Source of the DNA: Candidatus Anderseniibacteriota bacterium | Lineage (GTDB): Bacteria > Patescibacteriota > Andersenbacteria > UBA10190 | Assembly: GCA_021414205.1 (NCBI GenBank) | Contig: JAIOOW010000002.1 | Location: 18,692 to 82,691, forward strand | Length of the DNA stretch: 64,000 nucleotides | Direction of reading: 5' to 3' | Shown: positions 1 through 64,000 of the stretch, one piece after another | Position numbering within the stretch: the stretch's first letter is position 1 | Layout: each line of letters opens with the position of its first letter | Notes under the pieces: model-generated | Seen by the model: only the letters and a program-made list of their open reading frames with translations | What the model was told of the DNA's origin: nothing | Databases searched by the model: none | Program-made: the position numbers and the translations under genes

Positions 1-1
1 T

Positions 2-1324
2 CCAAGATTCTACGGAAACGATAATACATACTGGGGAAAGCGACTTGAAATCGAATATGGATTTTATATCGGGGTAATTCCATTAATGTTGGCAATTTGG
101 TATTTGGCTACACGGCGCCCGATGCATAGATTTTTTACTTGGCTTGGCGTTATCACATTCCTCCTAGCGCTCGGCTCATTATCCCCTTTTCGACTGCTTC
201 ACATTGAGCCATCGTTATGGATTTTCTCCGCCCCGGCTCGCTGGTTATTATTTACAACATTTTCGCTCAGCATATTCGCAGGATTTGGATTTGATGCGCT
301 ATGGAAAAATGGTAAATCAGCACAGAAATTTTTTGCAGTGGCATCTGGAATTATTTTTGCTGGAATATTGATGACAAATATTGCTTTATTTTTCGCACCA
401 GCACCGTCTTTGACTAAGCTGCAATCGATGCTTGTAAGCGCAAGAGCATCGAGCGTTTCTCTCGCATCACCGTACACGTCAATTGCTATTATTTCTTTTA
501 TTGCATTGCCGTTTACCGTCCGCCACAAGCACGGCAAAAAAATCATTCTAATACTATCCGCCCTTGATTTGATTATTATTGCATCTACGACTACGCCAAC
601 GCTTGCCTGGAAATCTATTTTGCAATCGCCTGCAACTATTCAGAGTTTGCCTCAAAATGTTATCGATCATCAATCTCGTATATATTCCATTCGAGATGGC
701 GGAGATACGGGCGCATATTTTACAGACCCATCATCTCGCGCAAATGCAGAAATTCGTCAGCAACAGAAAGATTTGCTCCTACCAATGATGTCTGCACAAT
801 TTAGTGTATACGGCGTAGAGTGGCCGGCATCGCTTGATATACAAGAAATAACCAATGCAACGTCCCAATTGCATTCGAATAACTCAGGCGAGATAGAAGA
901 TATACAGCTCGCTCAACAATTAAATATCGGGGCAGTGTTAACGCAGCAATCAGCAGGAAAAGTTTCTGTGCAGACTATGGACGCAAAACCAAGATTTGAT
1001 ATCAGCAGCGGCAGTGTTCAACTTGTGTCAGAAGAAGCGTCTCTATTACAGCTTGCTACAGATTCGGATACGGCATCCACCCTTATTATTCGCGACACGT
1101 ATTACCCCAATTGGCACGCATATATCGATGGTAATGAAGTGCCAATTCAAAAATCCCCACTCTTTTTCAGGAGCATTCAAGTGCCTGCAGGAAACCATGC
1201 AATTCTCATGAAATATCGCCAACGGACAATCAGAATAGGTGCATACATATCATGTATTGCAGCGATGTTACTAGTGATTATTGCAACAAAAAAACCACGA
1301 AACAAGTCCGTGGTATTAAAATAG
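2..1324 (+). CDS. YfhO-like polytopic membrane protein, C-terminal ~440 aa (5' end lies outside the window). Putative lipid-linked-sugar glycosyltransferase.
   Basis: The reading frame is open all the way to the window start. The protein has many hydrophobic helices and ends with the YYPNWHAYIDGNEV...VPAGNHAILMKY + TM signature of YfhO-family proteins. The same C-terminal signature occurs in three other ORFs in this window. Confidence 0.5.
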   Translation, partial: PRFYGNDNTYWGKRLEIEYGFYIGVIPLMLAIWYLATRRPMHRFFTWLGVITFLLALGSLSPFRLLHIEPSLWIFSAPARWLLFTTFSLSIFAGFGFDALWKNGKSAQKFFAVASGIIFAGILMTNIALFFAPAPSLTKLQSMLVSARASSVSLASPYTSIAIISFIALPFTVRHKHGKKIILILSALDLIIIASTTTPTLAWKSILQSPATIQSLPQNVIDHQSRIYSIRDGGDTGAYFTDPSSRANAEIRQQQKDLLLPMMSAQFSVYGVEWPASLDIQEITNATSQLHSNNSGEIEDIQLAQQLNIGAVLTQQSAGKVSVQTMDAKPRFDISSGSVQLVSEEASLLQLATDSDTASTLIIRDTYYPNWHAYIDGNEVPIQKSPLFFRSIQVPAGNHAILMKYRQRTIRIGAYISCIAAMLLVIIATKKPRNKSVVLK

Positions 1325-1339
1325 AGTTCAACCAAAGCA

Positions 1340-2032
1340 TTACCATACCGCATGCAGCGTATATACGCCGCGATTTCCGAGCACGATCCCTCGACTCATG
1401 GCGTCCCAGGAATCGAATTCGATGTCAGCGGCGTTGAGAAGTAGTTTTTCTTTTGCGTCGCAGAATCGTTTACCAATTCTAATGACGATATTATTTCCTG
1501 CAACATTCCACTCCTCATCGGAATTGATATCGATGATTTTATCTCCGCCAAAAGGGTATATCCCGCGACCCTCAGCGCTCAAAAGAAGAGTATCATCCAT
1601 TAAGACTTCGATTCGATCAGCAGCAGCGTCAGATCCAATGGCGACTGAATTGCGTTTGATGCAACCATCCTCGGCTAACGTATAAATAGACCCTCCGACC
1701 CCGACGCACCATGCTTTGCATGCTTCATGAAAGACCATTTGGCGCTCTCGCAGTATTCCCGCAGGCATTTGAACCCAGTAAGAGTCTATGCACTCCATAG
1801 ATCTCCAGGTCAGTGCTTCTCCCGATAATTCCTCGCGTGTTTGCATGCCGTTCAAATATAGCGTGGCATTGTTTTTTCGTTTTTGTATACATGCAGTAAG
1901 GATTCCTTGTTCGGAAATTGCCCATGGAGCATCGACCGGAGCTTCTCGAAAGTTGCAGATTTCCAAAGTATCGAGCGGTGCCATACCAGTAACGGCTTGC
2001 TGAAATCGCGTAGCGTCAAGTGAAGTGTGCAT
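1340..2032 (-). CDS. Inositol-monophosphatase superfamily phosphatase (IMPase/CysQ-like). Tentative.
   Basis: Weak matches to IMPase motifs: ECIDSY for DPIDGT, and a C-terminal WDAMSRG for WDxAAG. The length of 230 aa is compatible. Not a strong call. Confidence 0.3.
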   Translation of the reverse strand: MHTSLDATRFQQAVTGMAPLDTLEICNFREAPVDAPWAISEQGILTACIQKRKNNATLYLNGMQTREELSGEALTWRSMECIDSYWVQMPAGILRERQMVFHEACKAWCVGVGGSIYTLAEDGCIKRNSVAIGSDAAADRIEVLMDDTLLLSAEGRGIYPFGGDKIIDINSDEEWNVAGNNIVIRIGKRFCDAKEKLLLNAADIEFDSWDAMSRGIVLGNRGVYTLHAVW

Positions 2033-2122
2033 GGAATGTGCCCTTTGCCAGTGAAATGTTCATTCGGAACCAATCGTAGATGAATTTACGCATAAATAAA
2101 TATAATTGTCAATAACGCTACA

Positions 2123-3316
2123 TTGTGCCAAAATACATTCATGAAACTGCTATTTTCCGTGCCGAGCGGATACCATATACGGGAGCTTGTATTGCCGTTG
2201 CGAAGGCATTTGGAGGCGCAAAACGATATTACGGAAGTGCATGTTATAACCCCTGCTGCGAGCATATCTGTTCAAGTATTTCCAGAATGTGGCCAGAAGT
2301 TTATCTTTCATGAAAATCCGAAAAACGACTCCGGGCATAAAGAATTATTTTCTGCAATTCAGCCAGACCGAGTAATTACTAATACTGTTGGCCATGATGC
2401 TCTCGACGAACCCATTCTTCGCATTGCAAAGGAGATGAATATTCCAACAGTAACATTTATCGCAAGCTGGGATAACGTATGGAAAATTGAGCGACTGCTC
2501 AAAAACAATATACCTATTGCTATAGCAGATAGGTTTATTGTTTGGAACAGCATGATGAAAGAACATTTACTCCGAGTGTTCCCTCAAGTTTCTGAAAATA
2601 AGATCGCGATTATCGGCGCTCCAAGAATGGATTATTTTTCTCACATTGATCGCATTGCGAGTAAAGAAATAGTGTATTCAGTATTTGGATTTACGGATAT
2701 ATCTCGCCCATTTATTCATATCGCAACAACGGAACTGTATCCGATGGAATACATCGTAAAAGATATTAAACGAGGCGTGGATGAGAAAAAAATTCCGAAC
2801 AGTCCGTACTTGTATGCATCAGTGCATCCGGGGGGAGATTTGGAAAAATATAAAGCCTTTGAGCAATACGGAGTTACTGTACGATTCTCTCCTGGAAGAA
2901 AAGATCGCATCCCTCTGCAATCATTTCGATACTCCCCTACTGAACAGGATATTTATTTTTTAATCGGAGTATTTAAACACGCCGGGGTTTTAGCGAATCA
3001 CTCCTCTACAGTTGCGCTCGAATCTATGATTGCGGATATTCCTATTGTAAACGTAAAATACGGCATGAAGCTTGATTGGTGGAATTGGTACCGCAGCATG
3101 GTGTATAGGGATTTCCAGCAGCATTATGCTGATTTGGTTTCTGATGGCGCAACCCATATTGCCTCTTCGCCTAAGCAACTCGTAGAAGGTATTGCAACGT
3201 CGCTTACAAATCCGAGTGAGCAGCAACGTAACCGCGCAACAACGGCGAAAAAAATGATTACCACAACGGACGGTACCGCAAGTGAGAAAGTATTAGCGTA
3301 TATTATGGCAATATGA
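2123..3316 (+). CDS. GT-B-fold surface carbohydrate biosynthesis protein, possibly TagB/TagF-like glycerophosphotransferase.
   Basis: The C-terminal half has GVLANHSSTV...IPIV, reminiscent of the LITDYSS block of CDP-glycerol glycerophosphotransferases. Start may be the second ATG at 2141. Weak. Confidence 0.3.
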   Translation: MCQNTFMKLLFSVPSGYHIRELVLPLRRHLEAQNDITEVHVITPAASISVQVFPECGQKFIFHENPKNDSGHKELFSAIQPDRVITNTVGHDALDEPILRIAKEMNIPTVTFIASWDNVWKIERLLKNNIPIAIADRFIVWNSMMKEHLLRVFPQVSENKIAIIGAPRMDYFSHIDRIASKEIVYSVFGFTDISRPFIHIATTELYPMEYIVKDIKRGVDEKKIPNSPYLYASVHPGGDLEKYKAFEQYGVTVRFSPGRKDRIPLQSFRYSPTEQDIYFLIGVFKHAGVLANHSSTVALESMIADIPIVNVKYGMKLDWWNWYRSMVYRDFQQHYADLVSDGATHIASSPKQLVEGIATSLTNPSEQQRNRATTAKKMITTTDGTASEKVLAYIMAI

Positions 3317-3975
3317 ATAATCGAGGAGCAATTACGCTAGTGTTTGATGACGGTTATAAGGACGTTTATGAGCAGGTCGTGCCTTTGCTTGCGCAATATA
3401 ATGTCAAAGCCGTGTTTGCTGTTCCGACATCTCCGGAAAATCAGAAGATTGCCAATGAGTTGGTAGGTAGTATTACAGATTGGAAAAAAGTCGCAGATGC
3501 ATGCGGCCACGAGCTTGCTGGGCATGGCGTTACGCATAATAGCTTGGCAACCATGCCAAAAAATGATATGCAGCAGGAATTGCAAAAGTCACAAGAAATA
3601 ATCAGTGCAACAAGTGTTGTGTACCCGGGCGGAGCATATAATGATGATGTACTTACTGAAACAAAAAAATATTTTACTGCAGGTAGAACAGTAAAATTCG
3701 GGCTTGAAACATTGCCTCCAAAAAAACCGTTCGAATTAAAAACCATAAACTACACGAAGAAGAATTTTAGCGTTGCTCGTGCAAATACATATGCCATGCT
3801 TGCATATTTGCAGGGCAAGTGGCTTATAGAAACATTTCATATGGTTAGAAATACGCATAGCGATATGAATCATTTTGTATATCTGGGCGATCTTGAAGCA
3901 CACTTGGATTTCATTACGTCATTGCCGATTCAAATTGATACAATAAGAGATAGTATGAAACGATATGCAAAATAA
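3313..3975 (+). CDS. Polysaccharide deacetylase (CE4 / NodB-homology domain).
   Basis: TLVFDDGYKDVY (the TFDDG motif), HGVTH His motif, and a size typical of CE4 enzymes. Confidence 0.6.
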   Translation: MNNRGAITLVFDDGYKDVYEQVVPLLAQYNVKAVFAVPTSPENQKIANELVGSITDWKKVADACGHELAGHGVTHNSLATMPKNDMQQELQKSQEIISATSVVYPGGAYNDDVLTETKKYFTAGRTVKFGLETLPPKKPFELKTINYTKKNFSVARANTYAMLAYLQGKWLIETFHMVRNTHSDMNHFVYLGDLEAHLDFITSLPIQIDTIRDSMKRYAK

Positions 3976-4747
3976 ATTACCAATTTCCGTTGTTATTATT
4001 ACAAAGAATGAGGAAAGCAATATTGCTGACTGTATTGCGTCTGTGCAATTTGCTCAAGAAGTTATCGTGGTCGATGCGCATAGTACTGACGAAACAGCAA
4101 GTATTGCAAAAAAACTGGGCGCAAATGTACTTGTTCGGCACTGGGATGGGTATGGATCGCAAAAAAACTTTGGAGCTCAGCAAGCAGCATGCAACTGGGT
4201 ATTATTTCTTGATGCAGATGAGCGGGTGTCATCGGAACTCCAGAAGGTATTACGCGATATGCTAGAGATCACGTGCAGCGTGTACTGGATAACCATACAA
4301 GATATCTTTCTTGGTAAGCGTATGACGCATTTAGTGGGGCACAATCCGCGACTCATTCAAAAAACATTGGCGCATTGGAACGATGCTCACGTTCATGAAA
4401 AAATGATCTATTCCGATTCGGATTCTCAGGCCAAATACAAAGATGGTATTTCTGGAGAAATTCACGCACCCATTGTTCATCAGTCATATACCAGTATCGG
4501 AGCATATTTAGATAAAATGCACCGCTATACGACCCTCGACGCACAAGAAATGCAAAAAACAAACACGCATCGCTCTGGTAAGGCTGTTTCAAAAAGTGTT
4601 CTCCTCCCCTTTTATTTGGCGTTCAAGCAATTTATAAAACTATGTTTTTATAGGCGAGGATTTTTAGACGGCTGGCAAGGCATTGTGTGGTGTGCCCTCT
4701 CGGCATACTATGAGTTTGAAATGGGGCAAAAATATAACGCATTATGA
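3965..4747 (+). CDS. GT2 family glycosyltransferase.
   Basis: N-terminal ISVVIITKNEE...IVVDAHSTDET...FLDADE with a DxD-type motif, the classic GT-A fold of LPS-core/teichuronic-type GT2 enzymes. Overlaps the upstream gene by 11 nt. Confidence 0.75.
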   Translation: MQNKLPISVVIITKNEESNIADCIASVQFAQEVIVVDAHSTDETASIAKKLGANVLVRHWDGYGSQKNFGAQQAACNWVLFLDADERVSSELQKVLRDMLEITCSVYWITIQDIFLGKRMTHLVGHNPRLIQKTLAHWNDAHVHEKMIYSDSDSQAKYKDGISGEIHAPIVHQSYTSIGAYLDKMHRYTTLDAQEMQKTNTHRSGKAVSKSVLLPFYLAFKQFIKLCFYRRGFLDGWQGIVWCALSAYYEFEMGQKYNAL

Positions 4748-5889
4748 GAATTCTCCACACCGCACTTCGGTATCCGCCTGCATCAGGGGGCGCTGAAAAA
4801 TACATTCAAAACATTGTCCAAAAAACGCGGAATGTTGAAAAGGACATGGACGTTCGCGTTCTTACAAGCGCGATGCGTACCCACGGGCCTATTTCGTATC
4901 TTAATCCCGATGCGCTCTTGGATGATCCGCCCTATGTTCAACGCCTATTTGTTTCTAGGACCCCGCTTGTATCATACCCGCGCCTGCAAGCATTGAATTA
5001 TTATATTGGTCACCATAAACCAGATATTCTGCATTCATATGGCTACTGGTATCAACCAGCCGATACTACAGCACGGTATGCTAAAAAACATAAGATACCG
5101 TTCATATTTCACCCTATTTATTATACAAATAGCGTCCGAAGAAAACCCATCTGGAAAGCGTACGATGCACTCATTGGCCGCAAAACATTTGAGCAGGCAG
5201 ATGCTGTTGCTGTTATATCGGAATATGAAAAACAGCTTATTGTAGATGCCGGATATAACGTAAAGCGATTTGTTCATATCCCCCCTGGCGTTGATATGAA
5301 ATTATTTTCCGAAAAACGAGAGAATCCGTTTGTGTCTCGAAATATTTCCGGAACAATTTTGCTATCCATTTCTCGCATCGCAAAATCCAAAGGCCTGCAA
5401 GATACTATCAGGGCGTTGCCGGAAATTAGAAAATCAATACCGGGTGCGTGCTTGGTTATTATCGGTGAAGATTTCGGATACAAAAAAGAATTAGAAACGA
5501 TTGCTGAAAAGCTTGGAGTGACAAATGCAGTACATTATTTTGGCAAAGCCACTGATGATGATGTTATAGCAGCTCTTCAGCACGCAGACGTGTTTATCCA
5601 TGCATCAACGTATGAGGCGTTCGGAATTGTGCTTGCAGAAGCCATGGCCGCAGGCCTCCCGATTGTAGCCAGAGAGTCTACGGCTATCCCCTATGTTGTC
5701 CCGAAAAATAAAGCTGGATTATTGTTCTCCAATAAAAAAGAGCTCGTACAAAATGTTATTTCTATTATAAAGATTCCGCAACTATCACAGCACCTTACTG
5801 ATTTTTCTGCGGAATTGGTGCGTACTACGTATTCCTGGGAACACTCTATTAAAACGCTTGAGAGTTTATATGAAGAATTCAGGAAATAA
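4744..5889 (+). CDS. GT4 family glycosyltransferase (GT-B).
   Basis: C-terminal EAFGIVLAEAMAAGLPIVA (EX7E motif). The start overlaps the upstream stop by 4 nt. Confidence 0.75.
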   Translation: MRILHTALRYPPASGGAEKYIQNIVQKTRNVEKDMDVRVLTSAMRTHGPISYLNPDALLDDPPYVQRLFVSRTPLVSYPRLQALNYYIGHHKPDILHSYGYWYQPADTTARYAKKHKIPFIFHPIYYTNSVRRKPIWKAYDALIGRKTFEQADAVAVISEYEKQLIVDAGYNVKRFVHIPPGVDMKLFSEKRENPFVSRNISGTILLSISRIAKSKGLQDTIRALPEIRKSIPGACLVIIGEDFGYKKELETIAEKLGVTNAVHYFGKATDDDVIAALQHADVFIHASTYEAFGIVLAEAMAAGLPIVARESTAIPYVVPKNKAGLLFSNKKELVQNVISIIKIPQLSQHLTDFSAELVRTTYSWEHSIKTLESLYEEFRK

Positions 5890-6940
5890 GAAGGTTCTTT
5901 TTCTTTCTCTTTCCGGAATCGGCAATTTGATCATGCAATTGCCAGCTATTAAAGTTGTTAAAGATGTGCATCCTGACTGGCATATTACTGTTTGTGTAGC
6001 ACCTCGAGGAACAAAAAGTATTGCACAGGCGCAATCGTATATTGATGAAGTTATTGAGATGCCTATTAAGGCGAGTATGTTAAAGCATGCAAAAAATATT
6101 CTCGCACTTCAGAAGCATCATTTTGATATAGGCGTTGTGTTATCCCCCGGCCAATTGCTAAAAAGCGCATTATATCTTTTTTTATCAGGAATTCCGGTTC
6201 GTATCGGTCACGCGTACCCGTTTCGCGGCAGGCAGCATGCCGATAATTTTCTTACTCAAGCGCTTATCGAGAAACCTCAGATGCACGATATTGAGCAAAA
6301 CCTTGAACTAGTTGAATCCTTACTAAGTGAGCCTGTAAGGTTTGGAACGTATGATTTTCAAATTCCCGAACATAGCATTGAAGAAGCGCAATATCTCTTA
6401 CAATCGCTCGTCCATAGCGCTGTATCCTCACCTATTTTTATTGGATTTCATCCGGGATCAGCGAAAGGGTTTACTTGGAAGCGTTGGCCATTGGAGCGAT
6501 TCGCAGAAGTTGCGCGAGCATTACATAAAAAGAATCCGAATACAATCTTTTTAATTTTTGGAAGTAACGATGAGGAGCAGCAGAAAAGAGAGCTCGTAAA
6601 TATGATAAACGAACATGCACCTTCAGCTGCATTTCATATTACTGCCCCCCTACTCACAACTGCTGCGATTATGAAGCGTTGTAGCCTCTTTATCTCAAAT
6701 GATTCTGGGCTCATGCACATAGCATCCGCCATAGACATTCCAACCATTGGCCTCTTCGGCCCCACAGACGAACGACAGACGGGCCCCAGGGGTTCTCATA
6801 GCGCTGCATTACGATCACAAGGCACTCAGCCAGTATATAACACTGAATCAGCGCCTAGCTTTGGCAATACTGCCCATAGCTCTATCCTTGAGATATCTTC
6901 CAAATTCGTACTTGACAATATACCAAGTAACGTCCTATAA
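5858..6940 (+). CDS. GT9 family glycosyltransferase (ADP-heptose-dependent heptosyltransferase, RfaF/RfaC-like).
   Basis: Residue-level similarity to heptosyltransferases: FLSLSGIGNLIMQLP...VCVAP; GFHPGSAKGFTWKRWP (CPGAEFGPAKRWP in E. coli RfaF); ISNDSGLMHIASAIDIPTIGLFGPT (TNDSGLMHVAAAL...LYGPS in E. coli RfaF). Consistent with hldD/hldE at the other end of the window. Confidence 0.7.
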   Translation: MRVYMKNSGNKKVLFLSLSGIGNLIMQLPAIKVVKDVHPDWHITVCVAPRGTKSIAQAQSYIDEVIEMPIKASMLKHAKNILALQKHHFDIGVVLSPGQLLKSALYLFLSGIPVRIGHAYPFRGRQHADNFLTQALIEKPQMHDIEQNLELVESLLSEPVRFGTYDFQIPEHSIEEAQYLLQSLVHSAVSSPIFIGFHPGSAKGFTWKRWPLERFAEVARALHKKNPNTIFLIFGSNDEEQQKRELVNMINEHAPSAAFHITAPLLTTAAIMKRCSLFISNDSGLMHIASAIDIPTIGLFGPTDERQTGPRGSHSAALRSQGTQPVYNTESAPSFGNTAHSSILEISSKFVLDNIPSNVL

Positions 6941-7153
6941 TATTTTCGGGTGTTCTGGTCTTTTCTCAAGGGGTCTACCATGGAAACTATCATCGATGCT
7001 TTTCGAACCGCAAGTCTGAGTTACTGGTTGGCATTGGGTGTCGTAGTGCTTGGTTTGTGTGTTGTTTGTTTTAAGCAAAGAAAACAAACAGGAAAATAAA
7101 CGACCCGTTGCGCCACTTCGACCTTCTGCGTTCCTTTCTAGGGGCGCAGTTAT

Positions 7154-8380
7154 TTATTTTATAGACATTTCTTTATAAAATTCTTCATGGTGTTTGGCAA
7201 TTTTTTCTTGTGTAAAGTTCTCTGCTACAGCATGTCGCGCATCTTTGCCCATTTGAACTGCTGTAAGCTGGCCCATCGTAAGTGCTTGAACAAGCGCGTC
7301 TTCTAGTTCGCGCACATTTCCTCGTTCAAATAATATCCCCGTTTTCTGATTATCAATCATTTCAACTGCTCCACCGACATTGCTTGCTATAACAATCTTT
7401 CCTCGTGCCATACCCTCTAGCACTGTTCTGCCAAATGGTTCTACCCACAGGTGCGGAGCAACAAGTATGCTAGCTTTATCTATAAGCGATCGAAGTCGAT
7501 GATACGGTACATGCGGCAAAAATGTCGTCCTATATCCAATCCCCCATAATGATGCCAGGTGCTCATATTCTTTTTGCTGCGCGCCATTTCCTGCGATAGT
7601 CAGATGAGCTTTCGGGTATTCTTTTGCAACACGCTTCCACGCTTCAAGAAGTAGTCGAACGCCTTTATACATCTCTACTCGGCCGATATATAAGATATTT
7701 CCAGCTACGCCAGCTTCTGTTGGGGTAGCAAGATATTCCTGCCCGATTGGATTATAGATAACGCTCGTGTGTTGCTTTGAAATATCCTGGTGTTGCGCAA
7801 TAACGGCCTGCTCTTCATGTGAAATAAATATTTGATGCTTAAAACTGGCAAAGGCATTTTTCCGATAGCCGCGATTATACATGTATTGCCAAATCCTAAA
7901 AGGTTTACGGATAAATGATGCTTCGTGTACTCGATGGCATTGCCATAACTCGTGCAATCCCTGGCAGCCTTGTTCAATATTGCCATTGTATTGAATATTA
8001 TTTGTACAGCCGGATATCTGCGCATAATCACGAGCCGTAACCACCGACTTTGGAGACTCGAGATGTGAGAGCATGAGCGCGCTCCTGAAATCATGGGCAT
8101 GAATAACATCATATGTTCGCCAATCTTTTATTGCTCGCTTAAACATCCTATACGATGCCGTGCTTTGTGCGCGTTCAAACAATGGTTTTTGCCGCAAGAA
8201 CAGCGGAACTACTTGCACGGGTACAGAATCAACGATTTTACGTTCTTTATGCTCCCCGTCTGTGACAACGAGCACGTCGTGTCCGAGAGAAATTAACCCT
8301 TGAGCAATGATGTGTGTTGAAATTTCCCCACCGCCCTTTGACTCGGGGGGGTATTGAGCTGAAATAAAAAGGATTTTCAT
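7154..8380 (-). CDS. GT4 family glycosyltransferase.
   Basis: N-terminal ILFISAQYPPESKGGGE and C-terminal EPFGRTVLEGMARGKIVIAS (EX7E). Confidence 0.75.
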   Translation of the reverse strand: MKILFISAQYPPESKGGGEISTHIIAQGLISLGHDVLVVTDGEHKERKIVDSVPVQVVPLFLRQKPLFERAQSTASYRMFKRAIKDWRTYDVIHAHDFRSALMLSHLESPKSVVTARDYAQISGCTNNIQYNGNIEQGCQGLHELWQCHRVHEASFIRKPFRIWQYMYNRGYRKNAFASFKHQIFISHEEQAVIAQHQDISKQHTSVIYNPIGQEYLATPTEAGVAGNILYIGRVEMYKGVRLLLEAWKRVAKEYPKAHLTIAGNGAQQKEYEHLASLWGIGYRTTFLPHVPYHRLRSLIDKASILVAPHLWVEPFGRTVLEGMARGKIVIASNVGGAVEMIDNQKTGILFERGNVRELEDALVQALTMGQLTAVQMGKDARHAVAENFTQEKIAKHHEEFYKEMSIK

Positions 8381-9549
8381 AAATATTTTTTATAGAGCTC
8401 AAGTGTTTGTAAAGCCGCCTTATCCCAAGAAAACATCTTACTTCGCTGAAGCCCTTTTGCTATAAACGATTCTTTGATTCCGCCGCTTTCAAATAATTCC
8501 GAAATACTCTTTGCATACCCTTCGACATCATCGGGGCTATGCATAATCCCGGCATCCCCAACTACTTCCGGTAATGAGGTTGCGTTTGAACATACTACAG
8601 GGCAACCTGAAGCCATTGCTTCGAGTACAGGCATCCCAAATCCTTCTTGATAGGATGGCAGGAGAAGCGCATCTGCTACATGATATGCGTCTAGTAACAT
8701 TTCCTGAGAAATTTTTCCGAGTATGCGAATATTGTCTTTTAATGCCAACTCATCAACTATATGCAAAAATTCTTTCCTGGCATCAAGGAAGCCTGGTTCC
8801 CCAATTTTTAATAGCAATATGTTCGGATATTGCTCTTTAAGTTTTGCGATAACGTGCAGAGTTGTTGCAAGATTTTTTCGAGGGTGGTCGGATCCTACAG
8901 AAAGAATGATCGGGCTATCTTTGGGCAGCTGAAGACTTTTTACCAATTCATGATAGCTAATTGTCTTCTTAAAATCTTGTATAGGCTTAAAATCTTCATT
9001 CACCCCATTGTATATAACCGATATTCGTTTTTCTGAAATTCTAAAATATCGAACTATTTCCTTTTTCACATATTCTGAAACAGCGATAATATGATTCGCT
9101 TTTGTAATCCCGCCAAGTAAGCGCTTGTTTAAGAGCCTTGCAAGGGGGTGTTGGGGGTTTGTGAGTTCGATAATGTCATGCACCGTAACAACGGACGGTG
9201 TTCTGGTGTTTGCTATAAAAGACAGCGTTTGATTGGACAAGTCGTACCCCTCAAATGCTGGAATATTCTTTGCGAGACGCATCCAGGAAATACTTTTTGT
9301 TCCCAGAATGCTCGGCCATGGCGCTATTGATCCCGTAGCTGACCCGTCTACGGATAAGGTATTGCGCCCGCCATCTAGGACGATTGTATGGATCGCGAAA
9401 TCATCATCTTTTGGCATATGTAATGCAATCTGATGAGCGCGTGACCCAACTCCGGAATCCTCTTTAGCGTTTGTAATAATGGCAATATTTTTCTTCATAC
9501 CGTAAGAGACGTATATACTGCGACAGTTTTTTCTGCTACATCTTTCCAA
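8377..9549 (-). CDS. GT4 family glycosyltransferase.
   Basis: [33 protein letters not shown] (EX7E). 4-nt overlap with the downstream gene. Confidence 0.75.
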   Translation of the reverse strand: MERCSRKNCRSIYVSYGMKKNIAIITNAKEDSGVGSRAHQIALHMPKDDDFAIHTIVLDGGRNTLSVDGSATGSIAPWPSILGTKSISWMRLAKNIPAFEGYDLSNQTLSFIANTRTPSVVTVHDIIELTNPQHPLARLLNKRLLGGITKANHIIAVSEYVKKEIVRYFRISEKRISVIYNGVNEDFKPIQDFKKTISYHELVKSLQLPKDSPIILSVGSDHPRKNLATTLHVIAKLKEQYPNILLLKIGEPGFLDARKEFLHIVDELALKDNIRILGKISQEMLLDAYHVADALLLPSYQEGFGMPVLEAMASGCPVVCSNATSLPEVVGDAGIMHSPDDVEGYAKSISELFESGGIKESFIAKGLQRSKMFSWDKAALQTLELYKKYL

Positions 9550-10598
9550 GTTGTCTTGGTAGCTTGCGCAAGGCCTTTTTGAGTAAGCATGTTTTTCTTA
9601 TCTTCATCGTTTAGTAATTCAGCCATTTGTTTTGCAAGATTTTCTGTAAAATTCTGATCATGCAACCTGCTCTGTAATATGTCTCTAGAAAATGGCACGA
9701 CAATCCCTGCATCTCCAACTACTTCCGGCAACGATCCGCCATTGCTTACTATAACCGGCGTTCCGCATGCCATCGCTTCTTGTGGCGGGAATCCCCACCC
9801 TTCATATGTTGAAGGCCATACAAAAATATCAGCATTGCTATATAAGGCAGGCAAGTCGTTATACGGGACATTCTCACGGAACTTGATTCTATCCGCATAT
9901 GCAGATGCCTGGGCATACGCTTGAGATGTATCTTGTTTATTGGCTGGCTTCCCCGCAATTATAAGCATATGCGGAATTTTGTCCGCAATTAATTCAAATG
10001 CCTGTATGAGTGTCGTTATATTCTTGCGCTCATCCCATGTGCCGACAAATAGAATATATGGTGTACTTGGAGCTAGTTGGGTTGTGCTTGGCTTAAAATG
10101 TTCTGTATCAACAGCAAGTGTCGTAACGGTTATCTTGGATTCCGAAACATGTAATAATCTGCTGATATCTTGCTTGCTTTGCTGCGAAATCGTAATGATA
10201 CTATCTGCATGCGTTGCTGCGTATTGCAGTGTTTTGGGCCAATATTTTTTCCGTAAAAACGACTGCGTTTCAGGCAAGAGAAGAGGAATGACATCGTATA
10301 TAGTTACCACCGTAGGGGCGTATTTCTTGCGAGGAATTGCAGCCTTGGTAAAATGCACAATATCGGGATTGGTTGCCCGAATATGTTTTGCCACCGGCCC
10401 GCTAAGCCAATACGGCACGAGGAGCTCGGAACGCAACGGAGTCGCAGAATCTCTAGCCCCCGTTATGATATCGAGAGTAAGCTCATGATTTTTTTGTAGC
10501 TCAGCAATAATATTCTGAGCATACGATTTAATTCCGCCACTGGTAGCGGTAATAGCTCGCGCTTCAATTGCTATGTTCATAGGTAGTAATGGTATCAA
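9495..10598 (-). CDS. GT4 family glycosyltransferase.
   Basis: [33 protein letters not shown], a paralogue of the previous gene. The starts and stops overlap. Confidence 0.7.
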
Positions 10599-11721
10599 GT
10601 AATTTTTTCTCTAATGCTCCCGCAGTCGTATGAATGGTGTAATTCTGCACATCCTCAAGGTTTCGGCGAGACATTTCCTTTCTCAATGGTTCGTCCGTAT
10701 ACAATTCATCAATTGCACGAATAACCGCTTTGCAGTCATGAGGCGGAATTAAGATAGCATGCTTGCCATGTTCAAGAAAATCTTTCTGGCCGCCATCGTT
10801 TGCGGCAATAATGGGAAGTCCAGCGGACATTGCTTCGAGAAAAACAATTCCGAATCCTTCATGCTGGGCAGTGGATACATATAAATCAGAAGCTCGCAAT
10901 ATGCCATATTTTTCTTGTTCTGAAACAGAGCCGACAAGCCGAACTCTATCAGATAGTTCGTATCGACGGATGAGCTCCTCTAAATCGTGCTTCATGGGCC
11001 CATCTCCAATAATGATCAGCTTTGCGTTTGTAATATCCTTCCAGGCGGTGAGTAATGTCTCATATCCTTTTCTCGGTACCAGGCGACCGATAGAAACGCA
11101 CACAAAATCTTGCGCGGTAAACCCGAGGGATTCTCGAGGCAGGGCGGGTGTTTCATTCAGTATTAATCCGATAGGAATGACATCGATACGCTTCTTTACA
11201 CCATGAAGTTCTATCGCCCGCTGTTTCGTATCTTGAGAAATCGCAGTAACGGCATCTGCCTTACTGACGATGTACCTGATCGTAGCGCGCAATAAAGCGT
11301 GTTTATGAGGAGAAATTCCTTTTGATGGATCGTAGATATCTCCTCCTACAAGAGTTACGACAAAAGGGATTTTGCGTATACTTGCTAGTAAGAATGCTGG
11401 TAGGCCGGAAGGAATAACGAAATGAGCATTTATTACATCGAATGCATGCTTTCTTGTAATCTGTAGTCCTCGCAAAAATGCTGAGGGTGCAAACGTAAGA
11501 AGAGAAATGAGTGTAGCAGTCGGCATTGCGGTTCTGCCGATAACGGCAACGCGATGCACGTGCACGCCATGTAAAAATTCATATTTTTTCGTATCTCGAA
11601 ATGCAGTAGTAATCACATGAACCGTATTGTGCTTTGCAAGCTCTTCGGCGATTTGGGCAGTCATTACTCCGCCTCCGCCGCCTAGGGGCGGATATTCAAA
11701 ATTAATAAAGAGAATATTCAT
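10564..11721 (-). CDS. GT4 family glycosyltransferase.
   Basis: N-terminal NFEYPPLGGGGGV and C-terminal EGFGIVFLEAMSAGLPIIAANDGG. Confidence 0.75.
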   Translation of the reverse strand: MNILFINFEYPPLGGGGGVMTAQIAEELAKHNTVHVITTAFRDTKKYEFLHGVHVHRVAVIGRTAMPTATLISLLTFAPSAFLRGLQITRKHAFDVINAHFVIPSGLPAFLLASIRKIPFVVTLVGGDIYDPSKGISPHKHALLRATIRYIVSKADAVTAISQDTKQRAIELHGVKKRIDVIPIGLILNETPALPRESLGFTAQDFVCVSIGRLVPRKGYETLLTAWKDITNAKLIIIGDGPMKHDLEELIRRYELSDRVRLVGSVSEQEKYGILRASDLYVSTAQHEGFGIVFLEAMSAGLPIIAANDGGQKDFLEHGKHAILIPPHDCKAVIRAIDELYTDEPLRKEMSRRNLEDVQNYTIHTTAGALEKKLLDTITTYEHSN

Positions 11722-13760
11722 AGAGCCGTAACAGTCATCACCGGGTTAGCTATGATAGCCTTTGTATTTCCAGTATTTTTAAATACCACGCTCAATTGCC
11801 CAGGCTGAACGATAATATTCTTTTTATCAAGCATATTTCCATGCTCGTCCTGCAGGATAAGCGAATCCTGCGACTCATCTGGAACTGTATACGACAACTC
11901 GACATGTACAGGTTTTTTTGAAACGTTTACCAAGATAGCAGTTGCAGCATTTGGAATTTCCGCGAATGTAGCAAGACGCTTTGGGTCATAGCCGACATTT
12001 TCAAACCCATCGCCTCGTATTAAAAACACTCCATCTGCTTTTGTTTGCATATTCGTATTTCGAATATATACATCAGCATCTCCGAATGATGTTTTTGAAA
12101 ATATGTTTTGATCATCTAAGAACTTTTCTACGGCATTTTTTTGAGTCGAAGAAATGGAATCCGTGTGCAGTAAAATCGCGGAAGTATCAAGCCATGTCAT
12201 GGCATCCGGGAGCGTTTCTCGTAAGTCTTGCGTGAAGAGCTCTGGTCTGTCTTGTTCGAGTTCCGTTGTTCGTAGGTATAGTAACTGCCGAATAGCGGGG
12301 ACTGATTTTGCAAGATTAAATGTATCTTGGCTTTGTCCGCGTTCAAGGGCGATATTTCCAATCGCCTGCTTATGATCGATTGTCTCGCCATACAGCGATC
12401 GCGACGCTGCTACATAGTTAGTTGCGGCGGGAATTTCAATAATGCTGCTGCCCGGAACAGATGCAAGCATGCTATACGCCGGAGATAGTACAGCAGATTG
12501 CATCGGGAACGGTATAAACAAGAAGTCTAGCAATAAAAATCCGGCAATAATATACGTTGTTCGTAGTCTATGATAATTAGTGGCAACCACCCACCCAAAC
12601 AATACGCAGCTTGCGATAGTGACGAAGACTCCGGCACGCGAAATTGTTCGAATTGCAGAAAATACGGGTAATTTTGCGAGCAACGCGTACGGCAAAGGAA
12701 TCGATGTTACATGCCCGAATATATGAAGTACCGGCCCAAGCGATATGATTCCAAACACAATCAATGCGCCGAACCATAATCTTTTCTGAAGTACTGGAAT
12801 ATGTTTCTTAAAGAAAAGAATAGCGATTAATATGCCAACGCCAATATATTGTACCGATTCCGCAGTATTCCCCGTAAAGTATTGGCCAAATAGGTTATCA
12901 AATACGCTACCCCAAACTGGCTGAAATGGCGCCGGAGTAATAAAAGCAAATAAATCTGCGGAAAATCTTGTCGTTTGGTCAATGCCCAGCGTGAGTGCAG
13001 ATGAATCCGTGTTTGCAAGCTTTACCGTTGGAATATTAGGAACAATAACTCCAAGAACCATGATTGCTATAAATACGATGCTGCTGAGTAGGAATTTTAT
13101 CCGTGCTTGGCCGCCAAATAACTGTCGAATCGCTGGCCAGTATACAACTCCGGTAATCAACGCAAATACTGCAAGCCAAAGGGCATAGTGATGCTCTTCC
13201 CACGCTTGGATGACTACTAATACGCTCAATAATATAACTTTCCATATGTTCTGCTTTCTTATATAAGAAAGCGTTGTGGCAAGAATAAAAGGAATCCATT
13301 CTAGCTGCATAGCCCCAAAGTGTCCGAGACTGTGAGCTATGTGGTAGGGCGCAAACATGTACGCAATCCCAGCCATAACAGGCGCAGGAGAAAAAATAGG
13401 CTTTTTTACAAGCATACTTACCAGAAGCGCCATAGCATATCCGGAAAGCAAAAAATTCAACAAAAATATCGTATTATATCCGGCAGGCTCTCCGAGTACT
13501 GCATGGATCGGCATCCACGGCCAAATGGATAAATTAACCAGTTGCGGATCCCCTTTGCCAAGTACGTCAGCAAGGAATCCTCTAAATCCCTGTTGCTCCT
13601 TTACGGTAAATCGCCACATGGTCTGCCATGGGTCCCCCCCAATCCCGGCCACGCGGGACTGCATATGAAGAATGACCGGCATAGTCATAAGACCCAAAAG
13701 GACAATATATAATCCAAGCACCTTTATATGGTCAAAAAAGCCAGTTTTTCGGAACTGCAT
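11718..13760 (-). CDS. Large polytopic membrane protein of the 'GGD' family with a C-terminal extracytoplasmic domain. Putative glycan polymerase or GT-C-like transferase.
   Basis: At least 12 predicted TM helices, IGGDPWQTMW right after TM1, and a roughly 230-aa hydrophilic C-terminal domain. Paralogous in architecture to 33714..35087. The true start may be an internal Met (MTMPV, ~13685) because the longest ORF abuts the divergent GT2 gene. Confidence 0.45.
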   Translation of the reverse strand: MQFRKTGFFDHIKVLGLYIVLLGLMTMPVILHMQSRVAGIGGDPWQTMWRFTVKEQQGFRGFLADVLGKGDPQLVNLSIWPWMPIHAVLGEPAGYNTIFLLNFLLSGYAMALLVSMLVKKPIFSPAPVMAGIAYMFAPYHIAHSLGHFGAMQLEWIPFILATTLSYIRKQNIWKVILLSVLVVIQAWEEHHYALWLAVFALITGVVYWPAIRQLFGGQARIKFLLSSIVFIAIMVLGVIVPNIPTVKLANTDSSALTLGIDQTTRFSADLFAFITPAPFQPVWGSVFDNLFGQYFTGNTAESVQYIGVGILIAILFFKKHIPVLQKRLWFGALIVFGIISLGPVLHIFGHVTSIPLPYALLAKLPVFSAIRTISRAGVFVTIASCVLFGWVVATNYHRLRTTYIIAGFLLLDFLFIPFPMQSAVLSPAYSMLASVPGSSIIEIPAATNYVAASRSLYGETIDHKQAIGNIALERGQSQDTFNLAKSVPAIRQLLYLRTTELEQDRPELFTQDLRETLPDAMTWLDTSAILLHTDSISSTQKNAVEKFLDDQNIFSKTSFGDADVYIRNTNMQTKADGVFLIRGDGFENVGYDPKRLATFAEIPNAATAILVNVSKKPVHVELSYTVPDESQDSLILQDEHGNMLDKKNIIVQPGQLSVVFKNTGNTKAIIANPVMTVTAL

Positions 13761-13784
13761 ATGTCATATATAGTACAAGACAAT

Positions 13785-14471
13785 ATGCATATTCGTCCAA
13801 AAATAGTAATCATTATACCGATATATAATGAGAGCAAGGTTATTGGGGAGGTTGTTGCCAATGTTCGCAAGTCGGGTTTTGATAATATAATAATTATAGA
13901 TGATGGATCTACAGACAATTCGTTTGAAATCATCAAGCATCTTCCCGTAATTGCACTTCAACACAAAATAAATAGAGGAAAAGGAGCAACAATACGAACA
14001 GGGACGGAAGCGGCGATGTTTATAGGCGCGGATATTGTAGTAACGATGGATGGAGATGGTCAGCATGATGCGCTAGATATTGACAGATTCGTGAAAGCAT
14101 TCCAAGAAAAAGACGTGGATGTAGTGCTAGGTGTACGTCAGCTGGAAAAGGAAAATATGCCTATCAGTCGAAAGCTTGCTAACTGGATCGCCGACAAGGT
14201 TACGTTTTTACTGTACGGAGTGAATCTCCAAGATAGTCAATCAGGATTTCGAGCATTTTCAGCGCACGCAATAAAGCTTATTAAGACAAAATCCAACGCA
14301 TACTCCTATGAAAGCGAAGTATTGCGAGAAATAAAGACGCACCAGCTTTCCTATACAGAGGTGCCTATTCATGTCCGCTATACGGCATATTCGACATCAA
14401 AAAAACATAAACAGAACATAGTAAATGGCATAAAAACAATCTATACTATGATTTGGAACATACTATCCTAA
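13785..14471 (+). CDS. GT2 polyprenyl-phosphate sugar synthase (GtrB/DPM1/CsbB-like).
   Basis: KIVIIIPIYNESKVIGEVV...IIIDDGSTDNS...VVTMDGDGQHD (the DxD and DGDGQH equivalent of DADLQH). Short, as DPM1-like synthases are. Start chosen at MHIRPK to avoid overlapping the divergent gene; longer alternatives start at 13728 or 13761. Confidence 0.7.
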   Translation: MHIRPKIVIIIPIYNESKVIGEVVANVRKSGFDNIIIIDDGSTDNSFEIIKHLPVIALQHKINRGKGATIRTGTEAAMFIGADIVVTMDGDGQHDALDIDRFVKAFQEKDVDVVLGVRQLEKENMPISRKLANWIADKVTFLLYGVNLQDSQSGFRAFSAHAIKLIKTKSNAYSYESEVLREIKTHQLSYTEVPIHVRYTAYSTSKKHKQNIVNGIKTIYTMIWNILS

Positions 14472-14827
14472 TTATGATTGCATTTCATTTATATCAACTT
14501 ATCGTTTCAGGAATAGCTATTTTAATGATTTTTCAGGGTGCTATAAAATACTTTACCCATGGAGAAAATCAATCGTTTCTCAAGTTTTTCGTTCGACTCA
14601 TTGTGTGGGGAGGCATGGCAACGGTATCCCTATTCCCGCAAATTACCAATGCGCTCGCCTCTTTTGTTGGCTTGCAGGGCAATATTAATGCAGTCATCAT
14701 GACTGGGTTCCTGCTGGTGTTTCTCATGATTTTTAAAATATTATCCGTGGTAGAGCGCATAGAACACGACATCTCGGTACTTACACGCGAAGATGCGCTC
14801 AAAAAATTGAAAAGCGACGTCAGGTAA
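14453..14827 (+). CDS. Small membrane protein, DUF2304-like. Candidate partner or flippase for the GtrB-like synthase.
   Basis: 124 aa with three or four TM helices and a charged, coiled C-terminal tail (ERIEHDISVLTREDALKKLKSDV). Proteins of this type are commonly encoded directly downstream of DPM1-like GT2 genes. Overlaps both neighbours. Confidence 0.4.
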   Translation: MEHTILIMIAFHLYQLIVSGIAILMIFQGAIKYFTHGENQSFLKFFVRLIVWGGMATVSLFPQITNALASFVGLQGNINAVIMTGFLLVFLMIFKILSVVERIEHDISVLTREDALKKLKSDVR

Positions 14828-14829
14828 TT

Positions 14830-16734
14830 ATGAAGCGTATAACCTGGCCCTCCACCCTGCTAGTAGCCTTTACGATAATCGCTTCGTTGCCCATGTCCAT
14901 TCATGGAGGTATTCCCGGGATTATGCGTTCTCTTATAGACTTAATCGCTTTCGGGGCTATTCCAAGCCTTGGATTAACAATGCTCTATCAGCAATGGAGG
15001 GGAAGGACATTTAGTAGTATCGAATTTTTAACGATTTCCTTTGCTAATTTCTTACTTGCGATACCGCTCCTATTGCTCGTATCGATATCTGTTCTGCCAT
15101 ATCAATTTTTTGCCATACCAATAACTATCCTCTCAATTATTTCCTGTATTCCGCTCGGCTCGCTGAAAAAAGATACTCTACCACTCAGTTCCAAAGATCT
15201 TCTTCTCTTGGGGGTAATTATATTATTTATAGGATTTATTTGGATCCTCACTCACGCATACTATCCGCTACCAGACTTCGATCCGTATTATTGGTTGGGT
15301 AAATACCAAGGATTCATGAATACCTATCGCGCAGGCAATCTTGTTATTGGAAATCGTCCGGGATTTTTTTCGATATATTCTTTTTTTATCCTACTGGCTC
15401 ATATAGATTCATACGCATTATTTAAGTATGCGCTTCCCCAGATGTTCGCAATGTCAGTATTTCCTTTATGGATGATTGCAAAAACAGTTTCAGGGAGGCT
15501 ATACAAAGTCGCAATAGTATTAAGCCCTCTATGGGCAGCATCTACAATATTGTACGCAACAACATCTATGCCTCAGATGATTTTTATACTCTCATCGATC
15601 TTTGCAATATCATTCCTCGCATATTCCCGAATAACAAAGGATACATTTTTTCTTTGGGCTGCGCTGTGCATGTTCGGCGGGTCTATTCTTATGTATGAAT
15701 TATCCATATTCCCGCTTATCATTGCCATTGGCTGCCTCCTTTTTTTCAAGCGACACAGCATTGGCTTGTATGCAAAAAAGAATTCTATAATAACAACCCT
15801 TCTTGCATTGCTCATCCTTTCAAACCTTCACTTTGCTCAACATCAAATCACTTTTTTCCTCTATTGGATTTTTCGTATCATAAATCAAATCTTAGCAGCG
15901 CAACCAAATCTTCGCTTCCCTGCTTATTATATAAATGTTGATAAGAATGCAGTTGGCTGGAGCGGAGCGCTTGGAGTGACTCAGTACTACGCATATTACG
16001 TAGGCTCAGCAGTAATTGTGACGCTAGGTCTCATTGTATATTTTTCTATTAAAAAAAATAGAAGAGACAAATTGATTGCTGAAATAAAAAATCATGTTGA
16101 AACGCAAATTGCGCTGGGCATCTTCTTGGCATTTTTCTGTATTTCGGAAATTCTTCCTCGGGCAATTGGATTAGCTCTCCTTCCGGAGCGCGCATGGATC
16201 TTCGGAGGGATAGCGTGCACTTATTTCGCCATACTGGCACTTGCATACAGTAAGCAAAGAATAGCAAATCTGCTGGCAGTAGCTCTTATTGCGTCAGCAG
16301 TAGTGAGCGGCACTGCTGCGTTGTATGTAAACAATCAGAAAAAATATCTGATTCCCAGATACCAGCTAACTTCTGCGTCGTGGGTCCAGACGAATCTGCC
16401 CTCAAATCGCCTCATGATATCCGATGAAAATTCCGATTTGCTGCAATTCTTTTCCAGCTCGAATACTGCGATCATATCCCCTTTATACTGCAATCAAGAT
16501 TTCCAAGATCCACAAGCGCTCCTCAAAGCTATTAAAAAGACAACGCTTCCTTGGTCGCTTAATGATGAAATATACATATTTTTTGCCATTACTGATCCAA
16601 GCAACCCATACAAGGCGCGGCCATATATAAAGCCTCGAGAAGTATGCTCTCAATTTGTTTTCGATCAGCACCCGGAAAAGTATGCTCGAGTGTATTCGGA
16701 TAGTAATAAGATTATTATATGGAAGGTAAAGTAG
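14830..16734 (+). CDS. Large polytopic membrane protein, GtrC-like (GT-C-type) glycosyltransferase candidate.
   Basis: 634 aa with roughly 14 TM helices, no recognisable soluble catalytic fold, and a position immediately after the GtrB-like synthase and the small membrane protein (three-gene Gtr-type module). Confidence 0.45.
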   Translation: MKRITWPSTLLVAFTIIASLPMSIHGGIPGIMRSLIDLIAFGAIPSLGLTMLYQQWRGRTFSSIEFLTISFANFLLAIPLLLLVSISVLPYQFFAIPITILSIISCIPLGSLKKDTLPLSSKDLLLLGVIILFIGFIWILTHAYYPLPDFDPYYWLGKYQGFMNTYRAGNLVIGNRPGFFSIYSFFILLAHIDSYALFKYALPQMFAMSVFPLWMIAKTVSGRLYKVAIVLSPLWAASTILYATTSMPQMIFILSSIFAISFLAYSRITKDTFFLWAALCMFGGSILMYELSIFPLIIAIGCLLFFKRHSIGLYAKKNSIITTLLALLILSNLHFAQHQITFFLYWIFRIINQILAAQPNLRFPAYYINVDKNAVGWSGALGVTQYYAYYVGSAVIVTLGLIVYFSIKKNRRDKLIAEIKNHVETQIALGIFLAFFCISEILPRAIGLALLPERAWIFGGIACTYFAILALAYSKQRIANLLAVALIASAVVSGTAALYVNNQKKYLIPRYQLTSASWVQTNLPSNRLMISDENSDLLQFFSSSNTAIISPLYCNQDFQDPQALLKAIKKTTLPWSLNDEIYIFFAITDPSNPYKARPYIKPREVCSQFVFDQHPEKYARVYSDSNKIIIWKVK

Positions 16735-17861
16735 GTCTTTTGGTGTTTGCGCCATACTATCCTCCCCATGTTGGCGGACTGGAAAGCCATGCGCATGAGT
16801 TCAATATTCATGCATCTGGGCGCGGATACGATATCACTGTCTGGACAGCCCGCTTGCCAAACCATATTCCGGAATACGAAGAGGTAGATTCTATAAAAAT
16901 ATTCAGATACCCGGTCATTGAATTGCTTGGCGGGTTCCCTGTTCCGGCAATATGGTCACCAACTTTCCGGAATCAATACAAAGAGATATCTTCTCGCGCA
17001 TATGAAGTGGTTATTTCTCGCACAAGATTCTTTTTATCATCGTGCATTGCGTTGACATATGCCAAAATAAAAGATATTCCGCTCCTGCATATAGAACATG
17101 GTTCTGACTATGTTCATTTGCACTCAATACTTGCAACTGCTGTTGCCTATGCATACGATCAGACGTTCGGAAGGCTAGTTATCCAAAAAGCAGATATCGT
17201 GGTTGCGAACTCGAATGCATCAGCAACATTTGTTCAAAATCTTACGCAAAACTCAGTGCATCCCCATGTTATTTATAGGGGCGTTAAGCAGGACGCTATC
17301 ATAAACGCAATCGCAGACAAAAAGACGTCTGATGCCATTACCATCTGTTATGTTGGGCGACTAATAAATGGAAAGGGCGTGCAAGATCTCGTAACGGCTC
17401 TATCGATACTTTCTGTAACCAGCCGTGTAGTGTGCTGGATTATCGGCGACGGTCCAATGAAAAAAGAGCTGGAGCAATTATCTACTCGCTACAACCTCGA
17501 ATCAAAAATTATATTCTTAGGCCAAATGAACAACGATCAAGCGATATCATATATCAAATCATGCGACATTTTTATCAATCCAAGTTACACCGAAGGCATT
17601 CCGACATCCGTGATAGAAGCTGCGTTATGCAAACGAGCAATTATTGCTACCGACGTTGGAGGTACAAACGAAATTATTACGCACAACGAATCGGGCATTC
17701 TCATTGCGCCACATGCAAGCAAGGAAATGGCAGAGGCTCTTGCATTACTCATTACTAATCCCGAGCTTCGGCAAAAAATCGGCAAGGAGGCGTATAATCA
17801 AAATAAGTCGAGATTTTCTTGGGAACACGCAATGAATCAATATGAAGCAATTCTCCGCTAA
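16719..17861 (+). CDS. GT4 family glycosyltransferase.
   Basis: N-terminal VFAPYYPPHVGGLE and C-terminal EGIPTSVIEAALCKRAIIATDVGGTNEII. Confidence 0.7.
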   Translation: MEGKVGLLVFAPYYPPHVGGLESHAHEFNIHASGRGYDITVWTARLPNHIPEYEEVDSIKIFRYPVIELLGGFPVPAIWSPTFRNQYKEISSRAYEVVISRTRFFLSSCIALTYAKIKDIPLLHIEHGSDYVHLHSILATAVAYAYDQTFGRLVIQKADIVVANSNASATFVQNLTQNSVHPHVIYRGVKQDAIINAIADKKTSDAITICYVGRLINGKGVQDLVTALSILSVTSRVVCWIIGDGPMKKELEQLSTRYNLESKIIFLGQMNNDQAISYIKSCDIFINPSYTEGIPTSVIEAALCKRAIIATDVGGTNEIITHNESGILIAPHASKEMAEALALLITNPELRQKIGKEAYNQNKSRFSWEHAMNQYEAILR

Positions 17862-18543
17862 GTACATTCTTCGAATCGACGACGTTTGCCCTACGATGAA
17901 TTGGGAATTATTTAGCATGATTACTGATACCTGCGACGAACTTGGTATTGCGCCGATATTGGGCGTGATTCCGGATAACCAAGACCAAGCGTTAGTAGCC
18001 GCTGCGCCGCACAACCTGTTCTGGGAATACATAAAGAAAAAAGCATCACAAGGCTGGATTATTGCCCAACATGGATATCAGCACATATATGAACAACATA
18101 AAAAAACAGAATTTGCGGGATTGTCGTATGATGCGCAATTTGAAAAAATTCAGAGCGGCCGGAACATATTACTTAAACAATTAGGGTTTGCTCCAACATG
18201 GTGGATGGCTCCTGCACATAGTTTTGACGAAACGACATGCAAAGCGCTCGAGGCTCTTGGATTTGAATATATTACAGATGGTACTGCGCTCTATCCGTAT
18301 AAGAAACACGGACTCACGTGGATTCCGCAGCAATTATGGCGTCCGCGCGCAATGCCGTTTGGCACATGGACGATTTGCCTGCATACAAATACGATGAGCG
18401 CTCAAAATATCCGAGATATGATTGAATTCATGAAAAAACACAGGAGTCAATTTCTAGATATCTCGTTAGCACCAAGAGCATCGGTATTAAATCCTTTATT
18501 TGCGCTGGCGTGGAATATTTTTAAAATTGCAAAATCGCTATGA
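17842..18543 (+). CDS. Polysaccharide deacetylase-like protein (DUF2334 / NodB-fold family).
   Basis: LRIDDVCPTMNWELF...GVIPDN...AQHGYQH, a metal-binding His pattern typical of DUF2334 predicted deacetylases. Confidence 0.4.
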   Translation: MKQFSAKYILRIDDVCPTMNWELFSMITDTCDELGIAPILGVIPDNQDQALVAAAPHNLFWEYIKKKASQGWIIAQHGYQHIYEQHKKTEFAGLSYDAQFEKIQSGRNILLKQLGFAPTWWMAPAHSFDETTCKALEALGFEYITDGTALYPYKKHGLTWIPQQLWRPRAMPFGTWTICLHTNTMSAQNIRDMIEFMKKHRSQFLDISLAPRASVLNPLFALAWNIFKIAKSL

Positions 18544-19229
18544 GCACGCCAGCCTATAATAATCCTGTGGCATATGATGCCCGTAAAGCAAAGCCAATTG
18601 AGGCATACCTGGAAACACTGTGGAAGCCTATTTTTGCCGATATAGCAAAAACCTATATTCATACTAGTGATGTCGTTGCAGATTTTGGATGCGGAACACT
18701 CGCGCATATCGCACTCATGAGCCATGTACAAAAAATATATGCGGTCGATGCAAATAAAATAATGCTTGAATTCGGACTTCAGAAATTATCCGCGCATGAC
18801 CGTGCTATTGTCACCCCTCTTTGCGAATCTGCTACGCATACAAGTATTCCGAGCAATTCGTGTTCTATTATTTGGTCTGTTGGGCTTACAGAATATACGG
18901 ATATTGATCAACTTTTCAAAGAAATGACTCGAGTTGCAACGCCGATGGCTACGTTACTTATTCAATTTCCGAATAAATACAATATTGTTCATATGGCAAT
19001 TCAGCTTGCACATTTCTTACGAGGAACAGCATCTAAAAAATATAGATCGATATCAGAAATGCGGCGCATTGCACACCGCTACGGCTGGCGTGTAGAAAAA
19101 GCCGTCACGACAGGGTTTTATACGCCCTTGCCAGCAATACTAATACCCATCCTAGATCCAATGTGGAGACTCTTTAGTTCTTTTGGGAATAATACATTTC
19201 TTGTATTACAGAAATCCACTGAACGATAA
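18540..19229 (+). CDS. Class I SAM-dependent methyltransferase.
   Basis: Motif I VADFGCGTLAHIAL, motif II (post-I) acidic residue in IYAVDAN, and a Rossmann-fold length. Start overlaps the upstream stop (ATGA). Confidence 0.6.
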   Translation: MSTPAYNNPVAYDARKAKPIEAYLETLWKPIFADIAKTYIHTSDVVADFGCGTLAHIALMSHVQKIYAVDANKIMLEFGLQKLSAHDRAIVTPLCESATHTSIPSNSCSIIWSVGLTEYTDIDQLFKEMTRVATPMATLLIQFPNKYNIVHMAIQLAHFLRGTASKKYRSISEMRRIAHRYGWRVEKAVTTGFYTPLPAILIPILDPMWRLFSSFGNNTFLVLQKSTER

Positions 19230-20307
19230 CCTTATTAATATCATAATGCGTGCGCGCAGCTTGAAGCGCTTGGTCGGAGATTTTTATAGCATATTCATCG
19301 TCACCCATAATGTTTTTGATTTCCATTTTCATCTGATCTAGATCGCCGTTCACACAAACCCCATCACAAGCAACGTTCAACGAAATCACTGGGGTGCCGG
19401 ACAATGCTGCAATAATATAGGTGTTCGGAGATCCTTCGTAATCAGACGTTCCAATTAATATCCTTGCGCTAGATAATAAAGTATTTACTTGATCGGGCAG
19501 AAGCTCTCCATGAAAGACGAGATTAGAGTAGCGCGTTGCCTGCGCTGTGTATTTTTTATGCAATCGTGTGTCTCCGGACTCAGAGAGCACCATATCGAAT
19601 GAGTAGCTCGGGAGCTGTTCTACTACTTTAAAAAATATATCTGCGCGCTTCACTGTTCGAGAAGATCCGACCCATGCAATTCTTTTTTCTCGTTCTTGAA
19701 TTGGAATTATAGTACCTGGCACCGAATAGCCATTGCCTAATATTCTCGATTTTTTATGGTAATAGTTTTGCAAATCAGATTGCTGACGTTCATGCTGAAC
19801 AACAACAGCTTGAGCGTACCGTATTCCGAACCGATACAGTAATGCAGATACTGGGTCGAATGTTTTTTCTTTTACTGTATTGCAATCCACATCGCTCGCC
19901 GTTCTGAATATATATGTTGTTTTCGGAAAGAATATACAATACAAAGCAAGTAACCCCACTTCAGGTCCTGCAGGCGAAGAAATAATAACATCTGGCCTGC
20001 TTATTCGCAGTGCTTGAAATAAAAAAACTGGCGCAGTAAGTAAATTCCAAATACTTTTTCTGAGTTTGAATGCGGATACAACTGTAATATTGCCAAACTT
20101 TTCTACGCGCGGTTGGTTAAAGTTTCCTACAATGCAACTTACGGTAAACCGATCATCCTTTGCCAGGCTAGTCGCAAGTGTGTGCATCTGAACTTCCGTC
20201 CCCCCGATCTGCGCGCTGCTGCGTCGGTTAAAGAGTTTGTATGCATTAAAACACACGAAACTAACCCGAATTTGCCCTTTTGCATGTGCCATATACAATA
20301 GCTTCAT
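19174..20307 (-). CDS. GT4-like glycosyltransferase (GT-B).
   Basis: N-terminal GGTEVQMHTLA and C-terminal EGSPNTYIIAALSGTPVISLNV (EX7E-like). Its 3' end overlaps the convergent methyltransferase gene by 56 nt. Confidence 0.55.
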   Translation of the reverse strand: MKLLYMAHAKGQIRVSFVCFNAYKLFNRRSSAQIGGTEVQMHTLATSLAKDDRFTVSCIVGNFNQPRVEKFGNITVVSAFKLRKSIWNLLTAPVFLFQALRISRPDVIISSPAGPEVGLLALYCIFFPKTTYIFRTASDVDCNTVKEKTFDPVSALLYRFGIRYAQAVVVQHERQQSDLQNYYHKKSRILGNGYSVPGTIIPIQEREKRIAWVGSSRTVKRADIFFKVVEQLPSYSFDMVLSESGDTRLHKKYTAQATRYSNLVFHGELLPDQVNTLLSSARILIGTSDYEGSPNTYIIAALSGTPVISLNVACDGVCVNGDLDQMKMEIKNIMGDDEYAIKISDQALQAARTHYDINKVIVQWISVIQEMYYSQKN

Positions 20308-20312
20308 ACCAT

Positions 20313-22136
20313 ATGTGTGGCATTGCGGGCAAAGTATCGTTAGGAATGCGGAACGTCACAAATTCTGAAATTTCGGCAATGACAGATGCAATAGCTCACC
20401 GAGGGCCAGATGATACAGGTGCATATATTTCCCCAAATCGCAAAGTAGGGCTTGGTCATAGGAGGCTCTCCATTATCGACCTTTCTTCTGCCGGCCATCA
20501 GCCCATGCGATATATGGATCGTTATGAAATTGTATTTAATGGCGAGATATACAACTTCCAAGAAGAGAAAACGAAACTAGAAAAAGATGGCTATGTATTT
20601 TATTCGCATACGGATACGGAAGTTATCTTGGCGCTATACGATAAATATAAAGAGGATTGCGTTCAATATTTGCGGGGCATGTTCGCCTTTGCTATTTACG
20701 ATGAGCAAGATAACACCATATTCTGCACTCGTGACCGTGTTGGGCAAAAGCCATTTAAGTACTATCAAGACGAGAGCGTTTTTATATTCGGATCGGAATT
20801 AAAAACAATACTAACTCAGTCGGAATACAATAAGGAGCCAGACCGAGAAGCAATCATTGATTTCCTAGTACTGCAATACACCCCTGGAACTACAACTGGT
20901 TTTAAGCATATTAAAAAATTATTGCCAGGACACACCCTTTTGCTTGATATTAAGCAAAAGAAAACAAAAATAACGCCCTATTGGAATCTTCAATATGCAG
21001 AGAATCTCTCGCTTTCGCAGCAAGCATGGGAAGATAGTATTGCCAGCATGCTTCAAGAATCCGTCGCGGAGCAAATGATTTCTGATGTGCCCGTTGGCGC
21101 CATGCTTTCAGGGGGAATCGATTCTTCTATTATTGTTTCGCTCATGACACAGCAGTCCTCAAAACAAATAAATACATTTTCAGTTGGGTTTGAAGGAGAA
21201 CAAGTAAGCGAGCTTCCATACGCGAAAAAAATTGCGGAAAAATTCAACACGAGTCATCACGAATTACATATCAAGCCTACGAGCATAGATATTCTTCAGC
21301 AGCTTGTGCATGTAATGGAGGAGCCTTTCGGAGATCATGGGGCGCTCCCTACGCTTCTTATTAGCAAGCTTATGAAAGAGCATGTCACAGTAGCATTAAA
21401 CGGCGATGGCGGAGACGAAAATTTTGCAGGGTACGATCGATACACCGCATATAAGCTATCAAATATTCTTTCTCCGTATAATAGCCTTGCGCGAAGCGTC
21501 GCGCGCGCAATCCCAGTTGTATCAAAAACTGAACGATTGCACCGATTTATTGCGTCTTTGTCATATTCCCCAGAGCGAAGATATCTCGAATATATTTGCT
21601 ATATTTCTCCTCAAACTATGGACAGGTCATCCATTGAATCTATATCTCATGCATTTACATCGGAAAAATCTGCTGATTGGCTCAGCAAACTATTGTCCGC
21701 AGATCTTCATACCTACCTTCCAGGAGCCCTGCTTCCAAAAGTTGATATGGCTACTATGGCTTATTCCCTAGAAGCTCGTTCCCCGTTTTTCGATCATCGA
21801 TTTATGGAAATGGCAGCGAGTATTCCGTCTTCGCTGAAAATAAAAGGCTTGAATAACAGGAAATATATTCTCAAATCAGCTTTTAAAGATAGCATTCCAG
21901 AAGAAATTCTTCATAGAAAAAAGAGGGGCTTTAGCGTGCCCCTCGAGGCGTGGTTCCAAGATGATCTCCTGGCTTTTGCAATATCCCTCCTCAGCTCGCC
22001 CGCTACACGCTCAGCAGGATATATTTCTCATGAAAAAATACAGCATATACTTACAACCCATGCTCGGCACGGCAGCCAAGGCAGACAATTATGGATTCTC
22101 CTCATGCTTGAGCTGTGGCTTCGCGAGTTTTTCTAG
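20313..22136 (+). CDS. asnB: Asparagine synthetase B-type glutamine amidotransferase. Likely a glycan amidotransferase (WbpS-like) given the context.
   Basis: Starts MCGIAG (Cys2 nucleophile of class-II GATase). Has the SGGIDSS PP-loop of the synthetase domain and is about 600 aa. Start set at the MCGIAG Met; the ORF track starts 33 nt upstream. Confidence 0.8.
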   Translation: MCGIAGKVSLGMRNVTNSEISAMTDAIAHRGPDDTGAYISPNRKVGLGHRRLSIIDLSSAGHQPMRYMDRYEIVFNGEIYNFQEEKTKLEKDGYVFYSHTDTEVILALYDKYKEDCVQYLRGMFAFAIYDEQDNTIFCTRDRVGQKPFKYYQDESVFIFGSELKTILTQSEYNKEPDREAIIDFLVLQYTPGTTTGFKHIKKLLPGHTLLLDIKQKKTKITPYWNLQYAENLSLSQQAWEDSIASMLQESVAEQMISDVPVGAMLSGGIDSSIIVSLMTQQSSKQINTFSVGFEGEQVSELPYAKKIAEKFNTSHHELHIKPTSIDILQQLVHVMEEPFGDHGALPTLLISKLMKEHVTVALNGDGGDENFAGYDRYTAYKLSNILSPYNSLARSVARAIPVVSKTERLHRFIASLSYSPERRYLEYICYISPQTMDRSSIESISHAFTSEKSADWLSKLLSADLHTYLPGALLPKVDMATMAYSLEARSPFFDHRFMEMAASIPSSLKIKGLNNRKYILKSAFKDSIPEEILHRKKRGFSVPLEAWFQDDLLAFAISLLSSPATRSAGYISHEKIQHILTTHARHGSQGRQLWILLMLELWLREFF

Positions 22137-23352
22137 ATTCAACACGAATACTGTCCAGTAGCGCACGCAATGACCCATGTATCGGTCGCATGCCGGAAGT
22201 CGAAACATATTCTCCTCGTAGCGCTCGCTGAACAATAGCATCTCCGAATCTTTTATCAACAATTTCTCCTGATCGTTTTTTACCCGTAAGTATTACAGCG
22301 ATGGACGCCCCGGTTCTTAATAGTGTGTCTCTCGTAAAAGAAATAATCATCACCCAAGCATATTCATGCTCGATGCGTTCGGAAGTATTGCGAAAAAGAT
22401 CCCATAATACATTTACTGCATATTGATACATGATTCGAATTTCCGCAAAAGAATATGCAATACGCATTTGCGCAATTTCCCCCATGAGCATGGCCGTGCG
22501 ATATAATTTTTTACTTGTAAGGTGCGAGTCAATATACTCGCGGATGCGAACATTCTCTACATCATCTCGAAAAAACCATAGGGTGCATATCCGATGCATT
22601 GCAAAATTATCCTGACAATCCATTGCGCTTCGCACTGTCTCTGGTTGGACTGCCAAATAATTCTTAAAAGAAAACATGGATCGATCAGGGCTAATTCTTG
22701 GCCGATAATCAAATCGCGTAATAGCTTTTACTGCAGTTGTAACGCCTACACGAAGGTGGAGTTCATCAATACTATCGGCAATTCTGTAATTCATGTATCT
22801 ATCAGGCAACGTTGTTTGATATGCGTTTTCATTTCGAAAAATCTCCCTTATAACGACTGTGCTATACAGCGTATAGTTTGAATCTGTTAGCGCAAAATAT
22901 TCGAGATATATGGATTCTTCCGGGCTGAGCACATGCACATCAGAAGTAGGCATAAATAGCAGCTGAAGGCGATGCTCTAAGTGAACAATAAGTGAAGCAT
23001 AGGAAATGGAAGCTAGGTAATGCTTATGTATTTGCTCAACAGCAGATTCAATGAAATCTGGGTAATAGATATTGTCGTCATCTAAACGTACAAAATATTC
23101 TCCTTTTACATACGAGAATGCAGCATTCCAATTTTCAACCATCGGTAAGTCCGTATTCGATACATGATATTCTACGCGAGGATCTTGGATAAGGTCATCA
23201 ATATATTCTTTTGTACCATCGGAAGAATTATTGTCATGAACGATGATCTGTAAATTTTTATATGTTTGCTGAACGACGGACCGAAGTGCGTCTTGAAGAA
23301 ATTCTTTTCGATTGCGCGTCGGAATAACGACAGAAACGAGTGGGGGTGTCAT
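22102..23352 (-). CDS. GT2 family glycosyltransferase with a roughly 300-aa C-terminal extension of unknown function.
   Basis: VSVVIPTRNRKEFLQDALRSVVQQTY...IIVHDNNSSDGT...VRLDDDN (GT-A DxD). Its 3' end overlaps convergent asnB by 35 nt. Confidence 0.65.
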   Translation of the reverse strand: MTPPLVSVVIPTRNRKEFLQDALRSVVQQTYKNLQIIVHDNNSSDGTKEYIDDLIQDPRVEYHVSNTDLPMVENWNAAFSYVKGEYFVRLDDDNIYYPDFIESAVEQIHKHYLASISYASLIVHLEHRLQLLFMPTSDVHVLSPEESIYLEYFALTDSNYTLYSTVVIREIFRNENAYQTTLPDRYMNYRIADSIDELHLRVGVTTAVKAITRFDYRPRISPDRSMFSFKNYLAVQPETVRSAMDCQDNFAMHRICTLWFFRDDVENVRIREYIDSHLTSKKLYRTAMLMGEIAQMRIAYSFAEIRIMYQYAVNVLWDLFRNTSERIEHEYAWVMIISFTRDTLLRTGASIAVILTGKKRSGEIVDKRFGDAIVQRALRGEYVSTSGMRPIHGSLRALLDSIRVESRKTREATAQA

Positions 23353-24476
23353 TCCAGTATTGTAACGTCAGGGTTAATGGTAAGCAGCTGCTGCAAAATT
23401 TCTTCTCGATAGGCACCGACCTTTAACACAACCCCTATATTCTTTTTTCCCCTGATAACTTCTGGCTTGTATACCGTAAATGGAGTGCCATACAACCTCT
23501 TACCTTCTTTTATTGGAGAATTATCGAGAATGCCTACAACTTTTGTTTTATCCAGCCCAACTTCAAATAAGTATTGAGAAAAAATATGCCCACCAAATAC
23601 ATACACCTCATCCAAGCTATCCATTTGAGAGCTCAATAGAGTAATCAAATCTTTGTAATACTCAACAAAGTCCATGAACAATTTTTTATACTCAGTATAT
23701 TTGCTTTCAAGCTGTACAGCCTTTTGAGGTGTTGCCGTTTTTTCTGTCGTATAAAAAAAGCTATGATCTTTGTATGCATGCTTATCTATGATGCGGAATC
23801 CGTATTCAGCAAGCAGATAATCTACAAAGTAATCGGTGAGCAACATCGTATGCTCAAAATTCAACGAGGAGAGGTTTTTATTCGCCATCCACAAAGTCAA
23901 GTTCGGATATGCAAAGACAAGCTTATCTCCTTCTTTTAGATACGAAGCAATTGATTCTATAAATTCTCGCGGATCATATGCATGTTCCCATGTATGAGAA
24001 AACACCACCATATCGTATGAATCTTCGCTTTTAAAATTCTTATCAAAAAAACCTTTCATGATCGAAATATGATCATTCCCAGCATGTAGTGGATTCGGCT
24101 CAATAATTGTCCAATGACTATCCTGATTTTTCTCGATGAATTTTTCAGCAATAGCCCCCTGACCTCCGCCAATCTCTAAAACATTTTTTGGCTTATGAGC
24201 CGTAACATAATCCGCAAATACCTGGTAAAACGTTTGCCACGTAGAACCCGTCCCATCCATATGCTGAGCTTGATAGAGCAAGTCGGGCGGAACGAGTTCA
24301 GTTAGCTGAATAATTCCAGATTCCGGACAGATTGCCCAATTCATATCTACGCGAATATCTTCTTTCGGATCCGTATCGACGCACCCAAAAAATACGGGGA
24401 AGTTTTTATACTGATACAGGGGTTCTAGGTTTTCTTTTCCAGTAATAATGCTTTTATTTCGCTCAATGAGTTTCAT
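23349..24476 (-). CDS. SAM-dependent methyltransferase, sugar-modifying type (C- or O-methyltransferase with extra N- and C-terminal domains).
   Basis: Motif I VLEIGGGQGAIAEKF in the middle of a 375-aa protein. The three-part domain layout resembles NDP-sugar C-methyltransferases (TylC3-like) but lacks the N-terminal Cys4 cluster. ATGA overlap with both neighbours. Confidence 0.55.
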   Translation of the reverse strand: MKLIERNKSIITGKENLEPLYQYKNFPVFFGCVDTDPKEDIRVDMNWAICPESGIIQLTELVPPDLLYQAQHMDGTGSTWQTFYQVFADYVTAHKPKNVLEIGGGQGAIAEKFIEKNQDSHWTIIEPNPLHAGNDHISIMKGFFDKNFKSEDSYDMVVFSHTWEHAYDPREFIESIASYLKEGDKLVFAYPNLTLWMANKNLSSLNFEHTMLLTDYFVDYLLAEYGFRIIDKHAYKDHSFFYTTEKTATPQKAVQLESKYTEYKKLFMDFVEYYKDLITLLSSQMDSLDEVYVFGGHIFSQYLFEVGLDKTKVVGILDNSPIKEGKRLYGTPFTVYKPEVIRGKKNIGVVLKVGAYREEILQQLLTINPDVTILE

Positions 24477-24988
24477 ACTGTAAATTTATGGGTAAATAAA
24501 TCGAATGGCTCAAAAAATGTTTCAAGAATATGGAGACACGCCTCGGCAACTGCGCCTTCGCCCCCTCTTGCATTTGTCACAAAATCAGCTTGTTTCTTTG
24601 TTGCATAAAACGCATTAGCGGGCGCTATCGAGTAGGCAACGCGCTTAAACACGAGTGGGTCAAAGATGCCATCGCCCATATAAATAGTTTCGGACAAATC
24701 AAATCGCTTCTCTATCCACGCAACGCGGTCAAATGTGCTTACTAAATCAAGAGGTAAATGCATGTCGTCAGCTACTCTCCTCTTCGTAATAGCAAAACCA
24801 TTCTTGTCGCCCGATATAGCATGAAGCAAGAGCTTGTCTTTCAATAATGAAAGCGCATCGTTATCTTCTGGCCCAAATTTTTTCATTATCTTTCCTTCCG
24901 TGGTGTAGTAAAAAGTGCCATCAGTAAACACGCCATCGACGTCAAGAATGAAATTTTTAACTACCTTCTTTTGCATGGTGCTTTTCAT
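24473..24988 (-). CDS. KdsC-family HAD phosphatase (sugar-acid/sugar-phosphate phosphatase of the YrbI type).
   Basis: NFILDVDGVFTDGTFYY (KdsC motif I DVDGVLTDG), YMGDGIFDPLVFKRVAYSIAPANA (motif III GDDxxD), and C-terminal GGEGAVAEACLHIL (KdsC GGRGAVREVCDLIL). Around 170 aa. Confidence 0.65.
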   Translation of the reverse strand: MKSTMQKKVVKNFILDVDGVFTDGTFYYTTEGKIMKKFGPEDNDALSLLKDKLLLHAISGDKNGFAITKRRVADDMHLPLDLVSTFDRVAWIEKRFDLSETIYMGDGIFDPLVFKRVAYSIAPANAFYATKKQADFVTNARGGEGAVAEACLHILETFFEPFDLFTHKFTV

Positions 24989-26615
24989 TGTTTAATGCCC
25001 TAAATAGTTGCAATTTCCCGAAATAATAAAGGAATAAATCATACGGATGAGAGTGCAAGGGTGACATGTTTAACCATAAAATTGGAGTTAGTATGTCTAT
25101 CTTGCGAATATCCAATCCTCTTTCTATGATATATTGCTTTAAGATTTCTTGACACTCTACCAATCGCTCGCTTCGAAATATGTCGCATGTTACTACGTTT
25201 TTGTGCCGATCAATATTAAAATGACCGTAATTAATCATCTCGTGATTAATTACTAAGTTATGATTCAGCTTTGCGAGATCGTAATACATGTCGCCGCCTC
25301 GAATTAATCCTCCAAAATCTTGTCGCCAATCTAGAAGCGTATACCCTTTAGCAGTTTTAATAATATTGTCTGGAATAAAATCTCCGTGAAAAGAAGTCTG
25401 CTGAGTATCTGCAAGCCAATCAAAATCTACTTTTTTAAGTAGTGCCGCAAGTGACGGAACAGTTTCTCCATTAATGATGTTGGTACTATCTTTAATATTT
25501 CGTGTTTTTAAAAACTCCTGCGTGCGCTTTATTGTCTTTGTGTAATAAAAATCATAACAAATATCCTGAAAGCGCTTTGCAGAAACTTCTTTTTCGGGCT
25601 TCCAAACATTGCTAAACGCCCAATTCAGAAAATGAGGGAACGTTGCTGGAGTAATAACGGAAGCCAGCAGATCACCTTTTGCATATTTATACTTATAGAA
25701 ATGCGCTGTGGAACCCTCAATAGGAGGGACAAGCGAGCCAAGTGCACGAGCGCGTCGAACCCTATTTTTTGCAATAAGCGTATCGCTGAAGAATTTAACA
25801 ACGGAGGTTTTGAATAAATAAATAGATTCCGATGGCTTATCAAGAATATGGAATGAATCGTGAATCGCCTCTCGAGCTGCATTCAAGCTATCTACATTCC
25901 CTACGTCGTACCATGGATTAAACTCTATGCCGGTAAATACAGTGTCTCTCTCGAGCATTTGCTGCAGGATATCAACATCGCTCAGTGATTCATCTTCGGG
26001 ATTTGCTGCATATAAATCGATAGCACATTTCCAGAAAAGCTTATAATCGAATATCCCGACAAGACCGATGTGAAGATAGTCAGGGTTAAGATTCCCCTTT
26101 TCGGAAAAATACTGAATAACCCCATCAGCAATAGTAAATGATGCATATTGAGATGAATTTTCAGACACATATCCACCAGCCCAATTTTTTATAGGAAGAG
26201 GAATTTTTTGATGAACAATAGTGTCGGAAGCATGGTAAATAAACGGTTTCTGTAAATGCTTTTTTGCAGATAGCATGGAGTGGGCCAAGCTGCTCCCTTT
26301 TCCCGAATAGGTTTTCACAGGCACGAACGTTACGGAAATATTAGGATACACAAGAGAAATAAACTCTTTAACGTGTTCGCCGAAATGTCCGAGCGTGATT
26401 ACGAAATGAGTGTTCTTTGGGTACGACTCGATGATGTAGGAAAGAGCTGGCTTTCTTCCTATTTTCACTAATGCTTTATTCGTATATGTGGTGAGCTCTC
26501 CTAGCTTACTGCCTATTCCAGAGGTGGTAATCAATACAGTCAATTCCTGTTTTTGTTTTGGCATGAAAAAAGTGTTACACGGAGGAAAATAATCTACAAG
26601 CCTCTCTGTGGGCAT
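24957..26615 (-). CDS. Bifunctional sugar-1-phosphate nucleotidyltransferase (N-terminal) fused to an APH/choline-kinase-fold kinase (C-terminal).
   Basis: N-terminal LTVLITTSGIGSKLGELTTYTNKAL (G-x-G-T-R-L nucleotidyltransferase signature) and WYDVGNVDSLNAA. C-terminal FHGDFIPDNII...LLDWRQ (catalytic loop HGDxxxxN and the IDWE-equivalent of the APH/ChoK/anomeric sugar-kinase fold). The probable true start is MPKQKQ at 26564. Confidence 0.6.
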   Translation of the reverse strand: MPTERLVDYFPPCNTFFMPKQKQELTVLITTSGIGSKLGELTTYTNKALVKIGRKPALSYIIESYPKNTHFVITLGHFGEHVKEFISLVYPNISVTFVPVKTYSGKGSSLAHSMLSAKKHLQKPFIYHASDTIVHQKIPLPIKNWAGGYVSENSSQYASFTIADGVIQYFSEKGNLNPDYLHIGLVGIFDYKLFWKCAIDLYAANPEDESLSDVDILQQMLERDTVFTGIEFNPWYDVGNVDSLNAAREAIHDSFHILDKPSESIYLFKTSVVKFFSDTLIAKNRVRRARALGSLVPPIEGSTAHFYKYKYAKGDLLASVITPATFPHFLNWAFSNVWKPEKEVSAKRFQDICYDFYYTKTIKRTQEFLKTRNIKDSTNIINGETVPSLAALLKKVDFDWLADTQQTSFHGDFIPDNIIKTAKGYTLLDWRQDFGGLIRGGDMYYDLAKLNHNLVINHEMINYGHFNIDRHKNVVTCDIFRSERLVECQEILKQYIIERGLDIRKIDILTPILWLNMSPLHSHPYDLFLYYFGKLQLFRALNNEKHHAKEGS

Positions 26616-26702
26616 ATTGACATAAGCGTTCTTTTTTAGTATGCATACGGAGCAAGGGGTCCCGATTGATCATTCGAAAACTTAAAATAAAAGAAAGTCA
26701 TC

Positions 26703-27227
26703 ATGACGCCAGAAAGAAGTGCGTTACTTGCAGAACTGTTGGAAGAGTTGCTGAAGTTCAAACGAGCAGGCAATAATATGCCTCCGGCCGTGTTTGAGGC
26801 ATCGCTTCCCCTTTTCCCACAACTGGTTATTGAATTCCTGGTGTTTCGAAGCACGCCGTCGGAACGAAAAATTGAAATTCTCTTGGTAGAGAGACCTTCC
26901 AATGTCGCATATCCAAATCAATGGCATTGCCCAGGAACGTTTGTGCGTCCTGGTGATGCGATGGATCGAGCGTTCGAACGAGCACGGATTGGCAAACTGG
27001 GCGGAGCGATAATTACGCAAATAGAATTTCTGACCAACCAACTCTACGTCGATCCTAATCGCAATGATGCGACTATTTTAAGAATGGTTTATACGGTTCA
27101 GATTGCCGAAGAAGATAATCCGCCCAAAGGCAAATTTTTCGAAATCTACCCGAATAATAACCTACCCGCGGAACTGGTATGGGAACAGCCCATGCTCATT
27201 GATCTTTTTCCAATTCCGAATAACTAG
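26703..27227 (+). CDS. Hypothetical protein with a degenerate Nudix-like fold.
   Basis: IEILLVERPSNVAYPNQWHCPGTFVRPGDAMDRAFERARIGKLGG fits the Nudix beta-strand/loop/helix layout but lacks the canonical REUXEE glutamates. It fills the gap between two minus-strand transcription units and is followed by a strong rho-independent terminator, which supports it being a real gene. Confidence 0.3.
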   Translation: MTPERSALLAELLEELLKFKRAGNNMPPAVFEASLPLFPQLVIEFLVFRSTPSERKIEILLVERPSNVAYPNQWHCPGTFVRPGDAMDRAFERARIGKLGGAIITQIEFLTNQLYVDPNRNDATILRMVYTVQIAEEDNPPKGKFFEIYPNNNLPAELVWEQPMLIDLFPIPNN

Positions 27228-27246
27228 TGAACCGGTCAAAAGTAAA

Positions 27247-27287
27247 ACTCTACGAATGCAACTATGCGATCGTAGAGTTATTTTTTT
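27247..27287 (+). terminator. Rho-independent terminator downstream of the Nudix-like gene, possibly bidirectional.
   Basis: A perfect 9-bp stem (actctacga / tcgtagagt) with a 14-nt loop, followed by tattttttt. The stop codon of the convergent nucleotidyltransferase gene lies inside the loop. Confidence 0.55.
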
Positions 27288-27978
27288 GCAGATACTCTTC
27301 AGTTTTTGCCAATGCAGGAGGATTGCCGGTATCAAGCCAAACTGGAAATTGCACCAGGCGAATAGGGGTTGCATCTTGAAGCATAGGATTAAACGGAGAA
27401 GTATCGTTCATGGTTTGGTCATGAGGATTTGCTGCATATAAAGCTCTAAGATACTTCCAGTATGATTCGTAATTATTAATACCAAATAGACCGATTAATA
27501 CATTATGAGAATCACCCTCTTTTTTATCATTAATTCGGGTAATAATATTATCCATATCAGCCTGAATTGTTCGGTACTGACTCACATCACCGGGAATCGT
27601 ATGGCCAGCAATCCAATTTTTATCAGGAGCAGGTATAGCAGTATTAAGAACGACGGTATCGCATGCATGGAATATAAAAGGTTCTTGTAAATATGGTTCT
27701 GCTTGGAGCAAGGAGTATGCCAGACTGCTTCCATCGCCCTCATACTTATCTACATCAACAAACGTAATACTCCTGTCAGTGTAATGAGTTGTAAAGAAAT
27801 CCCGAACCTGATGAGCAAGATATCCAACAGTTATAACAAGTGGAATATCCGCGCTATATAAATCCAATATATACGAAATGGCAGGTTTCCCGGCAATAGG
27901 AACAAGAGCTTTGTTCGTATTCTTTGTAAGCGCTCCTAACCTAGAACCTGTTCCCGAAGTGGTAACAAGGACTTTCAT
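27262..27978 (-). CDS. Sugar-phosphate nucleotidyltransferase, paralogue of the N-terminal domain of 24957..26615.
   Basis: MKVLVTTSGTGSRLGALTKNTNKALVPIAGKP, ...LYAANP..., WLDTGNP. About 45% identical to the fused paralogue. Start set at MKVLV, 7 nt downstream of the rpe stop; the longer ORF would overlap rpe. Confidence 0.6.
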   Translation of the reverse strand: MKVLVTTSGTGSRLGALTKNTNKALVPIAGKPAISYILDLYSADIPLVITVGYLAHQVRDFFTTHYTDRSITFVDVDKYEGDGSSLAYSLLQAEPYLQEPFIFHACDTVVLNTAIPAPDKNWIAGHTIPGDVSQYRTIQADMDNIITRINDKKEGDSHNVLIGLFGINNYESYWKYLRALYAANPHDQTMNDTSPFNPMLQDATPIRLVQFPVWLDTGNPPALAKTEEYLQKNNSTIA

Positions 27979-27985
27979 AGATATA

Positions 27986-28648
27986 TTATAATAGCGTTTT
28001 TCTAAATGATTGTATTTTTTTGTCGAGTTGAGCAGGTGGTTGGAAGATAGTGCCCGTGCCACATACCAGCATGTTAGCCCCGGCTGCAACCATTTTATGA
28101 CCACTGTCTGGAGTTACTCCACCGTCTATTTCCAAGAAAATATCTTTTCCAGTTTCATCAATGCGTTTTCTTGCATCTGCAATCTTTTTCATCGTACCAG
28201 GAATAAGTTTATGCCCTACGATACCGGGGTTAATTGCCATCAACATCAATAAGTCCAAATCTTCAAGCACGTAGTCCAAGGTCGATAGCGACGTTCCGGG
28301 ATTTAAAGCGAGCCCTGCCTGAACACCAGCATTCTTAATCTTCATTACTGTACGATGAGGATGCATTAATGGCTCAATATGAGGAGTTATAATAGTTGCT
28401 CCAGCATCCACGAAATCTTGAATATATGGTTCCGGATTTTGAACCATCATATGTACTTCGATAGGAATGTTCGTTTTTGAACGTATTGCTTTTAAGTATT
28501 CGGGAAATAGCCCATATCGCGGAACAAACACCCCGTCCATCACGTCAAAATGAATGTAATCAATTTTTCCCTTTTTTAATGCGGCCAAATCTTTTTGGAG
28601 ATTAAGAGGATTTCCACAAATAATAGAAGCAGCTAGATTGCAGTGCAT
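27986..28648 (-). CDS. rpe: Ribulose-phosphate 3-epimerase family protein (Rpe or an allulose/hexulose-phosphate 3-epimerase relative).
   Basis: IHFDVMDGVFVP, EVHMMV, GG...VTPDS...AGAN...VCGT, the hallmark motifs of the RPE TIM-barrel. 220 aa. Confidence 0.7.
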   Translation of the reverse strand: MHCNLAASIICGNPLNLQKDLAALKKGKIDYIHFDVMDGVFVPRYGLFPEYLKAIRSKTNIPIEVHMMVQNPEPYIQDFVDAGATIITPHIEPLMHPHRTVMKIKNAGVQAGLALNPGTSLSTLDYVLEDLDLLMLMAINPGIVGHKLIPGTMKKIADARKRIDETGKDIFLEIDGGVTPDSGHKMVAAGANMLVCGTGTIFQPPAQLDKKIQSFRKTLL

Positions 28649-28650
28649 AG

Positions 28651-29241
28651 TTATTCTAAATTAGAATGACGAGCCCACATCGTGTCGTGCGTTTCATGCA
28701 TCTGCTCCATCAGCATAAGCACGAGGCAGTCAAATAAAATTCCGAGGCATTGCTCGTTTAATGTCGTCATCGGCTGAATAGAAGTGAATCCTTCAACTTG
28801 CTTTGTCTTAGATGGTGCTGGCAACAAAATAATAGCGTCTGCAAGCTTACCCATTCGCGAATCAGGGTTACCAGTAATAAGTGCAATTCGAGCCCCATTT
28901 TTATGGGCAATTTCTACAAGATCGTATATCGTCTGCGTTTCCCCTGACCCAGAAGCAACAATCAATAGATCGCCTTTTCCTAGTGCGGGTACCGTTGCAT
29001 CTCCAAGCATATGCACATGCTTGCCTAAGTGCGCCAATCGCATTGCAAAACCACGAACTGCCATGCCGACACGGCCAGCACCGCATGCGACGATCGTATT
29101 AGCATACTGAATCTCTCGTAAAAATTCTTCCGCTTCTTGTTGGTTAACTTTTCCTAATACCCATGAGATTTCGGCGAGGATCTGGAAAGAGGTTGTTTGT
29201 ATGTGAGTCTTTTGACTTCCTGCTGTTTCTGATTTGTTCAT
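28651..29241 (-). CDS. SIS-domain sugar-phosphate isomerase of the 6-phospho-3-hexuloisomerase (PHI/HxlB) / KdsD clade. Not GmhA-like.
   Basis: VACGAGRVGMAVRGFAMRLAHLG...GDLLIVASGSGET...TIQPM...HANLE. The single SIS domain (196 aa) with the AGRSG..FAMRL and SGSGET signature is PHI-type. The GNGGSA motif of GmhA is absent. Confidence 0.6.
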   Translation of the reverse strand: MNKSETAGSQKTHIQTTSFQILAEISWVLGKVNQQEAEEFLREIQYANTIVACGAGRVGMAVRGFAMRLAHLGKHVHMLGDATVPALGKGDLLIVASGSGETQTIYDLVEIAHKNGARIALITGNPDSRMGKLADAIILLPAPSKTKQVEGFTSIQPMTTLNEQCLGILFDCLVLMLMEQMHETHDTMWARHSNLE

Positions 29242-29281
29242 ATGTGAAGCGTATCACTGGATATATGGCATGACAAACAAG

Positions 29282-30562
29282 TCAGGAATGCAGTATATCG
29301 CTCGAATGTTTGCCGATATATCCTTTGTGCCAAAAGAAGTACAGAAAAGCAAAGTAGAGAAATACGATTCCAAAAGAAAATGGCGCAGCAAATAGCCCGA
29401 TACTTGGCAAGAAATACCAAAGCAATCCAATAAAAATGGATCCTCCGATCACGCTTTGTGCTGCGATGAAGAAAAAGTATTTTGGACCAAAACTTAAGAA
29501 AACATTCACGTATACGGTGTACAGGAACGTTAAAGTTGCATACATACCCATCGCCATACCAAGAGGTATAGATAGCGGATATTGCTTACCAAATAATGAG
29601 AACAAAACGATGCAGACCAGTGTAAAAAATAAAAATAGGGGAACAATGCTAATAATCACAATTCGAGAAAGCTGCTTCATTAATGCTCTCCCGTCGCTTC
29701 GATGAGCAACTTCAGGAAATAGGACGTTCATAATAATATTACTCAACTGCATCGCAATCGACACAGATACGACCGCATAGGCGCTATAAATACCAAGTTG
29801 CACATGCCCAAGGCGATGCTCAACAACTATTTTATCTATGCTTAAAAAAAGAATTGTACCAACGGCTGAAAGAACTCCAAATTTACCATACGCCCAAGAT
29901 TGTATCCCTTGAGCAGTATTTATTTTTAAATGAGGCACTGTCCGCAAAATCGCAATGAGATACGATGCGATAGAGAAAAGAGCACCGCATGAAAGACTGA
30001 AAATAAGGTTTCCATATCCATGCTTATTAAATAACTCATATAGAATATAGAAGGCGCCCAATGATATCGCGGCATCCCCTACTTTAATAAGCGATTGGAA
30101 TCGAAACCCTCCCGTTGCACGGATAACAGAATCAAGACCAACTCGAACTGCAAGCAACGCCATAAATCCAATAGATATATCAAATAGAAAAACTGGGATT
30201 TGAAAAAAAGAACTTGCATATGAGCTTACGGCATACAATATCCCCGATGATGCGACAATAATGCCAAAGAGGAATAAAAACCCTGACAGCGCAGCCTCGC
30301 CAACATTATACGTTTTCTTTGCTAGTACAATGCTTCGGATGATCGCCACATCCATACCCTGAACCGGAAAAGAAAATATTTGCACAAGCGCCAACACAAG
30401 CCCATACGAAGCAAATTCTTTTGGCCCCAACACTCTCCCGCTAATAACATAGGTACTGATAGAGATAAGAGATGCTATGGCAAATCCAATAAATGAATAG
30501 GAAAGATTTGCTAAAAATGCCCGTATATTGCCGCTTAGTATGTCTTTGAAATATCGAATCAT
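29282..30562 (-). CDS. Wzx-type oligosaccharide flippase (polysaccharide biosynthesis protein, MOP superfamily).
   Basis: 426 aa with roughly 12 TM helices. The N-terminal IRAFLANLSYSFIGFAIASLISISTYVISGRVLGPKEFASYGLVLAL pattern is typical of PST/Wzx proteins. Confidence 0.6.
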   Translation of the reverse strand: MIRYFKDILSGNIRAFLANLSYSFIGFAIASLISISTYVISGRVLGPKEFASYGLVLALVQIFSFPVQGMDVAIIRSIVLAKKTYNVGEAALSGFLFLFGIIVASSGILYAVSSYASSFFQIPVFLFDISIGFMALLAVRVGLDSVIRATGGFRFQSLIKVGDAAISLGAFYILYELFNKHGYGNLIFSLSCGALFSIASYLIAILRTVPHLKINTAQGIQSWAYGKFGVLSAVGTILFLSIDKIVVEHRLGHVQLGIYSAYAVVSVSIAMQLSNIIMNVLFPEVAHRSDGRALMKQLSRIVIISIVPLFLFFTLVCIVLFSLFGKQYPLSIPLGMAMGMYATLTFLYTVYVNVFLSFGPKYFFFIAAQSVIGGSIFIGLLWYFLPSIGLFAAPFSFGIVFLYFAFLYFFWHKGYIGKHSSDILHS

Positions 30563-30611
30563 CTATACGGATTATACTGAATATGCGCTATCCATGATAC
30601 AGTGCTAGGTT

Positions 30612-32774
30612 ATGAAAAAGATAGGTATCATCATACTACTGTCAGCATTATTTCTCTGGTTTGCCACTCCATGGTCTGCCAGTGTCGGTATTATTGCCCT
30701 GCTTAGCTTTATGTTTTTTAGCGTCACTGACTGGGAATCTCGCCCGAGATTATTCCAAGGGGTCGCCATAACTCTCGTCGCCCTCATTGGTCTTTATATA
30801 GTAGGGCCTCGAATTGCGCCGCAACCATGGTCAATTTGCTTTCAAAGAACTGTCGTGCCCGAAACCTTGAAAACACCATGCGAAACAAGCGCGCAGTTTC
30901 CTTATGGAGAAAAAACATTGACGGCAGATACGATTGCTTGGGACACAAATACCATTCCGACGTACTTCATGGATGATAAATTAGCGTTTAACTGGTATCT
31001 ACCGGCGGATCCCAATCGAGAGCACTTGCCTTATAACATGATTCTTGCAAGAACTATCCAGGGCGGTCCGCATCAGCACGTAGCAATTACTAGTTCGTTT
31101 GCAGGGCTCACTGCAACCAGTGACGGCGTCAACACAACTATTCAAAAAAACAAAGAAACGACGCTCTATTTTTCAGAACAGAAGATGTATCAACTACGCA
31201 TAAGCGGTGCTCATATTCGCGACGCATCGGATTCTCTGCACGTTTCTGGAATTAATAATTCATTTTTATATATCTTATTTCACGCAATAAAAAACATTGG
31301 ATACGCAATTTTGTGCCTCCTCATTATTCGTTGTGCGTACCTGCAAGTTATTCGTTTACCACATGAACAGCGATATATGGCAGTCGGTATTGCGGGAATT
31401 CTCGCAATACTCTACCTACTTCCAAGCGAACAATTCGGGGTGCTTGCACTCGCATTGTTTTTTGCGTGGTGCGGGAGAAGAAAAAACATGTTACTGCCTA
31501 TATTGCTATTTGCAATACTTATTGCGCTGTCGTTTGCTCGGTCGTTTATTCCGTATGAGCATGTATACATTAATTACGGAATCCCGTTTCTTACTATACT
31601 AGCAATAATCTGCTCGACATTTTTCAGACAACAAAAAATAAGCATAGTAGTTATTGCGTTATTGCTACTGAACAGCTTTATATTTATTTCGCATACGCAC
31701 CCGTATGGCAGCCTCGTACTATTTACAGGAGGCAATGACGAATTAACGCACGAAGGATTTGCCCGATTAGCCCTTACGGGGCAAACGTGGCGCGACAAGC
31801 TCATTGCGGGAGAAAACTATGCGTTCTACTATCAGCCACTGTATCGTTACATGCTAGCTGGCATGCATGCATTATGGGGAGAATCAATGTTTGGCCCATA
31901 TGTGGTGCAAACATTCCTCACAAGCATTGCATTTTTCACGACGCTTAGATTTTTACGCATATTCAACATTCGATACCTACCGGCACTATTTGCTGTTCTT
32001 TTCATTCTTACCAATTACGTCTACTACGTCTCGTTATTCACGTTGTCGCAAGGCGCATTTCAACAATCAATCGCATTGCCGTTGCTGATTATCTGCTGGA
32101 TTGCAACCCTGTCGATGATATATAAAAAACCCTCCGCTCAATTCGGAATACTGCTTGGCCTTGCATGGGGAGTAGTGTATGCAACGCGAACAGATTTTCT
32201 GCCGTCCCTTCCCATTGTATTTTGCATAACAGCCTACGCAACTTGGAAACAACGCATCCTGCCCTCTTGGATTCTTGGGCTGTCCATTGCGCCGATACTG
32301 GTTATTGCAAGAAATATCATCATCGCGCATCAGGCGGTCTTCATGCCTACATCAGGACTTATTAATCTAACGTCGGAATTTACTCCGCTATTTCCAAATA
32401 CAACAGCACAAGAACTGCAATCACTAGGATACGGAGATTTACTTAAGCACGTATATGCAACATATCACAACAACATAAGCGCGTTATGCATAGCAATTTG
32501 GCATAACCTCAGAGAAAAATTCATAGGAATTATCCCGCCAAGAATTGTACTATGGTACATATCTCCAGTAACTGTTGTATTAGCATTACTACTAAAGCCA
32601 AGTAAGCAGATTGCCGTAATTCTATTATTCGTATTACTTTTCTTTTTAATACTGATTCCCAATATATTTTTTGATCAGCATAACGGCGTTGCGATGTTTG
32701 GATTCTATGACTATATCTTGCTATTATTTTGCGCAATTGCAGGATCGAAATTACTCTATATACTAAAAATATGA
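30612..32774 (+). CDS. GT-C-fold glycosyltransferase (PMT/ArnT-like) with an N-terminal anchored periplasmic domain.
   Basis: 720 aa. Two N-terminal TM helices are followed by a roughly 170-aa soluble domain and then about 11 TM helices. GGNDELTHEGF carries a DE first-loop motif, and YAFYYQPLYRYMLAG resembles PMT/ArnT family proteins. Confidence 0.5.
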   Translation: MKKIGIIILLSALFLWFATPWSASVGIIALLSFMFFSVTDWESRPRLFQGVAITLVALIGLYIVGPRIAPQPWSICFQRTVVPETLKTPCETSAQFPYGEKTLTADTIAWDTNTIPTYFMDDKLAFNWYLPADPNREHLPYNMILARTIQGGPHQHVAITSSFAGLTATSDGVNTTIQKNKETTLYFSEQKMYQLRISGAHIRDASDSLHVSGINNSFLYILFHAIKNIGYAILCLLIIRCAYLQVIRLPHEQRYMAVGIAGILAILYLLPSEQFGVLALALFFAWCGRRKNMLLPILLFAILIALSFARSFIPYEHVYINYGIPFLTILAIICSTFFRQQKISIVVIALLLLNSFIFISHTHPYGSLVLFTGGNDELTHEGFARLALTGQTWRDKLIAGENYAFYYQPLYRYMLAGMHALWGESMFGPYVVQTFLTSIAFFTTLRFLRIFNIRYLPALFAVLFILTNYVYYVSLFTLSQGAFQQSIALPLLIICWIATLSMIYKKPSAQFGILLGLAWGVVYATRTDFLPSLPIVFCITAYATWKQRILPSWILGLSIAPILVIARNIIIAHQAVFMPTSGLINLTSEFTPLFPNTTAQELQSLGYGDLLKHVYATYHNNISALCIAIWHNLREKFIGIIPPRIVLWYISPVTVVLALLLKPSKQIAVILLFVLLFFLILIPNIFFDQHNGVAMFGFYDYILLLFCAIAGSKLLYILKI

Positions 32775-33739
32775 ACGTACTTATTACAGGTGGCGCAGGA
32801 TTTATCGGATCGCATACGGCAAAAGCATTATTGCGACGAGGAGATAACGTGGTTTTATATGACGATTTTAATGACAGATATGATCCGCGCTTAAAAGAAG
32901 CTCGAGTTGCTCATATGTTTGAAGATGGGGATAAGCCCGTCTTAGTACGGGGAGATATTCTGGATCAAGAGCTGCTAGAACAAACGATCAAAGAACACAA
33001 CATAGATTCTGTTATCCACTTGGCTGCATGGGCATCTGTTCAACCCAGTATTGATAATCCGAGAATATATTCCGATGTAAACGTCACCGGAACCGTTTCA
33101 GTACTAGAAGCTTCTCGGAAAAACAATATTAAGAGACTAGTAGTCGCTTCAAGTTCTTCTGTATATGGCGGTATGACGGAAATGCCATTTCGAGAAGATA
33201 TGAACATTATGCACCCTATTTCTCCATACGCAGCCACAAAAGGCGCAACGGAGCTCATGTGCGCAACGTGGAATCATTTATATAATATCCCTACCACTTG
33301 CCTACGCTTTTTTACCGTGTATGGCCCTTGGGGTCGTCCAGAAATGGCAATCTTCTCTTTTACAAAAGATATCCTAGCCGGAAAAACAATTAAAATGCGT
33401 GGAAAAAATACATCTCGAGACTTTACCTATATAGACGATATCGTTTCAGGAGTAGTAGGCGCACTGGATAATGTACAAGGATACAACGTATATAACTTGG
33501 GCGAATCTGACGGCGTACCGCTCCCGAGAATGATCCAAGCTCTTGAATCAGCAATTGGCAAAAAGGCAACCATAGAAGAAGTTGAATTACCTACAGGAGA
33601 CATCCCTGCAACGCTTTCCGATATTTCGAGAGCAAAGAAAGATTTGTCATACAATCCAACTACAAGCATCGAAGAAGGCACGAAAAAATTCGTAGATTGG
33701 TATAGGGAGTGGTATGACCAAATCTTCGTTTCTCAGTAA
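32771..33739 (+). CDS. NAD-dependent epimerase/dehydratase, UDP-glucuronate 4-epimerase-like.
   Basis: MNVLITGGAGFIGSH; the YAATKGATE catalytic YxxxK; RFFTVYGPWGRPEMA, which is diagnostic of the UDP-GlcA 4-epimerase (CapI/Gla) family. Start overlaps the upstream stop (ATGA at 32771-32774). Confidence 0.6.
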   Translation: MNVLITGGAGFIGSHTAKALLRRGDNVVLYDDFNDRYDPRLKEARVAHMFEDGDKPVLVRGDILDQELLEQTIKEHNIDSVIHLAAWASVQPSIDNPRIYSDVNVTGTVSVLEASRKNNIKRLVVASSSSVYGGMTEMPFREDMNIMHPISPYAATKGATELMCATWNHLYNIPTTCLRFFTVYGPWGRPEMAIFSFTKDILAGKTIKMRGKNTSRDFTYIDDIVSGVVGALDNVQGYNVYNLGESDGVPLPRMIQALESAIGKKATIEEVELPTGDIPATLSDISRAKKDLSYNPTTSIEEGTKKFVDWYREWYDQIFVSQ

Positions 33740-35087
33740 CTATTGGTCAGAAATACTGCTGTATACAATTGCTGTCGCATGTCTTGTTACGACAGCTGCT
33801 CAATACCCGCTATCAACTACGTTCCCGATTGGTGGCGATGCGGCAACCCATATTCGCACAGTTCAGCATATTTTTACTGATCCAATTTTCTCCCTACAAA
33901 AAATAGCAAATTCTTGGTACCCAGTTGCATACATATTATTTAGCATAAATGCCATTATCCCTCATGCAAACTGGCCGATCATTTTTTCTTGGTGGATGAC
34001 GCTCGGCCAAGTACTAACCGGCCTAGCACTTGGTCTTTTTGTATACAGACTATCTGGCCCCAAGGCATCCGCAATTGCAATCGCATTATGGGCCATGACT
34101 CCGATTACCATGACTTCTTTTTTTGAAGATGGGACAATGGCGCAATTATGGAGCTTGCCATGGGTCATTCTTTTCTTTGAACGAATGCTGGCAAAATCCT
34201 ACAAGGGCATGGCTCTCTTCGCTTTTCTTGCTCTCTTTTCGCACCCGATTACAGCACTGGTATTAATAGCTACACTCGCCGTATCTGCAATGATATTCGA
34301 TAAACGAGTTGCATTACTTGCGCTTGCTATCACTGCGATAGCAAGTATTGTAATTTATTTCAGGCAGGACATATTGCAAATTTCCAGCCACGAAGCATCG
34401 AAATATGTTCCGGAACTTCTTCACGGATTTTATCTGCCATGGGTGCTTGCGGCTTTATATGGTTGGTTTTGCATCATAAAATCGCACAAGCATCATGCAC
34501 TCCTTCTTACTACCCTTGGAAGCTTTTTCGCAGTAAGCCTCATGCTCGGCGCAAACGATCTTCTGGGTATTGGATTTTGGACGAATAGGCTCGATGCATA
34601 CATCGTCATATTTGTTGTTATCACTGGGGCAACAGGCGTAGCAGAAATCCTTAAAAATATACAGTCACCAATTCTTACAACATGCATTGCATCGCTATTA
34701 TGTACTGGGCTTACCATGTCGGCATTTCACGATAATCAAAATATTTATAAACGCTATGAATCGCCCAGTACCTATAGCCGCATTCATCCGCAAGAATTGG
34801 AATCCCTTGCGTGGATGAACAACAATCTCCCTTCAAATATAACACTATTCACTTCTGGAGAAACAAGGAATTACGAATGGATCCCTGTTCTTACGCACTT
34901 TAGGTGGGCACTTGAAAAAGCCGACGGCAGGACGTTACTCCAGCAAAGCTCTGGGGCGCAAAATCCGGTCGTAGTATTTTTCACAAGAAAAGATAACACC
35001 CCCGACGACGTGAGTAGTAATCAAGCGCAATACACACTCCTGTATAAGAACCCTAGCGTCCAAATATATAAAATCAATTCACTATGA
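33714..35087 (+). CDS. Polytopic membrane protein of the 'GGD' family. Putative glycan polymerase or GT-C-like transferase.
   Basis: 457 aa, around 10 TM helices, PIGGDAATHIR after TM1, and a hydrophilic C-terminal domain. Same architecture as 11718..13760. Confidence 0.4.
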   Translation: MTKSSFLSNYWSEILLYTIAVACLVTTAAQYPLSTTFPIGGDAATHIRTVQHIFTDPIFSLQKIANSWYPVAYILFSINAIIPHANWPIIFSWWMTLGQVLTGLALGLFVYRLSGPKASAIAIALWAMTPITMTSFFEDGTMAQLWSLPWVILFFERMLAKSYKGMALFAFLALFSHPITALVLIATLAVSAMIFDKRVALLALAITAIASIVIYFRQDILQISSHEASKYVPELLHGFYLPWVLAALYGWFCIIKSHKHHALLLTTLGSFFAVSLMLGANDLLGIGFWTNRLDAYIVIFVVITGATGVAEILKNIQSPILTTCIASLLCTGLTMSAFHDNQNIYKRYESPSTYSRIHPQELESLAWMNNNLPSNITLFTSGETRNYEWIPVLTHFRWALEKADGRTLLQQSSGAQNPVVVFFTRKDNTPDDVSSNQAQYTLLYKNPSVQIYKINSL

Positions 35088-35425
35088 AGAAATTAGACGC
35101 CATGCACGCAGCAAGCGCATATAGCATGTTGATTGGGATCGTCTGCGCAGCATTACGGTTAAACATCTGGATAACCCTCATCGCATTTATAGCTGGATTC
35201 ATATGGGCGCTTCGACTGCTAGATATCCGAAAATACGCCCTTATATATTCGATATTCCTATTCGTGCCGATAGTAGCGCTATTTATACGCATTCCAATCC
35301 CAGCATTTCTGCCAGACCTTATCCGTCTTGCAATTACGTTTTTCTTTTGGATACTAATCCTGCTCCTATCCTCATACTTAGTATTGGGACATAAAAAATC
35401 AAAAGAGCAGCGCAGCCGTATATAA
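35084..35425 (+). CDS. Small hydrophobic membrane protein (three or four TM helices), function unknown.
   Basis: The ATG overlaps the upstream TGA (translational coupling). Strongly hydrophobic with K/R flanks. Confidence 0.35.
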   Translation: MKKLDAMHAASAYSMLIGIVCAALRLNIWITLIAFIAGFIWALRLLDIRKYALIYSIFLFVPIVALFIRIPIPAFLPDLIRLAITFFFWILILLLSSYLVLGHKKSKEQRSRI

Positions 35426-36026
35426 AGAGTAAGGAGAGAGACCCAAGAGGCTGGCGTTGAAAGTTTTCAATATATAGTTGCAGATTTGTTTTTTGTATAA
35501 TAATACTCATAGCCATATCCCCATCCTTTTCATTGCTGGCAATTCGATAATTGCCGTTTGGATAAACGCTATTTTGTGGCTCGGCGAAGAATGCTGGCGC
35601 ACGACCACTCTCTGTATACGGAATGCTCGACCCGTCCAACATGACCTCTATATGCCCAGAAAGTGTTGTAGGCACTATAAACGGTAACTGAGCCAATACC
35701 ACGCCACTATCGCTAGATGGTGCTTGATATTTCCACCAAGTAACAAGTTGCTTATTCTGATACAGCTTAATTAAAATTTGTTCAGAATTGCTGGGAACAT
35801 ACAAAGGAATCTCTATGCGGGTAATAGAAGTGGGCGTATCCCAACGCAATGTTTGCGTGGCAGTAAATTGGGCAAACACTAGGTGCGAAAGCCGCGGCAA
35901 CTGGGCTGCTTGAATGTTTAAAAAAATGACATCGTGAGATATGAAGGAGTATACAACTGCTGCCCATACTACAACACCCCAATACAAAACAGATAGTGAT
36001 CCAAATAACCAATATCGAATCTTCAT
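35334..36026 (-). CDS. Membrane-anchored hypothetical protein (N-terminal signal anchor plus an extracytoplasmic domain).
   Basis: 230 aa. The N-terminal TM is followed by a beta-rich hydrophilic domain. Its 3' end overlaps the convergent small membrane-protein gene by 92 nt, so one of the two ends is uncertain. Confidence 0.35.
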   Translation of the reverse strand: MKIRYWLFGSLSVLYWGVVVWAAVVYSFISHDVIFLNIQAAQLPRLSHLVFAQFTATQTLRWDTPTSITRIEIPLYVPSNSEQILIKLYQNKQLVTWWKYQAPSSDSGVVLAQLPFIVPTTLSGHIEVMLDGSSIPYTESGRAPAFFAEPQNSVYPNGNYRIASNEKDGDMAMSIIIQKTNLQLYIENFQRQPLGSLSLLFIYGCAALLIFYVPILSMRIGAGLVSKRKT

Positions 36027-36044
36027 AATACGAGAAGAAAGAGC

Positions 36045-37316
36045 TTAGCGCTTTAACACTACGCGCCATCTATAAATAACAGCGCAAGCATACAAACTCC
36101 ATAGGCCATAACTCATGATAATGCCCCACAGCATGTACCTATGAAGAAGCGTCGCCAGAGCAGCTACGAATATAAGTCCGCCTACTGCGCTATGAAACGC
36201 CATATACCGGACGCCACTCACGCCATCGCTTGCGATAGCCCACCAATACATTCCGGTAAAAAATTGAATAACAGCAATGACGGCCATCCCGGCGCCGAAC
36301 CAAAACGACAGATAGTACGCATCCCCATATAAGGCCACCGCCGTATTCGTGATAAAAATACCAGCAATTAATAATGGCAAAGCTCCAACAATCGTCCCCT
36401 TGCGCATTCGTTTCCACATTTCTTCACTATCCCCCTCTTGCACTGCAACAGGGAAAAATACGTTAGCAATTAATCCGCCCAAGAACGTCATGACGGTAAT
36501 TGAAACCATATTATACGCGGCAAACTGTCCAAGAAATTGATTCCCGAGCTCGTATTTAATAATGAACTTGGCCGCAAACCCCAGTACGGTTGATAATACA
36601 AGCCAAATGATTGCGCGTGATCCATACGTCCACAATACCTGAAACGCGGAGTGCGAAATTTGCTTAAAGGACGCGTCAAATCGAATCCGTAGCGAATACC
36701 ACAGAATAAGACAGAATCCGCCAAGAAGCGTGGCAAGCATGTAATATGTATATGAGTGCAGCCCTGCGTACGCCATAAACGCAAATACGCCCAGCACCAT
36801 ACATTCCTCAATAACTTTTCCAACTGCCTGGTAACCGAATAGTCCTAATCCGCGCATCATTCCATCGAATAGTTGCTTAATAGCAAGCACTGTTGCGAAC
36901 GCCATAACAATCCCTTTCAAAAAAGGGAAAGGCAGAAGATACGAAACAAGGTTAGCCAATACGATAGTGATAATTAAAAATAAAATCGCGGAAGAAATAA
37001 TATAATTTTGACTCGACACATCTTCCCTCGTAAATGCAAGCGCGCGCACAATGGCAATCTCAAAACTCCACGTAATAAACAGTGCAATGAGTTGAGCTGT
37101 TGCTACTGCGAAACTATATTGCCCATATTGATCTGTTCCAAGAACACGACCGGCCCAAACTGAAACGGTAAACGAAATAATAGCAGCAACAACTCCCCCG
37201 ATCATCGACCAGTGCAATTGCTTCAAGAACTCAATTGTCTTTGGACCCATCGTTACGCCAAAAATCCTTTTATGTATGGAATCCAATATTCCCTCATACA
37301 GCGATAAAATCCCCAT
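36045..37316 (-). CDS. Wzx-type flippase (second copy, PST family).
   Basis: Around 12 TM helices. LKQLHWSMIGGVVAAIISFTVSVWAGRVLGTDQYGQYSFAVATAQLIAL is the typical N-terminus of polysaccharide biosynthesis proteins. The true start may be MGPKT at 37250. Confidence 0.55.
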   Translation of the reverse strand: MGILSLYEGILDSIHKRIFGVTMGPKTIEFLKQLHWSMIGGVVAAIISFTVSVWAGRVLGTDQYGQYSFAVATAQLIALFITWSFEIAIVRALAFTREDVSSQNYIISSAILFLIITIVLANLVSYLLPFPFLKGIVMAFATVLAIKQLFDGMMRGLGLFGYQAVGKVIEECMVLGVFAFMAYAGLHSYTYYMLATLLGGFCLILWYSLRIRFDASFKQISHSAFQVLWTYGSRAIIWLVLSTVLGFAAKFIIKYELGNQFLGQFAAYNMVSITVMTFLGGLIANVFFPVAVQEGDSEEMWKRMRKGTIVGALPLLIAGIFITNTAVALYGDAYYLSFWFGAGMAVIAVIQFFTGMYWWAIASDGVSGVRYMAFHSAVGGLIFVAALATLLHRYMLWGIIMSYGLWSLYACAVIYRWRVVLKR

Positions 37317-37354
37317 GCTTTCATCATACTACATCTTGTGTATACTGCAGATAT

Positions 37355-38389
37355 ATGAAAATTCTTATTACAGGCGGAGCAGGGTTTTTGGGCATAAATC
37401 TAACGAGATACTTACTTGGCAAGGGCCATGAAGTAATTTCATACGATATTGCCGATTTCGATTATCCAGAAAAAAACAAAATTCAAGTTGTTACAAAAGA
37501 TATCAGAAATAAAGCTGATCTGGATGCAGCTATGTCCGGGGTAGATATTGTCGTCCATTGCGCTGCAGCGCTCCCGCTGTATTCCAAAGAGGACATTTAC
37601 TCAACGGACGTAGACGGCACGAGAAACGTATTAACTTCTGCATTCGAACATGGCGCACAACGCGTTGTACATATCTCTTCTACTGCAGTATACGGAATCC
37701 CAGATCATCATCCGCTCTATGAAACGGATACGCTTCAAGGAGTTGGCGCATACGGCGAAGCAAAAATATTAGCGGAACAAGAGTGTGAAAAATTCCGATC
37801 CCAAGGAAAATGCGTTTCCATTATCCGCCCAAAATCATTCGTAGGACCAGAACGACTCGGAGTATTCGCGCTGTTCTATGACTGGGCATTAACAGGCCAC
37901 AACTTCCCCATGATTGGCATGGGAAATAACAAATACCAGCTTCTTGATGTAGATGATTTGTGCGATGCAATCTACTTATGCATCACCCAAGAAGAATCCG
38001 TTGCAAACGATACATATAATATCGGAGCAAAAGAATATACGACTATGAAAGAAGATTACCAAGCAGTGTTAGACAAGGCTGGCCATGGCAAAAAGATTAT
38101 TGGCTTTCCCGCATCTCCTATGATTTGGACGCTTCGACTATTAGAGGCACTGCATATTTCGCCACTGTATAAATGGGTATACGAAACAGCCTCAGTAGAT
38201 TCGTTCGTATCTATTGAGAAGGCGGAAAAGCAATTAGGCTATGCTCCAAAATTCTCGAATAAGCAAGCCCTTGTTAAGAATTATGATTGGTATATTGCAC
38301 ACCTCGCTGATTTTCAAAATAAGAGCGGAGTATCGCATAGAGTCCCCTGGAAGCAAGGAATTCTTGGGATAGTAAAATATCTATTTTAG
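37355..38389 (+). CDS. NAD-dependent epimerase/dehydratase (extended SDR, NDP-sugar modifying).
   Basis: MKILITGGAGFLGINL Rossmann motif and the GAYGEAK catalytic YxxxK. Start set at MKIL; the ORF track extends 120 nt upstream through the divergent Wzx gene. Confidence 0.6.
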   Translation: MKILITGGAGFLGINLTRYLLGKGHEVISYDIADFDYPEKNKIQVVTKDIRNKADLDAAMSGVDIVVHCAAALPLYSKEDIYSTDVDGTRNVLTSAFEHGAQRVVHISSTAVYGIPDHHPLYETDTLQGVGAYGEAKILAEQECEKFRSQGKCVSIIRPKSFVGPERLGVFALFYDWALTGHNFPMIGMGNNKYQLLDVDDLCDAIYLCITQEESVANDTYNIGAKEYTTMKEDYQAVLDKAGHGKKIIGFPASPMIWTLRLLEALHISPLYKWVYETASVDSFVSIEKAEKQLGYAPKFSNKQALVKNYDWYIAHLADFQNKSGVSHRVPWKQGILGIVKYLF

Positions 38390-40095
38390 TTCAGTTGGCG
38401 TTTTTTTGGCCACCATAACATACCTCCCACTAGGCAACCAATCAAAGAAATAACCACTCCCCAATACACCGTATTGGGATTGTACCTCAACGTAATATCA
38501 TGTATTCCAACTGCGACAGGGATAGCAATAACGCCATGGTAATTTTCAACTGCACCCCCTGAACTTGCTGTCCACCCAGGGTAATAATTCTGATTTATAA
38601 TAACCCGTGTCGCTGACTGAATATTCGCATGAATACTATATTCACTTCTGGCATTCATGCTATATGAAATAGTTCCGGCATTTGCATCATCCGCGTATAC
38701 TTCTCCGCGAGAAATATATCTCGGATCCGTTTCATCAATTGCCCGAGAATACGGCCCCATCTGGTAGAACCTGCACACATCATTCGTTCCCCTATTTTCC
38801 AAATAATCTATATAGACTGCGCGATAATACGCTTCATCACCAGAAGTATATGCATGACTTACTCTCCGAAACGTTGTTTCAGTGTGCATTTCCGGAAGAG
38901 GAACAGTAAATGTTCTAGAGAAGAGTGTTGCGTCGTTTGAAACAAGATCTAATGTAATGACAAAAATTATCAACGATTTTATTCCAATCTTAATTCGAGA
39001 TGAAGATATAGTATCAATCGTATACCCAGCAACAAGCGCAATTCCAAATACACTAAACAACAACACCCTGCTAGGCATACGGAATAAGTCAAATATGTGG
39101 CTTATAAATCCATGAGTAATAGGCAACGGAAGAAAAGCAATAATAGCCATCACGATACTTGCAACCAAGAACGATCTATATTCCTGCCATATCTTTTTAC
39201 GAAGCATGAAAGCGCCAAATAAAGTCAGAACGCCCGCCACAACCCCGATATATGCATCAAATTCTCCCCATCGAATTGTTTGCCCTGCGCTTATAACAGG
39301 CCCTAACAAGCCCCTTCCAAAAAGTATCTCAGGAAGCATTGTGAGTGCTGGCGCAAATCCTTCCCGAGAACTTATTGCCGTAAGGAGAGAAAGCGCCGGG
39401 AGAAGCTTTGCGGCAGATAGAATTATGAAAAATATACCCATCGCCATCCAAATTGCGACGCGTCGGAAAAACTTGTTTTTAACAATGGGGAATGCATACA
39501 TGATTCCCATAAACAACATGCTATATACGGCCAAATGCATACTTCCAGCACCGAACATGAACGCCAGCATTAATCCAGCAAGAGGAATGAATTTCAAATT
39601 TTTCAACGCCAACATCGCGAATAATAAAAACCACGGGACATACGCGCTCGCAACCCACACATAATACCCTTCTGCCAAATGCGCTGACACATATCCGCTA
39701 AACGCTAAAATGATTGCAAATAACACAGCCCCTGCAATCTTGAATTTTAAAATGATTCGAGCAAATACATAAAAGCCTATAAACGAACTGAGGAGTACGA
39801 GTGTATACGCTATCTTCATCGCCAATACCTCAGAAAACGGAATGGTCAGAAAAAATATCGGGTGCAGAAACCACGATTCCAAGTCTCCAATAAGCGGCAT
39901 GCCTCCGCAAACGTATTGATTCCAAGCAGGCAAATGGCCGCTGAGTATATCTCGCTTCGCAATTGCGTTATATATAAGGCCCCTGTTTACGTCCCCGTGA
40001 TTACTTATATAGTTCGGGTGATCATACAACGAAGCTGTTGCGATTCCCGCAAGCAACAGCCCTACGAATGAAATAACTACAAATTCTTTGCGCAT
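38386..40095 (-). CDS. YfhO-like polytopic membrane glycosyltransferase candidate.
   Basis: N-terminal HLPAWNQYVCGGMPLIGD, which matches the YfhO N-terminal loop motif, and C-terminal NYYPGWTASSGGAVENYHGVIAIPVAVGIHDITLRY + TM. Confidence 0.55.
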   Translation of the reverse strand: MRKEFVVISFVGLLLAGIATASLYDHPNYISNHGDVNRGLIYNAIAKRDILSGHLPAWNQYVCGGMPLIGDLESWFLHPIFFLTIPFSEVLAMKIAYTLVLLSSFIGFYVFARIILKFKIAGAVLFAIILAFSGYVSAHLAEGYYVWVASAYVPWFLLFAMLALKNLKFIPLAGLMLAFMFGAGSMHLAVYSMLFMGIMYAFPIVKNKFFRRVAIWMAMGIFFIILSAAKLLPALSLLTAISSREGFAPALTMLPEILFGRGLLGPVISAGQTIRWGEFDAYIGVVAGVLTLFGAFMLRKKIWQEYRSFLVASIVMAIIAFLPLPITHGFISHIFDLFRMPSRVLLFSVFGIALVAGYTIDTISSSRIKIGIKSLIIFVITLDLVSNDATLFSRTFTVPLPEMHTETTFRRVSHAYTSGDEAYYRAVYIDYLENRGTNDVCRFYQMGPYSRAIDETDPRYISRGEVYADDANAGTISYSMNARSEYSIHANIQSATRVIINQNYYPGWTASSGGAVENYHGVIAIPVAVGIHDITLRYNPNTVYWGVVISLIGCLVGGMLWWPKKRQLN

Positions 40096-40691
40096 AGAAT
40101 TATCAATACGATTATTCCGATTATTGGCACTACAGATGACTTTAACATTGCAAGAACATGATTCTTCTGCGGATCATGGTACAGCGTCAGCGCAATGTTC
40201 CCATGTCGAGTATCAAGTACTTTCCACTGACTGCCTTGTAACGCATATTGCGTAACCGTTCCAGATAAATTCGCATATTTTCCAAATGCAGTAGCAAGGG
40301 CAATATCTCTAGTCTTTTCTATTCCAGAAAATACAAATTCAAGCGTAATATCCCCAGAAATTCCCGAACCAGGCAACGCAAATATAACATCTGAAGAAAT
40401 ATACTGATCCTGCTGCGTAATAACCTTGCTATCTTTAAGAACAGTGAGATGAATTATTCCGGATTCGCTAGGCTGTCCAATATACACTGGCAATTCTATG
40501 CTATTTGCAGATTGCTCTAACGTAATCTCCTGGTCTATCTTCGTATCATTCGTAACTGCAATACTCTTACTTACCCCATTCGCGGGCAAATCGAGAATAA
40601 GTTGTTTCGTATTATTTGCAGGCAAGTACCAGGCGTATAGAAATACGAATACTATCAAAACAACGAAAAATACATACCACGCACTACGCAT
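40077..40691 (-). CDS. Membrane-anchored hypothetical protein (N-terminal TM plus an extracytoplasmic beta-rich domain).
   Basis: 204 aa. Its 3' end overlaps the start of the YfhO-like gene. Similar architecture to 35334..36026. Confidence 0.35.
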   Translation of the reverse strand: MRSAWYVFFVVLIVFVFLYAWYLPANNTKQLILDLPANGVSKSIAVTNDTKIDQEITLEQSANSIELPVYIGQPSESGIIHLTVLKDSKVITQQDQYISSDVIFALPGSGISGDITLEFVFSGIEKTRDIALATAFGKYANLSGTVTQYALQGSQWKVLDTRHGNIALTLYHDPQKNHVLAMLKSSVVPIIGIIVLIILCAKNL

Positions 40692-40707
40692 GGTTGTAGT
40701 ATGCCTC

Positions 40708-41061
40708 TTAACTCTCTTGCTTCAAAAGGTTGTTAATGGAATCAAGAACAGGCTGTCTCTGGTCCTGCAGGTTATATATGTCCTGCAATCGATCCGGATA
40801 AGTCGGCTGTTTATGGTTATATAACGAATCTTCCGAATATAATAAGTCGTTCGTAGAGCCAATAATCTGCGCATCGTAGTTCACGATTGTCTTTGCTAAT
40901 GCTTGGCACTGCAACAAGCTTGTCTGAGTCTGTATTTCAGAAGGACTTTTTTCGATAGCAACCTGCGTTCTTGGCACGTCTTTATACATAAAATCCACGA
41001 AAAAGACTCCCGCCATAAAGGAGACGAGCACGGGAAATAGAAGATAATATCGATTAGTCAT
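40708..41061 (-). CDS. Small membrane-anchored hypothetical protein.
   Basis: Start taken at MTNRYYLLFPVLV (ATG at 41061). The longer ORF-track version (to 41523) overlaps the divergent GT-C gene and reads through an antisense hydrophobic region. Confidence 0.3.
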   Translation of the reverse strand: MTNRYYLLFPVLVSFMAGVFFVDFMYKDVPRTQVAIEKSPSEIQTQTSLLQCQALAKTIVNYDAQIIGSTNDLLYSEDSLYNHKQPTYPDRLQDIYNLQDQRQPVLDSINNLLKQES

Positions 41062-41119
41062 ATAAAACGTATCATTATTGCCTATATATTCATATTTGTC
41101 AAGTTTTTTGTGGGTAAGT

Positions 41120-43279
41120 ATGCATGCTACTGTAGTATTAATGAGAAACATCAAAAAACAGGCTAAACTAGCGATATTTGCGATTATTGGGCTTTCCGCA
41201 TGCGCCCTATTCAGTATGCGCGCCCAGGAACACCAATTACCCCCTAGAACGCCAGATTCTATCCATAAGCACCAAGTATTCGCCTCGTATCCACTCACAG
41301 AGCAATTCACGGCACTGTCTCGCGGGCTGTCTGCTGTTGGGGTGTATGCAGAATCTTCAAACCCAGAAGCAACCGCCCATGTAGCACTGCGCGATATTGC
41401 CAATGATCGCATTGTTTTGCAGCGAGACGTGCCAGTTAAAAGCTTGGGACACGTACCCATCCCTCGCCAAGCAATGAGCGCGGGGCAACGATACAGTATT
41501 ACTATCAGCGCAGAAGAACTCACGAAGACGCATGCAATAAAAATTGCGTATCAATCGGATGCCACATTAGATCCAACAAGCGTTGTCACTCAAGCAGGAG
41601 TTATAAAACAAGGATCGTTAGGATTAATTGAATATGAACGACCGACTATAGCACTACAATTAACTCGCTGGCTTTTACTCCCCCATCAAAGAGGATTATG
41701 GCTTGGGGTCATGATATGTGCAGCTGCAATTTTTCTCATACGGAAAAATTCCTTCAAAGCCCCGGCCAGCAGAGAGGTCATAGTAACGCGAGATAGAAAA
41801 AAATATGCATACTTTGCGATCATAATTATTGCATCGCTTGTAATATACTGGCCCGCCACGCATTTATTTTTTTATAGTGACGATGTACCCATCCTTGTTC
41901 GAGTCGCCCAGTTGTGGCAGCACAATCCATTATTACTCCTTACTCCTCATAGATATACAGACTCAGATCCAGCATCTCAGTTTGGTTTCGATTTTTACCG
42001 ACCGATAAGCTTTTCACTATACCCCCTTGCACTCCATCTTATTTTTCCACCCAATGCTAGTCTGTATTATTTCTTAAATATTTCACTGTTCTCAGGAATA
42101 GCATGTTGTTTATTTGCGATAGCAAGTCGCATAACCGCATCTCGCCCCGCAAGCTTGCTCGCGGTTGCTCTATGGATGTCTCACAGTTCCAAACTCGGAC
42201 TTTTATACTGGTGGAGTTCTGTACAGGATTTATTGGCTTCATTGTTTGCAATGTTGTCAGTTGTTCTCTATTTCAAATGGAAAGATTCGCGAAATACAAA
42301 AATAGTGTATGCCAGTATCGCTTCGTTTGGCATTGCGTTATTCTCAAAAGAATATGTGATCGTTCTACCAATTGCGCTGGCGGGCATTGAACTTGTATCG
42401 GGTAGTTCTAGAACGAAAGTAAAGCAAATAGTGACAAACATATTGCCATACATACTGATGGCCGGTATTTTCCTCGTCATAAATACCGCAGTACTTGGAG
42501 ACCCAACACTCCCCGAACATAAGCATACAGACAAAACATATGCGCTCTCGGCAAACCCCATAAATATTATTCGAAATATCGTTGTATATACCAGCTTTAC
42601 CGCGGAGCAGCGATTATGGCCCCAATATGCATCTACAAATAATTTGGAATCCTTTTTATCAAATAAACTAGAGCTTTGGAGGCTCAAAACTGCAGGGCCA
42701 TACTACCCGGGAGTGGTTATTATCGGGATAGCGATAGCGAGCATCATTATATATTGGAAGAATAAACAAACGAGAAATATATTGTTGTTGAGCTACACAT
42801 GGTGGATAGTATTTATTGGGCCGTTTCTCCTTTTTACAAGCGATTGGCGTTCTCGGTGGTTGACATTATCTATATTCGGAATAAGCCTGGTCATTGTCAC
42901 TATCTTACAGCGTATTATTCCTAAAAAATTACCTATTAGTTGGTATGCGCTATGCATTATCGTATGTATGTACGGATTTATCACAGCGCGAAACCCGGAG
43001 CTTACCCGATTTTTCCGCGAACAATCTGCATATACACAATATGCATATCAACAATTACTTCATGAAGAAATAAATACGCCGCAAGAAAAAAGGATTATTC
43101 TTATAGGCATCGTCCCTGATCAAGAAACGAGCTTAAACGCATATCTATTTAGACTGTATGCAAAAAATCCGAACGCAGATATTATATATGCAGCAACAAT
43201 GCCTGAAAAAAAAGAGCAGGGTGATGTTATTATTAATATGACGGGTATAGTTCCGTATTATCCAGAAAGCGAAAAATAA
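41120..43279 (+). CDS. GT-C-like polytopic membrane protein with an N-terminal anchored periplasmic domain.
   Basis: The TM anchor is followed by a roughly 170-aa soluble domain and then a multi-TM core with FFYSDDVPIL (acidic first-loop motif). The soluble domain is paralogous to that of 50225..52429. Confidence 0.45.
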   Translation: MHATVVLMRNIKKQAKLAIFAIIGLSACALFSMRAQEHQLPPRTPDSIHKHQVFASYPLTEQFTALSRGLSAVGVYAESSNPEATAHVALRDIANDRIVLQRDVPVKSLGHVPIPRQAMSAGQRYSITISAEELTKTHAIKIAYQSDATLDPTSVVTQAGVIKQGSLGLIEYERPTIALQLTRWLLLPHQRGLWLGVMICAAAIFLIRKNSFKAPASREVIVTRDRKKYAYFAIIIIASLVIYWPATHLFFYSDDVPILVRVAQLWQHNPLLLLTPHRYTDSDPASQFGFDFYRPISFSLYPLALHLIFPPNASLYYFLNISLFSGIACCLFAIASRITASRPASLLAVALWMSHSSKLGLLYWWSSVQDLLASLFAMLSVVLYFKWKDSRNTKIVYASIASFGIALFSKEYVIVLPIALAGIELVSGSSRTKVKQIVTNILPYILMAGIFLVINTAVLGDPTLPEHKHTDKTYALSANPINIIRNIVVYTSFTAEQRLWPQYASTNNLESFLSNKLELWRLKTAGPYYPGVVIIGIAIASIIIYWKNKQTRNILLLSYTWWIVFIGPFLLFTSDWRSRWLTLSIFGISLVIVTILQRIIPKKLPISWYALCIIVCMYGFITARNPELTRFFREQSAYTQYAYQQLLHEEINTPQEKRIILIGIVPDQETSLNAYLFRLYAKNPNADIIYAATMPEKKEQGDVIINMTGIVPYYPESEK

Positions 43280-43283
43280 CCTA

Positions 43284-46061
43284 ATGACTATCAAGCCTCA
43301 ATTTATCGGAATCGGACTCGTACTTATCACCTGGCTGACATTTTTCAGCCCTATTATTTCCGGTCAACAAATGTATTTCTTAGATGATTTAAAAATCATC
43401 TACTACCCCATCGAAACAATCTACGCGCAGTTTCAGCACCACTGGCAATTGCCGCTATGGAGCAATGAGTTCGGATTCGGCCAGCCTCTTTTGGAGTGGG
43501 GGCAATTAGGATTTTTCACACCCGTACACGTACTGCTCAGAGCTTTATACGTCCCGCCTTTAATACTTCTTCAAGCATCTGTGGTTATTTATTTCTTAAT
43601 CGGCAGCGTAAGCATGTACGCATACTTGCGCAGAAGATTATTTCACCCTGCAGCAGCTAGCCTAGGAGCAATTTTGTTTGCGTATTGCGGGTTCATGATT
43701 GGCCACTTGAACCATGTGAATTTTTATACCAGCACTATGCTGTTGCCATTACTGCTTATTACCATAGATATTTTTCTTGCCAAAGCCACGCTTAAAAATT
43801 CAGCAACTATTGCCATTACTGCAGCTGCTGTTGCAATGAGCGGACAGCCGCAAGTTGTGGCCTACGTCTTTTTCATAGCAGGGGTTATCGGTCTCACAAC
43901 ATTTATTCCAACTATCAAACATAATATAAAAGGAGCTGGTAAAAAAATTGCACTTACTATTTTTGCTGGAATTTTAGGCTTCTGCCTTTCCGCTTTAGCA
44001 ATTCTGCCGTTGCAAGAATTCGTGCCGGAAACAGAACGCGCTGGCGGATTGCCGTATACTGAACTGTTTGAATTCAGTTACCCGCCATACGAAACAATTA
44101 CGCTGCTATTTCCATACTTCTTTGGCGATCATGACCACTATAACGGCCCGAAGGGCTTCCAGGAGCTTGCAGCATATACAGGAATTATTCCTATCATGCT
44201 TGCCGGAATTGCCCTAACATCGTGGAAGAAAAGAAAGGTTGAACGAATCGCAGGCATTATATTAGTTATCACTGGTATAGCGCTCGTGTTGGGCCAATAC
44301 TCGTTCATATATCACTACTTAGTAGACAATCACTATATTCAAACCGTAGGGGTTGTTGGCAGATTCGTCTTCTTCTTTGATATAGGAATACTCCTCCTTG
44401 CCGTTGCCGGACTGCAAGACATCATAGAACAAGTATCAGGAACCGCATTATCAAAAACACTGCGAATTGCCGTGGGAATTATTACCCCAGTACTTTTAAT
44501 AGCTGCGCCATTCTGGATGTATGCAACGCAGGACGCGAACGCGTTTCCTCATCTTCAAGAACTAGCATCCTTACACCACATCACCATCTGGCTCATCATT
44601 ACTGGCATTACTACAGTAATCGCATCATTTTTTTCAAGAAAAATACTTTGGGCTATCCCGGTCGTTGCAGCAGTCACGTTACTTGCCTACGGATGGAATT
44701 ACAATCCTAGAGTTTCGACCCACGAGGCGCTCAGCACTTCTCCGTTCATAGCAGACCTCTCTCAATTCAAAATAGCAACTGGCCTGCCCGCTCGATTATA
44801 TGCGGCGGAACACCTTCCCGTTACAGGAAACCCTCATGTAAAAATTACGCTCTCGGATTATATCTCTCCGAAGTTTTCAGTGTTTCAACCTCTTCAAGTA
44901 TTGCGACCTAACTTGTCCTGCTTAGTAGTGCCTATCCAATCCGACTCTGCTCAGGTAACGCATCTTACGGTAATGCTTCGATCCGGCTTCGACGGAACAA
45001 TTTGGTATCAAACAAGCATTTCTTCAGAAGATGCATTTAAAAATACGGACCAAACAATCTGCTTCCCGCAGATACCGCAAAGCGATCAGCAAAACCTCAT
45101 GCTTTCCTTTACCAGCGACGAAACTACTAATATGAAGGTGTTTGTAAGCCCGAGCATTAACAGCCAATCAAACGTATACTTTATGAGAGTACAGAAGCCC
45201 TCACCGCGGCAAATTACAGAATCCAAAAAGCCGCTTAGCGTTCAATACACTGCTCAATATCCGCTTAAAAATGACTTGGAAAACTCATTGCTTGTGCGCA
45301 ACATGCAAGCGCTTGCAGGGGCTTCAAGTGCGCGCTGGATTGGAGCATTATCGATTAGGCCATATCGCGCATTCGTAGACGGATTCTTTGCAAACGACTC
45401 CGACGCATTCGATGGAGATGGTATTCACGCCCTAACGCGCAACAGATCGCTCGTAAACTTAGTAGGCATTACGCACTTTACGCAATCGCTTGATTATGGA
45501 CAAACAAACGACCCAATGGTTGATGCTGGATACAAAGTTGTCGATACGGCTGACACAGGGGATAATAACGTTCGACTGTACGAGAATACAAATGCATACC
45601 CTAAAGCATTTATGGTTCCTCATGCACAATTTATAGCAGCCGACGACGACACAAGAGCACTAATGCGAGACCCAAAGCTCGATCCTAAATCTCTTGTATA
45701 CATTTCCGCACCAACGCCTCCAGATCTGACAGATAATCAGCCAAATATTACCATGCAAGCATCTGCAACTATTACCAAATACTCAGAAACGCGCGTGGAT
45801 GTACATGTAGACACAAATAAAACGGCATATCTCGTACTCAATGACGCTACTCTTCCGCAATGGCAAACATACATCGACGATAAACCAGCCCCTCAGATGA
45901 AAGCGGATACTATGTTCAAGGCAGCCCAAGTACCTGCAGGATCGCACGTTGTATCGTTTAGATACTCATCACCTGCTACGAAGAAAGCGGAAATACTTAC
46001 CATAATAGGCATCGTTATCTGTATTGCGATCTACTCTAGCGGATTGGTGCGAAAAAAATAA
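43284..46061 (+). CDS. YfhO-like polytopic membrane glycosyltransferase candidate (925 aa) with a large C-terminal extracytoplasmic region.
   Basis: N-terminal QLPLWSNEFGFGQPL and C-terminal LNDATLPQWQTYIDDKPAPQ...AAQVPAGSHVVSFRY + TM. Confidence 0.55.
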   Translation: MTIKPQFIGIGLVLITWLTFFSPIISGQQMYFLDDLKIIYYPIETIYAQFQHHWQLPLWSNEFGFGQPLLEWGQLGFFTPVHVLLRALYVPPLILLQASVVIYFLIGSVSMYAYLRRRLFHPAAASLGAILFAYCGFMIGHLNHVNFYTSTMLLPLLLITIDIFLAKATLKNSATIAITAAAVAMSGQPQVVAYVFFIAGVIGLTTFIPTIKHNIKGAGKKIALTIFAGILGFCLSALAILPLQEFVPETERAGGLPYTELFEFSYPPYETITLLFPYFFGDHDHYNGPKGFQELAAYTGIIPIMLAGIALTSWKKRKVERIAGIILVITGIALVLGQYSFIYHYLVDNHYIQTVGVVGRFVFFFDIGILLLAVAGLQDIIEQVSGTALSKTLRIAVGIITPVLLIAAPFWMYATQDANAFPHLQELASLHHITIWLIITGITTVIASFFSRKILWAIPVVAAVTLLAYGWNYNPRVSTHEALSTSPFIADLSQFKIATGLPARLYAAEHLPVTGNPHVKITLSDYISPKFSVFQPLQVLRPNLSCLVVPIQSDSAQVTHLTVMLRSGFDGTIWYQTSISSEDAFKNTDQTICFPQIPQSDQQNLMLSFTSDETTNMKVFVSPSINSQSNVYFMRVQKPSPRQITESKKPLSVQYTAQYPLKNDLENSLLVRNMQALAGASSARWIGALSIRPYRAFVDGFFANDSDAFDGDGIHALTRNRSLVNLVGITHFTQSLDYGQTNDPMVDAGYKVVDTADTGDNNVRLYENTNAYPKAFMVPHAQFIAADDDTRALMRDPKLDPKSLVYISAPTPPDLTDNQPNITMQASATITKYSETRVDVHVDTNKTAYLVLNDATLPQWQTYIDDKPAPQMKADTMFKAAQVPAGSHVVSFRYSSPATKKAEILTIIGIVICIAIYSSGLVRKK

Positions 46062-46064
46062 TAC

Positions 46065-48173
46065 TTATTTCAGCAATTTCTCCTCTAGTTCTGTAGAAAT
46101 TTTATCCTGAGTATCGTGGTAAAGCAGCTGAACAGCCATTGTTCCTGTTTTCTGCTTCGCTTCAAGCGGATTACCTGTTCGAGAAATATAAATCGGCGTT
46201 GTACGAATATCTGCTTGAGAATATCTAATAGAAGGGTACGGGTCTGTGGTTCCAGCCCCTCGAATACTTACAAATAGATGATCGCCTTTTGCAACCTGTA
46301 CAGAATCCGGAAATAGCACTTGCTCCCATTGCGTATCTTTTACGTCGGTAACTGAAATATTTTTCGTAAATAATGCGGGGCCGTTCAGAGTCTTCGAAAC
46401 ACTCATGACAAACGAACCGGTATCGGACTTTCCAAAATGAGTCGCTGGCAAAAATTGGAAGCCTGCGAGGTTATTATGATCCACGTTTACTTCCTGTATA
46501 CCAATCGTACTTGCATCAAGATTTCCAAGCGTGCTGGTATAGCTCGGCTTCGCATACACCCATGCATATTCTTTCCCCGCAACTTTTACAACGTATACCG
46601 GGATTTGCTTCTTATAATATTCATCAATGAAATCATTAGAGTAATAACTTGGCGCTCGTCCAAACATATTCTGGTACAGAACAATAAATTGCACAGGATT
46701 CTGCGTGTGAGCATTAATATGCAGCACCGTAGCAGACGTGAATGTCCCTAACTCTTCCGGATACCACGAAACCACAACTGCATCAGGATGGTTTGCATTC
46801 AACCAGGCAGCAACTTGATCGAGCCCCTCTCCCCATCCTAATTCCTGACTCAAATTATCCCTAAAAAACGGATTACTATAAGCGATTTCGTACGGATGGT
46901 AGGAAATGATGACAGTGGCAAGGTAAACAACACAGATGAAAGCAGCTATCTTGTCATTCCCGCGAAGGCGAGAATCCAGACGTGGGTTCCGGATCAGGTC
47001 CGGGATAACAGACGCTATCCACATAACTCCATATGCAGCTAGTATGTCTAATGCGAAAAATGCCGCTAACACATAGCGATCCCCCTTCTTTGCGCCCAGC
47101 GTCATCATAATCGTGAATCCGATAAGATATACAGCTATTAATAGCATTTCTTTCGGCATTTTCTTTTTTGACACCAAAACAATCACCCCAGCAAGCCCTA
47201 TGATTCCGAAGACGAGCGTTACTGGATTCGATCGGTCAAGCAACGCATATGGATAATGCATTGGATCAAGATTGTAATCTTCCTCAGAATCGTGCGGAGT
47301 AACCACGGCATCTGAAATATCACGCTTCAACTCCAATACATTCCCAGAAGGATTTGGCACCCATAACAATGCAGGCCAAATAAGAAGCGTAATAACTACG
47401 CCCATCAGCACCCACGTAACAGCATCTCGAATTCTATCGCGTAAAAATGGCCACGAAATCATCTTTTTCGGATGATATACAGCTAACGCAACAATAATGA
47501 ATGGCAAAATAAATATGGCAGGTATTTTCGTAAGAATCGCCAGCACGGAAAGCACGGCGCTTGCGATAAGCCACGGGCGAGTAAGGTAGCGCGCATAGAG
47601 CATGCTCGCCAGCACAGCAAGCGTTAAAAAGCCACCCATAAGCACGTCTACGTGGACCACTCTCGAGTATCCAATAATAAACGGATCAAGTGTAATAAAG
47701 AGTGTCGCCAAAACAGCAAGAAAACGATTCCTTAGAATGAGTAGCAACAATACAAAGATTGCCGGGATTGCCAGCGAGTTTAATAATGCGATAGAAAATT
47801 GGGTAATTTTCACAAAATAGATTAAATTCGTATCCGCAAATTGAACATGGGAAACGGCTGACTTAAACATGACGGCAAGGCCAGATGCCCACAGCGTCGT
47901 AACGCCTGGATGAGTCGTCTGCAACATGTCGTTAAACCGCAAATCATGAAATGCGCGTACGAATTCATACGACCTGCCTATCCAATTTTTTTCATCTGCG
48001 GTTAAAAACGTTCCCAAACCCAATACTCTCGGCAAAAAAGCAATAAGAAACAATCCGACTGCCAAATATGCGTCTATTTTATGCCGTTTTAACAACGCTA
48101 AAATCATGCAAAAAGTGTACCATAAAAAAAAGAAGCTCCTGCAAGCTGGAACTTTCCATGCTTGCAGGAGCAT
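46065..48173 (-). CDS. GT-C-fold glycosyltransferase, PMT/ArnT (GT39/GT83)-like, with a roughly 300-aa C-terminal periplasmic domain.
   Basis: GTFLTADEKNWIGRSYEF (DE motif in loop 1), HPGVTTLW, and around 11 TM helices. Carries the in-frame GC-rich palindromic insertion at 46954..47005. Confidence 0.6.
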   Translation of the reverse strand: MLLQAWKVPACRSFFFLWYTFCMILALLKRHKIDAYLAVGLFLIAFLPRVLGLGTFLTADEKNWIGRSYEFVRAFHDLRFNDMLQTTHPGVTTLWASGLAVMFKSAVSHVQFADTNLIYFVKITQFSIALLNSLAIPAIFVLLLLILRNRFLAVLATLFITLDPFIIGYSRVVHVDVLMGGFLTLAVLASMLYARYLTRPWLIASAVLSVLAILTKIPAIFILPFIIVALAVYHPKKMISWPFLRDRIRDAVTWVLMGVVITLLIWPALLWVPNPSGNVLELKRDISDAVVTPHDSEEDYNLDPMHYPYALLDRSNPVTLVFGIIGLAGVIVLVSKKKMPKEMLLIAVYLIGFTIMMTLGAKKGDRYVLAAFFALDILAAYGVMWIASVIPDLIRNPRLDSRLRGNDKIAAFICVVYLATVIISYHPYEIAYSNPFFRDNLSQELGWGEGLDQVAAWLNANHPDAVVVSWYPEELGTFTSATVLHINAHTQNPVQFIVLYQNMFGRAPSYYSNDFIDEYYKKQIPVYVVKVAGKEYAWVYAKPSYTSTLGNLDASTIGIQEVNVDHNNLAGFQFLPATHFGKSDTGSFVMSVSKTLNGPALFTKNISVTDVKDTQWEQVLFPDSVQVAKGDHLFVSIRGAGTTDPYPSIRYSQADIRTTPIYISRTGNPLEAKQKTGTMAVQLLYHDTQDKISTELEEKLLK
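46954..47005. repeat. GC-rich imperfect palindromic element (dRS3/REP-like architecture) inserted in-frame in the GT-C gene.
   Basis: The plus strand reads gtcATTCCCgcgaaggcGAGAATcc...ccggatcaggtccgg, in the ATTCCC-N8-G(A/G)GAAT form plus a CCGG-N7-CCGG palindrome. It encodes the hydrophilic insert IPDLIRNPRLDSRLRGND between hydrophobic helices. Local GC is far above the gene average. Confidence 0.35.
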
Positions 48174-48192
48174 ATTAACGCAACATCAACTG

Positions 48193-48681
48193 CTAGATGT
48201 AAAACAACGCGCCGAATCGTTGATCAGGAACCCTGCTCGTAGGGTCATGATGAGTAAACAAGTGCGCCATGCGTCGCAATTCATCCTCAGCATCCACCAA
48301 GGAGATAGCTCCTTGTCGACTCAAAAAAACAATTCGATTATCGACCGCAACTCCCGAGCATACTCCAAGTGCAATAAACAATTCATTCTGCATTAATGGG
48401 CACAGCAATTCCCAGGGAGCTGGCTTCAAGCGTTGCATATTCGTACGAGCCCGCAGTTCGCCCCAAGAGTTAAAATCCCCCATCACCTGAACCAGGGAGT
48501 AATCCCCCGATTTCATCGTGATTTTAGGAATACGACCGAGTGTATCGCCCCCAAAAAAATGCACTCCTTGCCACTGTGCAATATATTCTTCAATACTACT
48601 CGGATCAGCCGGTACCTCAATTCTAACCCTCCCCAAGCTCATTACCGCAACATCAGAATTCTGAAGCACTGCGCTCGACAT
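48193..48681 (-). CDS. Hypothetical soluble protein (162 aa) with weak E-set/CBM48-like resemblance.
   Basis: The segment SLVQVMGDFNSWGE loosely recalls the GDFNNW motif of CBM48/AMPK-beta glycan-binding modules. Noticeably higher GC than its neighbours. Has its own candidate promoter. Confidence 0.3.
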   Translation of the reverse strand: MSSAVLQNSDVAVMSLGRVRIEVPADPSSIEEYIAQWQGVHFFGGDTLGRIPKITMKSGDYSLVQVMGDFNSWGELRARTNMQRLKPAPWELLCPLMQNELFIALGVCSGVAVDNRIVFLSRQGAISLVDAEDELRRMAHLFTHHDPTSRVPDQRFGALFYI

Positions 48682-48740
48682 TCTATCTAGCTCCTTCCTT
48701 CGTTTTTAAAACAGCTGCCACCAAACCAATCGTGCTAGCT

Positions 48741-48782
48741 AGCATACTGATACGGCATGCAAAGTGTCAATAGTTTTTGACA
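48741..48782 (-). promoter_or_regulatory. Candidate sigma70-type promoter/operator for the 48193..48681 gene.
   Basis: The minus strand reads TTGACA-N18-TATGCT about 50 nt upstream of the ATG. The -35 box is part of a perfect 6-bp inverted repeat (tgtcaa-N6-ttgaca on the plus strand, 48765..48782) that could be an operator. Confidence 0.25.
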
Positions 48783-48786
48783 GTTT

Positions 48787-50205
48787 TTATTTTCTCTCTG
48801 TTATGCGGAAATTTATGAGTTGTGGACAAATTGTTCCCGATATTTCTGTCTTCGCGTCGCCTTGTATGCGATAGTCAACGGTGTATTTGGCCTGGTTTTT
48901 ATGATCCTCATCCATAAACTGAATACCTGAATACTGCCTGCTCCAAAATTCTAGCCTGTTATAAATATGAACATTTTCAGAAGTAACCGGCCCAAGACCG
49001 CTTAGACATGCAAATAGTTGCCTAGTATCGACTAACGCAGAGGCGCTGTCAGTTCGATTACCAAGTGAGAATAGATTTGTTGAACCCCCAGCATTCAAAT
49101 ACGGAACGGCAATTCCAAATATCGCCCACACAATAAGAGCTGTGCATATCAGCCAAGGTATTATAGTAGCAACAATAGCGCTGCGTTTTCGAACCAATGC
49201 AATAATAGCTTCTAGTCCAATACCCGAAAGCATCCAAAACCCAATAACAAATACAGTCATGTATCGCAAACTGAATCGATCGATGATGCGTAATAAAACG
49301 AACATATGAATTATCAGGGCTATCGCAATAATCCATGCGATTTTTCTGTGTTTTGAAAAGAATAAGGGGATAACTGCGAGCACGCTGAGCAACATTGTCA
49401 CAATCCCCATGCTAATAGGTGACAGTTCTTTGCCCGTATACGATGCTATATAAGAGGAACCAGAAATTATTTCCGGAAATAAGGATGGAAATGTAGAAAT
49501 ACGATCAGAAAATGTTTCTGCAATTGCTTTTTGACTTCCCTGATCGTCCGGATACAGCTGGATAATAGCAAACTGCATGGCAAACCCCGCAATAAACCCA
49601 ATAATAATTGGCCATGCAGATATAATCATCTTTGGTTTTCGAACAATACATATAATTCCGCATACAACAATCGCAATAAGCGTCGGCAAAAATAATAGAT
49701 GATTCGCAAGCCCAAGCCCACCGGCTAGGCCCGCTAGTAAGAATTTATGCCTCCACGAAGATTGCAACAGCCATATGATTACAACAGCAAACAACGGTAA
49801 CAGCGTGACTGCCCAGCCAAGCCGTTGTTGTGTGATATATATTGGCGAAAAAGTGAGAAATAGTAGAGGGGTCAAGCTCTGATATTTGCCCAAATACTTT
49901 ATAAGTAAATATGCGCTGATTATAAAAAACAGCGCAGATGCCAAAAACGTAACACTTCTAAGCGCAAACGCCGTGTATCCAAACACTACTACAAAGGGTA
50001 CTCGCGCATAGTCTATGCCAGCACCGATATACGACCGCTCCCCCAGCACTTCTATCTTTTTCTGATCCAGCATATGGAACACATTCTCACCTTCATGAGC
50101 CTCGTCACCCATTAATCCCGGAATTGTGGTCAAATATGCGCCGTTTAATGCAAGAAATACGACAAATAGCGCTACATGAAATTTGTATGCAATTAATTTC
50201 AACAT
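48787..50205 (-). CDS. GT-C-fold glycosyltransferase (ArnT/PMT-like).
   Basis: TIPGLMGDEAHEGENVFHML (DE first-loop motif) followed by about 12 TM helices. 472 aa. Confidence 0.5.
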   Translation of the reverse strand: MLKLIAYKFHVALFVVFLALNGAYLTTIPGLMGDEAHEGENVFHMLDQKKIEVLGERSYIGAGIDYARVPFVVVFGYTAFALRSVTFLASALFFIISAYLLIKYLGKYQSLTPLLFLTFSPIYITQQRLGWAVTLLPLFAVVIIWLLQSSWRHKFLLAGLAGGLGLANHLLFLPTLIAIVVCGIICIVRKPKMIISAWPIIIGFIAGFAMQFAIIQLYPDDQGSQKAIAETFSDRISTFPSLFPEIISGSSYIASYTGKELSPISMGIVTMLLSVLAVIPLFFSKHRKIAWIIAIALIIHMFVLLRIIDRFSLRYMTVFVIGFWMLSGIGLEAIIALVRKRSAIVATIIPWLICTALIVWAIFGIAVPYLNAGGSTNLFSLGNRTDSASALVDTRQLFACLSGLGPVTSENVHIYNRLEFWSRQYSGIQFMDEDHKNQAKYTVDYRIQGDAKTEISGTICPQLINFRITERK

Positions 50206-50224
50206 ACTGATATACTACACCAAT

Positions 50225-52429
50225 ATGAATTGGCGAGCATGGATAGTACCTGGCATAGTGATTGTAGTCATCGGAATATTTTTTATTCCCGTTATTCAGC
50301 ACAGGGTACTTTCCTATGGAATTGATTCGTACGCAACCCACGCGCCGTTATTTACCGGACATACTGCTTCGCAAGCGTTTACTACGCAATCAAATATTAT
50401 TGGCATCGGTACAATTCTCGTTAATCTCCATCACGCAAAGCAACTCACGCCAGTTACCGTGACTGTATTCAATACAGCATCGAACACACTTCTGGTATCA
50501 AAAACGATTCTTCCAATAGATATTCACGACGATCAATTTGCATACATTAATTTTCCAAGTACGCCGATTCCAGCAAATACCCCGATTAAAATAGAATACT
50601 CTGCTCCAAACTCTACCGTTCAAAATCCAGTTGGAGTGCGATTCGGATCCAATAAGGAAGATATATCGCTTGCGCTTATAGAGAAAGTTCCTGTGTGGCG
50701 AGCAATACTCACAGTTGCTCACAATCGTCAAAACGATTGGAAATATGTCGCACCCGTGAGCATATTCGCACTACTCGTTTGCATTCCCGCATTATTCCCA
50801 ACAAAAAGATCCATAGCATTTTGGATAGCAACGGCTATTATTGCAATTTCTGCATACGCAATCATGCTCTGGATCATCCCACAATTCGGAGGCGTAAGTG
50901 GCGGCGACCCATACGACTATTTAGGCATCGCTCAATCGATACAGCACGGTCAAAATCCCTTCTTAAACACAAAACGACTCCCAGGATATCCGCTCTTACT
51001 TGTTCCAACGTTTGCATCCAGAGCTTTTGACGATCAATTCGTGATGCGCGTTATTACAAGCACTGCCGGAATAATAGGAATCATTTTAATCGCACTCATT
51101 GCTCGCACTCTTACTTCTTCATTGATCCCCGCTATCGGCTCTGCAGCCATTCTCGCATTTCAGAAAGACTACATCTGGACAGCAATGAGGCCGGAACCGT
51201 ATGCAGTATATGCAATGCTATTGCTTCTTGCGCTATATCTATTCTTTTTATCTTATCAGCAGCAGTCCAAGCTTTGGATACGTATCGCATTTGGCCTATG
51301 CTTAGGATATGCCGCCATGACTCGCCAAGAGGGATTCGTTCTTGCGGCAGTACTTGGATCATGCTCTTTTGCCTATGAGCTAGCGCGCGGAAAAAGCATT
51401 GTTCGTTTTATAAGTATGTATGTACCAGCTTTTGCAATCGTGCTTCCTTTTTTCATAACAAACACTATTGCATACCATAATCCATTCTATCTGAAATACC
51501 TACAGGACGAACGATTACAACCCGTAGATTCATTCCTTGCATTCCAAGATTCTCTAGGGGCAACGTGGGGAATAGTCGGATCAATGTGGAAAGCATCCTG
51601 GAGCCAGCTTGAGCGACTATCACTCACATCAGTCCCATTACTATCAGGCATCATCAGCATGTGGGGATGGTATGCATATATTCGATATAATAAGAACAAG
51701 ACTGTTGGAATGATCGTAACAGCGCTTCTCTTGCTCATGAGTGCTGGAATGATACTGGCGAGCGTATATGCAAAAGCAAATTTTAGCGGACTATTTACGC
51801 AGATAAGTGCAGGATTTATCCTCGCCAGCATTCCCGTATTTTTCATAGAAACAAAATGGAAAGGTGTAGTTATCGCTCTTGTTTTATTGTCGCAAATCGG
51901 AATTGCAACATGGTTTCATCCATTTCCCAAGCATTACCAGCAATCTTATCCGTTAATTGTGCTAATGATCGGCACAGCATTGCTTGCAAGAGCTCCAAAT
52001 AAAAAACTTCTTTTTTCATACGCCGCATTAATAACATCTATCCTACCGTTTCTATTAATAAGCACGATGCTAGGACAACAATTAAATACTGCAATAGATA
52101 AGCAAAATCAAGACACTGCATTAGATTCTGTAACATACAGAGCTGCACGTTATGCGCGCAACCTTCCTCAGCCAATAGGTTTCGATCAAGCATACTTGCC
52201 AGCGCGTCTATATTTCGATCCTGATGCAATATACTTTCCTGCTGAAGATAACCCAACGCCCCAAATGGAAAAAGACTGGCTCGCAAAAAATCCTATCAAG
52301 ACGATGATAGTAACAAATGCTGAGAAAATATTCTCAAAACCATATCCGAATTGGACGGTAGTAAAAACATTCAAGGCAGCAGGGAATGACGATAAAATTT
52401 TTGAAAGTATTGTATATTCAGTACATTGA
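50225..52429 (+). CDS. GT-C-like polytopic membrane protein with an N-terminal anchored periplasmic domain.
   Basis: The TM anchor is followed by a roughly 170-aa soluble domain and a multi-TM core. GGVSGGDPYDYLGIAQ is an acidic first-loop motif. Start set at MNWRAW to avoid overlap with the divergent gene; the ORF track starts at 50183. Confidence 0.45.
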   Translation: MNWRAWIVPGIVIVVIGIFFIPVIQHRVLSYGIDSYATHAPLFTGHTASQAFTTQSNIIGIGTILVNLHHAKQLTPVTVTVFNTASNTLLVSKTILPIDIHDDQFAYINFPSTPIPANTPIKIEYSAPNSTVQNPVGVRFGSNKEDISLALIEKVPVWRAILTVAHNRQNDWKYVAPVSIFALLVCIPALFPTKRSIAFWIATAIIAISAYAIMLWIIPQFGGVSGGDPYDYLGIAQSIQHGQNPFLNTKRLPGYPLLLVPTFASRAFDDQFVMRVITSTAGIIGIILIALIARTLTSSLIPAIGSAAILAFQKDYIWTAMRPEPYAVYAMLLLLALYLFFLSYQQQSKLWIRIAFGLCLGYAAMTRQEGFVLAAVLGSCSFAYELARGKSIVRFISMYVPAFAIVLPFFITNTIAYHNPFYLKYLQDERLQPVDSFLAFQDSLGATWGIVGSMWKASWSQLERLSLTSVPLLSGIISMWGWYAYIRYNKNKTVGMIVTALLLLMSAGMILASVYAKANFSGLFTQISAGFILASIPVFFIETKWKGVVIALVLLSQIGIATWFHPFPKHYQQSYPLIVLMIGTALLARAPNKKLLFSYAALITSILPFLLISTMLGQQLNTAIDKQNQDTALDSVTYRAARYARNLPQPIGFDQAYLPARLYFDPDAIYFPAEDNPTPQMEKDWLAKNPIKTMIVTNAEKIFSKPYPNWTVVKTFKAAGNDDKIFESIVYSVH

Positions 52430-52432
52430 CGT

Positions 52433-54235
52433 ATGGATACTTCACTCGCATTTGAAACATACCAGGGTGCATTGGCAGGGATTATCTTTGGCATCGGAGC
52501 ATTACTTGCTGCATTATTGCCAAAATACAAATGGTTCGCATCTGCAATTCTGCTCGTACTCATAACCCCGATCGCGCTTGCTCCTTTTTGGTTCAGCGCA
52601 GACAAATTGGGTATTTCCGACTGGGATTACTACTTTTCAATGCACACGAATCTGTGGCAAACAATTACTCAGTTTCATCAGTTTCCATTATGGAATCCGT
52701 TTACCTGTGGAGGAACATCCGCATTAGGCGATCCGGAATTTCCTGTATTATCTCCCCTATTCTTACTCGAATTGGCTTTTGGAACTCCGGCAGGCCTGAA
52801 GCTTTCCATCTATTTCGCAACTGCAATCGGAGCTTTAGGCATGCTGTTTTTAGCAAAAAAGATGAACATGTCGCCACTTGCCGGACTCACAGCAGGAATG
52901 GGCCTCGCATTCGGCTCCGTTAATTTACTGGAAATAGTCGAGGGCCATCAAAATATTTTGGCGTTCATGTATATTCCATGGATATTTTTAACCTGGTATA
53001 TCGCATACCAATCTGAATTAAAAAAGAAATACCTCTATACCGTCATAACGGCCATTTTATTAACGCTCGTCTTTTTCCAGGGCGGATTATATTTGCTCAT
53101 GTATATGACGGCTGCGTTCATTATCTTACCGTTCCTCGTATCAAACCCGAAAAAAGCAATCTTCATCACCCTTACAGCGGGAATATTAGCGATGGGGTTG
53201 GCATCGGTAAAATTAATCCCTGTGATTTATTGGGTACACGAATTTCAAGATAAGGCATATGCAAGCTCTGCATACACGCTGTCATCAATGGATAAAATTT
53301 TACTTGGTAGATACTTACATGGCGTAGAAAATGTTATTCCAAACCAAGGAAGCGGCTGGCATGAATACGGTGCATACATCGGCCCTGTGATGCTTGTGCT
53401 GGCATTACTTGGATTTATCACCCATCGCAAAAATAGATTCGCGCAAGCACTGCTTATTACTGGGGCAATTGCATTATTTGGATCATCATTTGGACCATAC
53501 CTAAAACCATTCTTCGACCACGTACCATTTATTCCAAGATCGAACATAGCAAGAATTATTTTATTTACCATTATCCCTCTGTGCATGTTATCCGGGATGG
53601 GAATTGACTGGCTTCAAAAAAAATCCAGAATTTTAAAATACATAGCAATCATTCTTATAACACTTGCAGCAGTTGATCTCATGTCACTTGCCTATCCTTT
53701 AGCATCACAAGCATTCGTCTTGCCTCAAGAACCTATTACTCTTGGACAGGCGCAATTCCCGATTCAATACGATCCATTTAATTACAAAACACGATACGAG
53801 GGCGTCGACTATACTCGAGCATACGAGGCAACCTTAAAAGGGTATGGGACGCTTTCGTATTGCTCCGTACTTGGGCCGGACCCGGCAGTAAGTATTATCA
53901 CGGACGAGGGAAACAGCTACGTATCATTCCCAAGCAATCATGACGCCAGCTTTACAATAAATTCCTGGGCGCCAAATAAAGTAATCATCACCGTTACGTC
54001 GCCAATTGCGTCATCGGCAATAATAAACGCAAACTATGCGGACGGATGGATGGTAAGCGGCAACCCTGCTAAAAATATTGCAAATAAAGTGGGTACGCAA
54101 ATTCCAGCAGGAACCACACAACTAACATTTCAATATGTTCCGAAAGGCATGCTTCCAGGAATAGCAGTCACTGTACTAGCGACAATTATTACATTACTCG
54201 TACTTCTCTTATCGGCTGTACGAAGAGAAAAGTAA
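52433..54235 (+). CDS. YfhO-like polytopic membrane glycosyltransferase candidate.
   Basis: N-terminal FPLWNPFTCGGTSALGDP and C-terminal NANYADGWMVSGNPAKN...IPAGTTQLTFQYVP + TM. Confidence 0.55.
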   Translation: MDTSLAFETYQGALAGIIFGIGALLAALLPKYKWFASAILLVLITPIALAPFWFSADKLGISDWDYYFSMHTNLWQTITQFHQFPLWNPFTCGGTSALGDPEFPVLSPLFLLELAFGTPAGLKLSIYFATAIGALGMLFLAKKMNMSPLAGLTAGMGLAFGSVNLLEIVEGHQNILAFMYIPWIFLTWYIAYQSELKKKYLYTVITAILLTLVFFQGGLYLLMYMTAAFIILPFLVSNPKKAIFITLTAGILAMGLASVKLIPVIYWVHEFQDKAYASSAYTLSSMDKILLGRYLHGVENVIPNQGSGWHEYGAYIGPVMLVLALLGFITHRKNRFAQALLITGAIALFGSSFGPYLKPFFDHVPFIPRSNIARIILFTIIPLCMLSGMGIDWLQKKSRILKYIAIILITLAAVDLMSLAYPLASQAFVLPQEPITLGQAQFPIQYDPFNYKTRYEGVDYTRAYEATLKGYGTLSYCSVLGPDPAVSIITDEGNSYVSFPSNHDASFTINSWAPNKVIITVTSPIASSAIINANYADGWMVSGNPAKNIANKVGTQIPAGTTQLTFQYVPKGMLPGIAVTVLATIITLLVLLLSAVRREK

Positions 54236-54243
54236 AAAGCAAA

Positions 54244-55254
54244 TTACTTGGCCCCGAGAATACTTCGCTTATACTGATCGAGATTTTCAAGCGCAGCACC
54301 GGCGCCTTTTACCACGCACACCAACGGATCATCTGCAACATATACCGGGACTTGCGTTGCATGCGATATCACTTGATCAAGATTCTTAAGCAATGCTCCT
54401 CCTCCAGAAATCACAATACCTTTATCTATAACGTCTGATGCTAATTCCGGCGGTGTATCTTGCAATACATATTTGATTGCCTGCAACACCTCCATGATTG
54501 GATCGCGCAGAGCTTCTGTTACCTCATGAGAAGATATAACCGTTTCCTTTGGTAGACCGCTTGCTAGATCCCTTCCACGAATACTCATTTGCTGAGATTC
54601 TTCTTCGATAACAGCAGATCCTATTTCTTTTTTAATAGCTTCTGCCGTAGGCTCTCCAATTGTAATTCCATATCGCTTTTTAATGTGCTCAATAATTGCA
54701 TGGTCGAATGCATTACCTCCAACACGGGCAGAATGTGCCACAACGATACCGCCTAGCGACAATACTGCGGCTTCTGTTGTACCTCCTCCGATATCCACAA
54801 TCATATGTCCGGAAGATTCTCCAATTGGAATGCTCGCACCGATAGCAGCAGCGATAGGCTCCTTGATAAGATATGCAGCCTTAGCACCGGCGGATACTAC
54901 AGCATCAACTACTGCGCGTCGTTCCGTACTTGTGATGCCCGCAGGAACAGAAACTAATACTTCAGGACGTAAAAATCTCACTGATGCACCGATTTTCTTC
55001 AATAAATATCGAATCATGGCTTCGGCCACTCGATAATCAGCGATAACACCATCTTTCAATGGGCGATGAACGATAATATTCTCCGGCGTTCGCCCAAGCA
55101 TAGCATATGCATCGTTTCCAACAGCAAGCACGGCATTATCTATTTGAGATATCGCAACAACAGAAGGCTCGTTTAATACAATCCCCTTGCCCGGAACATA
55201 CATGAGCGTATTTGTCGTCCCTAAATCTATTGCAATTTTGCGTGTTAATGCCAT
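54244..55254 (-). CDS. mreB: Rod shape-determining protein MreB (actin homologue).
   Basis: IAIDLGTTNTLMYVPGKGIVLNEPSVVAI, DIGGGTTE, and full-length colinearity with MreB. Confidence 0.85.
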   Translation of the reverse strand: MALTRKIAIDLGTTNTLMYVPGKGIVLNEPSVVAISQIDNAVLAVGNDAYAMLGRTPENIIVHRPLKDGVIADYRVAEAMIRYLLKKIGASVRFLRPEVLVSVPAGITSTERRAVVDAVVSAGAKAAYLIKEPIAAAIGASIPIGESSGHMIVDIGGGTTEAAVLSLGGIVVAHSARVGGNAFDHAIIEHIKKRYGITIGEPTAEAIKKEIGSAVIEEESQQMSIRGRDLASGLPKETVISSHEVTEALRDPIMEVLQAIKYVLQDTPPELASDVIDKGIVISGGGALLKNLDQVISHATQVPVYVADDPLVCVVKGAGAALENLDQYKRSILGAK

Positions 55255-55259
55255 ACCAA

Positions 55260-56507
55260 TTATTCAGCTTTGGTAATCTTTGCGCCCAGTTTTTGCAACC
55301 GTCCAACCAAATCAGCATATCCGCGCTCGATATGCTCCGCCTGATCAATGATAGTCTCTCCTGTTGCAACCAATCCTGCGATAACAAGCGTAGCGCCTGA
55401 ACGAATATCTAGACCAGGTATCCTGCGCCCTGTAAGCTTTGTAGGCCCTGTAACTACAACGCGATGAGGGTCGCACACGACGGCACGAGCACCCATTTTT
55501 TGTAATTCCATGATGTGCTTAAACCTGCCTTCATACATCGGGTCATGAATCATGCTATTACCCTCTGCAACGCAGGCAATTACTGCGAATGGTGCTTGCA
55601 AATCCGTAGCAATACCTGGGTATGGCAATGCTTGCACGGAAAAGGACTTTAATTCAGCAGGATGGACGGTTACGTCTTTTCCAGAAATCGCATACTTAAT
55701 TCCAATCTCATCGCACACTTTAAAAAACAATAATAAATCCTGAAGCGGAACATTCTTAACAGTAAGCTCTGACTTCGTTGCAGCAGCTAGAAGGATAAAA
55801 AATCCAGCCTCCAACATATCTTGGATATTCGTAAATTCTGCGCCGCTCAATTTTTCGGATCCAGTAACAACAATAGTATGAGTGCCTTTGCCGTCGATTT
55901 TTGCCCCCATCTTTTCTAGTAATTCACACAACGCAACAACATGGGGCTCAGTTGCTGCGATAGAAATAGTCGTAGTACCAGGAAGTGTTGCGGCAACAAG
56001 TAATACATTTTCCGTTGCTGTCACAGAAAATTCTCGCAACACGACATTTCCGGCATGCATATGCTTACCATCAATACGCACCATTTCGCCGTCATCCTCA
56101 ACAATTGCTCCAAGCTGTGTAAATGCATCAAGATGCGCATCGATTGGTCGAGCGCCAATAACATCTCCACCAGGCCGTCTCAAAACAACAGAGCGTTTGC
56201 GGCCCAGCAACGCTCCAAGCAATAAAATGGATCCTCGTAGCTGCCCCACTAAATCTTGCGCAATGTGATCCTCATCCACATTTTGCGCATGCACCGTAAC
56301 AACATCACCTTCGCGGCGCATTTGAACGCCCAATGAAGCATATATATCCGCAACGCGATCAATATCTGAAATCCTCGGCATATTGCGCAATACGACCTCG
56401 TCCTCCGTTAATAGCGTTGCCGCAAGAAGGGGTAAAGAAGCGTTTTTTGACCCATATACCTCAATTTCTCCAAATAGTTTTGCGGGCCCTTCTATCTTTA
56501 CAATCAT
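55260..56507 (-). CDS. murA: UDP-N-acetylglucosamine 1-carboxyvinyltransferase MurA, with Asp instead of Cys at the fosfomycin-target position.
   Basis: GSKNASLPLL (K22), LRRPGGDVIGARPIDAHL aligning to E. coli LPGGCTIGARPVDLHI (Cys115 becomes Asp), and ATDLQA. Start set at MIVKIEGP; the ORF track adds 27 residues that overlap the divergent gene. Confidence 0.85.
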   Translation of the reverse strand: MIVKIEGPAKLFGEIEVYGSKNASLPLLAATLLTEDEVVLRNMPRISDIDRVADIYASLGVQMRREGDVVTVHAQNVDEDHIAQDLVGQLRGSILLLGALLGRKRSVVLRRPGGDVIGARPIDAHLDAFTQLGAIVEDDGEMVRIDGKHMHAGNVVLREFSVTATENVLLVAATLPGTTTISIAATEPHVVALCELLEKMGAKIDGKGTHTIVVTGSEKLSGAEFTNIQDMLEAGFFILLAAATKSELTVKNVPLQDLLLFFKVCDEIGIKYAISGKDVTVHPAELKSFSVQALPYPGIATDLQAPFAVIACVAEGNSMIHDPMYEGRFKHIMELQKMGARAVVCDPHRVVVTGPTKLTGRRIPGLDIRSGATLVIAGLVATGETIIDQAEHIERGYADLVGRLQKLGAKITKAE

Positions 56508-56557
56508 AGGTAGAGAATACATACTATGGAGCAAAGTTTCAATAAGCTTTTTAACGT

Positions 56558-57883
56558 ATGCATCTGAACATTCGAAGATTACTTTCAATCGTGGCTTTTA
56601 TAGCTTTTATCGCTATAGCGCCTGTAATTGTTTTATACGCTATCGGCTATCGATCCGTCAGCACTTCTTTACCGGAACCTGTTGGAGTTGCGATTATTAA
56701 TGCGTTACCCAAAAAAGCTGTTGTATCCATAAACGGAACAGCATATGGAACAGTTCCTCGATCTGTGCCAAACCTCCTCCCAGGGACAGTTGAGGTGCAG
56801 GTAGCAAAAGACGGATACCAACCGTGGCAAAAAAAGCTAGAAATAAAACCAATGCAAGCAACGGATGCCCGCAACATCAAACTGATTCCAACTACGCAAG
56901 ATACCGACGAACTTACAGCTGACGCAACAGCATTTGCAACATCTCCAGATGCATCGATTATCGCAATCGTAAATGCCAAAAACGAAATATTTTTCATGGA
57001 CCAAAATGGGAAATTTAAGACAAACAGCATTGCATTCAAATCCCCTATTACAGAAATGGTATGGTCCAATGATTCCAGCCGCGTCCTGATTGGCACAAAA
57101 CAATCAGGCTTCACTCTTTTGCAATTTTCAAATCAAGCAATAACGAAAAGCGCATTTGTACTTCCTGCAACCGATACGCGCGCGAAGTGGGATCCAGCAG
57201 ACAATCAATCCATACTAGCGCTCACAAGCAAGCATGAACTCGTACGCTATAACATCACAACATCGACAAGCGCTATAATAGATTCGAATTGCAATACATA
57301 CACATTCTCCAATAATCAACTCATATATCAGCGAATCGACAATACGCTTGTAAAAGGATCGTTTTCTCAAGATCTTAATCAGCGAGCATTATCGATATCA
57401 GCATCAGTAAATGGCGACCTTGCCATACTACTAGAATCCGGCGAGTTGCTTATCGTCGATACTCGCAACACAATCAATTCCATATCAGGACACGTACTAT
57501 CCTCCTCATGGTCCACGGACGGTTCTTTATTACTACTGCAATCCTCACCAAGCGAACTGGATATATATAACTTCAGCAACGAACGAATGAGAACGCTCCC
57601 GATTCATGAATCTCATGTGCTTGTGCGATTAGCAACAACCATCCTAAACCCGTCATGGTTCCCTGATAATGCGCATATAGTATATCAAACAGGATCCAAT
57701 CTTATATTATCCGAAGTAGATCCTCGAGATTATGTTATCTCAACAAAAATTGCAGATCTTCCGCAGCAAACGCAAAACAACATATGGATTGCGAAGGATA
57801 TGAATTCGCTTATTCACATCACTCAAGCAGGAAATACTACAAACCTGATTCGTACGTGGCTTGTAACAAAAGACGATAGATAA
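56558..57883 (+). CDS. Membrane-anchored PEGA-domain protein with a C-terminal TolB/WD40-like beta-propeller.
   Basis: N-terminal TM, a PEGA-like block (AVVSINGTAYGTVPRSVPNLLPGTVEVQVAKDGYQPWQ), then about six repeats of the SPD(A/G)S..a / WS.D.S blade type. Confidence 0.5.
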   Translation: MHLNIRRLLSIVAFIAFIAIAPVIVLYAIGYRSVSTSLPEPVGVAIINALPKKAVVSINGTAYGTVPRSVPNLLPGTVEVQVAKDGYQPWQKKLEIKPMQATDARNIKLIPTTQDTDELTADATAFATSPDASIIAIVNAKNEIFFMDQNGKFKTNSIAFKSPITEMVWSNDSSRVLIGTKQSGFTLLQFSNQAITKSAFVLPATDTRAKWDPADNQSILALTSKHELVRYNITTSTSAIIDSNCNTYTFSNNQLIYQRIDNTLVKGSFSQDLNQRALSISASVNGDLAILLESGELLIVDTRNTINSISGHVLSSSWSTDGSLLLLQSSPSELDIYNFSNERMRTLPIHESHVLVRLATTILNPSWFPDNAHIVYQTGSNLILSEVDPRDYVISTKIADLPQQTQNNIWIAKDMNSLIHITQAGNTTNLIRTWLVTKDDR

Positions 57884-57916
57884 AAAAGACCGGTAGCTAC
57901 ATGCGTAGACTACCGG
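57881..57916 (-). terminator. Rho-independent terminator downstream of csrA, bidirectional in geometry.
   Basis: Stem ccggtagctac / gtag(a)ctaccgg (about 11 bp with one bulge) and loop atgc. On the minus strand it is followed by TCTTTTTTA, directly after the convergent PEGA gene stop. Confidence 0.5.
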
Positions 57917-57944
57917 CAAACGTTCTCCTGAAAAATGTTCAAAC

Positions 57945-58133
57945 CTATGCCACCTTTTGCACAGGCACTTGCTCGGATTCTCCTGGGCCGAGCTCGCTGC
58001 GACGCACAGGAACATCCGTCGGAGCTTCGATTCCCAAGCGAACCTTGCCGCCCCGAACCTCCAGCACAGTAATGGTAATCAATCCACCGTCAATCAAAAT
58101 CTGCTGCTTCAATCCGCGAGTTAGCACCAACAT
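57945..58133 (-). CDS. csrA: Carbon storage regulator CsrA (RsmA family post-transcriptional regulator).
   Basis: MLVLTRGLKQQILIDGGLITITVLEVRGGKVRLGIEAPTDVPVRRSEL matches the CsrA consensus MLILTR..GE.I.IGD.I.I.VL.....V.IGI.AP..V.V.R.E. GGAGG RBS 9 nt upstream. GC is about 55% against about 42% locally. The ORF track's upstream extension is discounted. Confidence 0.75.
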   Translation of the reverse strand: MLVLTRGLKQQILIDGGLITITVLEVRGGKVRLGIEAPTDVPVRRSELGPGESEQVPVQKVA

Positions 58134-58224
58134 TTCAAGCCTCCATGCAAAGGACAACGCACAAGACGAATACCACTTACTCGTCTTGAATCCTTATAGC
58201 AAGTCTTGGGGCAAAAGTCAAGAC

Positions 58225-59214
58225 CTACCAGTACTGCTCTTTGTTTTCCTTGTAATACGCTACCATGCGGGCAATACCCTCCTTAAGCCCCACAGATGGC
58301 TTCCAGTGCGTTATTTGCTCAATCTTCGTAGTATCAGCAACGTAGTTGCCCGTCTCGTTTTTTTCGTAACTTTCTGGCCACGGAATATACTTTTTCACTC
58401 CGCTGCCAACCTCTGCTAATATCGCGTCCACCATTCCTTCAAAGGTCATACGTTCCTGCGTGCCAATGTTATACACTTCGCCTGCAACACCATACTTCGT
58501 CAGCTCAATAAAAGCGTCCACAATGTCGTCAATATACAGATAATCGCGTTCCTGGCTCCCGTCCCCGAAAATAGTAATTTCCTTTCCTTCCATTGCTTGC
58601 CGAACGAACCACCCTACGATGGAGTATTTATTATGCTTCATTTGCTGTCCTGGGCCGTACGGATTCGGAATACGAACAGAAACCGTATCCATACCAAATG
58701 TATGCGCATAATATTTGTAATATTTTTCTGCAAGCAGCTTATGAATACCGTACAAAGAGAGTGGTTCCGTAGGATGCGTTTCCGCGACAGGCGTTGTAAG
58801 AATCCTTCCGTAGACCATGCGCGAAGATGAAAACAAAATTCGAGCCTGCGGAGCATGCGCTCGAGCAGATTCTAAGACGGTAAGATGCCCTTTCCCGTTA
58901 AAATCTAAATCAGTAAACGGATCATCTTTTGAATCAATATAACTAATTTGTGCTGCAAAATTGTAAATAATATCCTTGCCAGATACGACCGTATCCATCA
59001 ATTCTTTATTACGGATATCTCCTTCGATAAACTCTATCTTATCTTCAATGGGTTTAAGATTAAAGGCATTCCCACCATACAGAGGAAACATTGCATCAAG
59101 AATCGTCACATGCGCTCCTAGCAACACAAGTTTCTTTGCCAACGAGCTACCCAAAAAGCCGGCGCCGCCGGTAATTAAAACATTTTTATTCTTAAAATAA
59201 TTATCGTTTTCCAT
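58225..59214 (-). CDS. NAD-dependent epimerase/dehydratase (extended SDR, NDP-sugar modifying).
   Basis: VLITGGAGFLGSSL and the YGIHKLLAEKY catalytic YxxxK. 329 aa. Confidence 0.6.
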   Translation of the reverse strand: MENDNYFKNKNVLITGGAGFLGSSLAKKLVLLGAHVTILDAMFPLYGGNAFNLKPIEDKIEFIEGDIRNKELMDTVVSGKDIIYNFAAQISYIDSKDDPFTDLDFNGKGHLTVLESARAHAPQARILFSSSRMVYGRILTTPVAETHPTEPLSLYGIHKLLAEKYYKYYAHTFGMDTVSVRIPNPYGPGQQMKHNKYSIVGWFVRQAMEGKEITIFGDGSQERDYLYIDDIVDAFIELTKYGVAGEVYNIGTQERMTFEGMVDAILAEVGSGVKKYIPWPESYEKNETGNYVADTTKIEQITHWKPSVGLKEGIARMVAYYKENKEQYW

Positions 59215-60343
59215 ACTGATTAATTAATTCATTATACTTGCCCATAATATTCTTCCAATCATACTCAAGCGCATATTCTCGACTCTTTTTACCCATACGA
59301 TCGCGAAGATCGGAATCATCAATAAGCTTCGAAAGCTTCTCTGCAAGATCTTCAACATTATCCCCCATGATCAAATACCCATTCTCCCCTTCATGAACGA
59401 TTTCATTGTTACCGCCCACATTACTTGCGATAACAGGTAATCCGCATCCCATGGCTTCCAAAATAACTGACGGCATGCCTTCAGAAAGAGAAGTCAGCAC
59501 GAAAATATCCGCATATTGGTATGATTTCTCCAACTGATCATACGGAACCATTCCTACATATCGAATTAAATCAGATACGCCCAATTCTTCTGCGAGCATA
59601 TCAAGCTCTTCCCTATATAGCCCGGTACCAACAACCTCCACTTCAAACGGAACCCGTACAAGACTGCGGACCTTTGGCAATGCTCGAACAACACGATGAA
59701 ACCCTTTGCGAGGAATAAGCCTGCCAATAAACAATATTTTAACCTTTGGATTTGCAGGACGATCTATGGGAGCAAACCTGGAAGTTTCCACGCCATTAGG
59801 AATACAAAGGAAATCCGTTTCCGGGTCTGCCTGCTTCGCTAAATCGCGCAGCTCTTCAGAACACACCGATCGAAACGAGGCTCTGCGCCAAATCGTTTTG
59901 AGCAATGGCGTAAGAAGCGGGTACACATGCTTAAATCGCGAAGGGTTTGCATTCGGAATATCGGACCCGCCAAAATATACTCCATACGGAATACCGCGAA
60001 GATACGATAGCACCCATGCAACCCAGCCCGCAGGAACAGCAAAAAATGCGAATACGAAATCAACCTTGTATTTCATCGTAAAAAATACGCTGTATGCAAG
60101 AGCGCTTATCCCAAACGAAACAAGTTCGATCATCGAGCTATAATCCTTATACTTTCGAAGTGCTGGAATACGAATGACAGTTGCTCCGTCAATAATTTCC
60201 CTATGAGGCAAATCTTTGTATCGAGAAGTTATAAGCGTAACAGTGTGTCCATCTGCAACTAAATGCTTAATAGCGTATTTCGTAACAGTAGAGCCCCCTC
60301 CGCCAATTGGCGGAAATTCATTGTTAATAAAAAGAAGATTCAT
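59201..60343 (-). CDS. GT4 family glycosyltransferase.
   Basis: N-terminal NNEFPPIGGGGSTV and C-terminal EGMPSVILEAMGCGLPVIASNVGGNNEIV. Confidence 0.75.
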   Translation of the reverse strand: MNLLFINNEFPPIGGGGSTVTKYAIKHLVADGHTVTLITSRYKDLPHREIIDGATVIRIPALRKYKDYSSMIELVSFGISALAYSVFFTMKYKVDFVFAFFAVPAGWVAWVLSYLRGIPYGVYFGGSDIPNANPSRFKHVYPLLTPLLKTIWRRASFRSVCSEELRDLAKQADPETDFLCIPNGVETSRFAPIDRPANPKVKILFIGRLIPRKGFHRVVRALPKVRSLVRVPFEVEVVGTGLYREELDMLAEELGVSDLIRYVGMVPYDQLEKSYQYADIFVLTSLSEGMPSVILEAMGCGLPVIASNVGGNNEIVHEGENGYLIMGDNVEDLAEKLSKLIDDSDLRDRMGKKSREYALEYDWKNIMGKYNELINQYGKR

Positions 60344-60346
60344 GCC

Positions 60347-61282
60347 TTAAAACCCTTTAGTGCTTTCAACTGAGTAGGGTTTCTTTTCGGCGTAGTACGT
60401 ATGCGCAACAATATCCGCAAGCACTCCTGAAAGGAGAAATTGAAATCCGAGCAGGACAAGCAATACCGCAAGCAGTGGGGTAGATCGGCCATTTAAACTA
60501 ATTAATTGCAGCACCCACAGCACTCCGAGTGTTCCACCGAGCAGAAATCCCGCACCAATAAACACCACGCCGATACTTCCGAAGAAGTGCATCGGTCGAG
60601 CAGAATATTGAATCCAGAATTTTACGATGAGCAAATCCAAGAACCCTTTCAATTTCTTCCTGATATTATATTTCGTTGTTCCGTATTTGCGCGCATGGTG
60701 ACGAACAACCATTTCGCCAACCTTAAAGCCCTTCCACGCAAGAAGCGCCGTGATGTATCGATGCATTTCTCCGTACAACTCCAAATCTACTAATGCTTCT
60801 TTTTTATACACCTTCAAGGAACATCCTTGGTCGTGAATCTTTTCTCCGGTCACCTTCCTGCGAATCCAGTTTCCGATAACGCTCCCGATCTTCAGCGAGC
60901 TCTTATCCTTCCTATCTTTTCTCCACCCAGAGATAACATCGTACTGTTCATCATGCAATTTCTTAATCATGGCTGGAATATCTTCTGGATCATTTTGCAA
61001 ATCAGCATCCATCACAACTACGATATCGCCCGTTGCAGCAGAAAACCCCGCAGACCAGCCGGCAGTTTGACCAAAACTTCTTCGAAGTTTGATAATTTTT
61101 ACGTGCGAATCAGTATCCGCAATAGCAGAAATAACACCATAGGTATTATCAGTACTCCCATCATCGACAACAATCAGCTCCCATGTCCCACCCATGCCAT
61201 CGAACACCTTTTTCGTAGCCTCATAGAGGGGCTTCATTGATTGCTCTTCGTTATGTGCCGGTACTACGATACTGTAATCCAT
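60347..61282 (-). CDS. GT2 polyprenyl-phosphate sugar synthase (GtrB/ArnC/DPM1-like) with two C-terminal TM helices.
   Basis: YSIVVPAHNEE...LIVVDDGSTDNT...VVVMDADLQNDPEDI (DxD / DADLQ), then two TM helices at the C-terminus, as in ArnC/GtrB. Confidence 0.75.
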   Translation of the reverse strand: MDYSIVVPAHNEEQSMKPLYEATKKVFDGMGGTWELIVVDDGSTDNTYGVISAIADTDSHVKIIKLRRSFGQTAGWSAGFSAATGDIVVVMDADLQNDPEDIPAMIKKLHDEQYDVISGWRKDRKDKSSLKIGSVIGNWIRRKVTGEKIHDQGCSLKVYKKEALVDLELYGEMHRYITALLAWKGFKVGEMVVRHHARKYGTTKYNIRKKLKGFLDLLIVKFWIQYSARPMHFFGSIGVVFIGAGFLLGGTLGVLWVLQLISLNGRSTPLLAVLLVLLGFQFLLSGVLADIVAHTYYAEKKPYSVESTKGF

Positions 61283-61289
61283 AATTCGC

Positions 61290-61318
61290 AATTTACGCTA
61301 TAATATATAATTTGTCAA
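61290..61318 (-). promoter_or_regulatory. Candidate promoter for the GtrB-like GT2 / GT4 / epimerase / csrA transcription unit.
   Basis: The minus strand reads TTGACA (abutting the rfbA stop), then a 17-nt spacer, then TAAATT, ending about 7 nt before the GT2 ATG at 61282. The transcript could be leaderless. Confidence 0.25.
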
Positions 61319-62194
61319 CTACTCATTGGCAACTTCCAATAAATACGCTCCGTACCCGCTCTTGAGTAATCCCTGAGCTATTTCTTCTAGCTGCTCTTTT
61401 GTAATATATCCCATTCGATACGCTACCTCCTCAATACACCCTATTTTCAGACCCTGCCGCTGCTCTACAATTTGAACAAAATTGCCCGCTTGCAATAGCG
61501 ATTGATGCGTTCCTGTATCCAACCATGCGGTGCCGCGGCTAAGCACAGATACGTTCAACTTCCCTTGCTGCAAATATTCCAAGTTAACATCAGTGATTTC
61601 ATATTCTCCGCGAGCAGATGGCTGGAGGTTTTCCGCAATCCCAATAACAGTATTGTCATAGAAATACACGCCCGGAACTGCGTAATGAGATTGCGGATGT
61701 TCCGGTTTTTCCTCAATGCTAATTGCCTTACCCGCATCGTCAAACGAAACTACGCCGTATCGCTCAGGGTCAGACACATGGTACGCAAAGATTCTTCCGC
61801 CACCGTTTTCTTCTACTTCCTTTTTTGCATCTTGCAATACTTCCTGAAAATTACTTCCATAAAAAATATTATCCCCGAGTATCAATGCCACGTTATCAGT
61901 ACCTATAAAATCCTTACCCAATACGAAAGCTTGAGCCAATCCGTTCGGTTTTTCTTGAACAACATATGAGAATTTCATGCCAATTTGCGAACCGTCTCCG
62001 AGCAAATTTTCAAACATCGGCAAATCATGGGGAGTGGAAATAATAAGAACCTCCTGTATTCCGGCCAACATTAATGCAGAAAGTGGATAATACACCATCG
62101 GCTTGTCGTATACCGGCATTAACTGCTTACTTATTGCTTTTGTAAGCGGGTACAAACGCGTGCCAGATCCGCCTGCGAGAATTATTCCCTTCAT
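61319..62194 (-). CDS. rfbA: Glucose-1-phosphate thymidylyltransferase RfbA/RmlA.
   Basis: [38 protein letters not shown]... Full-length colinearity with RmlA. ATG overlaps the stop of the upstream membrane-protein gene (ATGA at 62191-62194). Confidence 0.85.
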
Positions 62195-62811
62195 ACCAGC
62201 TGTCGATACATGTGTGCAAGAGCGATCATCGTAGTAGGAACTGTCCATAATAGTCCGATTCCCAATACAATTGCGCCTGCAATATTTATGAGCACAAGCA
62301 CGATCATAAATCCGAACAGCTGCCATCGGTACCCTTTCGTAATTTCAGCACTTTTCTTCAATGCTTCGACAGGCTGCAATCCCTTATCGATAATAAGATA
62401 CGTATAAAACATCCATGCAATAGCAATCATAATTCCAGGAACGATAAGCAATATCGATCCTAATGCAACGCTTACTCCAAACAAAATACTTGCAATAAGA
62501 TATGGCCAAAAAATAGTATTAATAGACCAGACATCGTCATATTTAAGCTCTTTTTTATCTACGGCCTTCAAACTTATCTTCATTACGCCCAATCGGATAT
62601 ACGCTGAAATCAATGCGCCTATAATACCTCCGATTAATCCCAGACCAGCTGCGCTAGTGTGATAATCATGACCGAAAGATCCGCCAAGCATTCTCGGGAC
62701 CAGGCTGCCGCCAATAAAAAGAATCGCCATGATTCCTACAAAGAATAAGAAATTGCTCGTAGTAGTTTTCCATCCGTATGCTATTGCCTCCTTTGGTTGT
62801 AGTGTTTTCAT
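62191..62811 (-). CDS. Polytopic membrane protein of unknown function (four or five TM helices).
   Basis: Hydrophobicity pattern only. Embedded between hldD and rfbA and translationally coupled to rfbA. Confidence 0.4.
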
Positions 62812-62827
62812 ACAAACACTATATCAC

Positions 62828-63817
62828 TTAGGCCCCAATGTGCCTATGGGGAGCCAAATAATCTTGAATATACTCAGCAATAGCATCTTCTAGAGCATAA
62901 TTTTCTGATATGTCAAATCCCGCACTGGCAAGCTTGCTCGTATCTGCTTGGGTAAAATATTGATACTGGTGCTTGATATGCTCTGGCATATCTATAAATT
63001 CAATTTTTTCGGGCATAGCACTTGCCGCAAACATTGCTCGCGCAACATCCAGCCATGAACGCGCCTTCCCAGTACCCACGTTATACACGCCACCAATCTC
63101 CTTATGATCCAAGAAAAACAACACTGCACGCACTGCATCTTTCACATAAATGAAGTCTCGCTTCTGTTCTCCGTCTCCATACTTCTTTTCATATGACTTA
63201 AATAACGTCATTTCTTTTCCACTTGCAACATCCGGATACTTTTTCGCAACCACGCTCATCATTTCTTCTTTATGCCACTCGTTCGGCCCGAATACGTTAA
63301 AGAATCGAAGGCCCACGGCTTCATTCAAAAATCTGCCGTCGCGCGCCCAAATATCTACAAGCAATTTCGACTTGCCATATAAGTTTAAAGGCACCAGCTT
63401 ATCGAATAATTTTTCATCATCATCGTATCCGTTCTCGCCATTACCATACGTTGCTGCACTAGATGCATAAATACAGCGAACATTATGGGACTGGCACCAC
63501 CTAATAATATCTTTCGAATATTCTACGTTGTTATCTTCTAAATAGCTCCAATCCGTTTCAGTAGTAGAACTGCACGCACCCATATGAATAATCGCTTCAA
63601 TATTTTGATTATCAAAATCTCCTGCCAGTAATTGCTCACGAAATTCTGCAATGCCGATCATCTGATCGTATTGCAAATGCGCAATATTATCTTCCTTCTC
63701 ATCATGATCAACATCATCAACATCATCAACAATAATAATATCTTCACGCCCACGCGCATTTAATTCCGCAACAATTGCACTTCCGATAAATCCCGCCCCG
63801 CCGGTAACAATAATCAT
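62828..63817 (-). CDS. hldD: ADP-L-glycero-D-manno-heptose 6-epimerase HldD (RfaD).
   Basis: MIIVTGGAGFIGS...HMGACSSTTE...YASSAATYG...YGKSK...RFFNVFGPNE..., colinear with E. coli HldD. Contains an acidic insertion DVDDVDHDEKED. Confidence 0.85.
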   Translation of the reverse strand: MIIVTGGAGFIGSAIVAELNARGREDIIIVDDVDDVDHDEKEDNIAHLQYDQMIGIAEFREQLLAGDFDNQNIEAIIHMGACSSTTETDWSYLEDNNVEYSKDIIRWCQSHNVRCIYASSAATYGNGENGYDDDEKLFDKLVPLNLYGKSKLLVDIWARDGRFLNEAVGLRFFNVFGPNEWHKEEMMSVVAKKYPDVASGKEMTLFKSYEKKYGDGEQKRDFIYVKDAVRAVLFFLDHKEIGGVYNVGTGKARSWLDVARAMFAASAMPEKIEFIDMPEHIKHQYQYFTQADTSKLASAGFDISENYALEDAIAEYIQDYLAPHRHIGA

Positions 63818-64000
63818 AGCGCTTTAATTTTTTCAATTATTTCACTTGTAGACAAATTCGGTCGGCGTTTCACTACGTATGCAGTAGCGCCAACAGCTTG
63901 CATTGCAGGGTATTCGATCCACGATTCTGCTTGGCCATGATCGTCACCGTTTACATGAACATTCGGCTTAATTGCTGGCAAGAATGATCCGTGCGGCTCT
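63814..64000 (-). CDS. 3' end of a heptose-1-phosphate adenylyltransferase gene (HldE domain II / HldC-like cytidylyltransferase fold). The 5' end is outside the window.
   Basis: Translation of the minus strand gives ...FLPAIKPNVHVNGDDHGQAESWIEYPAMQAVGATAYVVKRRPNLSTSEIIEKIKAL*, which matches the C-terminal PD.LVKGGDY...GG.V......STT.II..I block of RfaE/HldE domain II. Its TGA overlaps the hldD ATG. Confidence 0.55.
   Translation of the reverse strand, partial: EPHGSFLPAIKPNVHVNGDDHGQAESWIEYPAMQAVGATAYVVKRRPNLSTSEIIEKIKAL

What the first reader, a model, noticed from the sequence alone, without database searches (positions are those of the whole stretch)
24473..29241. Compact operon combining Rpe-family epimerase, PHI/KdsD-type SIS isomerase, KdsC-family phosphatase, kinase-nucleotidyltransferase fusion and a second nucleotidyltransferase: candidate novel NDP-sugar pathway (possibly NDP-D-arabinose)
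Six tightly spaced or overlapping minus-strand genes (gaps of -32 to +7 nt), interrupted by one embedded plus-strand Nudix-like gene, look like a self-contained nucleotide-sugar synthesis module. Every enzyme is recruited from a family normally used for something else.

The genes are:
- A single-domain SIS isomerase (28651..29241) with the PHI/HxlB signature GAGRxG..FAMRL..SGSGET...HANLE. It is not GmhA-type.
- An RPE TIM-barrel (27986..28648).
- A standalone sugar-1-P nucleotidyltransferase (27262..27978).
- A nucleotidyltransferase fused to an APH/choline-kinase-fold kinase (24957..26615).
- A KdsC/YrbI-family HAD phosphatase (24473..24988).

One coherent reading:
- Rpe converts Xu5P to Ru5P.
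- The SIS isomerase converts Ru5P to arabinose-5-P, as KdsD does.
- The KdsC-like phosphatase releases free D-arabinose.
- The APH-fold kinase phosphorylates it at the anomeric position and the fused nucleotidyltransferase makes NDP-D-arabinose.
This would be a bacterial analogue of the trypanosomatid GDP-D-arabinopyranose route, which uses a SIS isomerase, a phosphatase and a bifunctional kinase/pyrophosphorylase. An alternative is that PHI acts on F6P/hexulose-6-P and the product is an NDP-ketohexose or allulose derivative.

Downstream in the same operon are a sugar-type SAM methyltransferase and a GT2, and a Wzx flippase lies upstream. The product is therefore probably methylated and transferred onto the surface glycan. 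KdsA, NeuB and GHMP kinases are absent, so the module is not the Kdo, nonulosonate or GDP-heptose pathway.
Basis: partly seen in the sequence, partly recalled or inferred. Interest (0 to 1): 0.78.

Follow-up and report, generated by a model that had tools for sequence, protein, structure and literature searches.

The report
Sugar-activation operon in a CPR bacterium
A tightly packed operon in an uncultured Andersenbacteria genome appears to turn a common sugar phosphate into a rare nucleotide-activated sugar for the cell surface, using an enzyme set related to one that phages use to make UDP-arabinose for DNA decoration.

Summary
The window comes from a Candidatus Andersenbacteria (CPR) MAG.

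The core is a nucleotidyltransferase–kinase fusion plus a HAD phosphatase. It is conserved in hundreds of uncultured bacteria and viral contigs, in two mutually exclusive versions:
- **Type A (this window):** HxlB-like SIS isomerase, RPE-like epimerase, and a KdsC-like phosphatase.
- **Type B:** PMI-type cupin and a GatZ/class-II-aldolase-like protein.

The fusion is a distant homologue of the phage AfhE-type enzyme (RB69 gp52:53). According to the literature, that enzyme phosphorylates arabinofuranose-5-P at C1. A HAD phosphatase (AfhF) then removes the 5-phosphate, and the N-terminal domain makes UDP-arabinofuranose.

The most likely order here is therefore isomerase, then kinase (bisphosphate), then phosphatase, then nucleotidyltransferase.

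The sugar is unresolved. D-arabinose remains possible. However, the RPE-like protein carries the one-residue β8-loop insertion typical of allulose-6-P epimerase, and the SIS protein is a hexuloisomerase type. Both point to a fructose-6-P-derived hexose.

I rate this a new variant of a known kind, uncharacterised and widespread.

The parts
29282..30562 (-). Wzx/MOP-family flippase, first gene of the minus-strand block
   Evidence: PF13440 41.9 bits and PF01943 34.5 bits. A Wzx also sits directly upstream of the SIS gene in L001, L003 and L091.
28651..29241 (-). Single-domain SIS isomerase of the 6-phospho-3-hexuloisomerase (HxlB/PHI) family. Proposed to be the ketose-phosphate isomerase of the module.
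   Evidence: TIGR03127 194.9 bits, above the 160 cutoff. Best PDB matches are B. subtilis YckF at 121 bits and the B. fragilis API 3etn at 35 bits. Present in the type-A loci.
27986..28648 (-). RPE-family (β/α)8 epimerase with an AlsE-like β8-loop insertion and an altered lid. Proposed ketose-phosphate 3-epimerase.
   Evidence: PF00834 208 bits; TIGR01163 213.8 against 212.6. Potato RPE 1rpx scores 172 bits and AlsE 3ct7 scores 114 bits. The loop is CGTGTIF, with 28 residues from DGG to F as in AlsE, against 27 in E. coli Rpe. HMMER opens a one-residue gap in 4 of the 5 PDB RPE alignments shown. The lid reads NPGIVGH instead of NPGFGGQ.
27262..27978 (-). Standalone nucleotidyltransferase, a kinase-less paralogue of the fusion's N-terminal domain
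   Evidence: 43% identity over 228 aa to fusion residues 8-232. It keeps the GxGxR arginine (SGTGSRLG). It is present only in the window, L001/L002 and L091-L093.
26703..27227 (+). Nudix-like ORF embedded on the opposite strand; role unknown
   Evidence: PF00293 20.4 bits, below the 21.1 cutoff. Conserved at 71% and 51% identity at the same position in L091 and L092, but the Nudix box lacks the REUxEE glutamates.
24957..26564 (-). Bifunctional protein: N-terminal sugar-phosphate nucleotidyltransferase (about residues 1-250) fused to a C-terminal APH-fold kinase (about 255-535). It is AfhE-like and is the core of the module.
24473..24988 (-). KdsC/YrbI-like C0-type HAD phosphatase, overlapping the fusion by 32 nt. 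Proposed to remove the distal phosphate.
   Evidence: TIGR01670 70.1 bits, below the 106.95 cutoff. PDB KdsC-family hits score up to 64 bits. The DVDGV and GDGxxD motifs are present. It follows the fusion in 18 of 21 type-A loci and is fused to it in L063 and P0119.
23349..24476 (-). SAM methyltransferase with a weak C-methyltransferase-type C-terminal domain; a frequent companion of the module
   Evidence: PF13489 55 bits and PF08484 21.3 bits. Homologues lie in 22 of 88 loci of both types. Similarity to TcaB9 is only weak, E 0.03.
22102..23352 (-). GT2 glycosyltransferase, candidate user of the activated sugar
   Evidence: PF00535 96.9 bits. An NT-kinase-GT2 fusion protein exists (P0353).

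Best explanation
The block encodes an AfhE/AfhF-type 'phosphate-relocation' route to a nucleotide-activated sugar for a Wzx-dependent surface glycan.

**Proposed steps**
1. A central ketose phosphate is epimerised by the RPE-like enzyme.
2. The HxlB-like SIS enzyme isomerises the product.
3. The C-terminal APH-fold kinase of the fusion phosphorylates the anomeric hydroxyl of the resulting sugar phosphate, giving a 1,n-bisphosphate.
4. The KdsC-like HAD phosphatase removes the distal phosphate.
5. The N-terminal nucleotidyltransferase domain, and/or its standalone paralogue, condenses the sugar-1-phosphate with an NTP.
6. The methyltransferase and GT2 then modify and transfer the sugar.

**What is shown and what is inferred**
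- Shown here: gene content, synteny, domain fusions, folds, and distant homology of the fusion to the phage family.
- Inferred: every catalytic step, the step order (by homology to phage AfhE/AfhF), and the substrate.

**My preferred substrate reading**
Fructose-6-P is converted to D-allulose-6-P and then to an aldohexose-6-P of the allo/altro series. The product would be an NDP-hexose.

**Sub-probabilities**
- Mechanism class: about 0.7.
- Kinase-before-phosphatase order: about 0.6.
- Hexose from F6P: about 0.35.
- D-arabinose: about 0.2.
- Something else: about 0.45.
For: **1. Conserved module**
- SIS-RPE-fusion-HAD appears in several CPR phyla and beyond.
- HAD follows the fusion in 18 of 21 type-A loci and is fused to it in one more.
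- Rosetta-stone fusions exist: NT-kinase-HAD, cupin-NT-kinase, NT-kinase-GatZ-like and NT-kinase-GT2.

**2. Homology to the phage enzyme family**
- Fusion profile against Enterococcus phage 9183 ORF047: probability 98.9%, E 3e-17, both domains aligned.
- Kinase profile against RB69 gp52: 33 bits over model positions 21-255, probability 93%.
- The same profile finds nothing above 13 bits in the whole PDB.
- The shared motif is D-[W/P]-R-x-x-[F/Y]-G…GD-x-x-YD-x-AK.

**3. Published activities**
- RB69 gp52:53 is described as analogous to HY126 AfhE.
- AfhE converts Araf5P to Araf1,5P, AfhF converts that to Araf1P, and AfhE then makes UDP-Araf (PMC13326640).

**4. Interchangeable feeder pairs**
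- The feeder pair is swapped around the same core. CPR type-B fusions nest inside the CPR type-A clade.
- Each pair consists of one metal-dependent TIM-barrel 'enediolate' enzyme and one aldose-ketose-type isomerase.
- The characterised relatives of all four (AlsE, PHI, PMI, GatZ-type 4-epimerase) use fructose-6-P. This is own knowledge of those families.

**5. The RPE-like enzyme is not canonical**
- It has a one-residue β8-loop insertion as in AlsE and an altered lid, in all 20 full-length type-A copies aligned.
- From my memory of Chan et al. 2008 (Biochemistry 47:9608), this extra residue lengthens the site for a hexulose-6-P, and deleting it shifts preference towards Ru5P.

**6. Related contigs add other 6-P/1-P-type enzymes next to the standalone NT**
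- A PfkB kinase plus a Cof-type HAD in L092.
- A β-phosphoglucomutase-family HAD in L093.
Against: - Homology to the phage enzymes is remote: 21-24% identity, and the NT domain scores only 13.5 bits against RB69 gp53.
- HY126 AfhE itself could not be compared, and the primary papers were not readable.
- The phosphatase here is KdsC-type, not AfhF-type. Characterised KdsC-family enzymes release free sugar acids.
- The SIS protein scores as a bona fide PHI. PHI chemistry (2-ketose to 3-ketose) does not produce an aldose. In register and stereochemistry it corresponds to Ru5P/A5P isomerisation, which favours arabinose.
- The RPE-like protein is globally closer to true RPEs (172 bits) than to AlsE (114 bits). 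Loop length alone is modest evidence.
- The window's fused NT has Lys in place of the usual GxGxR arginine.
- More than half of type-B loci with sufficient flanks show no phosphatase within 4 kb.
- The nucleotide used is unknown.
Confidence: 0.55

Rival explanations
1. NDP-D-arabinofuranose pathway. This keeps the first reader's sugar but uses the phage step order. RPE supplies Ru5P from Xu5P. The PHI-like SIS acts as an arabinose-5-P isomerase. The kinase makes Araf-1,5-bisphosphate, the KdsC-like HAD removes the 5-phosphate, and the NT makes NDP-Araf for the surface glycan.
For: - The homologous phage system makes UDP-Araf from Ru5P with exactly this logic.
- PHI (Hu6P to F6P) and API (Ru5P to A5P) are equivalent in register and stereochemistry, because Hu6P is Ru5P with an extra C1 hydroxymethyl (chemical reasoning).
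- The RPE-like protein is globally nearest to genuine RPEs.
- The PfkB kinase in L092 is most similar to ribokinase, a pentofuranose kinase.
Against: - Phage systems need no RPE. A module-specific RPE paralogue is hard to explain if Ru5P/Xu5P are already equilibrated by a housekeeping enzyme.
- That paralogue carries the AlsE-type β8 insertion and a non-canonical lid.
- The SIS protein is not API-type: KdsD 24 bits and 3etn 35 bits, against HxlB 195 bits.
- RB69 API gave no phmmer match to any window protein, the SIS included, even at E<=10.
- The type-B feeder enzymes (PMI cupin, GatZ-like) belong to hexose-6-P families.
Confidence: 0.2
2. Phosphatase-first salvage-type order. The HAD enzyme releases the free sugar from its terminal phosphate. 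The APH-fold kinase then phosphorylates the anomeric position, and the NT activates the sugar. This follows the logic of MupP/AmgK/MurU for MurNAc.
For: - Characterised KdsC-family enzymes produce free sugars before nucleotide activation.
- Many type-B loci lack a dedicated phosphatase. That is easier to tolerate if a generic sugar-6-P phosphatase would suffice.
Against: - As PMC13326640 reports for phage HY126 AfhE, the analogue of the RB69 and phage 9183 proteins compared here, the kinase acts on the sugar phosphate and the HAD on the bisphosphate.
- An invariant Arg directly follows the Mg-binding Asp (DWR here, DPR in phages). Choline kinases have Glu at this position (own knowledge of their motif). 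Arg fits an anionic substrate; this is an inference.
- MurU and AmgK family models score far below their cutoffs.
Confidence: 0.15
3. LicC/LicA-like module. The kinase phosphorylates a small alcohol or a non-anomeric hydroxyl, and the NT makes a CDP-linked phospho-donor. The glycan would then be decorated with a phospho-substituent rather than a glycosyl residue.
For: - Some sources name homologues 'choline kinase'.
- The NT-then-kinase domain order matches known LicCA fusions (own knowledge).
Against: - Only one of eight long-fusion proteins scanned (P0353) hits the Pfam Choline_kinase model, and that is a faint 15.7 bits against a cutoff of 29.
- The module is obligately linked to sugar-phosphate isomerases, epimerases and a phosphatase. 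That linkage makes no sense for choline.
- Profile homology is much stronger to the phage sugar-phosphate kinase than to any solved choline kinase.
Confidence: 0.05
4. No dedicated pathway. Housekeeping rpe and a RuMP-type phi simply lie next to an unrelated nucleotidyltransferase operon.
For: The RPE-like protein just passes the curated rpe threshold, and the SIS protein passes the HxlB threshold. CPR genomes are small, and housekeeping genes may sit in odd places.
Against: - The SIS-RPE pair is linked to the fusion and HAD, in two different gene orders, in 21 loci from diverse lineages and one viral contig.
- It is replaced as a unit by cupin + GatZ-like in other loci.
- No HPS partner for PHI was found.
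- The RPE substrate loops are altered.
Confidence: 0.03

Closest known systems
Phage UDP-D-arabinofuranose pathway: API + AfhE (HY126; RB69 gp52:53, DLP3 gp82) + AfhF (RB69 gp51), used to arabinosylate 5-hydroxycytosine in DNA (PMC13326640; He et al. 2026; Mahler et al. 2025)
   Same: - A SIS isomerase, a bifunctional N-terminal nucleotidyltransferase / C-terminal APH-fold kinase, and a HAD phosphatase.
- The fusion family is distantly homologous and shares the D-x-R…GD..YD.AK kinase motif.
- The AfhF-type small HAD is found in type-B versions of the module.
   Different: - The isomerase here is PHI/HxlB-type, not KdsD/API-type.
- An RPE-like epimerase is added.
- The phosphatase is KdsC-type, not AfhF-type.
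- The context is a Wzx/GT/methyltransferase surface-glycan island in a CPR bacterium, not a ThyA-like DNA-modification cluster.
- A second, kinase-less NT paralogue is present.
- The sugar may not be arabinose.
ADP-/GDP-glycero-manno-heptose pathways (GmhA, HldE or HddA/HddC, GmhB)
   Same: The logic is identical: a SIS isomerase makes an aldose phosphate, a kinase makes the 1,7-bisphosphate, a HAD phosphatase removes the distal phosphate, and an NT activates the sugar. HldE is also a kinase-NT fusion (own knowledge).
   Different: - Every protein comes from a different family: PHI not GmhA, APH fold not PfkB/GHMP, RmlA/LicC-like NT not the cytidylyltransferase fold, KdsC-type not GmhB-type.
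- GmhA models score only about 22 bits.
- The heptose route has no sugar-phosphate-level epimerase.
MurNAc recycling shortcut MupP / AmgK / MurU
   Different: - The order there is phosphatase, kinase, NT, via the free sugar.
- The proteins are not fused.
- Curated MurU models score 17-27 bits against cutoffs of 250-370.
E. coli D-allose catabolic enzymes AlsE / RpiB (run in reverse)
   Same: An RPE-family enzyme with the one-residue-longer β8 loop, followed by a ketose-6-P/aldose-6-P isomerase. This would give allulose-6-P and then allose-6-P from F6P.
   Different: - The epimerase is not in the AlsE clade: NF007266 scores 158 against a cutoff of 271, and it reads N rather than D in the NPG motif.
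- The isomerase is SIS, not RpiB.
- The direction and purpose would be anabolic.
Trypanosomatid GDP-D-arabinopyranose route
   Same: Isomerase, then phosphatase, then a bifunctional kinase/pyrophosphorylase.
   Different: The bifunctional enzyme there is Fkp-like, with a GHMP kinase (own knowledge). There is no homology, and the route passes through free arabinose.

Membership tests
AfhE-type bifunctional sugar-phosphate kinase / NDP-sugar pyrophosphorylase (phage) | One polypeptide with an N-terminal RmlA/MurU/LicC-like NT and a C-terminal APH-fold kinase, homologous to RB69 gp52:53 / HY126 AfhE | tested here: met
AfhE/AfhF phage UDP-Araf system | Partner phosphatase of the small AfhF type (RB69 gp51-like HAD) | tested here: not met
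   RB69 gp51 matches the 124-aa HAD of type-B loci (E 1e-18 to 1e-8) but not the window's HAD, which is KdsC-type.
AfhE/AfhF phage UDP-Araf system | KdsD/API-type arabinose-5-P isomerase as the entry enzyme | tested here: not met
   The window SIS scores HxlB 194.9 bits against KdsD 23.6 bits, and YckF 121 bits against API 3etn 35 bits. RB69 gp55 gave no phmmer match to any window protein, the SIS included, even at E<=10.
AfhE/AfhF phage UDP-Araf system | Product is UDP-D-arabinofuranose; kinase substrate is Araf5P | not testable with these tools
   Needs enzymology.
AfhE/AfhF phage UDP-Araf system | Embedded in a DNA-hypermodification cluster (ThyA-like 5hodCMP synthase, dNMP kinase, DNA glycosyltransferases) | tested here: not met
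   The window context is Wzx, GT2, GT4, methyltransferases and AsnB. By contrast, phage 9183 has Tmk, ThyA-like, dUTPase, HAD and the fusion.
6-phospho-3-hexuloisomerase (HxlB/PHI, RuMP pathway) | Sequence above the curated equivalog-domain cutoff | tested here: met
   TIGR03127 194.9 bits against 160.
6-phospho-3-hexuloisomerase (HxlB/PHI, RuMP pathway) | Works with a 3-hexulose-6-P synthase (HxlA/HPS) partner | tested here: not met
   No HPS-like gene was found among the window ORFs scanned or in the called genes of the related loci.
Ribulose-phosphate 3-epimerase (housekeeping RPE) | Curated rpe score, canonical five-residue G-S-x-x-F β8 phosphate loop and NPGFGGQ lid | tested here: not met
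   The score only just reaches the cutoff (213.8 against 212.6). The β8 loop is one residue longer (GTGTIF) and the lid reads NPGIVGH, in all 20 full-length type-A copies aligned.
[quoted passage not shown] | Curated AlsE score | tested here: not met
   NF007266 158.3 bits against 271. 3ct7 scores 114 bits against 172 for a true RPE.
[quoted passage not shown] | β8 loop one residue longer than in RPE (the specificity element of Chan et al. 2008; own recollection, paper not held) | tested here: met
   There are 28 residues from DGG to F in the window protein and in E. coli AlsE, against 27 in E. coli Rpe. A gap is opened in 4 of the 5 PDB RPE alignments shown.
KdsC/YrbI Kdo-8-P phosphatase | Curated family score, and KdsA/KdsB partners | tested here: not met
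   TIGR01670 70.1 bits against 106.95, and PRK09484 61.8 bits against 208. No KdsA or KdsB was found in the window. The HAD catalytic motifs are present.
NDP-heptose pathway (GmhA / HldE / GmhB) | GmhA-type SIS, PfkB or GHMP heptose kinase, GmhB phosphatase | tested here: not met
   GmhA models score about 22 bits. The kinase has the APH fold. The HAD is KdsC-like. Only the pathway logic is shared.
LicC/LicA phosphocholine activation | Choline-kinase family kinase and a choline-specific pocket | tested here: inconclusive

The most novel reading that the evidence does not exclude
The type-A module makes a nucleotide-activated rare hexose of the C3-epimeric series (D-allose, D-altrose or D-psicose) directly from fructose-6-phosphate. 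The route would run through allulose-6-P and a 1,6-bisphosphate. This would be a de novo nucleotide-sugar route that bypasses NDP-glucose/mannose chemistry altogether. Its type-B sibling (PMI cupin + GatZ-like epimerase) would make a C4-epimeric counterpart in marine and freshwater microbes and large viruses. No paper in the searched library mentions UDP-, GDP- or CDP-allose or allose-1-phosphate.
Probability: 0.3. Interest if true: 0.8.

Novelty: new variant of a known kind. Interest (0 to 1): 0.62.

Why it matters
**Surface glycans of CPR bacteria**
- Nothing is known experimentally about these glycans. CPR organisms live attached to hosts, so their envelope matters.
- This module is one of the few CPR-wide, strongly conserved glycan-precursor systems. 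Fusion proteins from different CPR phyla share 52-58% identity.
- It predicts a defined, testable activity.

**A general solution, not a phage curiosity**
- The recently described phage AfhE/AfhF chemistry looks like one branch of a much larger family.
- At 50% clustering the kinase domain has 374 clusters at E<=1e-30 and 755 at E<=1e-10.
- Related modules occur in CPR bacteria, other uncultured bacteria, a Clostridia-type natural-product cluster, and 165 IMG/VR viral contigs.

**Evolution and application**
- The two interchangeable feeder pairs offer a natural experiment in how new nucleotide sugars evolve by swapping an epimerase/isomerase cassette in front of a constant activation core.
- The enzymes could be useful for chemo-enzymatic synthesis of rare NDP-sugars.

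Tried and rejected
1. **GDP/ADP-heptose pathway.** Rejected: the GmhA, HldE and GmhB models score far below their cutoffs.
2. **Kdo or nonulosonate pathway.** Rejected: there is no KdsA, NeuB or KdsB, and the HAD is below the KdsC threshold.
3. **Housekeeping rpe by chance adjacency.** Rejected on synteny and altered loops.
4. **Choline kinase / LicCA.** Structural hits are non-discriminating and the context is wrong.
5. **Genome-contig scan with a single protein.** It found only one locus (L008). An alignment should have been used, so this cap was wasted.
6. **Literature searches.** Searches for hexuloisomerase + nucleotidyltransferase + kinase + capsular polysaccharide, and for Patescibacteria + nucleotide sugar, found nothing relevant.
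7. **Papers not held.** Chan et al. 2008, He et al. 2026 and Mahler et al. 2025 could not be read. The AlsE loop rule rests on my recollection, and the AfhE/AfhF activities rest on the account given in PMC13326640.
8. **Kinase-domain profile against the PDB.** No significant hit.
9. **Methyltransferase against the PDB.** Only weak similarity to TcaB9 (E 0.03), so a C-methylated 4-keto sugar cannot be claimed.
10. **Search for PHI active-site literature.** Unproductive.
11. **Looking for cultured carriers.** No named or cultured cellular organism appeared among the best 120 hits of either protein search. The only cultured carriers found are the Enterococcus phages.
12. **RmlB-like dehydratases without RmlA.** These occur in 71 loci. 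I judged this too weak to prove a hexose, because viruses can use host UDP-glucose.
13. **Second rpe in the same genome.** I could not determine whether type-A genomes carry one, because only ±10 kb around each hit is accessible.

Full report
**1. The observation**

The window is a Candidatus Andersenbacteria (CPR/Patescibacteria) MAG. The fusion protein is 100% identical to an NCBI MAG protein.

Two start codons need trimming:
- The standalone nucleotidyltransferase (NT) most likely starts at the ATG at 27978, giving 238 aa, as in its homologues.
- The fusion starts at M18, giving 24957-26564 and 535 aa.

Profile searches confirm each family:
- **SIS.** It is a 6-phospho-3-hexuloisomerase type: TIGR03127 194.9 bits against a cutoff of 160. 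GmhA and KdsD models score only 22-24 bits.
- **Epimerase.** It is RPE-family: PF00834 208 bits.
- **NTs.** Both match PF00483/PF12804.
- **HAD.** It is a sub-threshold KdsC-family member: 70 bits against 107.
- **Downstream and upstream genes.** They are a class-I methyltransferase with a weak C-methyltransferase C-terminal domain, a GT2 and a Wzx.

The rest of the window is a large envelope-glycan island. It contains many GT4 and GT2 genes, a GT9, AsnB, a second Wzx, YfhO-like proteins, an RmlA/RmlB-like pair, MurA and MreB. It has no KdsA, NeuB, GmhA, HldE or GHMP kinase, no tRNA and no Rfam hit.

**2. What the thing is**

The fusion has more than 1,400 detectable relatives. It shares 52-58% identity with proteins from many CPR phyla.

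The kinase domain alone defines a discrete family. At 50% clustering, out of 1.84 billion representatives, it has 374 clusters at E<=1e-30 and 755 at E<=1e-10. Nearly always the protein is about 525 aa with the kinase at residues about 250-525.

*Gene neighbourhoods.* I examined 8 contigs found by look-up, 80 metagenome loci and 80 viral-contig loci. They show two mutually exclusive versions of one module.
- **Type A** (the window, 21 metagenome loci and 1 viral locus) has HxlB-like SIS + RPE-like + fusion + KdsC-like HAD.
  - The order is either SIS-RPE-fusion-HAD or fusion-HAD-SIS-RPE.
  - The HAD follows the fusion in 18 of 21 loci and is fused to it in L063 and P0119.
- **Type B** (65 metagenome loci and 79 of the 80 best viral loci) has a roughly 115-aa PMI-type cupin + fusion + a roughly 325-aa class-II-aldolase/GatZ-like protein.
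  - About a third of the loci with enough flank also have a HAD phosphatase, either KdsC-like or a 124-aa type.

*Fusion proteins.* Proteins exist that join cupin-NT-kinase, NT-kinase-GatZ-like, NT-kinase-HAD and NT-kinase-GT2. All these parts therefore work together.

*Tree.* In a neighbour-joining tree of the fusions, the CPR type-B proteins nest inside the CPR type-A clade. The 'feeder pair' has been swapped in front of an unchanged activation core.

*The extra NT and the Nudix-like ORF.*
- The standalone NT of the window is a kinase-less paralogue of the fused NT domain (43% identity).
- It occurs only in the window's close relatives and in Moranbacteria.
- In related contigs it is accompanied by a ribokinase-like PfkB kinase plus a Cof-type HAD (L092), or by a β-phosphoglucomutase-family HAD (L093).
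- The opposite-strand Nudix-like ORF is a real, conserved gene (71% and 51% identity in L091 and L092), but its Nudix box is degenerate.

**3. The decisive comparison**

*How the lead arose.* A tblastn of a type-B fusion against GenBank phages found weak full-length matches in Enterococcus phages 9183, Planchet and TJE4. There the gene sits in the order thymidylate kinase, ThyA-like, dUTPase, small HAD, NT-kinase. This led to the recent literature on arabinosylated 5-hydroxycytosine.

*What the literature says.* PMC13326640 (Nucleic Acids Res 2026) summarises He et al. (Nat Chem Biol 2026) and Mahler et al. (Cell Host Microbe 2025). Its account is as follows:
- Phages RB69, DLP3, HY126 and others make UDP-D-arabinofuranose from ribulose-5-P.
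- They use an arabinose-5-P isomerase, the bifunctional AfhE and the Mg-dependent HAD phosphatase AfhF.
- AfhE has an N-terminal pyrophosphorylase and a C-terminal kinase. The kinase converts Araf5P to Araf-1,5-bisphosphate.
- AfhF gives Araf1P.
- RB69 gp52:53 is described as the AfhE analogue and gp51 as the AfhF analogue.

*Homology tests run here.*
- An HMM of the window family's kinase domain hits RB69 gp52 at 33 bits over model positions 21-255.
- hhalign of that profile gives 93% probability and E 3e-7 over 230 columns.
- The whole-fusion profile aligns with phage 9183 ORF047 at 98.9% probability and E 3e-17 over 463 columns, covering both domains.
- The same kinase profile finds nothing above 13 bits in the entire PDB.
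- The families share a distinctive motif after the catalytic loop: D-[W/P]-R-x-x-[F/Y]-G…GD-x-x-YD-x-AK. The position after the Mg-binding Asp is an invariant Arg. From my own knowledge of the choline-kinase motif, choline kinases have Glu at that position.
- RB69 gp51 is clearly homologous to the small HAD of type-B loci (E down to 1e-18) but not to the window's KdsC-like HAD.
- RB69's API gave no phmmer match to any window protein, the SIS included, even at E<=10.

**4. How it most likely works**

By homology with AfhE/AfhF, and in parallel with the heptose pathways (GmhA, HldE, GmhB), I propose this sequence:
1. The SIS and RPE-like enzymes convert a central ketose phosphate into an unusual sugar phosphate.
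2. The kinase domain phosphorylates its anomeric hydroxyl.
3. The KdsC-like HAD removes the distal phosphate from the bisphosphate. A KdsC-type site that normally recognises a distal phosphate together with an anionic C1/C2 group would suit this; that is an inference.
4. The NT domain, and/or the standalone NT, makes the NDP-sugar.
5. The methyltransferase, GT2 and Wzx process it into a surface glycan.

Gene content, synteny, fusions, folds and remote homology are shown here. All activities and the step order are inferred. It remains a live but less likely rival.

**5. Which sugar?**

*Evidence for D-arabinose.*
- The homologous phage pathway makes it.
- The PHI reaction (3-hexulose-6-P to F6P) is the register and stereochemical equivalent of Ru5P to A5P.
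- The RPE-like protein is globally closest to true RPEs: 172 bits to 1rpx against 114 bits to AlsE.

*Evidence against D-arabinose and for a hexose.*
- The phage systems need no RPE.
- The module-linked RPE-like proteins all carry a one-residue insertion in the loop after β8 (GTGTIF).
  - From DGG to F there are 28 residues, as in E. coli AlsE (GTSGLF). E. coli Rpe has 27.
  - The PDB RPEs have a five-residue G-S-A-x-F loop, and HMMER opens a one-residue gap in 4 of the 5 alignments shown.
- They also have a non-canonical lid, NPGIVGH or NPGIPKH instead of NPGFGGQ.
- As I recall Chan et al. 2008, that extra residue is what elongates the AlsE site for a hexulose-6-phosphate, and deleting it shifts preference to Ru5P. 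The paper could not be retrieved.
- The SIS protein belongs to a hexulose-6-P family.
- The interchangeable type-B pair (PMI cupin, GatZ-type) also has relatives that act on fructose-6-P.
- RmlB-like 4,6-dehydratases accompany 71 loci without any canonical RmlA. I regard this as weak evidence.

My estimates are: an F6P-derived hexose (allulose-6-P to an allo/altro aldohexose, or a psicose derivative) about 0.35; D-arabinose about 0.2; something else about 0.45.

**6. Comparison with the known, and novelty**

The closest known system is the phage AfhE/AfhF UDP-Araf pathway.
- The window shares with it the bifunctional enzyme family and the overall logic.
- It fails three membership features: an API-type isomerase, an AfhF-type phosphatase and a DNA-modification context.
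- It adds an epimerase and a second NT.

It works like the heptose pathway but shares none of that pathway's protein families.

No characterised or named member of the cellular branch was found. No literature on NDP-allose-type sugars exists in the searched library.

I classify this as a new variant of a known kind. It is an uncharacterised, widespread cellular (and giant-virus or phage-associated) branch of a recently described enzyme system. The nucleotide sugar it produces has not been identified here and may be new.

**7. Verdict**
  - The module and the 'arabinose-like' logic are right.
  - The step order probably needs reversing.
  - The sugar is more likely a hexose than arabinose, but it remains open.
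- Interest is moderately high. The module gives a concrete, testable handle on CPR surface glycans. It also extends a newly described phage pathway to a large family with two interchangeable feeder cassettes.

Noticed in passing
window 26703-27227 (+); L091 6393-6914; L092 6335-6859: A conserved 174-aa Nudix-like protein lies on the opposite strand between the standalone NT and the fusion. It has invariant WHCPG and VWEQPML motifs, but its Nudix box is degenerate (no REUxEE glutamates). It is probably not a canonical hydrolase, and its role is unknown.
   Followed up: partly
window 5858-6940 (+): A GT9 (heptosyltransferase-family) glycosyltransferase (PF01075, 121.7 bits) sits in a CPR glycan island with no GmhA/HldE-type heptose genes in the window. 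A weak GT9-like hit also sits next to the module in the Eubacteriales locus L008 (6626-7999). The module's NDP-sugar could be its donor.
   Followed up: no
L094-L173 (IMG/VR viral contigs): IMG/VR holds 165 relatives of the fusion. Of the 80 best, 79 are type B (cupin-fusion-GatZ-like, often with an AfhF-like HAD and an RmlB-like dehydratase) and one is type A (L100). They include contigs of 200-280 kb and a giant-virus MAG (GVMAG-S-1035079-49). The module may be common in large viruses of marine and freshwater hosts.
   Followed up: partly
L175 (Enterococcus phage 9183, MT939241.1 28004-31731); also phages Planchet and TJE4: Cultured Enterococcus phages carry thymidylate kinase, ThyA-like, dUTPase, a small HAD and the NT-kinase fusion in a row. 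This is the signature of a glycosylated-pyrimidine DNA modification. I found no mention of it for these phages in the papers I read, and I did not search for it specifically.
   Followed up: partly
L092 3616-6220; L093 5518-6976: In close relatives, the standalone NT is accompanied by a ribokinase-like PfkB kinase plus a Cof/S6PP-like HAD (L092), or by a β-phosphoglucomutase-family HAD (L093). This suggests a second, parallel activation route that the window has lost.
   Followed up: partly
L008 (Eubacteriales MAG CBCTCU010000001.1) 66-12777: A type-B module (HAD, GatZ-like, cupin, fusion) is embedded in what looks like a natural-product cluster. The cluster has a radical-SAM/SPASM protein, a carrier-protein domain, two carbamoyltransferases and an EryCIII-like GT1.
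   Followed up: no
window 24957-26564 (fusion residues 15-22): The fused NT domain has SGIGSKLG, with Lys in place of the near-universal GxGxR arginine. Some other CPR homologues have Q, P, S or G at this position. All 81 metagenome-locus fusions in which the motif could be located keep Arg; it could not be located in 5 others. The standalone paralogue also keeps Arg. This may be a division of labour or a decay of the fused NT.
   Followed up: partly
P0283 (724 aa), P0222 (4564 aa): In one homologue the fusion is preceded by a GIY-YIG/NUMOD3 homing-endonuclease module, which hints at a phage or mobile origin. Another 'protein' of 4,564 aa matches the kinase query in 43 stretches. It could be a repeat protein or an assembly artefact.
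   Followed up: no
window 30612-32774, 33714-35087, 38386-40095, 41078-43279, 46065-48173, 48787-50205, 50183-52429, 52433-54235: Eight ORFs of 457-748 aa have no Pfam match at E<=1e-4. The translations of the first two look like polytopic membrane proteins; the other six were not examined. They may be unrecognised GT-C-type glycosyltransferases or polymerases of the CPR envelope.
   Followed up: no
window 20280-22136 (+): An asparagine-synthase-type amidotransferase (PF00733, 331 bits) is embedded on the opposite strand inside the glycan operon. It is conserved at the same place in L091. The glycan may therefore carry an amidated uronic acid or a similar group.
   Followed up: no

What the first reader, a model, noticed from the sequence alone, without database searches (positions are those of the whole stretch)
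24957..26615. Unusual gene fusion: G1P-type nucleotidyltransferase (N-terminal) plus APH/choline-kinase-fold kinase (C-terminal)
Known kinase/pyrophosphorylase fusions such as Fkp, HldE and the LicA/LicC pairs use GHMP or ribokinase folds, or keep the two activities on separate proteins. Here an N-terminal domain with LxxxxSGxGSKLG and WYDVGN motifs is fused to a C-terminal domain with the HGDFxPxN catalytic loop and an LDWRQ (IDWE-like) motif of the aminoglycoside/choline/anomeric-sugar kinase fold. Such a fusion would channel a free sugar or amino-alcohol into a sugar-1-P and on to the NDP form in one polypeptide. A standalone paralogue of the nucleotidyltransferase half (27262..27978, about 45% identical) sits 650 bp away, which suggests two related but distinct substrates.
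Basis: seen in the sequence. Interest (0 to 1): 0.6.

Follow-up and report, generated by a model that had tools for sequence, protein, structure and literature searches.

The report
Fused sugar kinase–nucleotidyltransferase in glycan cassette
The gene is a real, widely conserved fusion of a nucleotide-sugar-forming enzyme and an antibiotic-kinase-like small-molecule kinase; it sits in a fixed cassette with a sugar-phosphate epimerase, isomerase and phosphatase, and most likely makes an unidentified activated rare sugar for the cell surface of tiny uncultured (CPR) bacteria.

Summary
Window 24957..26615 (-) is one uninterrupted ORF; the likely CDS is 24957..26564, 535 aa. It has an N-terminal RmlA/LicC-type nucleotidyltransferase (NT) and a C-terminal APH/choline-kinase-fold kinase with all catalytic motifs intact.

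It is not a one-off. The fusion is the dominant architecture of a large uncharacterised family: 597 clusters at 50% identity with E<=1e-30. Members are mostly Patescibacteria, plus Bacteroidota, Verrucomicrobiota and DPANN archaea.

In 67 distinct loci the fusion almost always has a KdsC-type HAD phosphatase beside it (57/60). It usually follows a PHI-type SIS isomerase and an RPE-type 3-epimerase (48/59). Where those are absent, a PMI-type cupin and a GatZ/KbaZ-like protein usually take their place.

That gene set matches the isomerase, anomeric kinase, distal phosphatase, NT logic of ADP/GDP-heptose (HldE/GmhB) and GDP-valienol (AcbU/AcbJ/AcbR). It does not match free-sugar or choline salvage.

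I conclude, by inference, that this is a de novo route from a ketose phosphate to an NDP-activated rare aldose. The sugar and nucleotide are unknown.

In this window the NT loop reads GSKLG (Arg to Lys). Loss of that Arg across the family correlates with presence of the standalone paralogue.

New variant of a known kind; moderate interest.

The parts
24957..26615 (-). Full ORF of the NT-kinase fusion as listed (552 aa). The likely CDS is 24957..26564 (535 aa), starting at the second ATG.
   Evidence: ORF. (P0001, 100% identity, 535 aa). (family alignment begins near Met18). (both ATGs read).
25860..26564 (-). N-terminal RmlA/LicC-type nucleotidyltransferase domain (residues 1-235 of the 535-aa protein).
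   Evidence: Pfam PF00483, 26.7 bits, above the gathering score. Profile against PDB: LicC 1jyk E 9e-7. Foldseek: LicC TM 0.84, plus RmlA, GalU, HddC and MurU.
26499..26522 (-). NT P-loop SGIGSKLG. The family consensus is SGTGSRLG; this window has Lys where the family and canonical NTs have Arg.
25896..25913 (-). WYDVGN, the WxDxG motif of RmlA-type NTs. Asp220 is invariant in the family.
   Evidence: The motif's role as a metal ligand is from established knowledge of RmlA-type enzymes.
24960..25859 (-). C-terminal APH/choline-kinase-fold kinase domain (residues 236-535).
   Evidence: AF2 pLDDT 90.6. All top 50 Foldseek PDB hits are APH/ChoK-fold kinases. Pfam APH matched by 16/16 members.
25788..25802 (-). 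VVKFF, a beta-strand carrying invariant Lys257, the presumed ATP-binding beta3 lysine.
   Evidence: Invariant column K257. Strand E254-259 in the model. Coordinates. The role is inferred.
25365..25388 (-). HGDFIPDN catalytic loop (HxDxxxxN). H393, G394, D395 and N400 are invariant.
25320..25334 (-). LDWRQ, containing invariant D412 (the metal-binding Asp equivalent to DFG/IDFE) followed by invariant W413 and R414.
25257..25295 (-). GDMYYDLAKLNHN, the third conserved block of the APH/ChoK C-lobe. G424, D425, Y427, Y428, D429, K432, H435 and N436 are invariant.
   Evidence: Comparison to the choline-kinase motif is from my own knowledge.
24473..24988 (-). KdsC/YrbI-type capless HAD phosphatase (171 aa; DVDGV...GDGxxD). 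It overlaps the 3' end of the fusion gene by 32 nt.
   Evidence: NCBIfam KdsC subfamily 70 bits and KDN-9-P phosphatase 66 bits, both below cut-off. PDB KdsC/YrbI E 1e-16 to 1e-10. Found within 3 kb of the fusion in 57/60 loci.
27262..27978 (-). Standalone NT paralogue (NT2, 238 aa) with the canonical TSGTGSRLG loop.
   Evidence: 43% identity to the fused NT. Present near the fusion in 13/36 well-flanked loci.
26703..27227 (+). Nudix-like ORF on the opposite strand between NT2 and the fusion. Lineage-specific insertion.
   Evidence: Pfam NUDIX 20.4 bits, just below the gathering score. An orthologue was found only in L007.
27986..28648 (-). RPE-family ketose-phosphate 3-epimerase (220 aa).
   Evidence: Pfam Ribul_P_3_epim E 9e-62. 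TIGR01163 213.8 bits against a cut-off of 212.6; AlsE model 158 bits against 271. PDB RPE 172 bits, AlsE 114 bits. Present in 48/59 loci.
28651..29241 (-). SIS-domain phosphosugar isomerase of the 6-phospho-3-hexuloisomerase (HxlB/PHI) type (196 aa).
   Evidence: TIGR03127 194.9 bits against a cut-off of 160. PDB YckF/HxlB E 3e-34. Present in 48/59 loci.
29282..30562 (-). Wzx-like polysaccharide flippase heading the cassette.
   Evidence: Pfam Polysacc_synt_3 and Polysacc_synt. Same position in L001, L003, L009, L014, L018 and others.
23349..24476 (-). 375-aa SAM methyltransferase (Methyltransf_23, plus a weak match to the C-methyltransferase C-terminal domain). Frequent downstream partner of the cassette.
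   Evidence: Present in 23/36 well-flanked loci.
22102..23352 (-). GT2 glycosyltransferase, a candidate user of the product.
   Evidence: Orthologues at 200-330 bits in L010, L030 and L039.

Best explanation
The protein is a bifunctional enzyme of a dedicated nucleotide-sugar pathway.

Proposed steps:
1. The co-transcribed RPE-type epimerase and PHI-type SIS isomerase convert a central ketose phosphate into a rare aldose carrying a distal phosphate. The starting ketose is most plausibly a hexulose 6-phosphate such as fructose-6-P; a pentulose or heptulose phosphate is not excluded.
2. The C-terminal APH-fold kinase domain phosphorylates the anomeric hydroxyl, giving a sugar 1,n-bisphosphate.
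3. The translationally coupled KdsC-type HAD phosphatase removes the distal phosphate.
4. The N-terminal RmlA/LicC-type domain (or the paralogue NT2) condenses the sugar-1-phosphate with an NTP to give the NDP-sugar.
5. The surrounding glycosyltransferases, methyltransferases and Wzx flippase use that NDP-sugar to build a surface glycan.

This is the logic of ADP/GDP-heptose synthesis, where the bifunctional HldE also carries out two non-consecutive steps. Here it is built from different folds.

What is shown: the domain folds, the intact catalytic motifs, the family size and the cassette conservation. What is inferred: the substrate class, anomeric regiochemistry, step order, and the identity of the sugar and nucleotide.
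For: 1. Both domains look catalytically competent. In the NT domain, G16, G22, N29, K30, D114 and D220 are conserved. In the kinase domain, K257, H393-G-D395, N400 and D412 are invariant across sequences only 50-78% identical. The models are confident.

2. The fold is the one used by known anomeric or sugar kinases. Maltokinase and glucosamine kinase are among the top hits. NahK, AmgK and MtnK also have this fold (my own knowledge).

3. Gene context across 67 distinct loci:
- HAD within 3 kb in 57/60 loci, and immediately downstream on the same strand in 47.
- SIS and RPE upstream in 48/59 loci.
- In the window the HAD gene overlaps the fusion by 32 nt.

4. Most loci lacking SIS and RPE carry a different pair: a PMI-type cupin and a GatZ/KbaZ-like class II aldolase-fold protein. 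By family, both pairs are a phosphosugar isomerase plus a ketose-phosphate-modifying enzyme. That fits a sugar-phosphate substrate for the constant fusion-HAD core.

5. No phosphomutase was found among the 36 large ORFs scanned between 7 and 40 kb of the window. This explains the need for a kinase/phosphatase phosphate 'shift'.

6. Biochemically proven precedents for kinase, then HAD phosphatase, then NT:
- GmhA/HldE/GmhB (PMC10948575).
- AcbU/AcbJ/AcbR, where the 1-kinase prefers the 7-phosphorylated substrate and the phosphatase removes only the distal phosphate (PMC9200736).

7. The cassette sits in a glycan island with Wzx flippases and many GT4 and GT2 genes.
Against: - No enzyme of this family has been assayed.
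- The known sugar kinases of the APH fold act on unphosphorylated sugars, so a sugar-phosphate substrate would be new for the fold.
- Structurally, the NT domain is closest to LicC and IPCT, which act on phospho-alcohols rather than anomeric phosphates.
- In this window the P-loop Arg is Lys. In 11 of 61 scored family members it is not Arg, so the fused NT may be weakened in some lineages.
- The SIS protein scores as a 6-phospho-3-hexuloisomerase, a 2-ketose/3-ketose isomerase, not as an aldose-ketose isomerase. The assumed aldose product is therefore not secure.
- The two cassette types are interspersed in the fusion tree. That is awkward if they deliver different sugars to a specific enzyme.
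Confidence: 0.55

Rival explanations
1. Phosphatase-first (salvage-like) order. The HAD enzyme dephosphorylates the rare sugar phosphate to a free sugar. The APH-fold domain then acts as a classical anomeric kinase on the free sugar, as NahK, AmgK and Mak do. The NT domain immediately converts the sugar-1-P to the NDP-sugar, so the two fused activities are consecutive and could channel.
For: The characterised sugar kinases of this fold use unphosphorylated sugars (my own knowledge; maltokinase and glucosamine kinase are among the fold hits). A fusion of consecutive steps is the more usual rationale for a fusion. The net ATP cost is identical. AcbU also accepts the unphosphorylated substrate, at about 20% of the rate.
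Against: In both systems read here that combine a kinase, a HAD phosphatase and an NT (heptose and valienol), the kinase acts first, on the distal-phosphorylated substrate. The same holds for the lincomycin octose pathway (my own knowledge). HldE shows that fusing non-consecutive steps does occur. Releasing a free rare sugar into the cytoplasm risks losing it.
Confidence: 0.2
2. Division of labour with NT2. In this window's lineage the fused NT domain (GSKLG) is catalytically weakened, or has become a structural or regulatory module. The standalone paralogue NT2 (GSRLG) performs the nucleotidyl transfer, or makes a second nucleotide form of the sugar. This is compatible with either step order.
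For: The P-loop Arg is replaced (by K, P, G, A or D) in 11 of 61 scored fusions. Of those 11, 8 have NT2 nearby, against 7 of 50 with Arg (Fisher p = 2.5e-4, not corrected for phylogeny). Where the P-loop of NT2 could be read it always keeps the canonical G-S-R-L-G core, usually as TSGTGSRLG. NT2 forms a mostly coherent group, about 45% identical to the fused domains.
Against: Lys is a conservative replacement. K30, D114 and D220 are retained in the window protein, so activity may persist. Seven loci have both an Arg-type fusion and NT2. Flank lengths limit detection of NT2. The statistics ignore shared ancestry.
Confidence: 0.25
3. LicCA-like activation of an amino-alcohol. The kinase phosphorylates choline, ethanolamine or a similar alcohol. 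The LicC-like NT makes the CDP-alcohol, which is used to decorate the glycan with a phospho-alcohol.
For: LicC is the best sequence and structure match of the N-terminal domain. Ethanolamine and choline kinases top the fold hits of the C-terminal domain. Some JGI records call homologues 'choline kinase'. The domain order matches T. denticola LicCA (my own knowledge).
Against: There is no match to Pfam Choline_kinase or to any LicA or LicC NCBIfam model at their cut-offs. No LicB or LicD-type gene was found among the 36 large ORFs scanned between 7 and 40 kb. The conserved partners are sugar-phosphate enzymes and a sugar-phosphate-type phosphatase, which a choline route does not need.
Confidence: 0.05
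4. Artefact or dead domain. The ORF is two genes joined by a sequencing error, or the C-terminal domain is an inactive pseudokinase.
For: Pfam APH is below the gathering score for the window protein. Two GTDB loci (L059, L072) show the gene split into two ORFs.
Against: The single-ORF architecture of about 525 aa occurs in more than 60 genomes and in most of the listed best 150 of the 597 50%-identity clusters. The catalytic Lys, HGD, Asn and Asp are invariant. The full-length model has pTM 0.86. An apparent standalone kinase hit that I checked is a contig-edge truncation.
Confidence: 0.01

Closest known systems
HldE (bifunctional D-beta-D-heptose 7-phosphate kinase / heptose 1-phosphate adenylyltransferase), working with GmhA and GmhB
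   Same: One polypeptide carries an anomeric sugar-phosphate kinase and an NT. It works with a separate SIS-family isomerase and a separate small HAD phosphatase that acts between the two steps. The starting material is a ketose phosphate and the product is an NDP-sugar for a surface glycan (PMC10948575).
   Different: HldE has a ribokinase-fold kinase at the N-terminus and a cytidylyltransferase-fold NT at the C-terminus (my own knowledge). Here the order is reversed and both folds differ: an RmlA/LicC-type NT and an APH-fold kinase. The phosphatase is KdsC-type rather than GmhB-type. The isomerase is PHI-type rather than GmhA-type. An extra ketose-phosphate epimerase is present.
HddA/GmhB/HddC (GDP-heptose), LmbP/LmbK/LmbO (GDP-octose, lincomycin) and AcbU/AcbJ/AcbR (GDP-valienol, acarbose)
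   Same: The same three-step solution for moving a phosphate from the distal carbon to C1 and then adding a nucleotide: 1-kinase, HAD phosphatase, RmlA-type NT. HddC is among the structural hits of the N-terminal domain. The acarbose steps are documented in PMC9200736.
   Different: In those systems the kinase and NT are separate proteins. HddA and LmbP are GHMP-type kinases (my own knowledge). None of those clusters contains an RPE-type epimerase.
LicC and LicA, and the T. denticola LicCA fusion (CDP-choline)
   Same: The closest solved structure to the N-terminal domain is LicC. The C-terminal domain has the choline/ethanolamine-kinase fold. LicCA has the same N-to-C domain order (my own knowledge, Kent et al. 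2004; not verified in the library).
   Different: There is no family-level sequence membership in Choline_kinase, LicA or LicC. No licB or licD neighbours were found. The conserved partners are sugar-phosphate enzymes.
AmgK/MurU and NahK (anomeric kinases of the APH fold, with a uridylyltransferase)
   Same: An APH-fold kinase phosphorylating the anomeric OH is followed by an RmlA-like NT. MurU (4y7u) is a structural hit.
   Different: Those are salvage enzymes for free amino sugars and are encoded as separate proteins in the studied species. The MurU NCBIfam models score 17 bits against a cut-off of 250. No AmgK or NahK model is matched.
Fkp (L-fucokinase/GDP-fucose pyrophosphorylase)
   Same: A natural bifunctional protein with an N-terminal pyrophosphorylase and a C-terminal kinase, producing an NDP-sugar (PMC11982464, listed).
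   Different: The Fkp kinase has a GHMP fold, it salvages free fucose, and no phosphatase is involved.

Membership tests
RmlA/GlmU/LicC-type sugar(-alcohol)-phosphate nucleotidyltransferases (Pfam PF00483) | Profile score above the Pfam gathering threshold | tested here: met
   26.7 bits against 21.2, residues 29-253 of the 552-aa ORF.
RmlA/GlmU/LicC-type sugar(-alcohol)-phosphate nucleotidyltransferases (Pfam PF00483) | Rossmann-like alpha/beta NT fold | tested here: met
   AF2 pLDDT 91. Foldseek LicC TM 0.84, RmlA/GalU/HddC/MurU 0.6-0.8, E about 1e-12 to 1e-10.
RmlA/GlmU/LicC-type sugar(-alcohol)-phosphate nucleotidyltransferases (Pfam PF00483) | N-terminal G-x-G-[ST]-R-[LM] loop with the catalytic Arg | tested here: inconclusive
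   The window has SGIGSKLG (Lys for Arg). The family consensus is SGTGSRLG. The position is non-Arg in 11 of 61 members.
RmlA/GlmU/LicC-type sugar(-alcohol)-phosphate nucleotidyltransferases (Pfam PF00483) | Conserved Lys after the loop, and the two acidic metal or phosphate ligands (xxD; WxDxG) | tested here: met
   K30 is at least 90% conserved. D114 and D220 (WYDVGN) are invariant.
APH / choline-kinase (eukaryotic-like kinase) fold, Pfam PF01636 | Bilobal kinase fold | tested here: met
   All top 50 PDB Foldseek hits of the isolated domain are APH/ChoK-fold kinases, probability 1.00, E down to 7e-6.
APH / choline-kinase (eukaryotic-like kinase) fold, Pfam PF01636 | Catalytic loop HxDxxxxN, a downstream metal-binding Asp, and a beta3 Lys | tested here: met
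   H393, D395, N400, D412 and K257 are invariant in 31 sequences. Coordinates.
APH / choline-kinase (eukaryotic-like kinase) fold, Pfam PF01636 | Profile score above the gathering threshold | tested here: inconclusive
   The window protein scores 16.7-18 bits against 23.2. All 16 members match, the best at E 2.4e-8. A profile of the domain finds no PDB sequence at a significant E.
LicA/LicC (or LicCA) CDP-choline system | Membership of the choline-kinase and LicC sequence families | tested here: not met
   No Pfam Choline_kinase hit and no LicA or LicC NCBIfam hit. The LicC similarity is at fold and superfamily level only.
LicA/LicC (or LicCA) CDP-choline system | Association with a choline transporter (LicB) and a phosphocholine transferase (LicD) | tested here: not met
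   None among the 36 large ORFs scanned between 7 and 40 kb of the window, nor in the annotated neighbours of L001-L006.
AmgK/MurU peptidoglycan-sugar salvage | Equivalog-level match to MurU or AmgK | tested here: not met
   MurU model 17.4 bits against a cut-off of 250. No AmgK hit for the C-terminal domain.
HldE-type bifunctional heptose kinase/adenylyltransferase | Ribokinase (PfkB) kinase domain plus a cytidylyltransferase-like NT domain | tested here: not met
   Both folds are different. No HldE NCBIfam hit.
HldE-type bifunctional heptose kinase/adenylyltransferase | Pathway context: SIS isomerase plus a small HAD phosphatase, with a ketose-phosphate precursor | tested here: met
   SIS in 48/59 loci and HAD in 57/60. 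This is an analogy of logic, not homology.
Any of the above | Demonstrated enzymatic activities (anomeric kinase; NDP-sugar formation) | not testable with these tools
   Requires biochemistry.

The most novel reading that the evidence does not exclude
The SIS/RPE (or cupin/GatZ-like) + fusion + HAD cassette is a previously unrecognised, phosphomutase-independent de novo route to one or more rare NDP-hexoses, widespread in CPR bacteria. Candidates are C3- or C4-epimers of mannose or glucose, such as altrose/allose or talose. The route would pass through a hexose 1,6-bisphosphate. Its kinase would be the first APH-fold enzyme shown to phosphorylate the anomeric position of a sugar phosphate. In lineages such as this one, the fused NT domain would be decaying into a non-catalytic module, with a duplicated NT taking over.
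Probability: 0.3. Interest if true: 0.7.

Novelty: new variant of a known kind. Interest (0 to 1): 0.55.

Why it matters
CPR/Patescibacteria are ultra-small, largely uncultured episymbionts, and their surface chemistry is almost unknown. This cassette is one of the most conserved glycan-precursor modules I could see around this family. It is also shared with Bacteroidota, Verrucomicrobiota and DPANN archaea.

If the proposed mechanism holds, three things follow:
- It defines a new enzyme family: an APH-fold sugar(-phosphate) 1-kinase fused to an RmlA-type NT.
- It provides a third fold solution to the kinase/phosphatase/NT strategy known from heptose, octose and valienol activation.
- It gives a handle for identifying an unknown rare sugar on CPR cell surfaces.

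The fusion would also be a compact two-activity catalyst for chemoenzymatic synthesis of rare NDP-sugars. The work is directly testable with four small soluble proteins.

Tried and rejected
- **Sequence search of the C-terminal domain profile against the PDB.** No significant hit; maltokinase reached only E 1.8. The fold had to be established by structure prediction instead.
- **Foldseek with the whole model.** It returned only NT-domain hits, so I modelled the C-terminal domain separately.
- **Literature searches.** I looked for a characterised member, for natural AmgK-MurU fusions and for LicCA. None described this family or cassette. The LicCA fusion could not be verified in the held library and is given as my own knowledge.
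- **Standalone kinase-only homologues (~325 aa) in the representative search.** The one I checked is a contig-edge truncation, so I do not claim a separate-gene version exists.
- **The 375-aa methyltransferase as a TcaB9/TylC3-type sugar C-methyltransferase.** There is only a sub-threshold Methyltransf_14 match and no PDB relative. I left this open.
- **Identifying the sugar from the epimerase.** The RPE-like protein scores nearer to Ru5P 3-epimerase than to allulose-6-P 3-epimerase, but sits only at the equivalog cut-off. This is not decisive.
- **Frameshift and pseudokinase explanations.** Rejected.


Full report
**1. The observation**

Window 24957..26615 on the minus strand is a single ORF of 552 aa. 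An identical protein is in NCBI as a 535-aa hypothetical protein of a Candidatus Andersenbacteria MAG (P0001), so the window comes from a CPR/Patescibacteria genome. The family alignment shows that nearly all homologues begin at the second ATG (26564). Only the closest relative listed, P0002 (78% identity), shares the 17-residue extension. I therefore take 24957..26564 as the CDS.

- SGIGSKLG at 26499..26522
- WYDVGN at 25896..25913
- HGDFIPDN at 25365..25388
- LDWRQ at 25320..25334

**2. Domain identities**

*N-terminal half.* It passes the Pfam NTP_transferase threshold (26.7 against 21.2 bits). A profile of 31 family members finds LicC (1jyk, E 9e-7), RfbF, IPCT and MurU in the PDB. The full-length AlphaFold2 model is confident (pLDDT 91.4, pTM 0.86). 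Its best Foldseek PDB matches are LicC (TM 0.84 on the target), GalU, RmlA, HddC, IPCT and MurU.

*C-terminal half.* It is much more divergent.
- Pfam APH scores only 16.7-18 bits for the window protein, below the threshold of 23.2. All 16 members tested match APH, the best at E 2.4e-8.
- A profile of the domain finds nothing significant in the PDB by sequence.
- Curated NCBIfam kinase models give only sub-threshold matches around the catalytic loop, to GntI, ThiK, APH(3') and maltokinase.
- Modelled alone (residues 236-535, pLDDT 90.6), all 50 of its top Foldseek PDB hits are APH/choline-kinase-fold small-molecule kinases. These include ethanolamine and choline kinases, APH(2''), APH(4), maltokinase, glucosamine kinase, an FN3K-like protein and macrolide phosphotransferases. 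Best E is 7e-6, TM 0.45-0.53, identity 9-14%.

*Catalytic residues.* The beta3 lysine (K257), the HGD...N catalytic loop (H393, D395, N400) and the metal-binding Asp (D412) are invariant across sequences that are only 50-78% identical overall.

The C-terminal half is a kinase fold with its catalytic Asp, and the ORF is not two genes.

**3. Distribution**

- The word-indexed search returned 1446 hits. The best 120 are nearly all full-length proteins of about 520-547 aa, at 51-100% identity.
- An exhaustive profile search with the kinase domain alone, against 1.84 billion cluster representatives, found 2563 proteins at E<=1e-3 and 597 at E<=1e-30. In most, the domain sits at about residues 230-525 of a 510-545-aa protein.
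- A shorter hit that I checked is a contig-edge truncation.
- In GTDB species representatives the gene occurs in 74 loci. Most are Patescibacteria lineages. Others are Bacteroidota (Chitinophagia, Sediminibacterium, Pedobacter, Saprospiraceae, Flammeovirgaceae), a Limisphaerales MAG, an Eubacteriales MAG and DPANN archaea.

The fusion is therefore the normal state of a large, unnamed family and not a local accident. Source names are generic or conflicting: 'hypothetical protein', 'nucleoside-diphosphate-sugar pyrophosphorylase', 'choline kinase', 'dTDP-glucose pyrophosphorylase'.

**4. Context, the key evidence**

In the window the minus-strand gene order is as follows:

| Coordinates | Strand | Gene |
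|---|---|---|
| 29282-30562 | - | Wzx-like flippase |
| 28651-29241 | - | PHI/HxlB-type SIS isomerase (TIGR03127, 195 bits against cut-off 160) |
| 27986-28648 | - | RPE-family 3-epimerase (TIGR01163, 213.8 against 212.6) |
| 27262-27978 | - | Standalone NT paralogue NT2 |
| 26703-27227 | + | Nudix-like ORF |
| 24957-26564 | - | The fusion |
| 24473-24988 | - | KdsC-type HAD phosphatase, overlapping the fusion by 32 nt |
| 23349-24476 | - | 375-aa methyltransferase |
| 22102-23352 | - | GT2 |

The same order, flippase-SIS-RPE-fusion-HAD-methyltransferase-GTs, appears in Moranbacteria and Microgenomates contigs.

I searched the ORFs of all fetched loci with the window's proteins and counted 67 distinct fusion loci:
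- HAD within 3 kb in 57 of 60 loci with enough downstream sequence; immediately downstream on the same strand in 47.
- SIS and RPE in 48 of 59 loci with enough upstream sequence.
- In the 36 loci with at least 5 kb on both sides: HAD 35, SIS 30, RPE 30, methyltransferase 23, NT2 13.

Eleven loci lack SIS and RPE. Most of these carry a second module instead: a cupin of about 115 aa of the type II phosphomannose-isomerase kind directly upstream, and a GatZ/KbaZ-like class II aldolase-fold protein of about 333 aa after the HAD gene. These type 2 loci are interspersed among type 1 loci in a neighbour-joining tree of the fusion. The upstream module therefore appears to be exchanged around a constant fusion-HAD core.

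No phosphomutase, LicB or LicD was found among the 36 large ORFs scanned between 7 and 40 kb of the window. That region is a glycan island with six GT4 and three GT2 genes, two flippases, two SDR epimerase/dehydratases, an asparagine synthase and methyltransferases.

**5. Mechanism**

The conserved set is a phosphosugar isomerase, a kinase, a small HAD phosphatase and a nucleotidyltransferase. That is exactly the enzyme set of NDP-heptose synthesis:
- GmhA isomerises sedoheptulose-7-P.
- The kinase domain of bifunctional HldE phosphorylates the anomeric carbon.
- GmhB removes the 7-phosphate.
- The NT domain of HldE makes ADP-heptose (PMC10948575).

The same kinase, HAD phosphatase, NT sequence was shown biochemically for GDP-valienol. 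AcbU prefers the 7-phosphorylated substrate, AcbJ removes only the distal phosphate, and AcbR then uses GTP (PMC9200736). It is also known for the lincomycin octose pathway (my own knowledge).

I therefore propose the following. The epimerase and isomerase make a rare aldose n-phosphate from a central ketose phosphate. The APH-fold domain phosphorylates O1. The coupled KdsC-type phosphatase removes the distal phosphate. The RmlA/LicC-type domain forms the NDP-sugar for the neighbouring glycosyltransferases.

The family relatives of all four alternative upstream enzymes (PHI, RPE/AlsE, PMI cupin, GatZ/KbaZ) act on six-carbon ketose 6-phosphates. A hexose is therefore the most economical guess: for example C3-epimer-series sugars in type 1 cassettes and C4-epimer-series sugars in type 2. 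This is speculation. Pentose and heptose routes are not excluded, and the nucleotide is unknown.

Shown: folds, motifs, conservation and synteny. Inferred: substrate class, anomeric regiochemistry, step order and product.

**6. Rivals**

- (a) *Phosphatase-first order*, with the kinase acting on a free sugar. Every characterised kinase + HAD + NT system runs kinase-first.
- (b) *LicCA-like amino-alcohol activation*. It is suggested by the LicC and choline/ethanolamine-kinase structural hits. It is contradicted by the lack of family-level matches, the absence of licB and licD, and the sugar-phosphate partners.
- (c) *Division of labour with NT2*. See section 7.
- (d) *Artefact or pseudokinase*. 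Excluded.

**7. The paralogue**

NT2 (27262..27978) is 43% identical to the fused NT domain. NT2 proteins form a mostly coherent group, about 45% identical to the fused domains and about 50% identical to each other. Where its P-loop could be read, NT2 always keeps the canonical G-S-R-L-G core, usually as TSGTGSRLG.

In the fusion, the Arg of this loop is replaced in 11 of 61 scored proteins, by Lys (as in the window), Pro, Gly, Ala or Asp. Canonical RmlA/GlmU-type enzymes use this Arg to bind the NTP phosphates (established knowledge). Eight of those 11 have NT2 nearby, against 7 of 50 with Arg (Fisher p = 2.5e-4). This test is not corrected for shared ancestry or for unequal flank lengths, so it is a lead rather than a result. 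It does offer an alternative to 'two distinct substrates': relaxed constraint on the fused NT where a duplicate is available.

**8. Comparison with known systems and novelty**

Functionally the protein works like HldE, and more loosely like Fkp, LicCA or the AmgK+MurU pair. It is not a member of any of those families:
- Both folds differ from HldE.
- The kinase differs from Fkp, which is GHMP.
- There is no equivalog-level match to LicA, LicC, AmgK or MurU.
- No PDB entry has the two-domain arrangement.
- My literature searches found no description of the family or the cassette.

I rate it a new variant of a known kind: a bifunctional kinase/NT of an NDP-sugar pathway, built from a new fold combination and embedded in a new cassette.

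**9. Verdict**

Interest is moderate (0.55). A glycobiologist would find a CPR-wide, uncharacterised NDP-sugar module with an APH-fold kinase worth testing, and the experiments are straightforward. The pathway logic itself is well precedented, and the product is still unknown.

Noticed in passing
window 26499..26522; NT2 at 27262..27978: The fused NT domain has Lys in place of the P-loop Arg (GSKLG). Across the family, loss of this Arg correlates with a standalone NT paralogue nearby: 8/11 non-Arg against 7/50 Arg, Fisher p = 2.5e-4, not corrected for phylogeny.
   Followed up: partly
L006:6351-6698 and 8803-9798; also L036, L040, L044, L053, L055, L057, L069, L075: A second cassette type replaces SIS+RPE with a PMI-type cupin of about 115 aa and a GatZ/KbaZ-like class II aldolase-fold protein of about 333 aa. 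These loci are interspersed among SIS/RPE loci in the fusion tree, so the upstream module seems to be swapped around a constant fusion-HAD core.
   Followed up: partly
window 26703..27227 (+): A Nudix-like ORF lies on the opposite strand between NT2 and the fusion. It scores just below the Pfam threshold and its Nudix box looks degenerate (no REUxEE). An orthologue was seen only in the closest Andersenbacteria locus (L007). It may be an NDP-sugar hydrolase or regulator, or an inactive relic.
   Followed up: no
window 23349..24476 (-): A 375-aa methyltransferase (Methyltransf_23, plus a sub-threshold match to the C-methyltransferase C-terminal domain) accompanies the cassette in 23/36 well-flanked loci. 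TylF-type O-methyltransferases occur in others (L003, L005, L053). The product sugar may be methylated, possibly C-methylated.
   Followed up: partly
window 7154..40095: The whole region is a large glycan island. It holds six GT4 and three GT2 genes, two Wzx-like flippases (29282-30562, 36045-37316), an asparagine synthase (20280-22136), a DUF2334/deacetylase (17842-18543) and two SDR epimerase/dehydratases. It also holds several large ORFs without Pfam matches (11718-13760, 14830-16734, 30612-32774, 33714-35087, 38386-40095) that could be polymerases or ligases.
   Followed up: partly
window 26565..26615: An in-frame 17-codon extension upstream of the likely start is shared with the closest homologue listed (P0002, 78% identity) but is absent from the rest of the family. 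Neither ATG has an obvious Shine-Dalgarno sequence.
   Followed up: partly
L082:2743-5205 (P0161, 820 aa); also P0163, P0183, P0216, P0245: A few family members are 720-900 aa, with extra sequence before or after the kinase domain. P0161 has a weak NTP_transf_3 hit and neighbours including PIG-L and shikimate-dehydrogenase-like genes. These are possible tandem-NT or triple fusions.
   Followed up: no
L014, L027, L063, L074 (7001-9280 region): In several genomes NT2 lies directly upstream of the fusion, abutting or overlapping it, giving an NT-NT-kinase tandem.
   Followed up: no

Follow-up and report, generated by a model that had tools for sequence, protein, structure and literature searches.

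The array and its families

The window analysed here, a 64 kb stretch of DNA from Candidatus Andersenbacteria (Patescibacteria/CPR), carries an array of polytopic membrane proteins, which we designate by the first coordinate of their genes. One of them, 30612, has a 100% identical counterpart in a Candidatus Andersenbacteria MAG. Nine of them occupy 17,721 of the 23,624 bp between positions 30612 and 54235 (75%), and three lie upstream, namely a truncated ORF at 1..1324 and the genes at 11718..13760 and 14830..16734; together the twelve make up 36% of the window. This density of GT-C and YfhO-type candidates (nine in 24 kb, twelve in the window) had been claimed in the initial annotation, and it holds at these coverages. 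All of the ORFs between 30612 and 54235 (9/9) were found at the coordinates originally given for them, with ~5-17 hydrophobic segments each according to a Kyte-Doolittle scan, which is crude and over-splits adjacent helices. The ATG starts of 41120 and 50225 are also given by an independent gene caller for the source contig, a Logan contig of 139.7 kb. Between six and seven GT-C genes follow one another directly.

Five members are assigned by their sequences to a YfhO/PTPS_related-type group: the window-start ORF, 11718, 38386, 43284 and 52433. The 925-aa product of 43284..46061 (+ strand) is a YfhO-family GT-C with a Pfam YfhO match above the cut-off (2.6e-16, 59.6 bits), a large extracytoplasmic region that includes a shared beta-rich domain, a weak match to the PgfM2 model (5e-7) and a full-length hhalign link of 97.6% to the 46065 family. 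The ORF at 1..1324 (+ strand, frame 2), truncated at the first position of the window, retains the 3' part of a gene for a YfhO-family GT-C (Pfam YfhO, E=1.1e-11); it covers C-terminal YfhO model positions 766-835 and aligns to the C-terminus of 43284 (hhalign E=8e-15). The proteins encoded at 52433..54235 (+ strand, 600 aa) and 38386..40095 (- strand, 569 aa) are both of the YfhO/PTPS_related type, and 9/25 members of their family match YfhO while 5/25 match PTPS_related. The former has an invariant D63 in the loop SDWDYYF and is linked to the 43284 family (hhalign, 3.3e-23), and the latter is linked to the families of 52433 (hhalign E 4.8e-65; BLASTP 24% identity, 2e-28) and 43284 (hhalign 99.4%), its own match to the YfhO C-terminus being weak (E=0.01). 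The C-terminal YYPGW signature initially reported for four YfhO-like proteins is literal in 38386 alone, with looser versions in the other three (YYPNW...VPAGNH, LPQW...VPAGSH and YADGW...IPAG); its counterpart in the Pfam YfhO model is the C-terminal stretch at positions 766-835, which counts against membership of a non-enzymatic family.

The fifth member of this group, 11718..13760 (- strand, 680 aa), has no direct match in Pfam or NCBIfam and carries an invariant GGDPWQTMWRF after TM1. Its family profile, built from 6/8 metagenome homologues, aligns by hhalign to the families of 43284 (96.2%), 52433 (94.8%) and 46065 (90.6%). This protein had been grouped with 33714 in a single 'GGD family', a grouping that we abandon, since 11718 is YfhO-like (96% to 43284) and reaches 0.2% against 33714 (hhalign).

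A further five members (30612, 41120, 46065, 48787 and 50225) form, by sequence comparison, a PMT_2/GT39-like group, and their earlier description as PMT/ArnT-like was borne out by orthologues and relatives that match PF13231/PF02366. The 30612..32774 protein (+ strand) belongs to the PMT_2 superfamily (PMT_2 matched by 37/60 of its superfamily) and carries an extracytoplasmic PA14-like domain behind an N-terminal TM anchor; its structure model is weak (pLDDT 56), and the top 7 structure matches are all GT-C enzymes, ArnT included. The acidic pair described as lying in its first loop (GGNDELTHEG, residues 373-382) sits further along the chain, where the GT-C module and not the whole protein has its first loop, behind an extension made up of the TM anchor, the PA14-like domain and six helices. 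Two PMT_2-like GT-C proteins combine an N-terminal TM with a beta-rich domain, extracytoplasmic in 41120, and their families (labelled 41078 and 50183) are linked at 98.2% by hhalign. One, 41120..43279 (+ strand), has SDD after core TM1, a PMT_2 match of its own below the cut-off (E=1.1e-3) and orthologues in 5 loci; the other, 50225..52429 (+ strand), matches the NCBIfam LA_3751/LA_3752 putative GT (2.3e-7), and 3/12 of its orthologues match PMT_2 (best 9.7e-8). The DE or DD motif ascribed to the first loop of 50225 is absent, and the protein instead carries an SGGD motif whose G-G-D is invariant.

The 46065..48173 protein (- strand, 702 aa), a PMT/PMT_2 (GT39-like) GT-C with invariant D60 and E61 and a C-terminal region containing the shared beta-rich domain, has weak matches of its own (PMT 7.5e-3, Agl23 1e-5); within its family, PMT_2 is matched by 31/35 and PMT by 22/35 (best 8e-12), and the only PDB matches of the family profile are Pmt4 and Pmt1. 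The compact 48787..50205 protein (- strand, 472 aa), of the PMT_2 (GT39-like) type, has invariant G33, D34, E35, E38 and G39 and is linked to the 46065 family (hhalign 92.3%). Among its 106 homologues, about 40 match PF13231, and the source annotation of two reads 'glycosyltransferase family 39 protein'.

The third group comprises a compact STT3/ArnT-like protein and its probable relative. The former, 33714..35087 (+ strand, 457 aa), is Andersenbacteria-specific, with invariant residues that include G40 G41 D42, E138 D139, H177 P178 and R292 and a small C-terminal domain resembling that of STT3/AglB. Of the orphan families, it alone yielded a structure model of high confidence, and this model matches GT-C enzymes only (TM-score 0.43-0.62), while transporters score at the level of noise (~0.1). 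Neither a WWDXG motif nor an STT3 Pfam match (PF02516) was found in it. The latter, 14830..16734 (+ strand, 634 aa, ~12 TM), has a conserved LP..D.Y.W loop and no Pfam match; its probable GT-C membership follows from an hhalign link to the 33714 family (96.6%, E 6e-10) that is limited to residues 434-533 against 270-382.

Across the array, a direct significant Pfam match was obtained for 2/12 proteins, in both cases to YfhO (43284 and the window-start ORF). The sequences of the other ten do not themselves reach a curated Pfam/NCBIfam cut-off, and their GT-C placement is transitive, through orthologues or relatives, or comes from profile-profile comparison (hhalign). Links among the array families range from 92 to 100%, whereas the non-GT-C membrane controls (two Wzx proteins and one DUF975 protein, all polytopic and from the same window, compared with all family profiles) reach at most 3.7%. 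In every family, an Asp directly after TM helix 1 of the GT-C module is invariant or nearly so. Fold and family membership, probable in the case of 14830, and the conserved acidic loops are shown by these comparisons, and the earlier GT-C interpretation of the array is supported.

Conservation of the array

The array was compared with 32 loci from related genomes, taking one genome per GTDB species in the collection. These loci hold 2-10 GT-C genes each (4-10 in loci of 18-21 kb, covering ~33-85% of the locus), so the density is not peculiar to this contig. The order 52433-50183-48787-46065-43284(-41078), in which 50183 and 41078 correspond to 50225 and 41120, is repeated in several of them. 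Paralogues within the window are <25% identical and most are undetectable to one another by BLASTP, while orthologues in related genomes are ~40-90% identical and in the same order. As judged from these sequences, the paralogues are ancient and not recent duplicates, and synteny extends across the lineage. We consider it likely that the array is a lineage-conserved set of at least 11, probably 12, distinct GT-C-fold membrane glycosyltransferases.

Candidate donor synthases, flippases and the surrounding island

Two GtrB/DPM1-like lipid-sugar synthases had been proposed for the locus; both GT2 genes are present, but only one is a full-length homologue. The protein encoded at 60347..61291 (- strand; Pfam GT2 3.5e-34) is an ArnC/GtrB/DPMS-type polyprenyl-phosphate glycosyltransferase that has TM helices in its C-terminal part, matching ArnC (1.2e-43, residues 4-300), GtrB sll0501 (9e-26, 4-302) and DPMS (4e-15) in the PDB. 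It is probably the maker of a lipid-linked monosaccharide donor, and its homologues adjoin or lie within the GT-C array in two related loci (L031 and L020). The second, 13728..14471 (+ strand; Pfam Glycos_transf_2 1.6e-22), has a DPMS/ArnC-like catalytic domain (best PDB matches DPMS 3.6e-10 and ArnC 1.7e-9) and lacks the GtrB membrane hairpin. It is the divergent neighbour of 11718, a pairing kept in 6/7 of the loci that include the upstream side.

Both Wzx/MOP-type flippases are present, including the second one noted initially: 29282..30562 (- strand; Pfam Polysacc_synt_3 1e-10, Polysacc_synt 2e-8) and 36045..37316 (- strand; Polysacc_synt 2.8e-15), which share 26% identity. The polysaccharide-type genes of the island comprise eight GT4, four GT2, one GT9, one TagF-like enzyme and the two Wzx, and GC content is uniform along the window (0.40-0.45). 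No GtrA/GtcA-type flippase, initiating phosphoglycosyl transferase or match to the Wzy or WaaL families was found in the window.

Function of the array and known systems

Transporters or other non-enzymatic polytopic proteins with acidic motifs arising by chance are a highly improbable explanation of the array. Most members have no significant direct family match and single-sequence PDB searches returned nothing relevant; however, orthologues match GT-C Pfam families, the 33714 model resembles GT-C enzymes and not transporters, and real non-GT-C polytopic proteins of the window stay at or below 3.7% against the family profiles, so that this explanation is already contradicted for 11/12 members, 14830 being the exception. 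There is likewise very little chance that the genes form a recently amplified, fast-diverging cassette, built by tandem duplication or from serotype-conversion modules gained by horizontal transfer, with no fixed multi-enzyme system. They are adjacent, and extra copies of the 46065, 48787 and 52433 types occur in some related genomes, yet the low identity of the paralogues, the syntenic orthologues and the uniform GC content already contradict such an origin.

We think it unlikely that the array serves mainly in protein O-glycosylation. In this reading, PMT-like enzymes would add mannose or other sugars to S-layer proteins, to pilins or to disordered, Ser/Thr-rich parts of membrane proteins, much as PMTs do in fungi and actinobacteria and PgfM-type enzymes in streptococci. 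In its favour, five members fall in the PMT_2/PMT superfamily, the 46065 family profile matches nothing in the PDB other than protein O-mannosyltransferases, 43284 weakly matches a streptococcal PgfM2 model, and a paper in the YfhO/GT-C literature deals with streptococcal Ser/Thr-rich disordered regions that are glycosylated. However, PMT_2 is also found in the polysaccharide and teichoic-acid modifiers GtlB, GacL, CsdD and YkcB (PMC8035078), and the family therefore does not indicate a protein acceptor; moreover, the island is rich in polysaccharide-type genes, the PA14-like domain of 30612 is of a carbohydrate-binding type, and no obvious Ser/Thr-rich target gene lies within the window. It is also rather unlikely that some members, with 33714 and 14830 as Wzy-, WaaL- or OST-like candidates, are polymerases, ligases or oligosaccharyltransferases acting on polyprenyl-diphosphate oligosaccharides flipped by Wzx. 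The presence of two Wzx alongside numerous cytoplasmic GT4/GT2 enzymes points to a lipid-linked repeat unit and hence to a polymerase or ligase, for which the window has no Wzy or WaaL match, and since there are two candidate lipid-sugar synthases for twelve transferases, some members may use such oligosaccharides. Against this, 33714 lacks both WWDXG and an STT3 Pfam match, and the link between 14830 and 33714 spans only ~100 residues.

The best reading is that the locus would encode a lineage-conserved extracytoplasmic glycosylation line, for which we infer the donor, the flippase, the acceptor and the sequence of steps as follows. The cytoplasmic GT-A enzymes 60347 (ArnC/GtrB-like) and probably 13728 (DPMS-like) would put sugars, supplied as nucleotide sugars from the same island, onto polyprenyl phosphate, and the lipid-linked sugars would be flipped over the membrane, possibly via the two Wzx-type flippases. 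Each GT-C would then use the conserved Asp of its first extracytoplasmic loop to transfer a sugar, on the outer side of the membrane, to a cell-envelope glycopolymer during or after its assembly and/or to proteins of the cell surface, with the acceptor perhaps held by the appended PA14-like and shared beta-rich domains. S-layer proteins, pilins and a teichoic-like polymer, put forward in the initial annotation, would be candidate targets. As donor synthases are few and transferases many, it is probably the acceptor or the linkage, and not the donor, that sets the enzymes apart.

Multi-component GT-A/flippase/GT-C schemes, including ones with Wzx-type flippases and a TM-less GT-A with a helper protein, have been described (PMC8035078; PMC11898649). 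The Gram-positive CsbB/GtcA/YfhO, GtlA/GtlB, CsdAB/CD/EF and GacI/J/K/L systems likewise join a GT-A synthase, here 60347, with YfhO- and PMT_2-type GT-C enzymes (PMC8035078; PMC11898649). The divergent GT2/YfhO-like pair 13728/11718 resembles csbB-yfhO, and the streptococcal Gac system offers a precedent for a TM-less GT-A and Wzx-type flippases. In contrast, known organisms have one to three GT-A/GT-C pairs, scattered in the genome, at a ratio of ~1:1, whereas ~12 GT-C genes, six to seven of them contiguous, share two candidate synthases in 64 kb here, with no GtrA-type flippase found in the window and in a small-genome CPR host.

In mycobacteria and corynebacteria, the GT-C series EmbA/B/C, AftA-D, PimE and Mpt consists of non-orthologous enzymes that draw on few polyprenyl-phosphate donors and act sequentially outside the membrane. 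The array resembles this series in that many non-orthologous GT-C enzymes would share few donors and several have carbohydrate-binding modules, and AftA, AftB, AftD, PimE and EmbA are among the structural matches. However, none of its members is orthologous to Emb, Aft or Mpt at the sequence level, its families being YfhO, PMT_2 and a compact type that is novel, and the Emb/Aft/Mpt genes are dispersed and not clustered. STT3, AglB and PglB, at roughly 600-850 aa, are longer than 33714 (457 aa), which lacks their WWDXG motif and PF02516 match; ArnT scores nearly as well as these proteins for 33714, and thus OST activity is not implied. The lipid A pathway offers a further parallel, with ArnC the closest solved relative of 60347 and ArnT among the top structural matches of 33714, but it has one transferase where the array has many, and ArnA/B/D homologues were not identified. 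To our knowledge, CPR bacteria have no outer membrane and hence no lipid A. Based on our findings, we suggest that an elaborate cell-surface glycan is made or decorated at the outer face of the membrane in this tiny-genome, candidate-phylum bacterium.

Placement of the proteins in the GT-C superfamily

The nine large membrane ORFs that the initial annotation had reported at 30612-54235 are all present, with the coordinates and strands it had assigned, and they fill 75% of this 23.6 kb region. Genes are named here by window coordinate, and the starts of 41120 and 50225 match independent gene calls on the source contig (139.7 kb, from the Logan assembly of run SRR15633504). Adding 11718-13760, 14830-16734 and the truncated ORF that opens the window brings the number of candidates to twelve, and these fill 36% of the window. 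All twelve are strongly hydrophobic and polytopic, with ~5-17 hydrophobic segments each in a crude Kyte-Doolittle scan, which over-splits adjacent helices; this agrees with the GT-C fold, for which roughly 8-13 TM helices are expected. Orthologue scans, profile-profile links and a structural model of 33714 provide good support that eleven of the twelve are GT-C superfamily proteins, as had been claimed, and make 14830 a probable one. They form three groups: five proteins of YfhO/PTPS_related type (the window-start ORF 1-1324, 11718, 38386, 43284 and 52433), five of divergent PMT_2 type (30612, 41120, 46065, 48787 and 50225) and a compact STT3/ArnT-like type (33714 and its probable relative 14830). 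All are new members of an already known superfamily, many of them strongly divergent.

Direct Pfam and NCBIfam searches with the twelve proteins were surprisingly weak. Curated thresholds were exceeded only by 43284 (YfhO, 2.6e-16, 59.6 bits) and the window-start ORF (YfhO, 1.1e-11, 44.4 bits), the gathering cut-off of Pfam YfhO (PF09586) being 28.5 bits. Sub-threshold matches were obtained for 38386 (YfhO C-terminus, 14.6 bits), 41120 (also labelled 41078; PMT_2), 46065 (PMT and Agl23), 50225 (also labelled 50183; LA_3751/2 putative glycosyltransferase) and 52433 (PTPS_related). Neither 52433 nor 11718 matched YfhO directly, and 30612, 33714, 48787, 11718 and 14830 had no Pfam or NCBIfam match even at permissive thresholds. 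We therefore gathered relatives of the window proteins and scanned these instead.

In the family shared by 52433 and 38386, YfhO was matched by 9 of 25 members and PTPS_related by 5 of 25, and the two proteins aligned with each other in hhalign at E 4.8e-65. The same method linked 38386 to 43284 (99.4%), 43284 to 46065 (97.6%, nearly full-length) and 11718, whose profile was built from six of the eight metagenome homologues found, to 43284 (96.2%), 52433 (94.8%) and 46065 (90.6%). The C-terminal signature of the YfhO-like proteins aligns with the Pfam YfhO model at positions 766-835; the YYPGW string once ascribed to four of them is literally present in 38386 alone, the other three carrying looser versions. 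A proposed 'GGD family' of 33714 and 11718 did not hold up, as the two show no family-level kinship (hhalign 0.2%) and 11718 is YfhO-like; a G-G-D or G-D-E turn ahead of the catalytic Asp is nevertheless seen in several members that are far apart in other respects.

No PMT_2-type protein of the window itself reaches the gathering cut-off of Pfam PMT_2 (PF13231, 26.1 bits) or PMT (PF02366, 22.7 bits), models of the CAZy GT39/GT83 type: 41120 scored 19.7 bits (as 41078) and 46065 16.3 bits, and 30612, 48787 and 50225 had no direct match to either model. We then matched to these models the relatives found at E < 1e-10 to a window protein or its profile. PMT_2 was detected in 31 of 35 members of the 46065 family (PMT in 22 of 35) and in 3 of 12 members of the 50225 family (best 1e-7). 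Among the homologues of 48787 (E < 1e-77), about 40 of 106 matched PF13231; in two cases the source gives the name 'glycosyltransferase family 39 protein'. In hhalign, 46065 aligned with 48787 (92.3%), and 41120 is linked to PMT_2 by its alignment with the 50225 family (98.2%). A search of 5.8 billion proteins gave no more than seven close homologues of 30612, and a protein annotated as hypothetical in a MAG of Candidatus Andersenbacteria matches it at 100% identity; the profile of 30612 recovered 406 relatives across its C-terminal half in an exhaustive search of 1.84 billion representatives, and 37 of 60 sampled relatives contained PMT_2. Since hhalign against the 48787 family gave 33% for 30612 and 10% for 33714, we note that 30612 was placed through this exhaustive search with its Pfam scan and through structure, and 33714 through structure. 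Single-sequence PDB searches with 46065, 41120, 50225 and 43284 returned noise only, and the 48787 family profile had zero matches in the PDB. Judged by sequence, the five proteins belong to the PMT_2 superfamily as divergent members and are better not counted in the curated family.

Catalytic loops, predicted structure and accessory domains

Our data demonstrate, in addition to fold and family, a conserved acidic loop: in each family an acidic residue that directly follows the opening helix of this module type is invariant or near-invariant. This holds for D42 in 33714, D60 and E61 in 46065, D34 and E35 in 48787, the GGD of SGGD in 50225, D63 in 52433, GGD in 11718, both Asp of SDD in 41120 and D-x-Y-x-W in 14830. 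The second Asp of LDD in 43284 is kept in at least 90% of its family, and D376 and E381 of 30612 are conserved across 60 distant relatives. Of the PMT/ArnT-like proteins to which a DE or DD first-loop motif had been attributed, 50225 carries SGGD instead, and the acidic motif of 30612 (residues 373-382) comes only after a long N-terminal extension. Helix counts predict that the conserved loop is extracytoplasmic. As non-GT-C controls from the same window, both Wzx proteins and one membrane protein of the DUF975 family were compared with all eleven family profiles, and none exceeded 3.7%.

The family of 33714 comprises 28 homologues that contain no Pfam domain, and all seven of those with a named source are from Andersenbacteria. 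The AlphaFold2 model of 33714 is confident (pLDDT 84.4, pTM 0.84) and contains ~11 membrane helices and a small alpha/beta domain. Its structural matches were ArnT (17.5), AglB (17.1), ALG12 (16.6) and PglB (15.3), followed by AftA, ALG9, DPY19, Pmt4, Pmt2, AftB, AftD, PIG-M, ALG3, PimE and others. Three-dimensional likeness to solved GT-C enzymes was found in both members modelled, the other being 30612, for which the model is weak. The hhalign match of 14830 to 33714 (96.6%) spans only ~100 residues. Directly downstream of 33714 lies a small ORF (35084-35425, +, 113 aa, ~4 TM), and an ORF of this type also follows the 33714 homologue in the related locus L021 (18251-18583); no family could be assigned to it, and its product could be a small flippase or membrane partner.

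A beta-rich extracytoplasmic domain of ~120-150 aa is common to 41120, 50225, 46065 and 43284, and an HMM of this domain matches only these four proteins in the window. It is N-terminal in 41120 (41246-41659, residues 57-194 of 41078) and 50225 (50327-50707, residues 49-175 of 50183), C-terminal in 46065 (46098-46556, residues 540-692) and in the middle of 43284 (44856-45203, residues 525-640), and these differing positions indicate domain shuffling. Its profile had no significant sequence match in the PDB. Two bitopic proteins of unknown function, each with a TM helix at either end and a beta-rich middle, are encoded among the GT-C genes (35334-36026 and 40077-40691, both -). Homologues of the former occur in six related loci, those of the latter in one (L002); as carriers of the common beta-rich domain they are unsupported (1% and 13.6%, respectively).

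Ahead of their GT-C module, 30612, 41120 and 50225 each have an anchor helix at the N-terminus and then a beta-rich extracytoplasmic domain. Hydropathy and predicted secondary structure give an even number of helices between this domain and the catalytic loop, so that the two would face the same side. In the 30612 superfamily, a PA14-type domain, a type of carbohydrate-binding domain, occupies residues ~70-215, between the N-terminal anchor and the GT-C core. Solved PA14 domains align with the superfamily profile in this N-terminal extracytoplasmic part (8.5e-11), and 9 of the 60 sampled relatives contain PA14; 30612 itself has no direct PA14 match.

Conservation and genomic setting of the array

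A scan with the 48787 family, limited to one genome per GTDB species, yielded 32 loci. Their informative record titles name Andersenbacteria or Anderseniibacteriota (the NCBI taxonomy treats Candidatus Andersenbacteria as phylum Candidatus Anderseniibacteriota and assigns it to the Parcubacteria and Patescibacteria groups), and many others are a generic 'Saccharibacteria' or 'bacterium'. Many of the species-representative MAGs with the array (L002, L007, L009-L011, L014, L017-L019, L021-L024, L026, L028, L030 and L031) bear the title 'uncultured Candidatus Saccharibacteria bacterium', apparently a generic or mistaken name introduced by automated submission.

Orthologue sets for most window genes were recovered from the ORFs of the 32 loci, with the GT-C orthologues sharing roughly 40-90% identity. 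Every 18-21 kb locus contains 4-10 GT-C genes, and the order 52433-50183-48787-46065-43284(-41078, -38386) is kept in several genomes (for example, L002, L006, L008, L012, L017 and L019). The upstream module, consisting of GT4 genes, 11718, the GT2 gene 13728, 14830 and the GT4 gene 16719, is also kept in metagenome contigs. Together, the orthologues, the recurrent gene order and the conserved upstream module demonstrate that the lineage carries the array as a fixed trait, and that neither recent amplification nor faulty assembly accounts for it. BLASTP within the window detected only two similarities, one between 38386 and 52433 at 24% identity and the other confined to the short YfhO signature at the C-terminus, and we therefore conclude that the GT-C genes are old paralogues. 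Recent tandem duplication, raised as a question by the initial annotation, is ruled out by this low similarity among paralogues and by the presence of orthologues elsewhere.

MreB and MurA are encoded at 54.2-56.6 kb, and the pair adjoins the array in six related genomes (L002, L006, L016, L017, L019 and L033). A PEGA-domain/beta-propeller membrane protein completes this block (window 54244-57883) in five of the six, the sixth locus stopping inside MurA; in other genomes an ArnC-like/GT4/SDR block adjoins the array in its place. The nearby ORF 57901-58419 (+) is probably no gene: its matches in other loci run antisense to genes homologous to the SDR gene 58225-59214, which marks it as a shadow ORF.

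GC content is even along the window (0.40-0.45), and by its gene content the full 64 kb is a single large glycan-biosynthesis island. In Pfam scans it encodes eight GT4, four GT2 and one GT9 glycosyltransferases, two polysaccharide deacetylase-type proteins (one DUF2334-type), methyltransferases, four SDR epimerase/dehydratases, several nucleotidyltransferases and SIS, ribulose-phosphate-epimerase and HAD genes. The island also contains an asparagine synthase, an AsnB-type glutamine amidotransferase (20280-22136, +); sugar acids or peptide stems are common targets of amidation by enzymes of this type. The genes at 24473-29241 and 5858-6940, encoding a HAD phosphatase, a pair of proteins with nucleotidyltransferase domains (one of them 552 aa long), a ribulose-phosphate 3-epimerase, a SIS-domain isomerase and the GT9 (heptosyltransferase family) protein, resemble a nucleotide-heptose or related phosphosugar pathway supplying the island. 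The ORF 2123-3316 has a C-terminal match (2e-7) to TagF-like CDP-glycerol glycerophosphotransferases, which hints that one product or acceptor is a teichoic-acid-like polymer.

Donor supply, possible products and significance

Two GtrB/DPM1-like synthases had been proposed to feed the array. One, 60347, is demonstrably a full-length ArnC/GtrB homologue, matching three solved enzymes through the C-terminal membrane helices: ArnC (1.2e-43), GtrB sll0501 (9e-26) and archaeal dolichol-phosphate mannose synthase (4e-15). The other, 13728, has a catalytic domain of DPMS/ArnC type and lacks the membrane hairpin. With 60347, a GT-A synthase is encoded together with GT-C proteins, as in multi-component glycosylation systems, and its homologues adjoin the GT-C array in L031 and lie within it in L020. 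The adjacency of 13728 and the YfhO-like 11718 is also kept: the two are divergently adjacent in six of the seven loci that include the upstream side, an arrangement like that of csbB-yfhO in Bacillus. A scan of all window ORFs with 150 aa or more, plus two smaller called genes, detected no GtrA-type flippase (PF04138). A second Wzx flippase had been claimed, and Pfam indeed identifies two Wzx-type genes in the window (29282-30562 and 36045-37316, both -). The multi-component scheme described in Gram-positive bacteria admits both Wzx-type flippases and a TM-less GT-A enzyme with a small membrane partner (PMC8035078; PMC11898649).

For the donor, flippase, acceptor and order of action, we infer the following scheme. 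The synthase 60347, and probably 13728, would load nucleotide sugars made by the island onto polyprenyl phosphate, and the lipid-linked sugars would then be flipped across the membrane. On the outer face, the GT-C enzymes would use them to extend or branch an envelope glycopolymer, and possibly surface proteins too, with the PA14-like and beta-rich domains binding the acceptor. The small number of synthases relative to transferases suggests many acceptor or linkage specificities acting on few donors, which is the logic of the mycobacterial Emb/Aft/Mpt enzymes.

Two other readings concern the substrate and the target. At least one member, with 33714 and 14830 as the candidates, might use diphosphate-linked oligosaccharides in the manner of polymerase-, ligase- or OST-like enzymes. 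The oligosaccharyltransferases STT3, PglB and AglB do resemble the 33714 model; this likeness appears to be at the level of the fold only, the sequence containing no WWD motif (the WWDXG of STT3 is absent) and having no match to the STT3 model (PF02516) at E up to 10, and we regard such a substrate as unlikely. That the array is mainly directed at proteins is possible, and surface proteins do have a place in the scheme proposed here; we do not favour this reading and judge it quite improbable. Returning to an envelope glycopolymer as the main product, we suggest, tentatively and with considerable doubt, that Andersenbacteria, for all the small size of a CPR genome, build a complex envelope heteropolysaccharide largely outside the membrane by an ordered dozen of GT-C enzymes, as a lineage-defining surface structure for attachment to hosts or particles. 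If true, this would be a CPR counterpart of the mycobacterial arabinogalactan/lipoarabinomannan machinery, and the 457-aa STT3-like 'mini' enzyme 33714, the PA14-fused PMT_2 enzymes and the shuffled beta-rich acceptor-binding domain would represent new GT-C subfamilies.

We found no described counterpart of this arrangement, in which a CPR lineage keeps about a dozen GT-C genes in one contiguous, conserved array together with two candidate synthases. Full-text literature searches returned no paper linking GT-C enzymes with CPR or Patescibacteria, and earlier CPR genome papers mention multiple 'dolichol-phosphate mannosyltransferase' annotations and nothing more. The array brings no new mechanism; it is solid, conserved and relevant to the CPR cell surface. 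It adds several GT-C subfamilies missed by current domain libraries, of which the compact 33714 could serve as a minimal model for the GT-C fold, and it offers specific genes on which glycan analysis, metatranscriptomics and heterologous expression can focus.

CPR/Patescibacteria are abundant, mostly uncultivated and thought to live attached to other cells, and to our knowledge their surfaces are almost unknown. Their genomes are generally small, which makes the investment seen here notable: a conserved block that devotes over one third of 64 kb to glycosyltransferases of the outer face implies a central role for an elaborate surface glycan in how this lineage lives.
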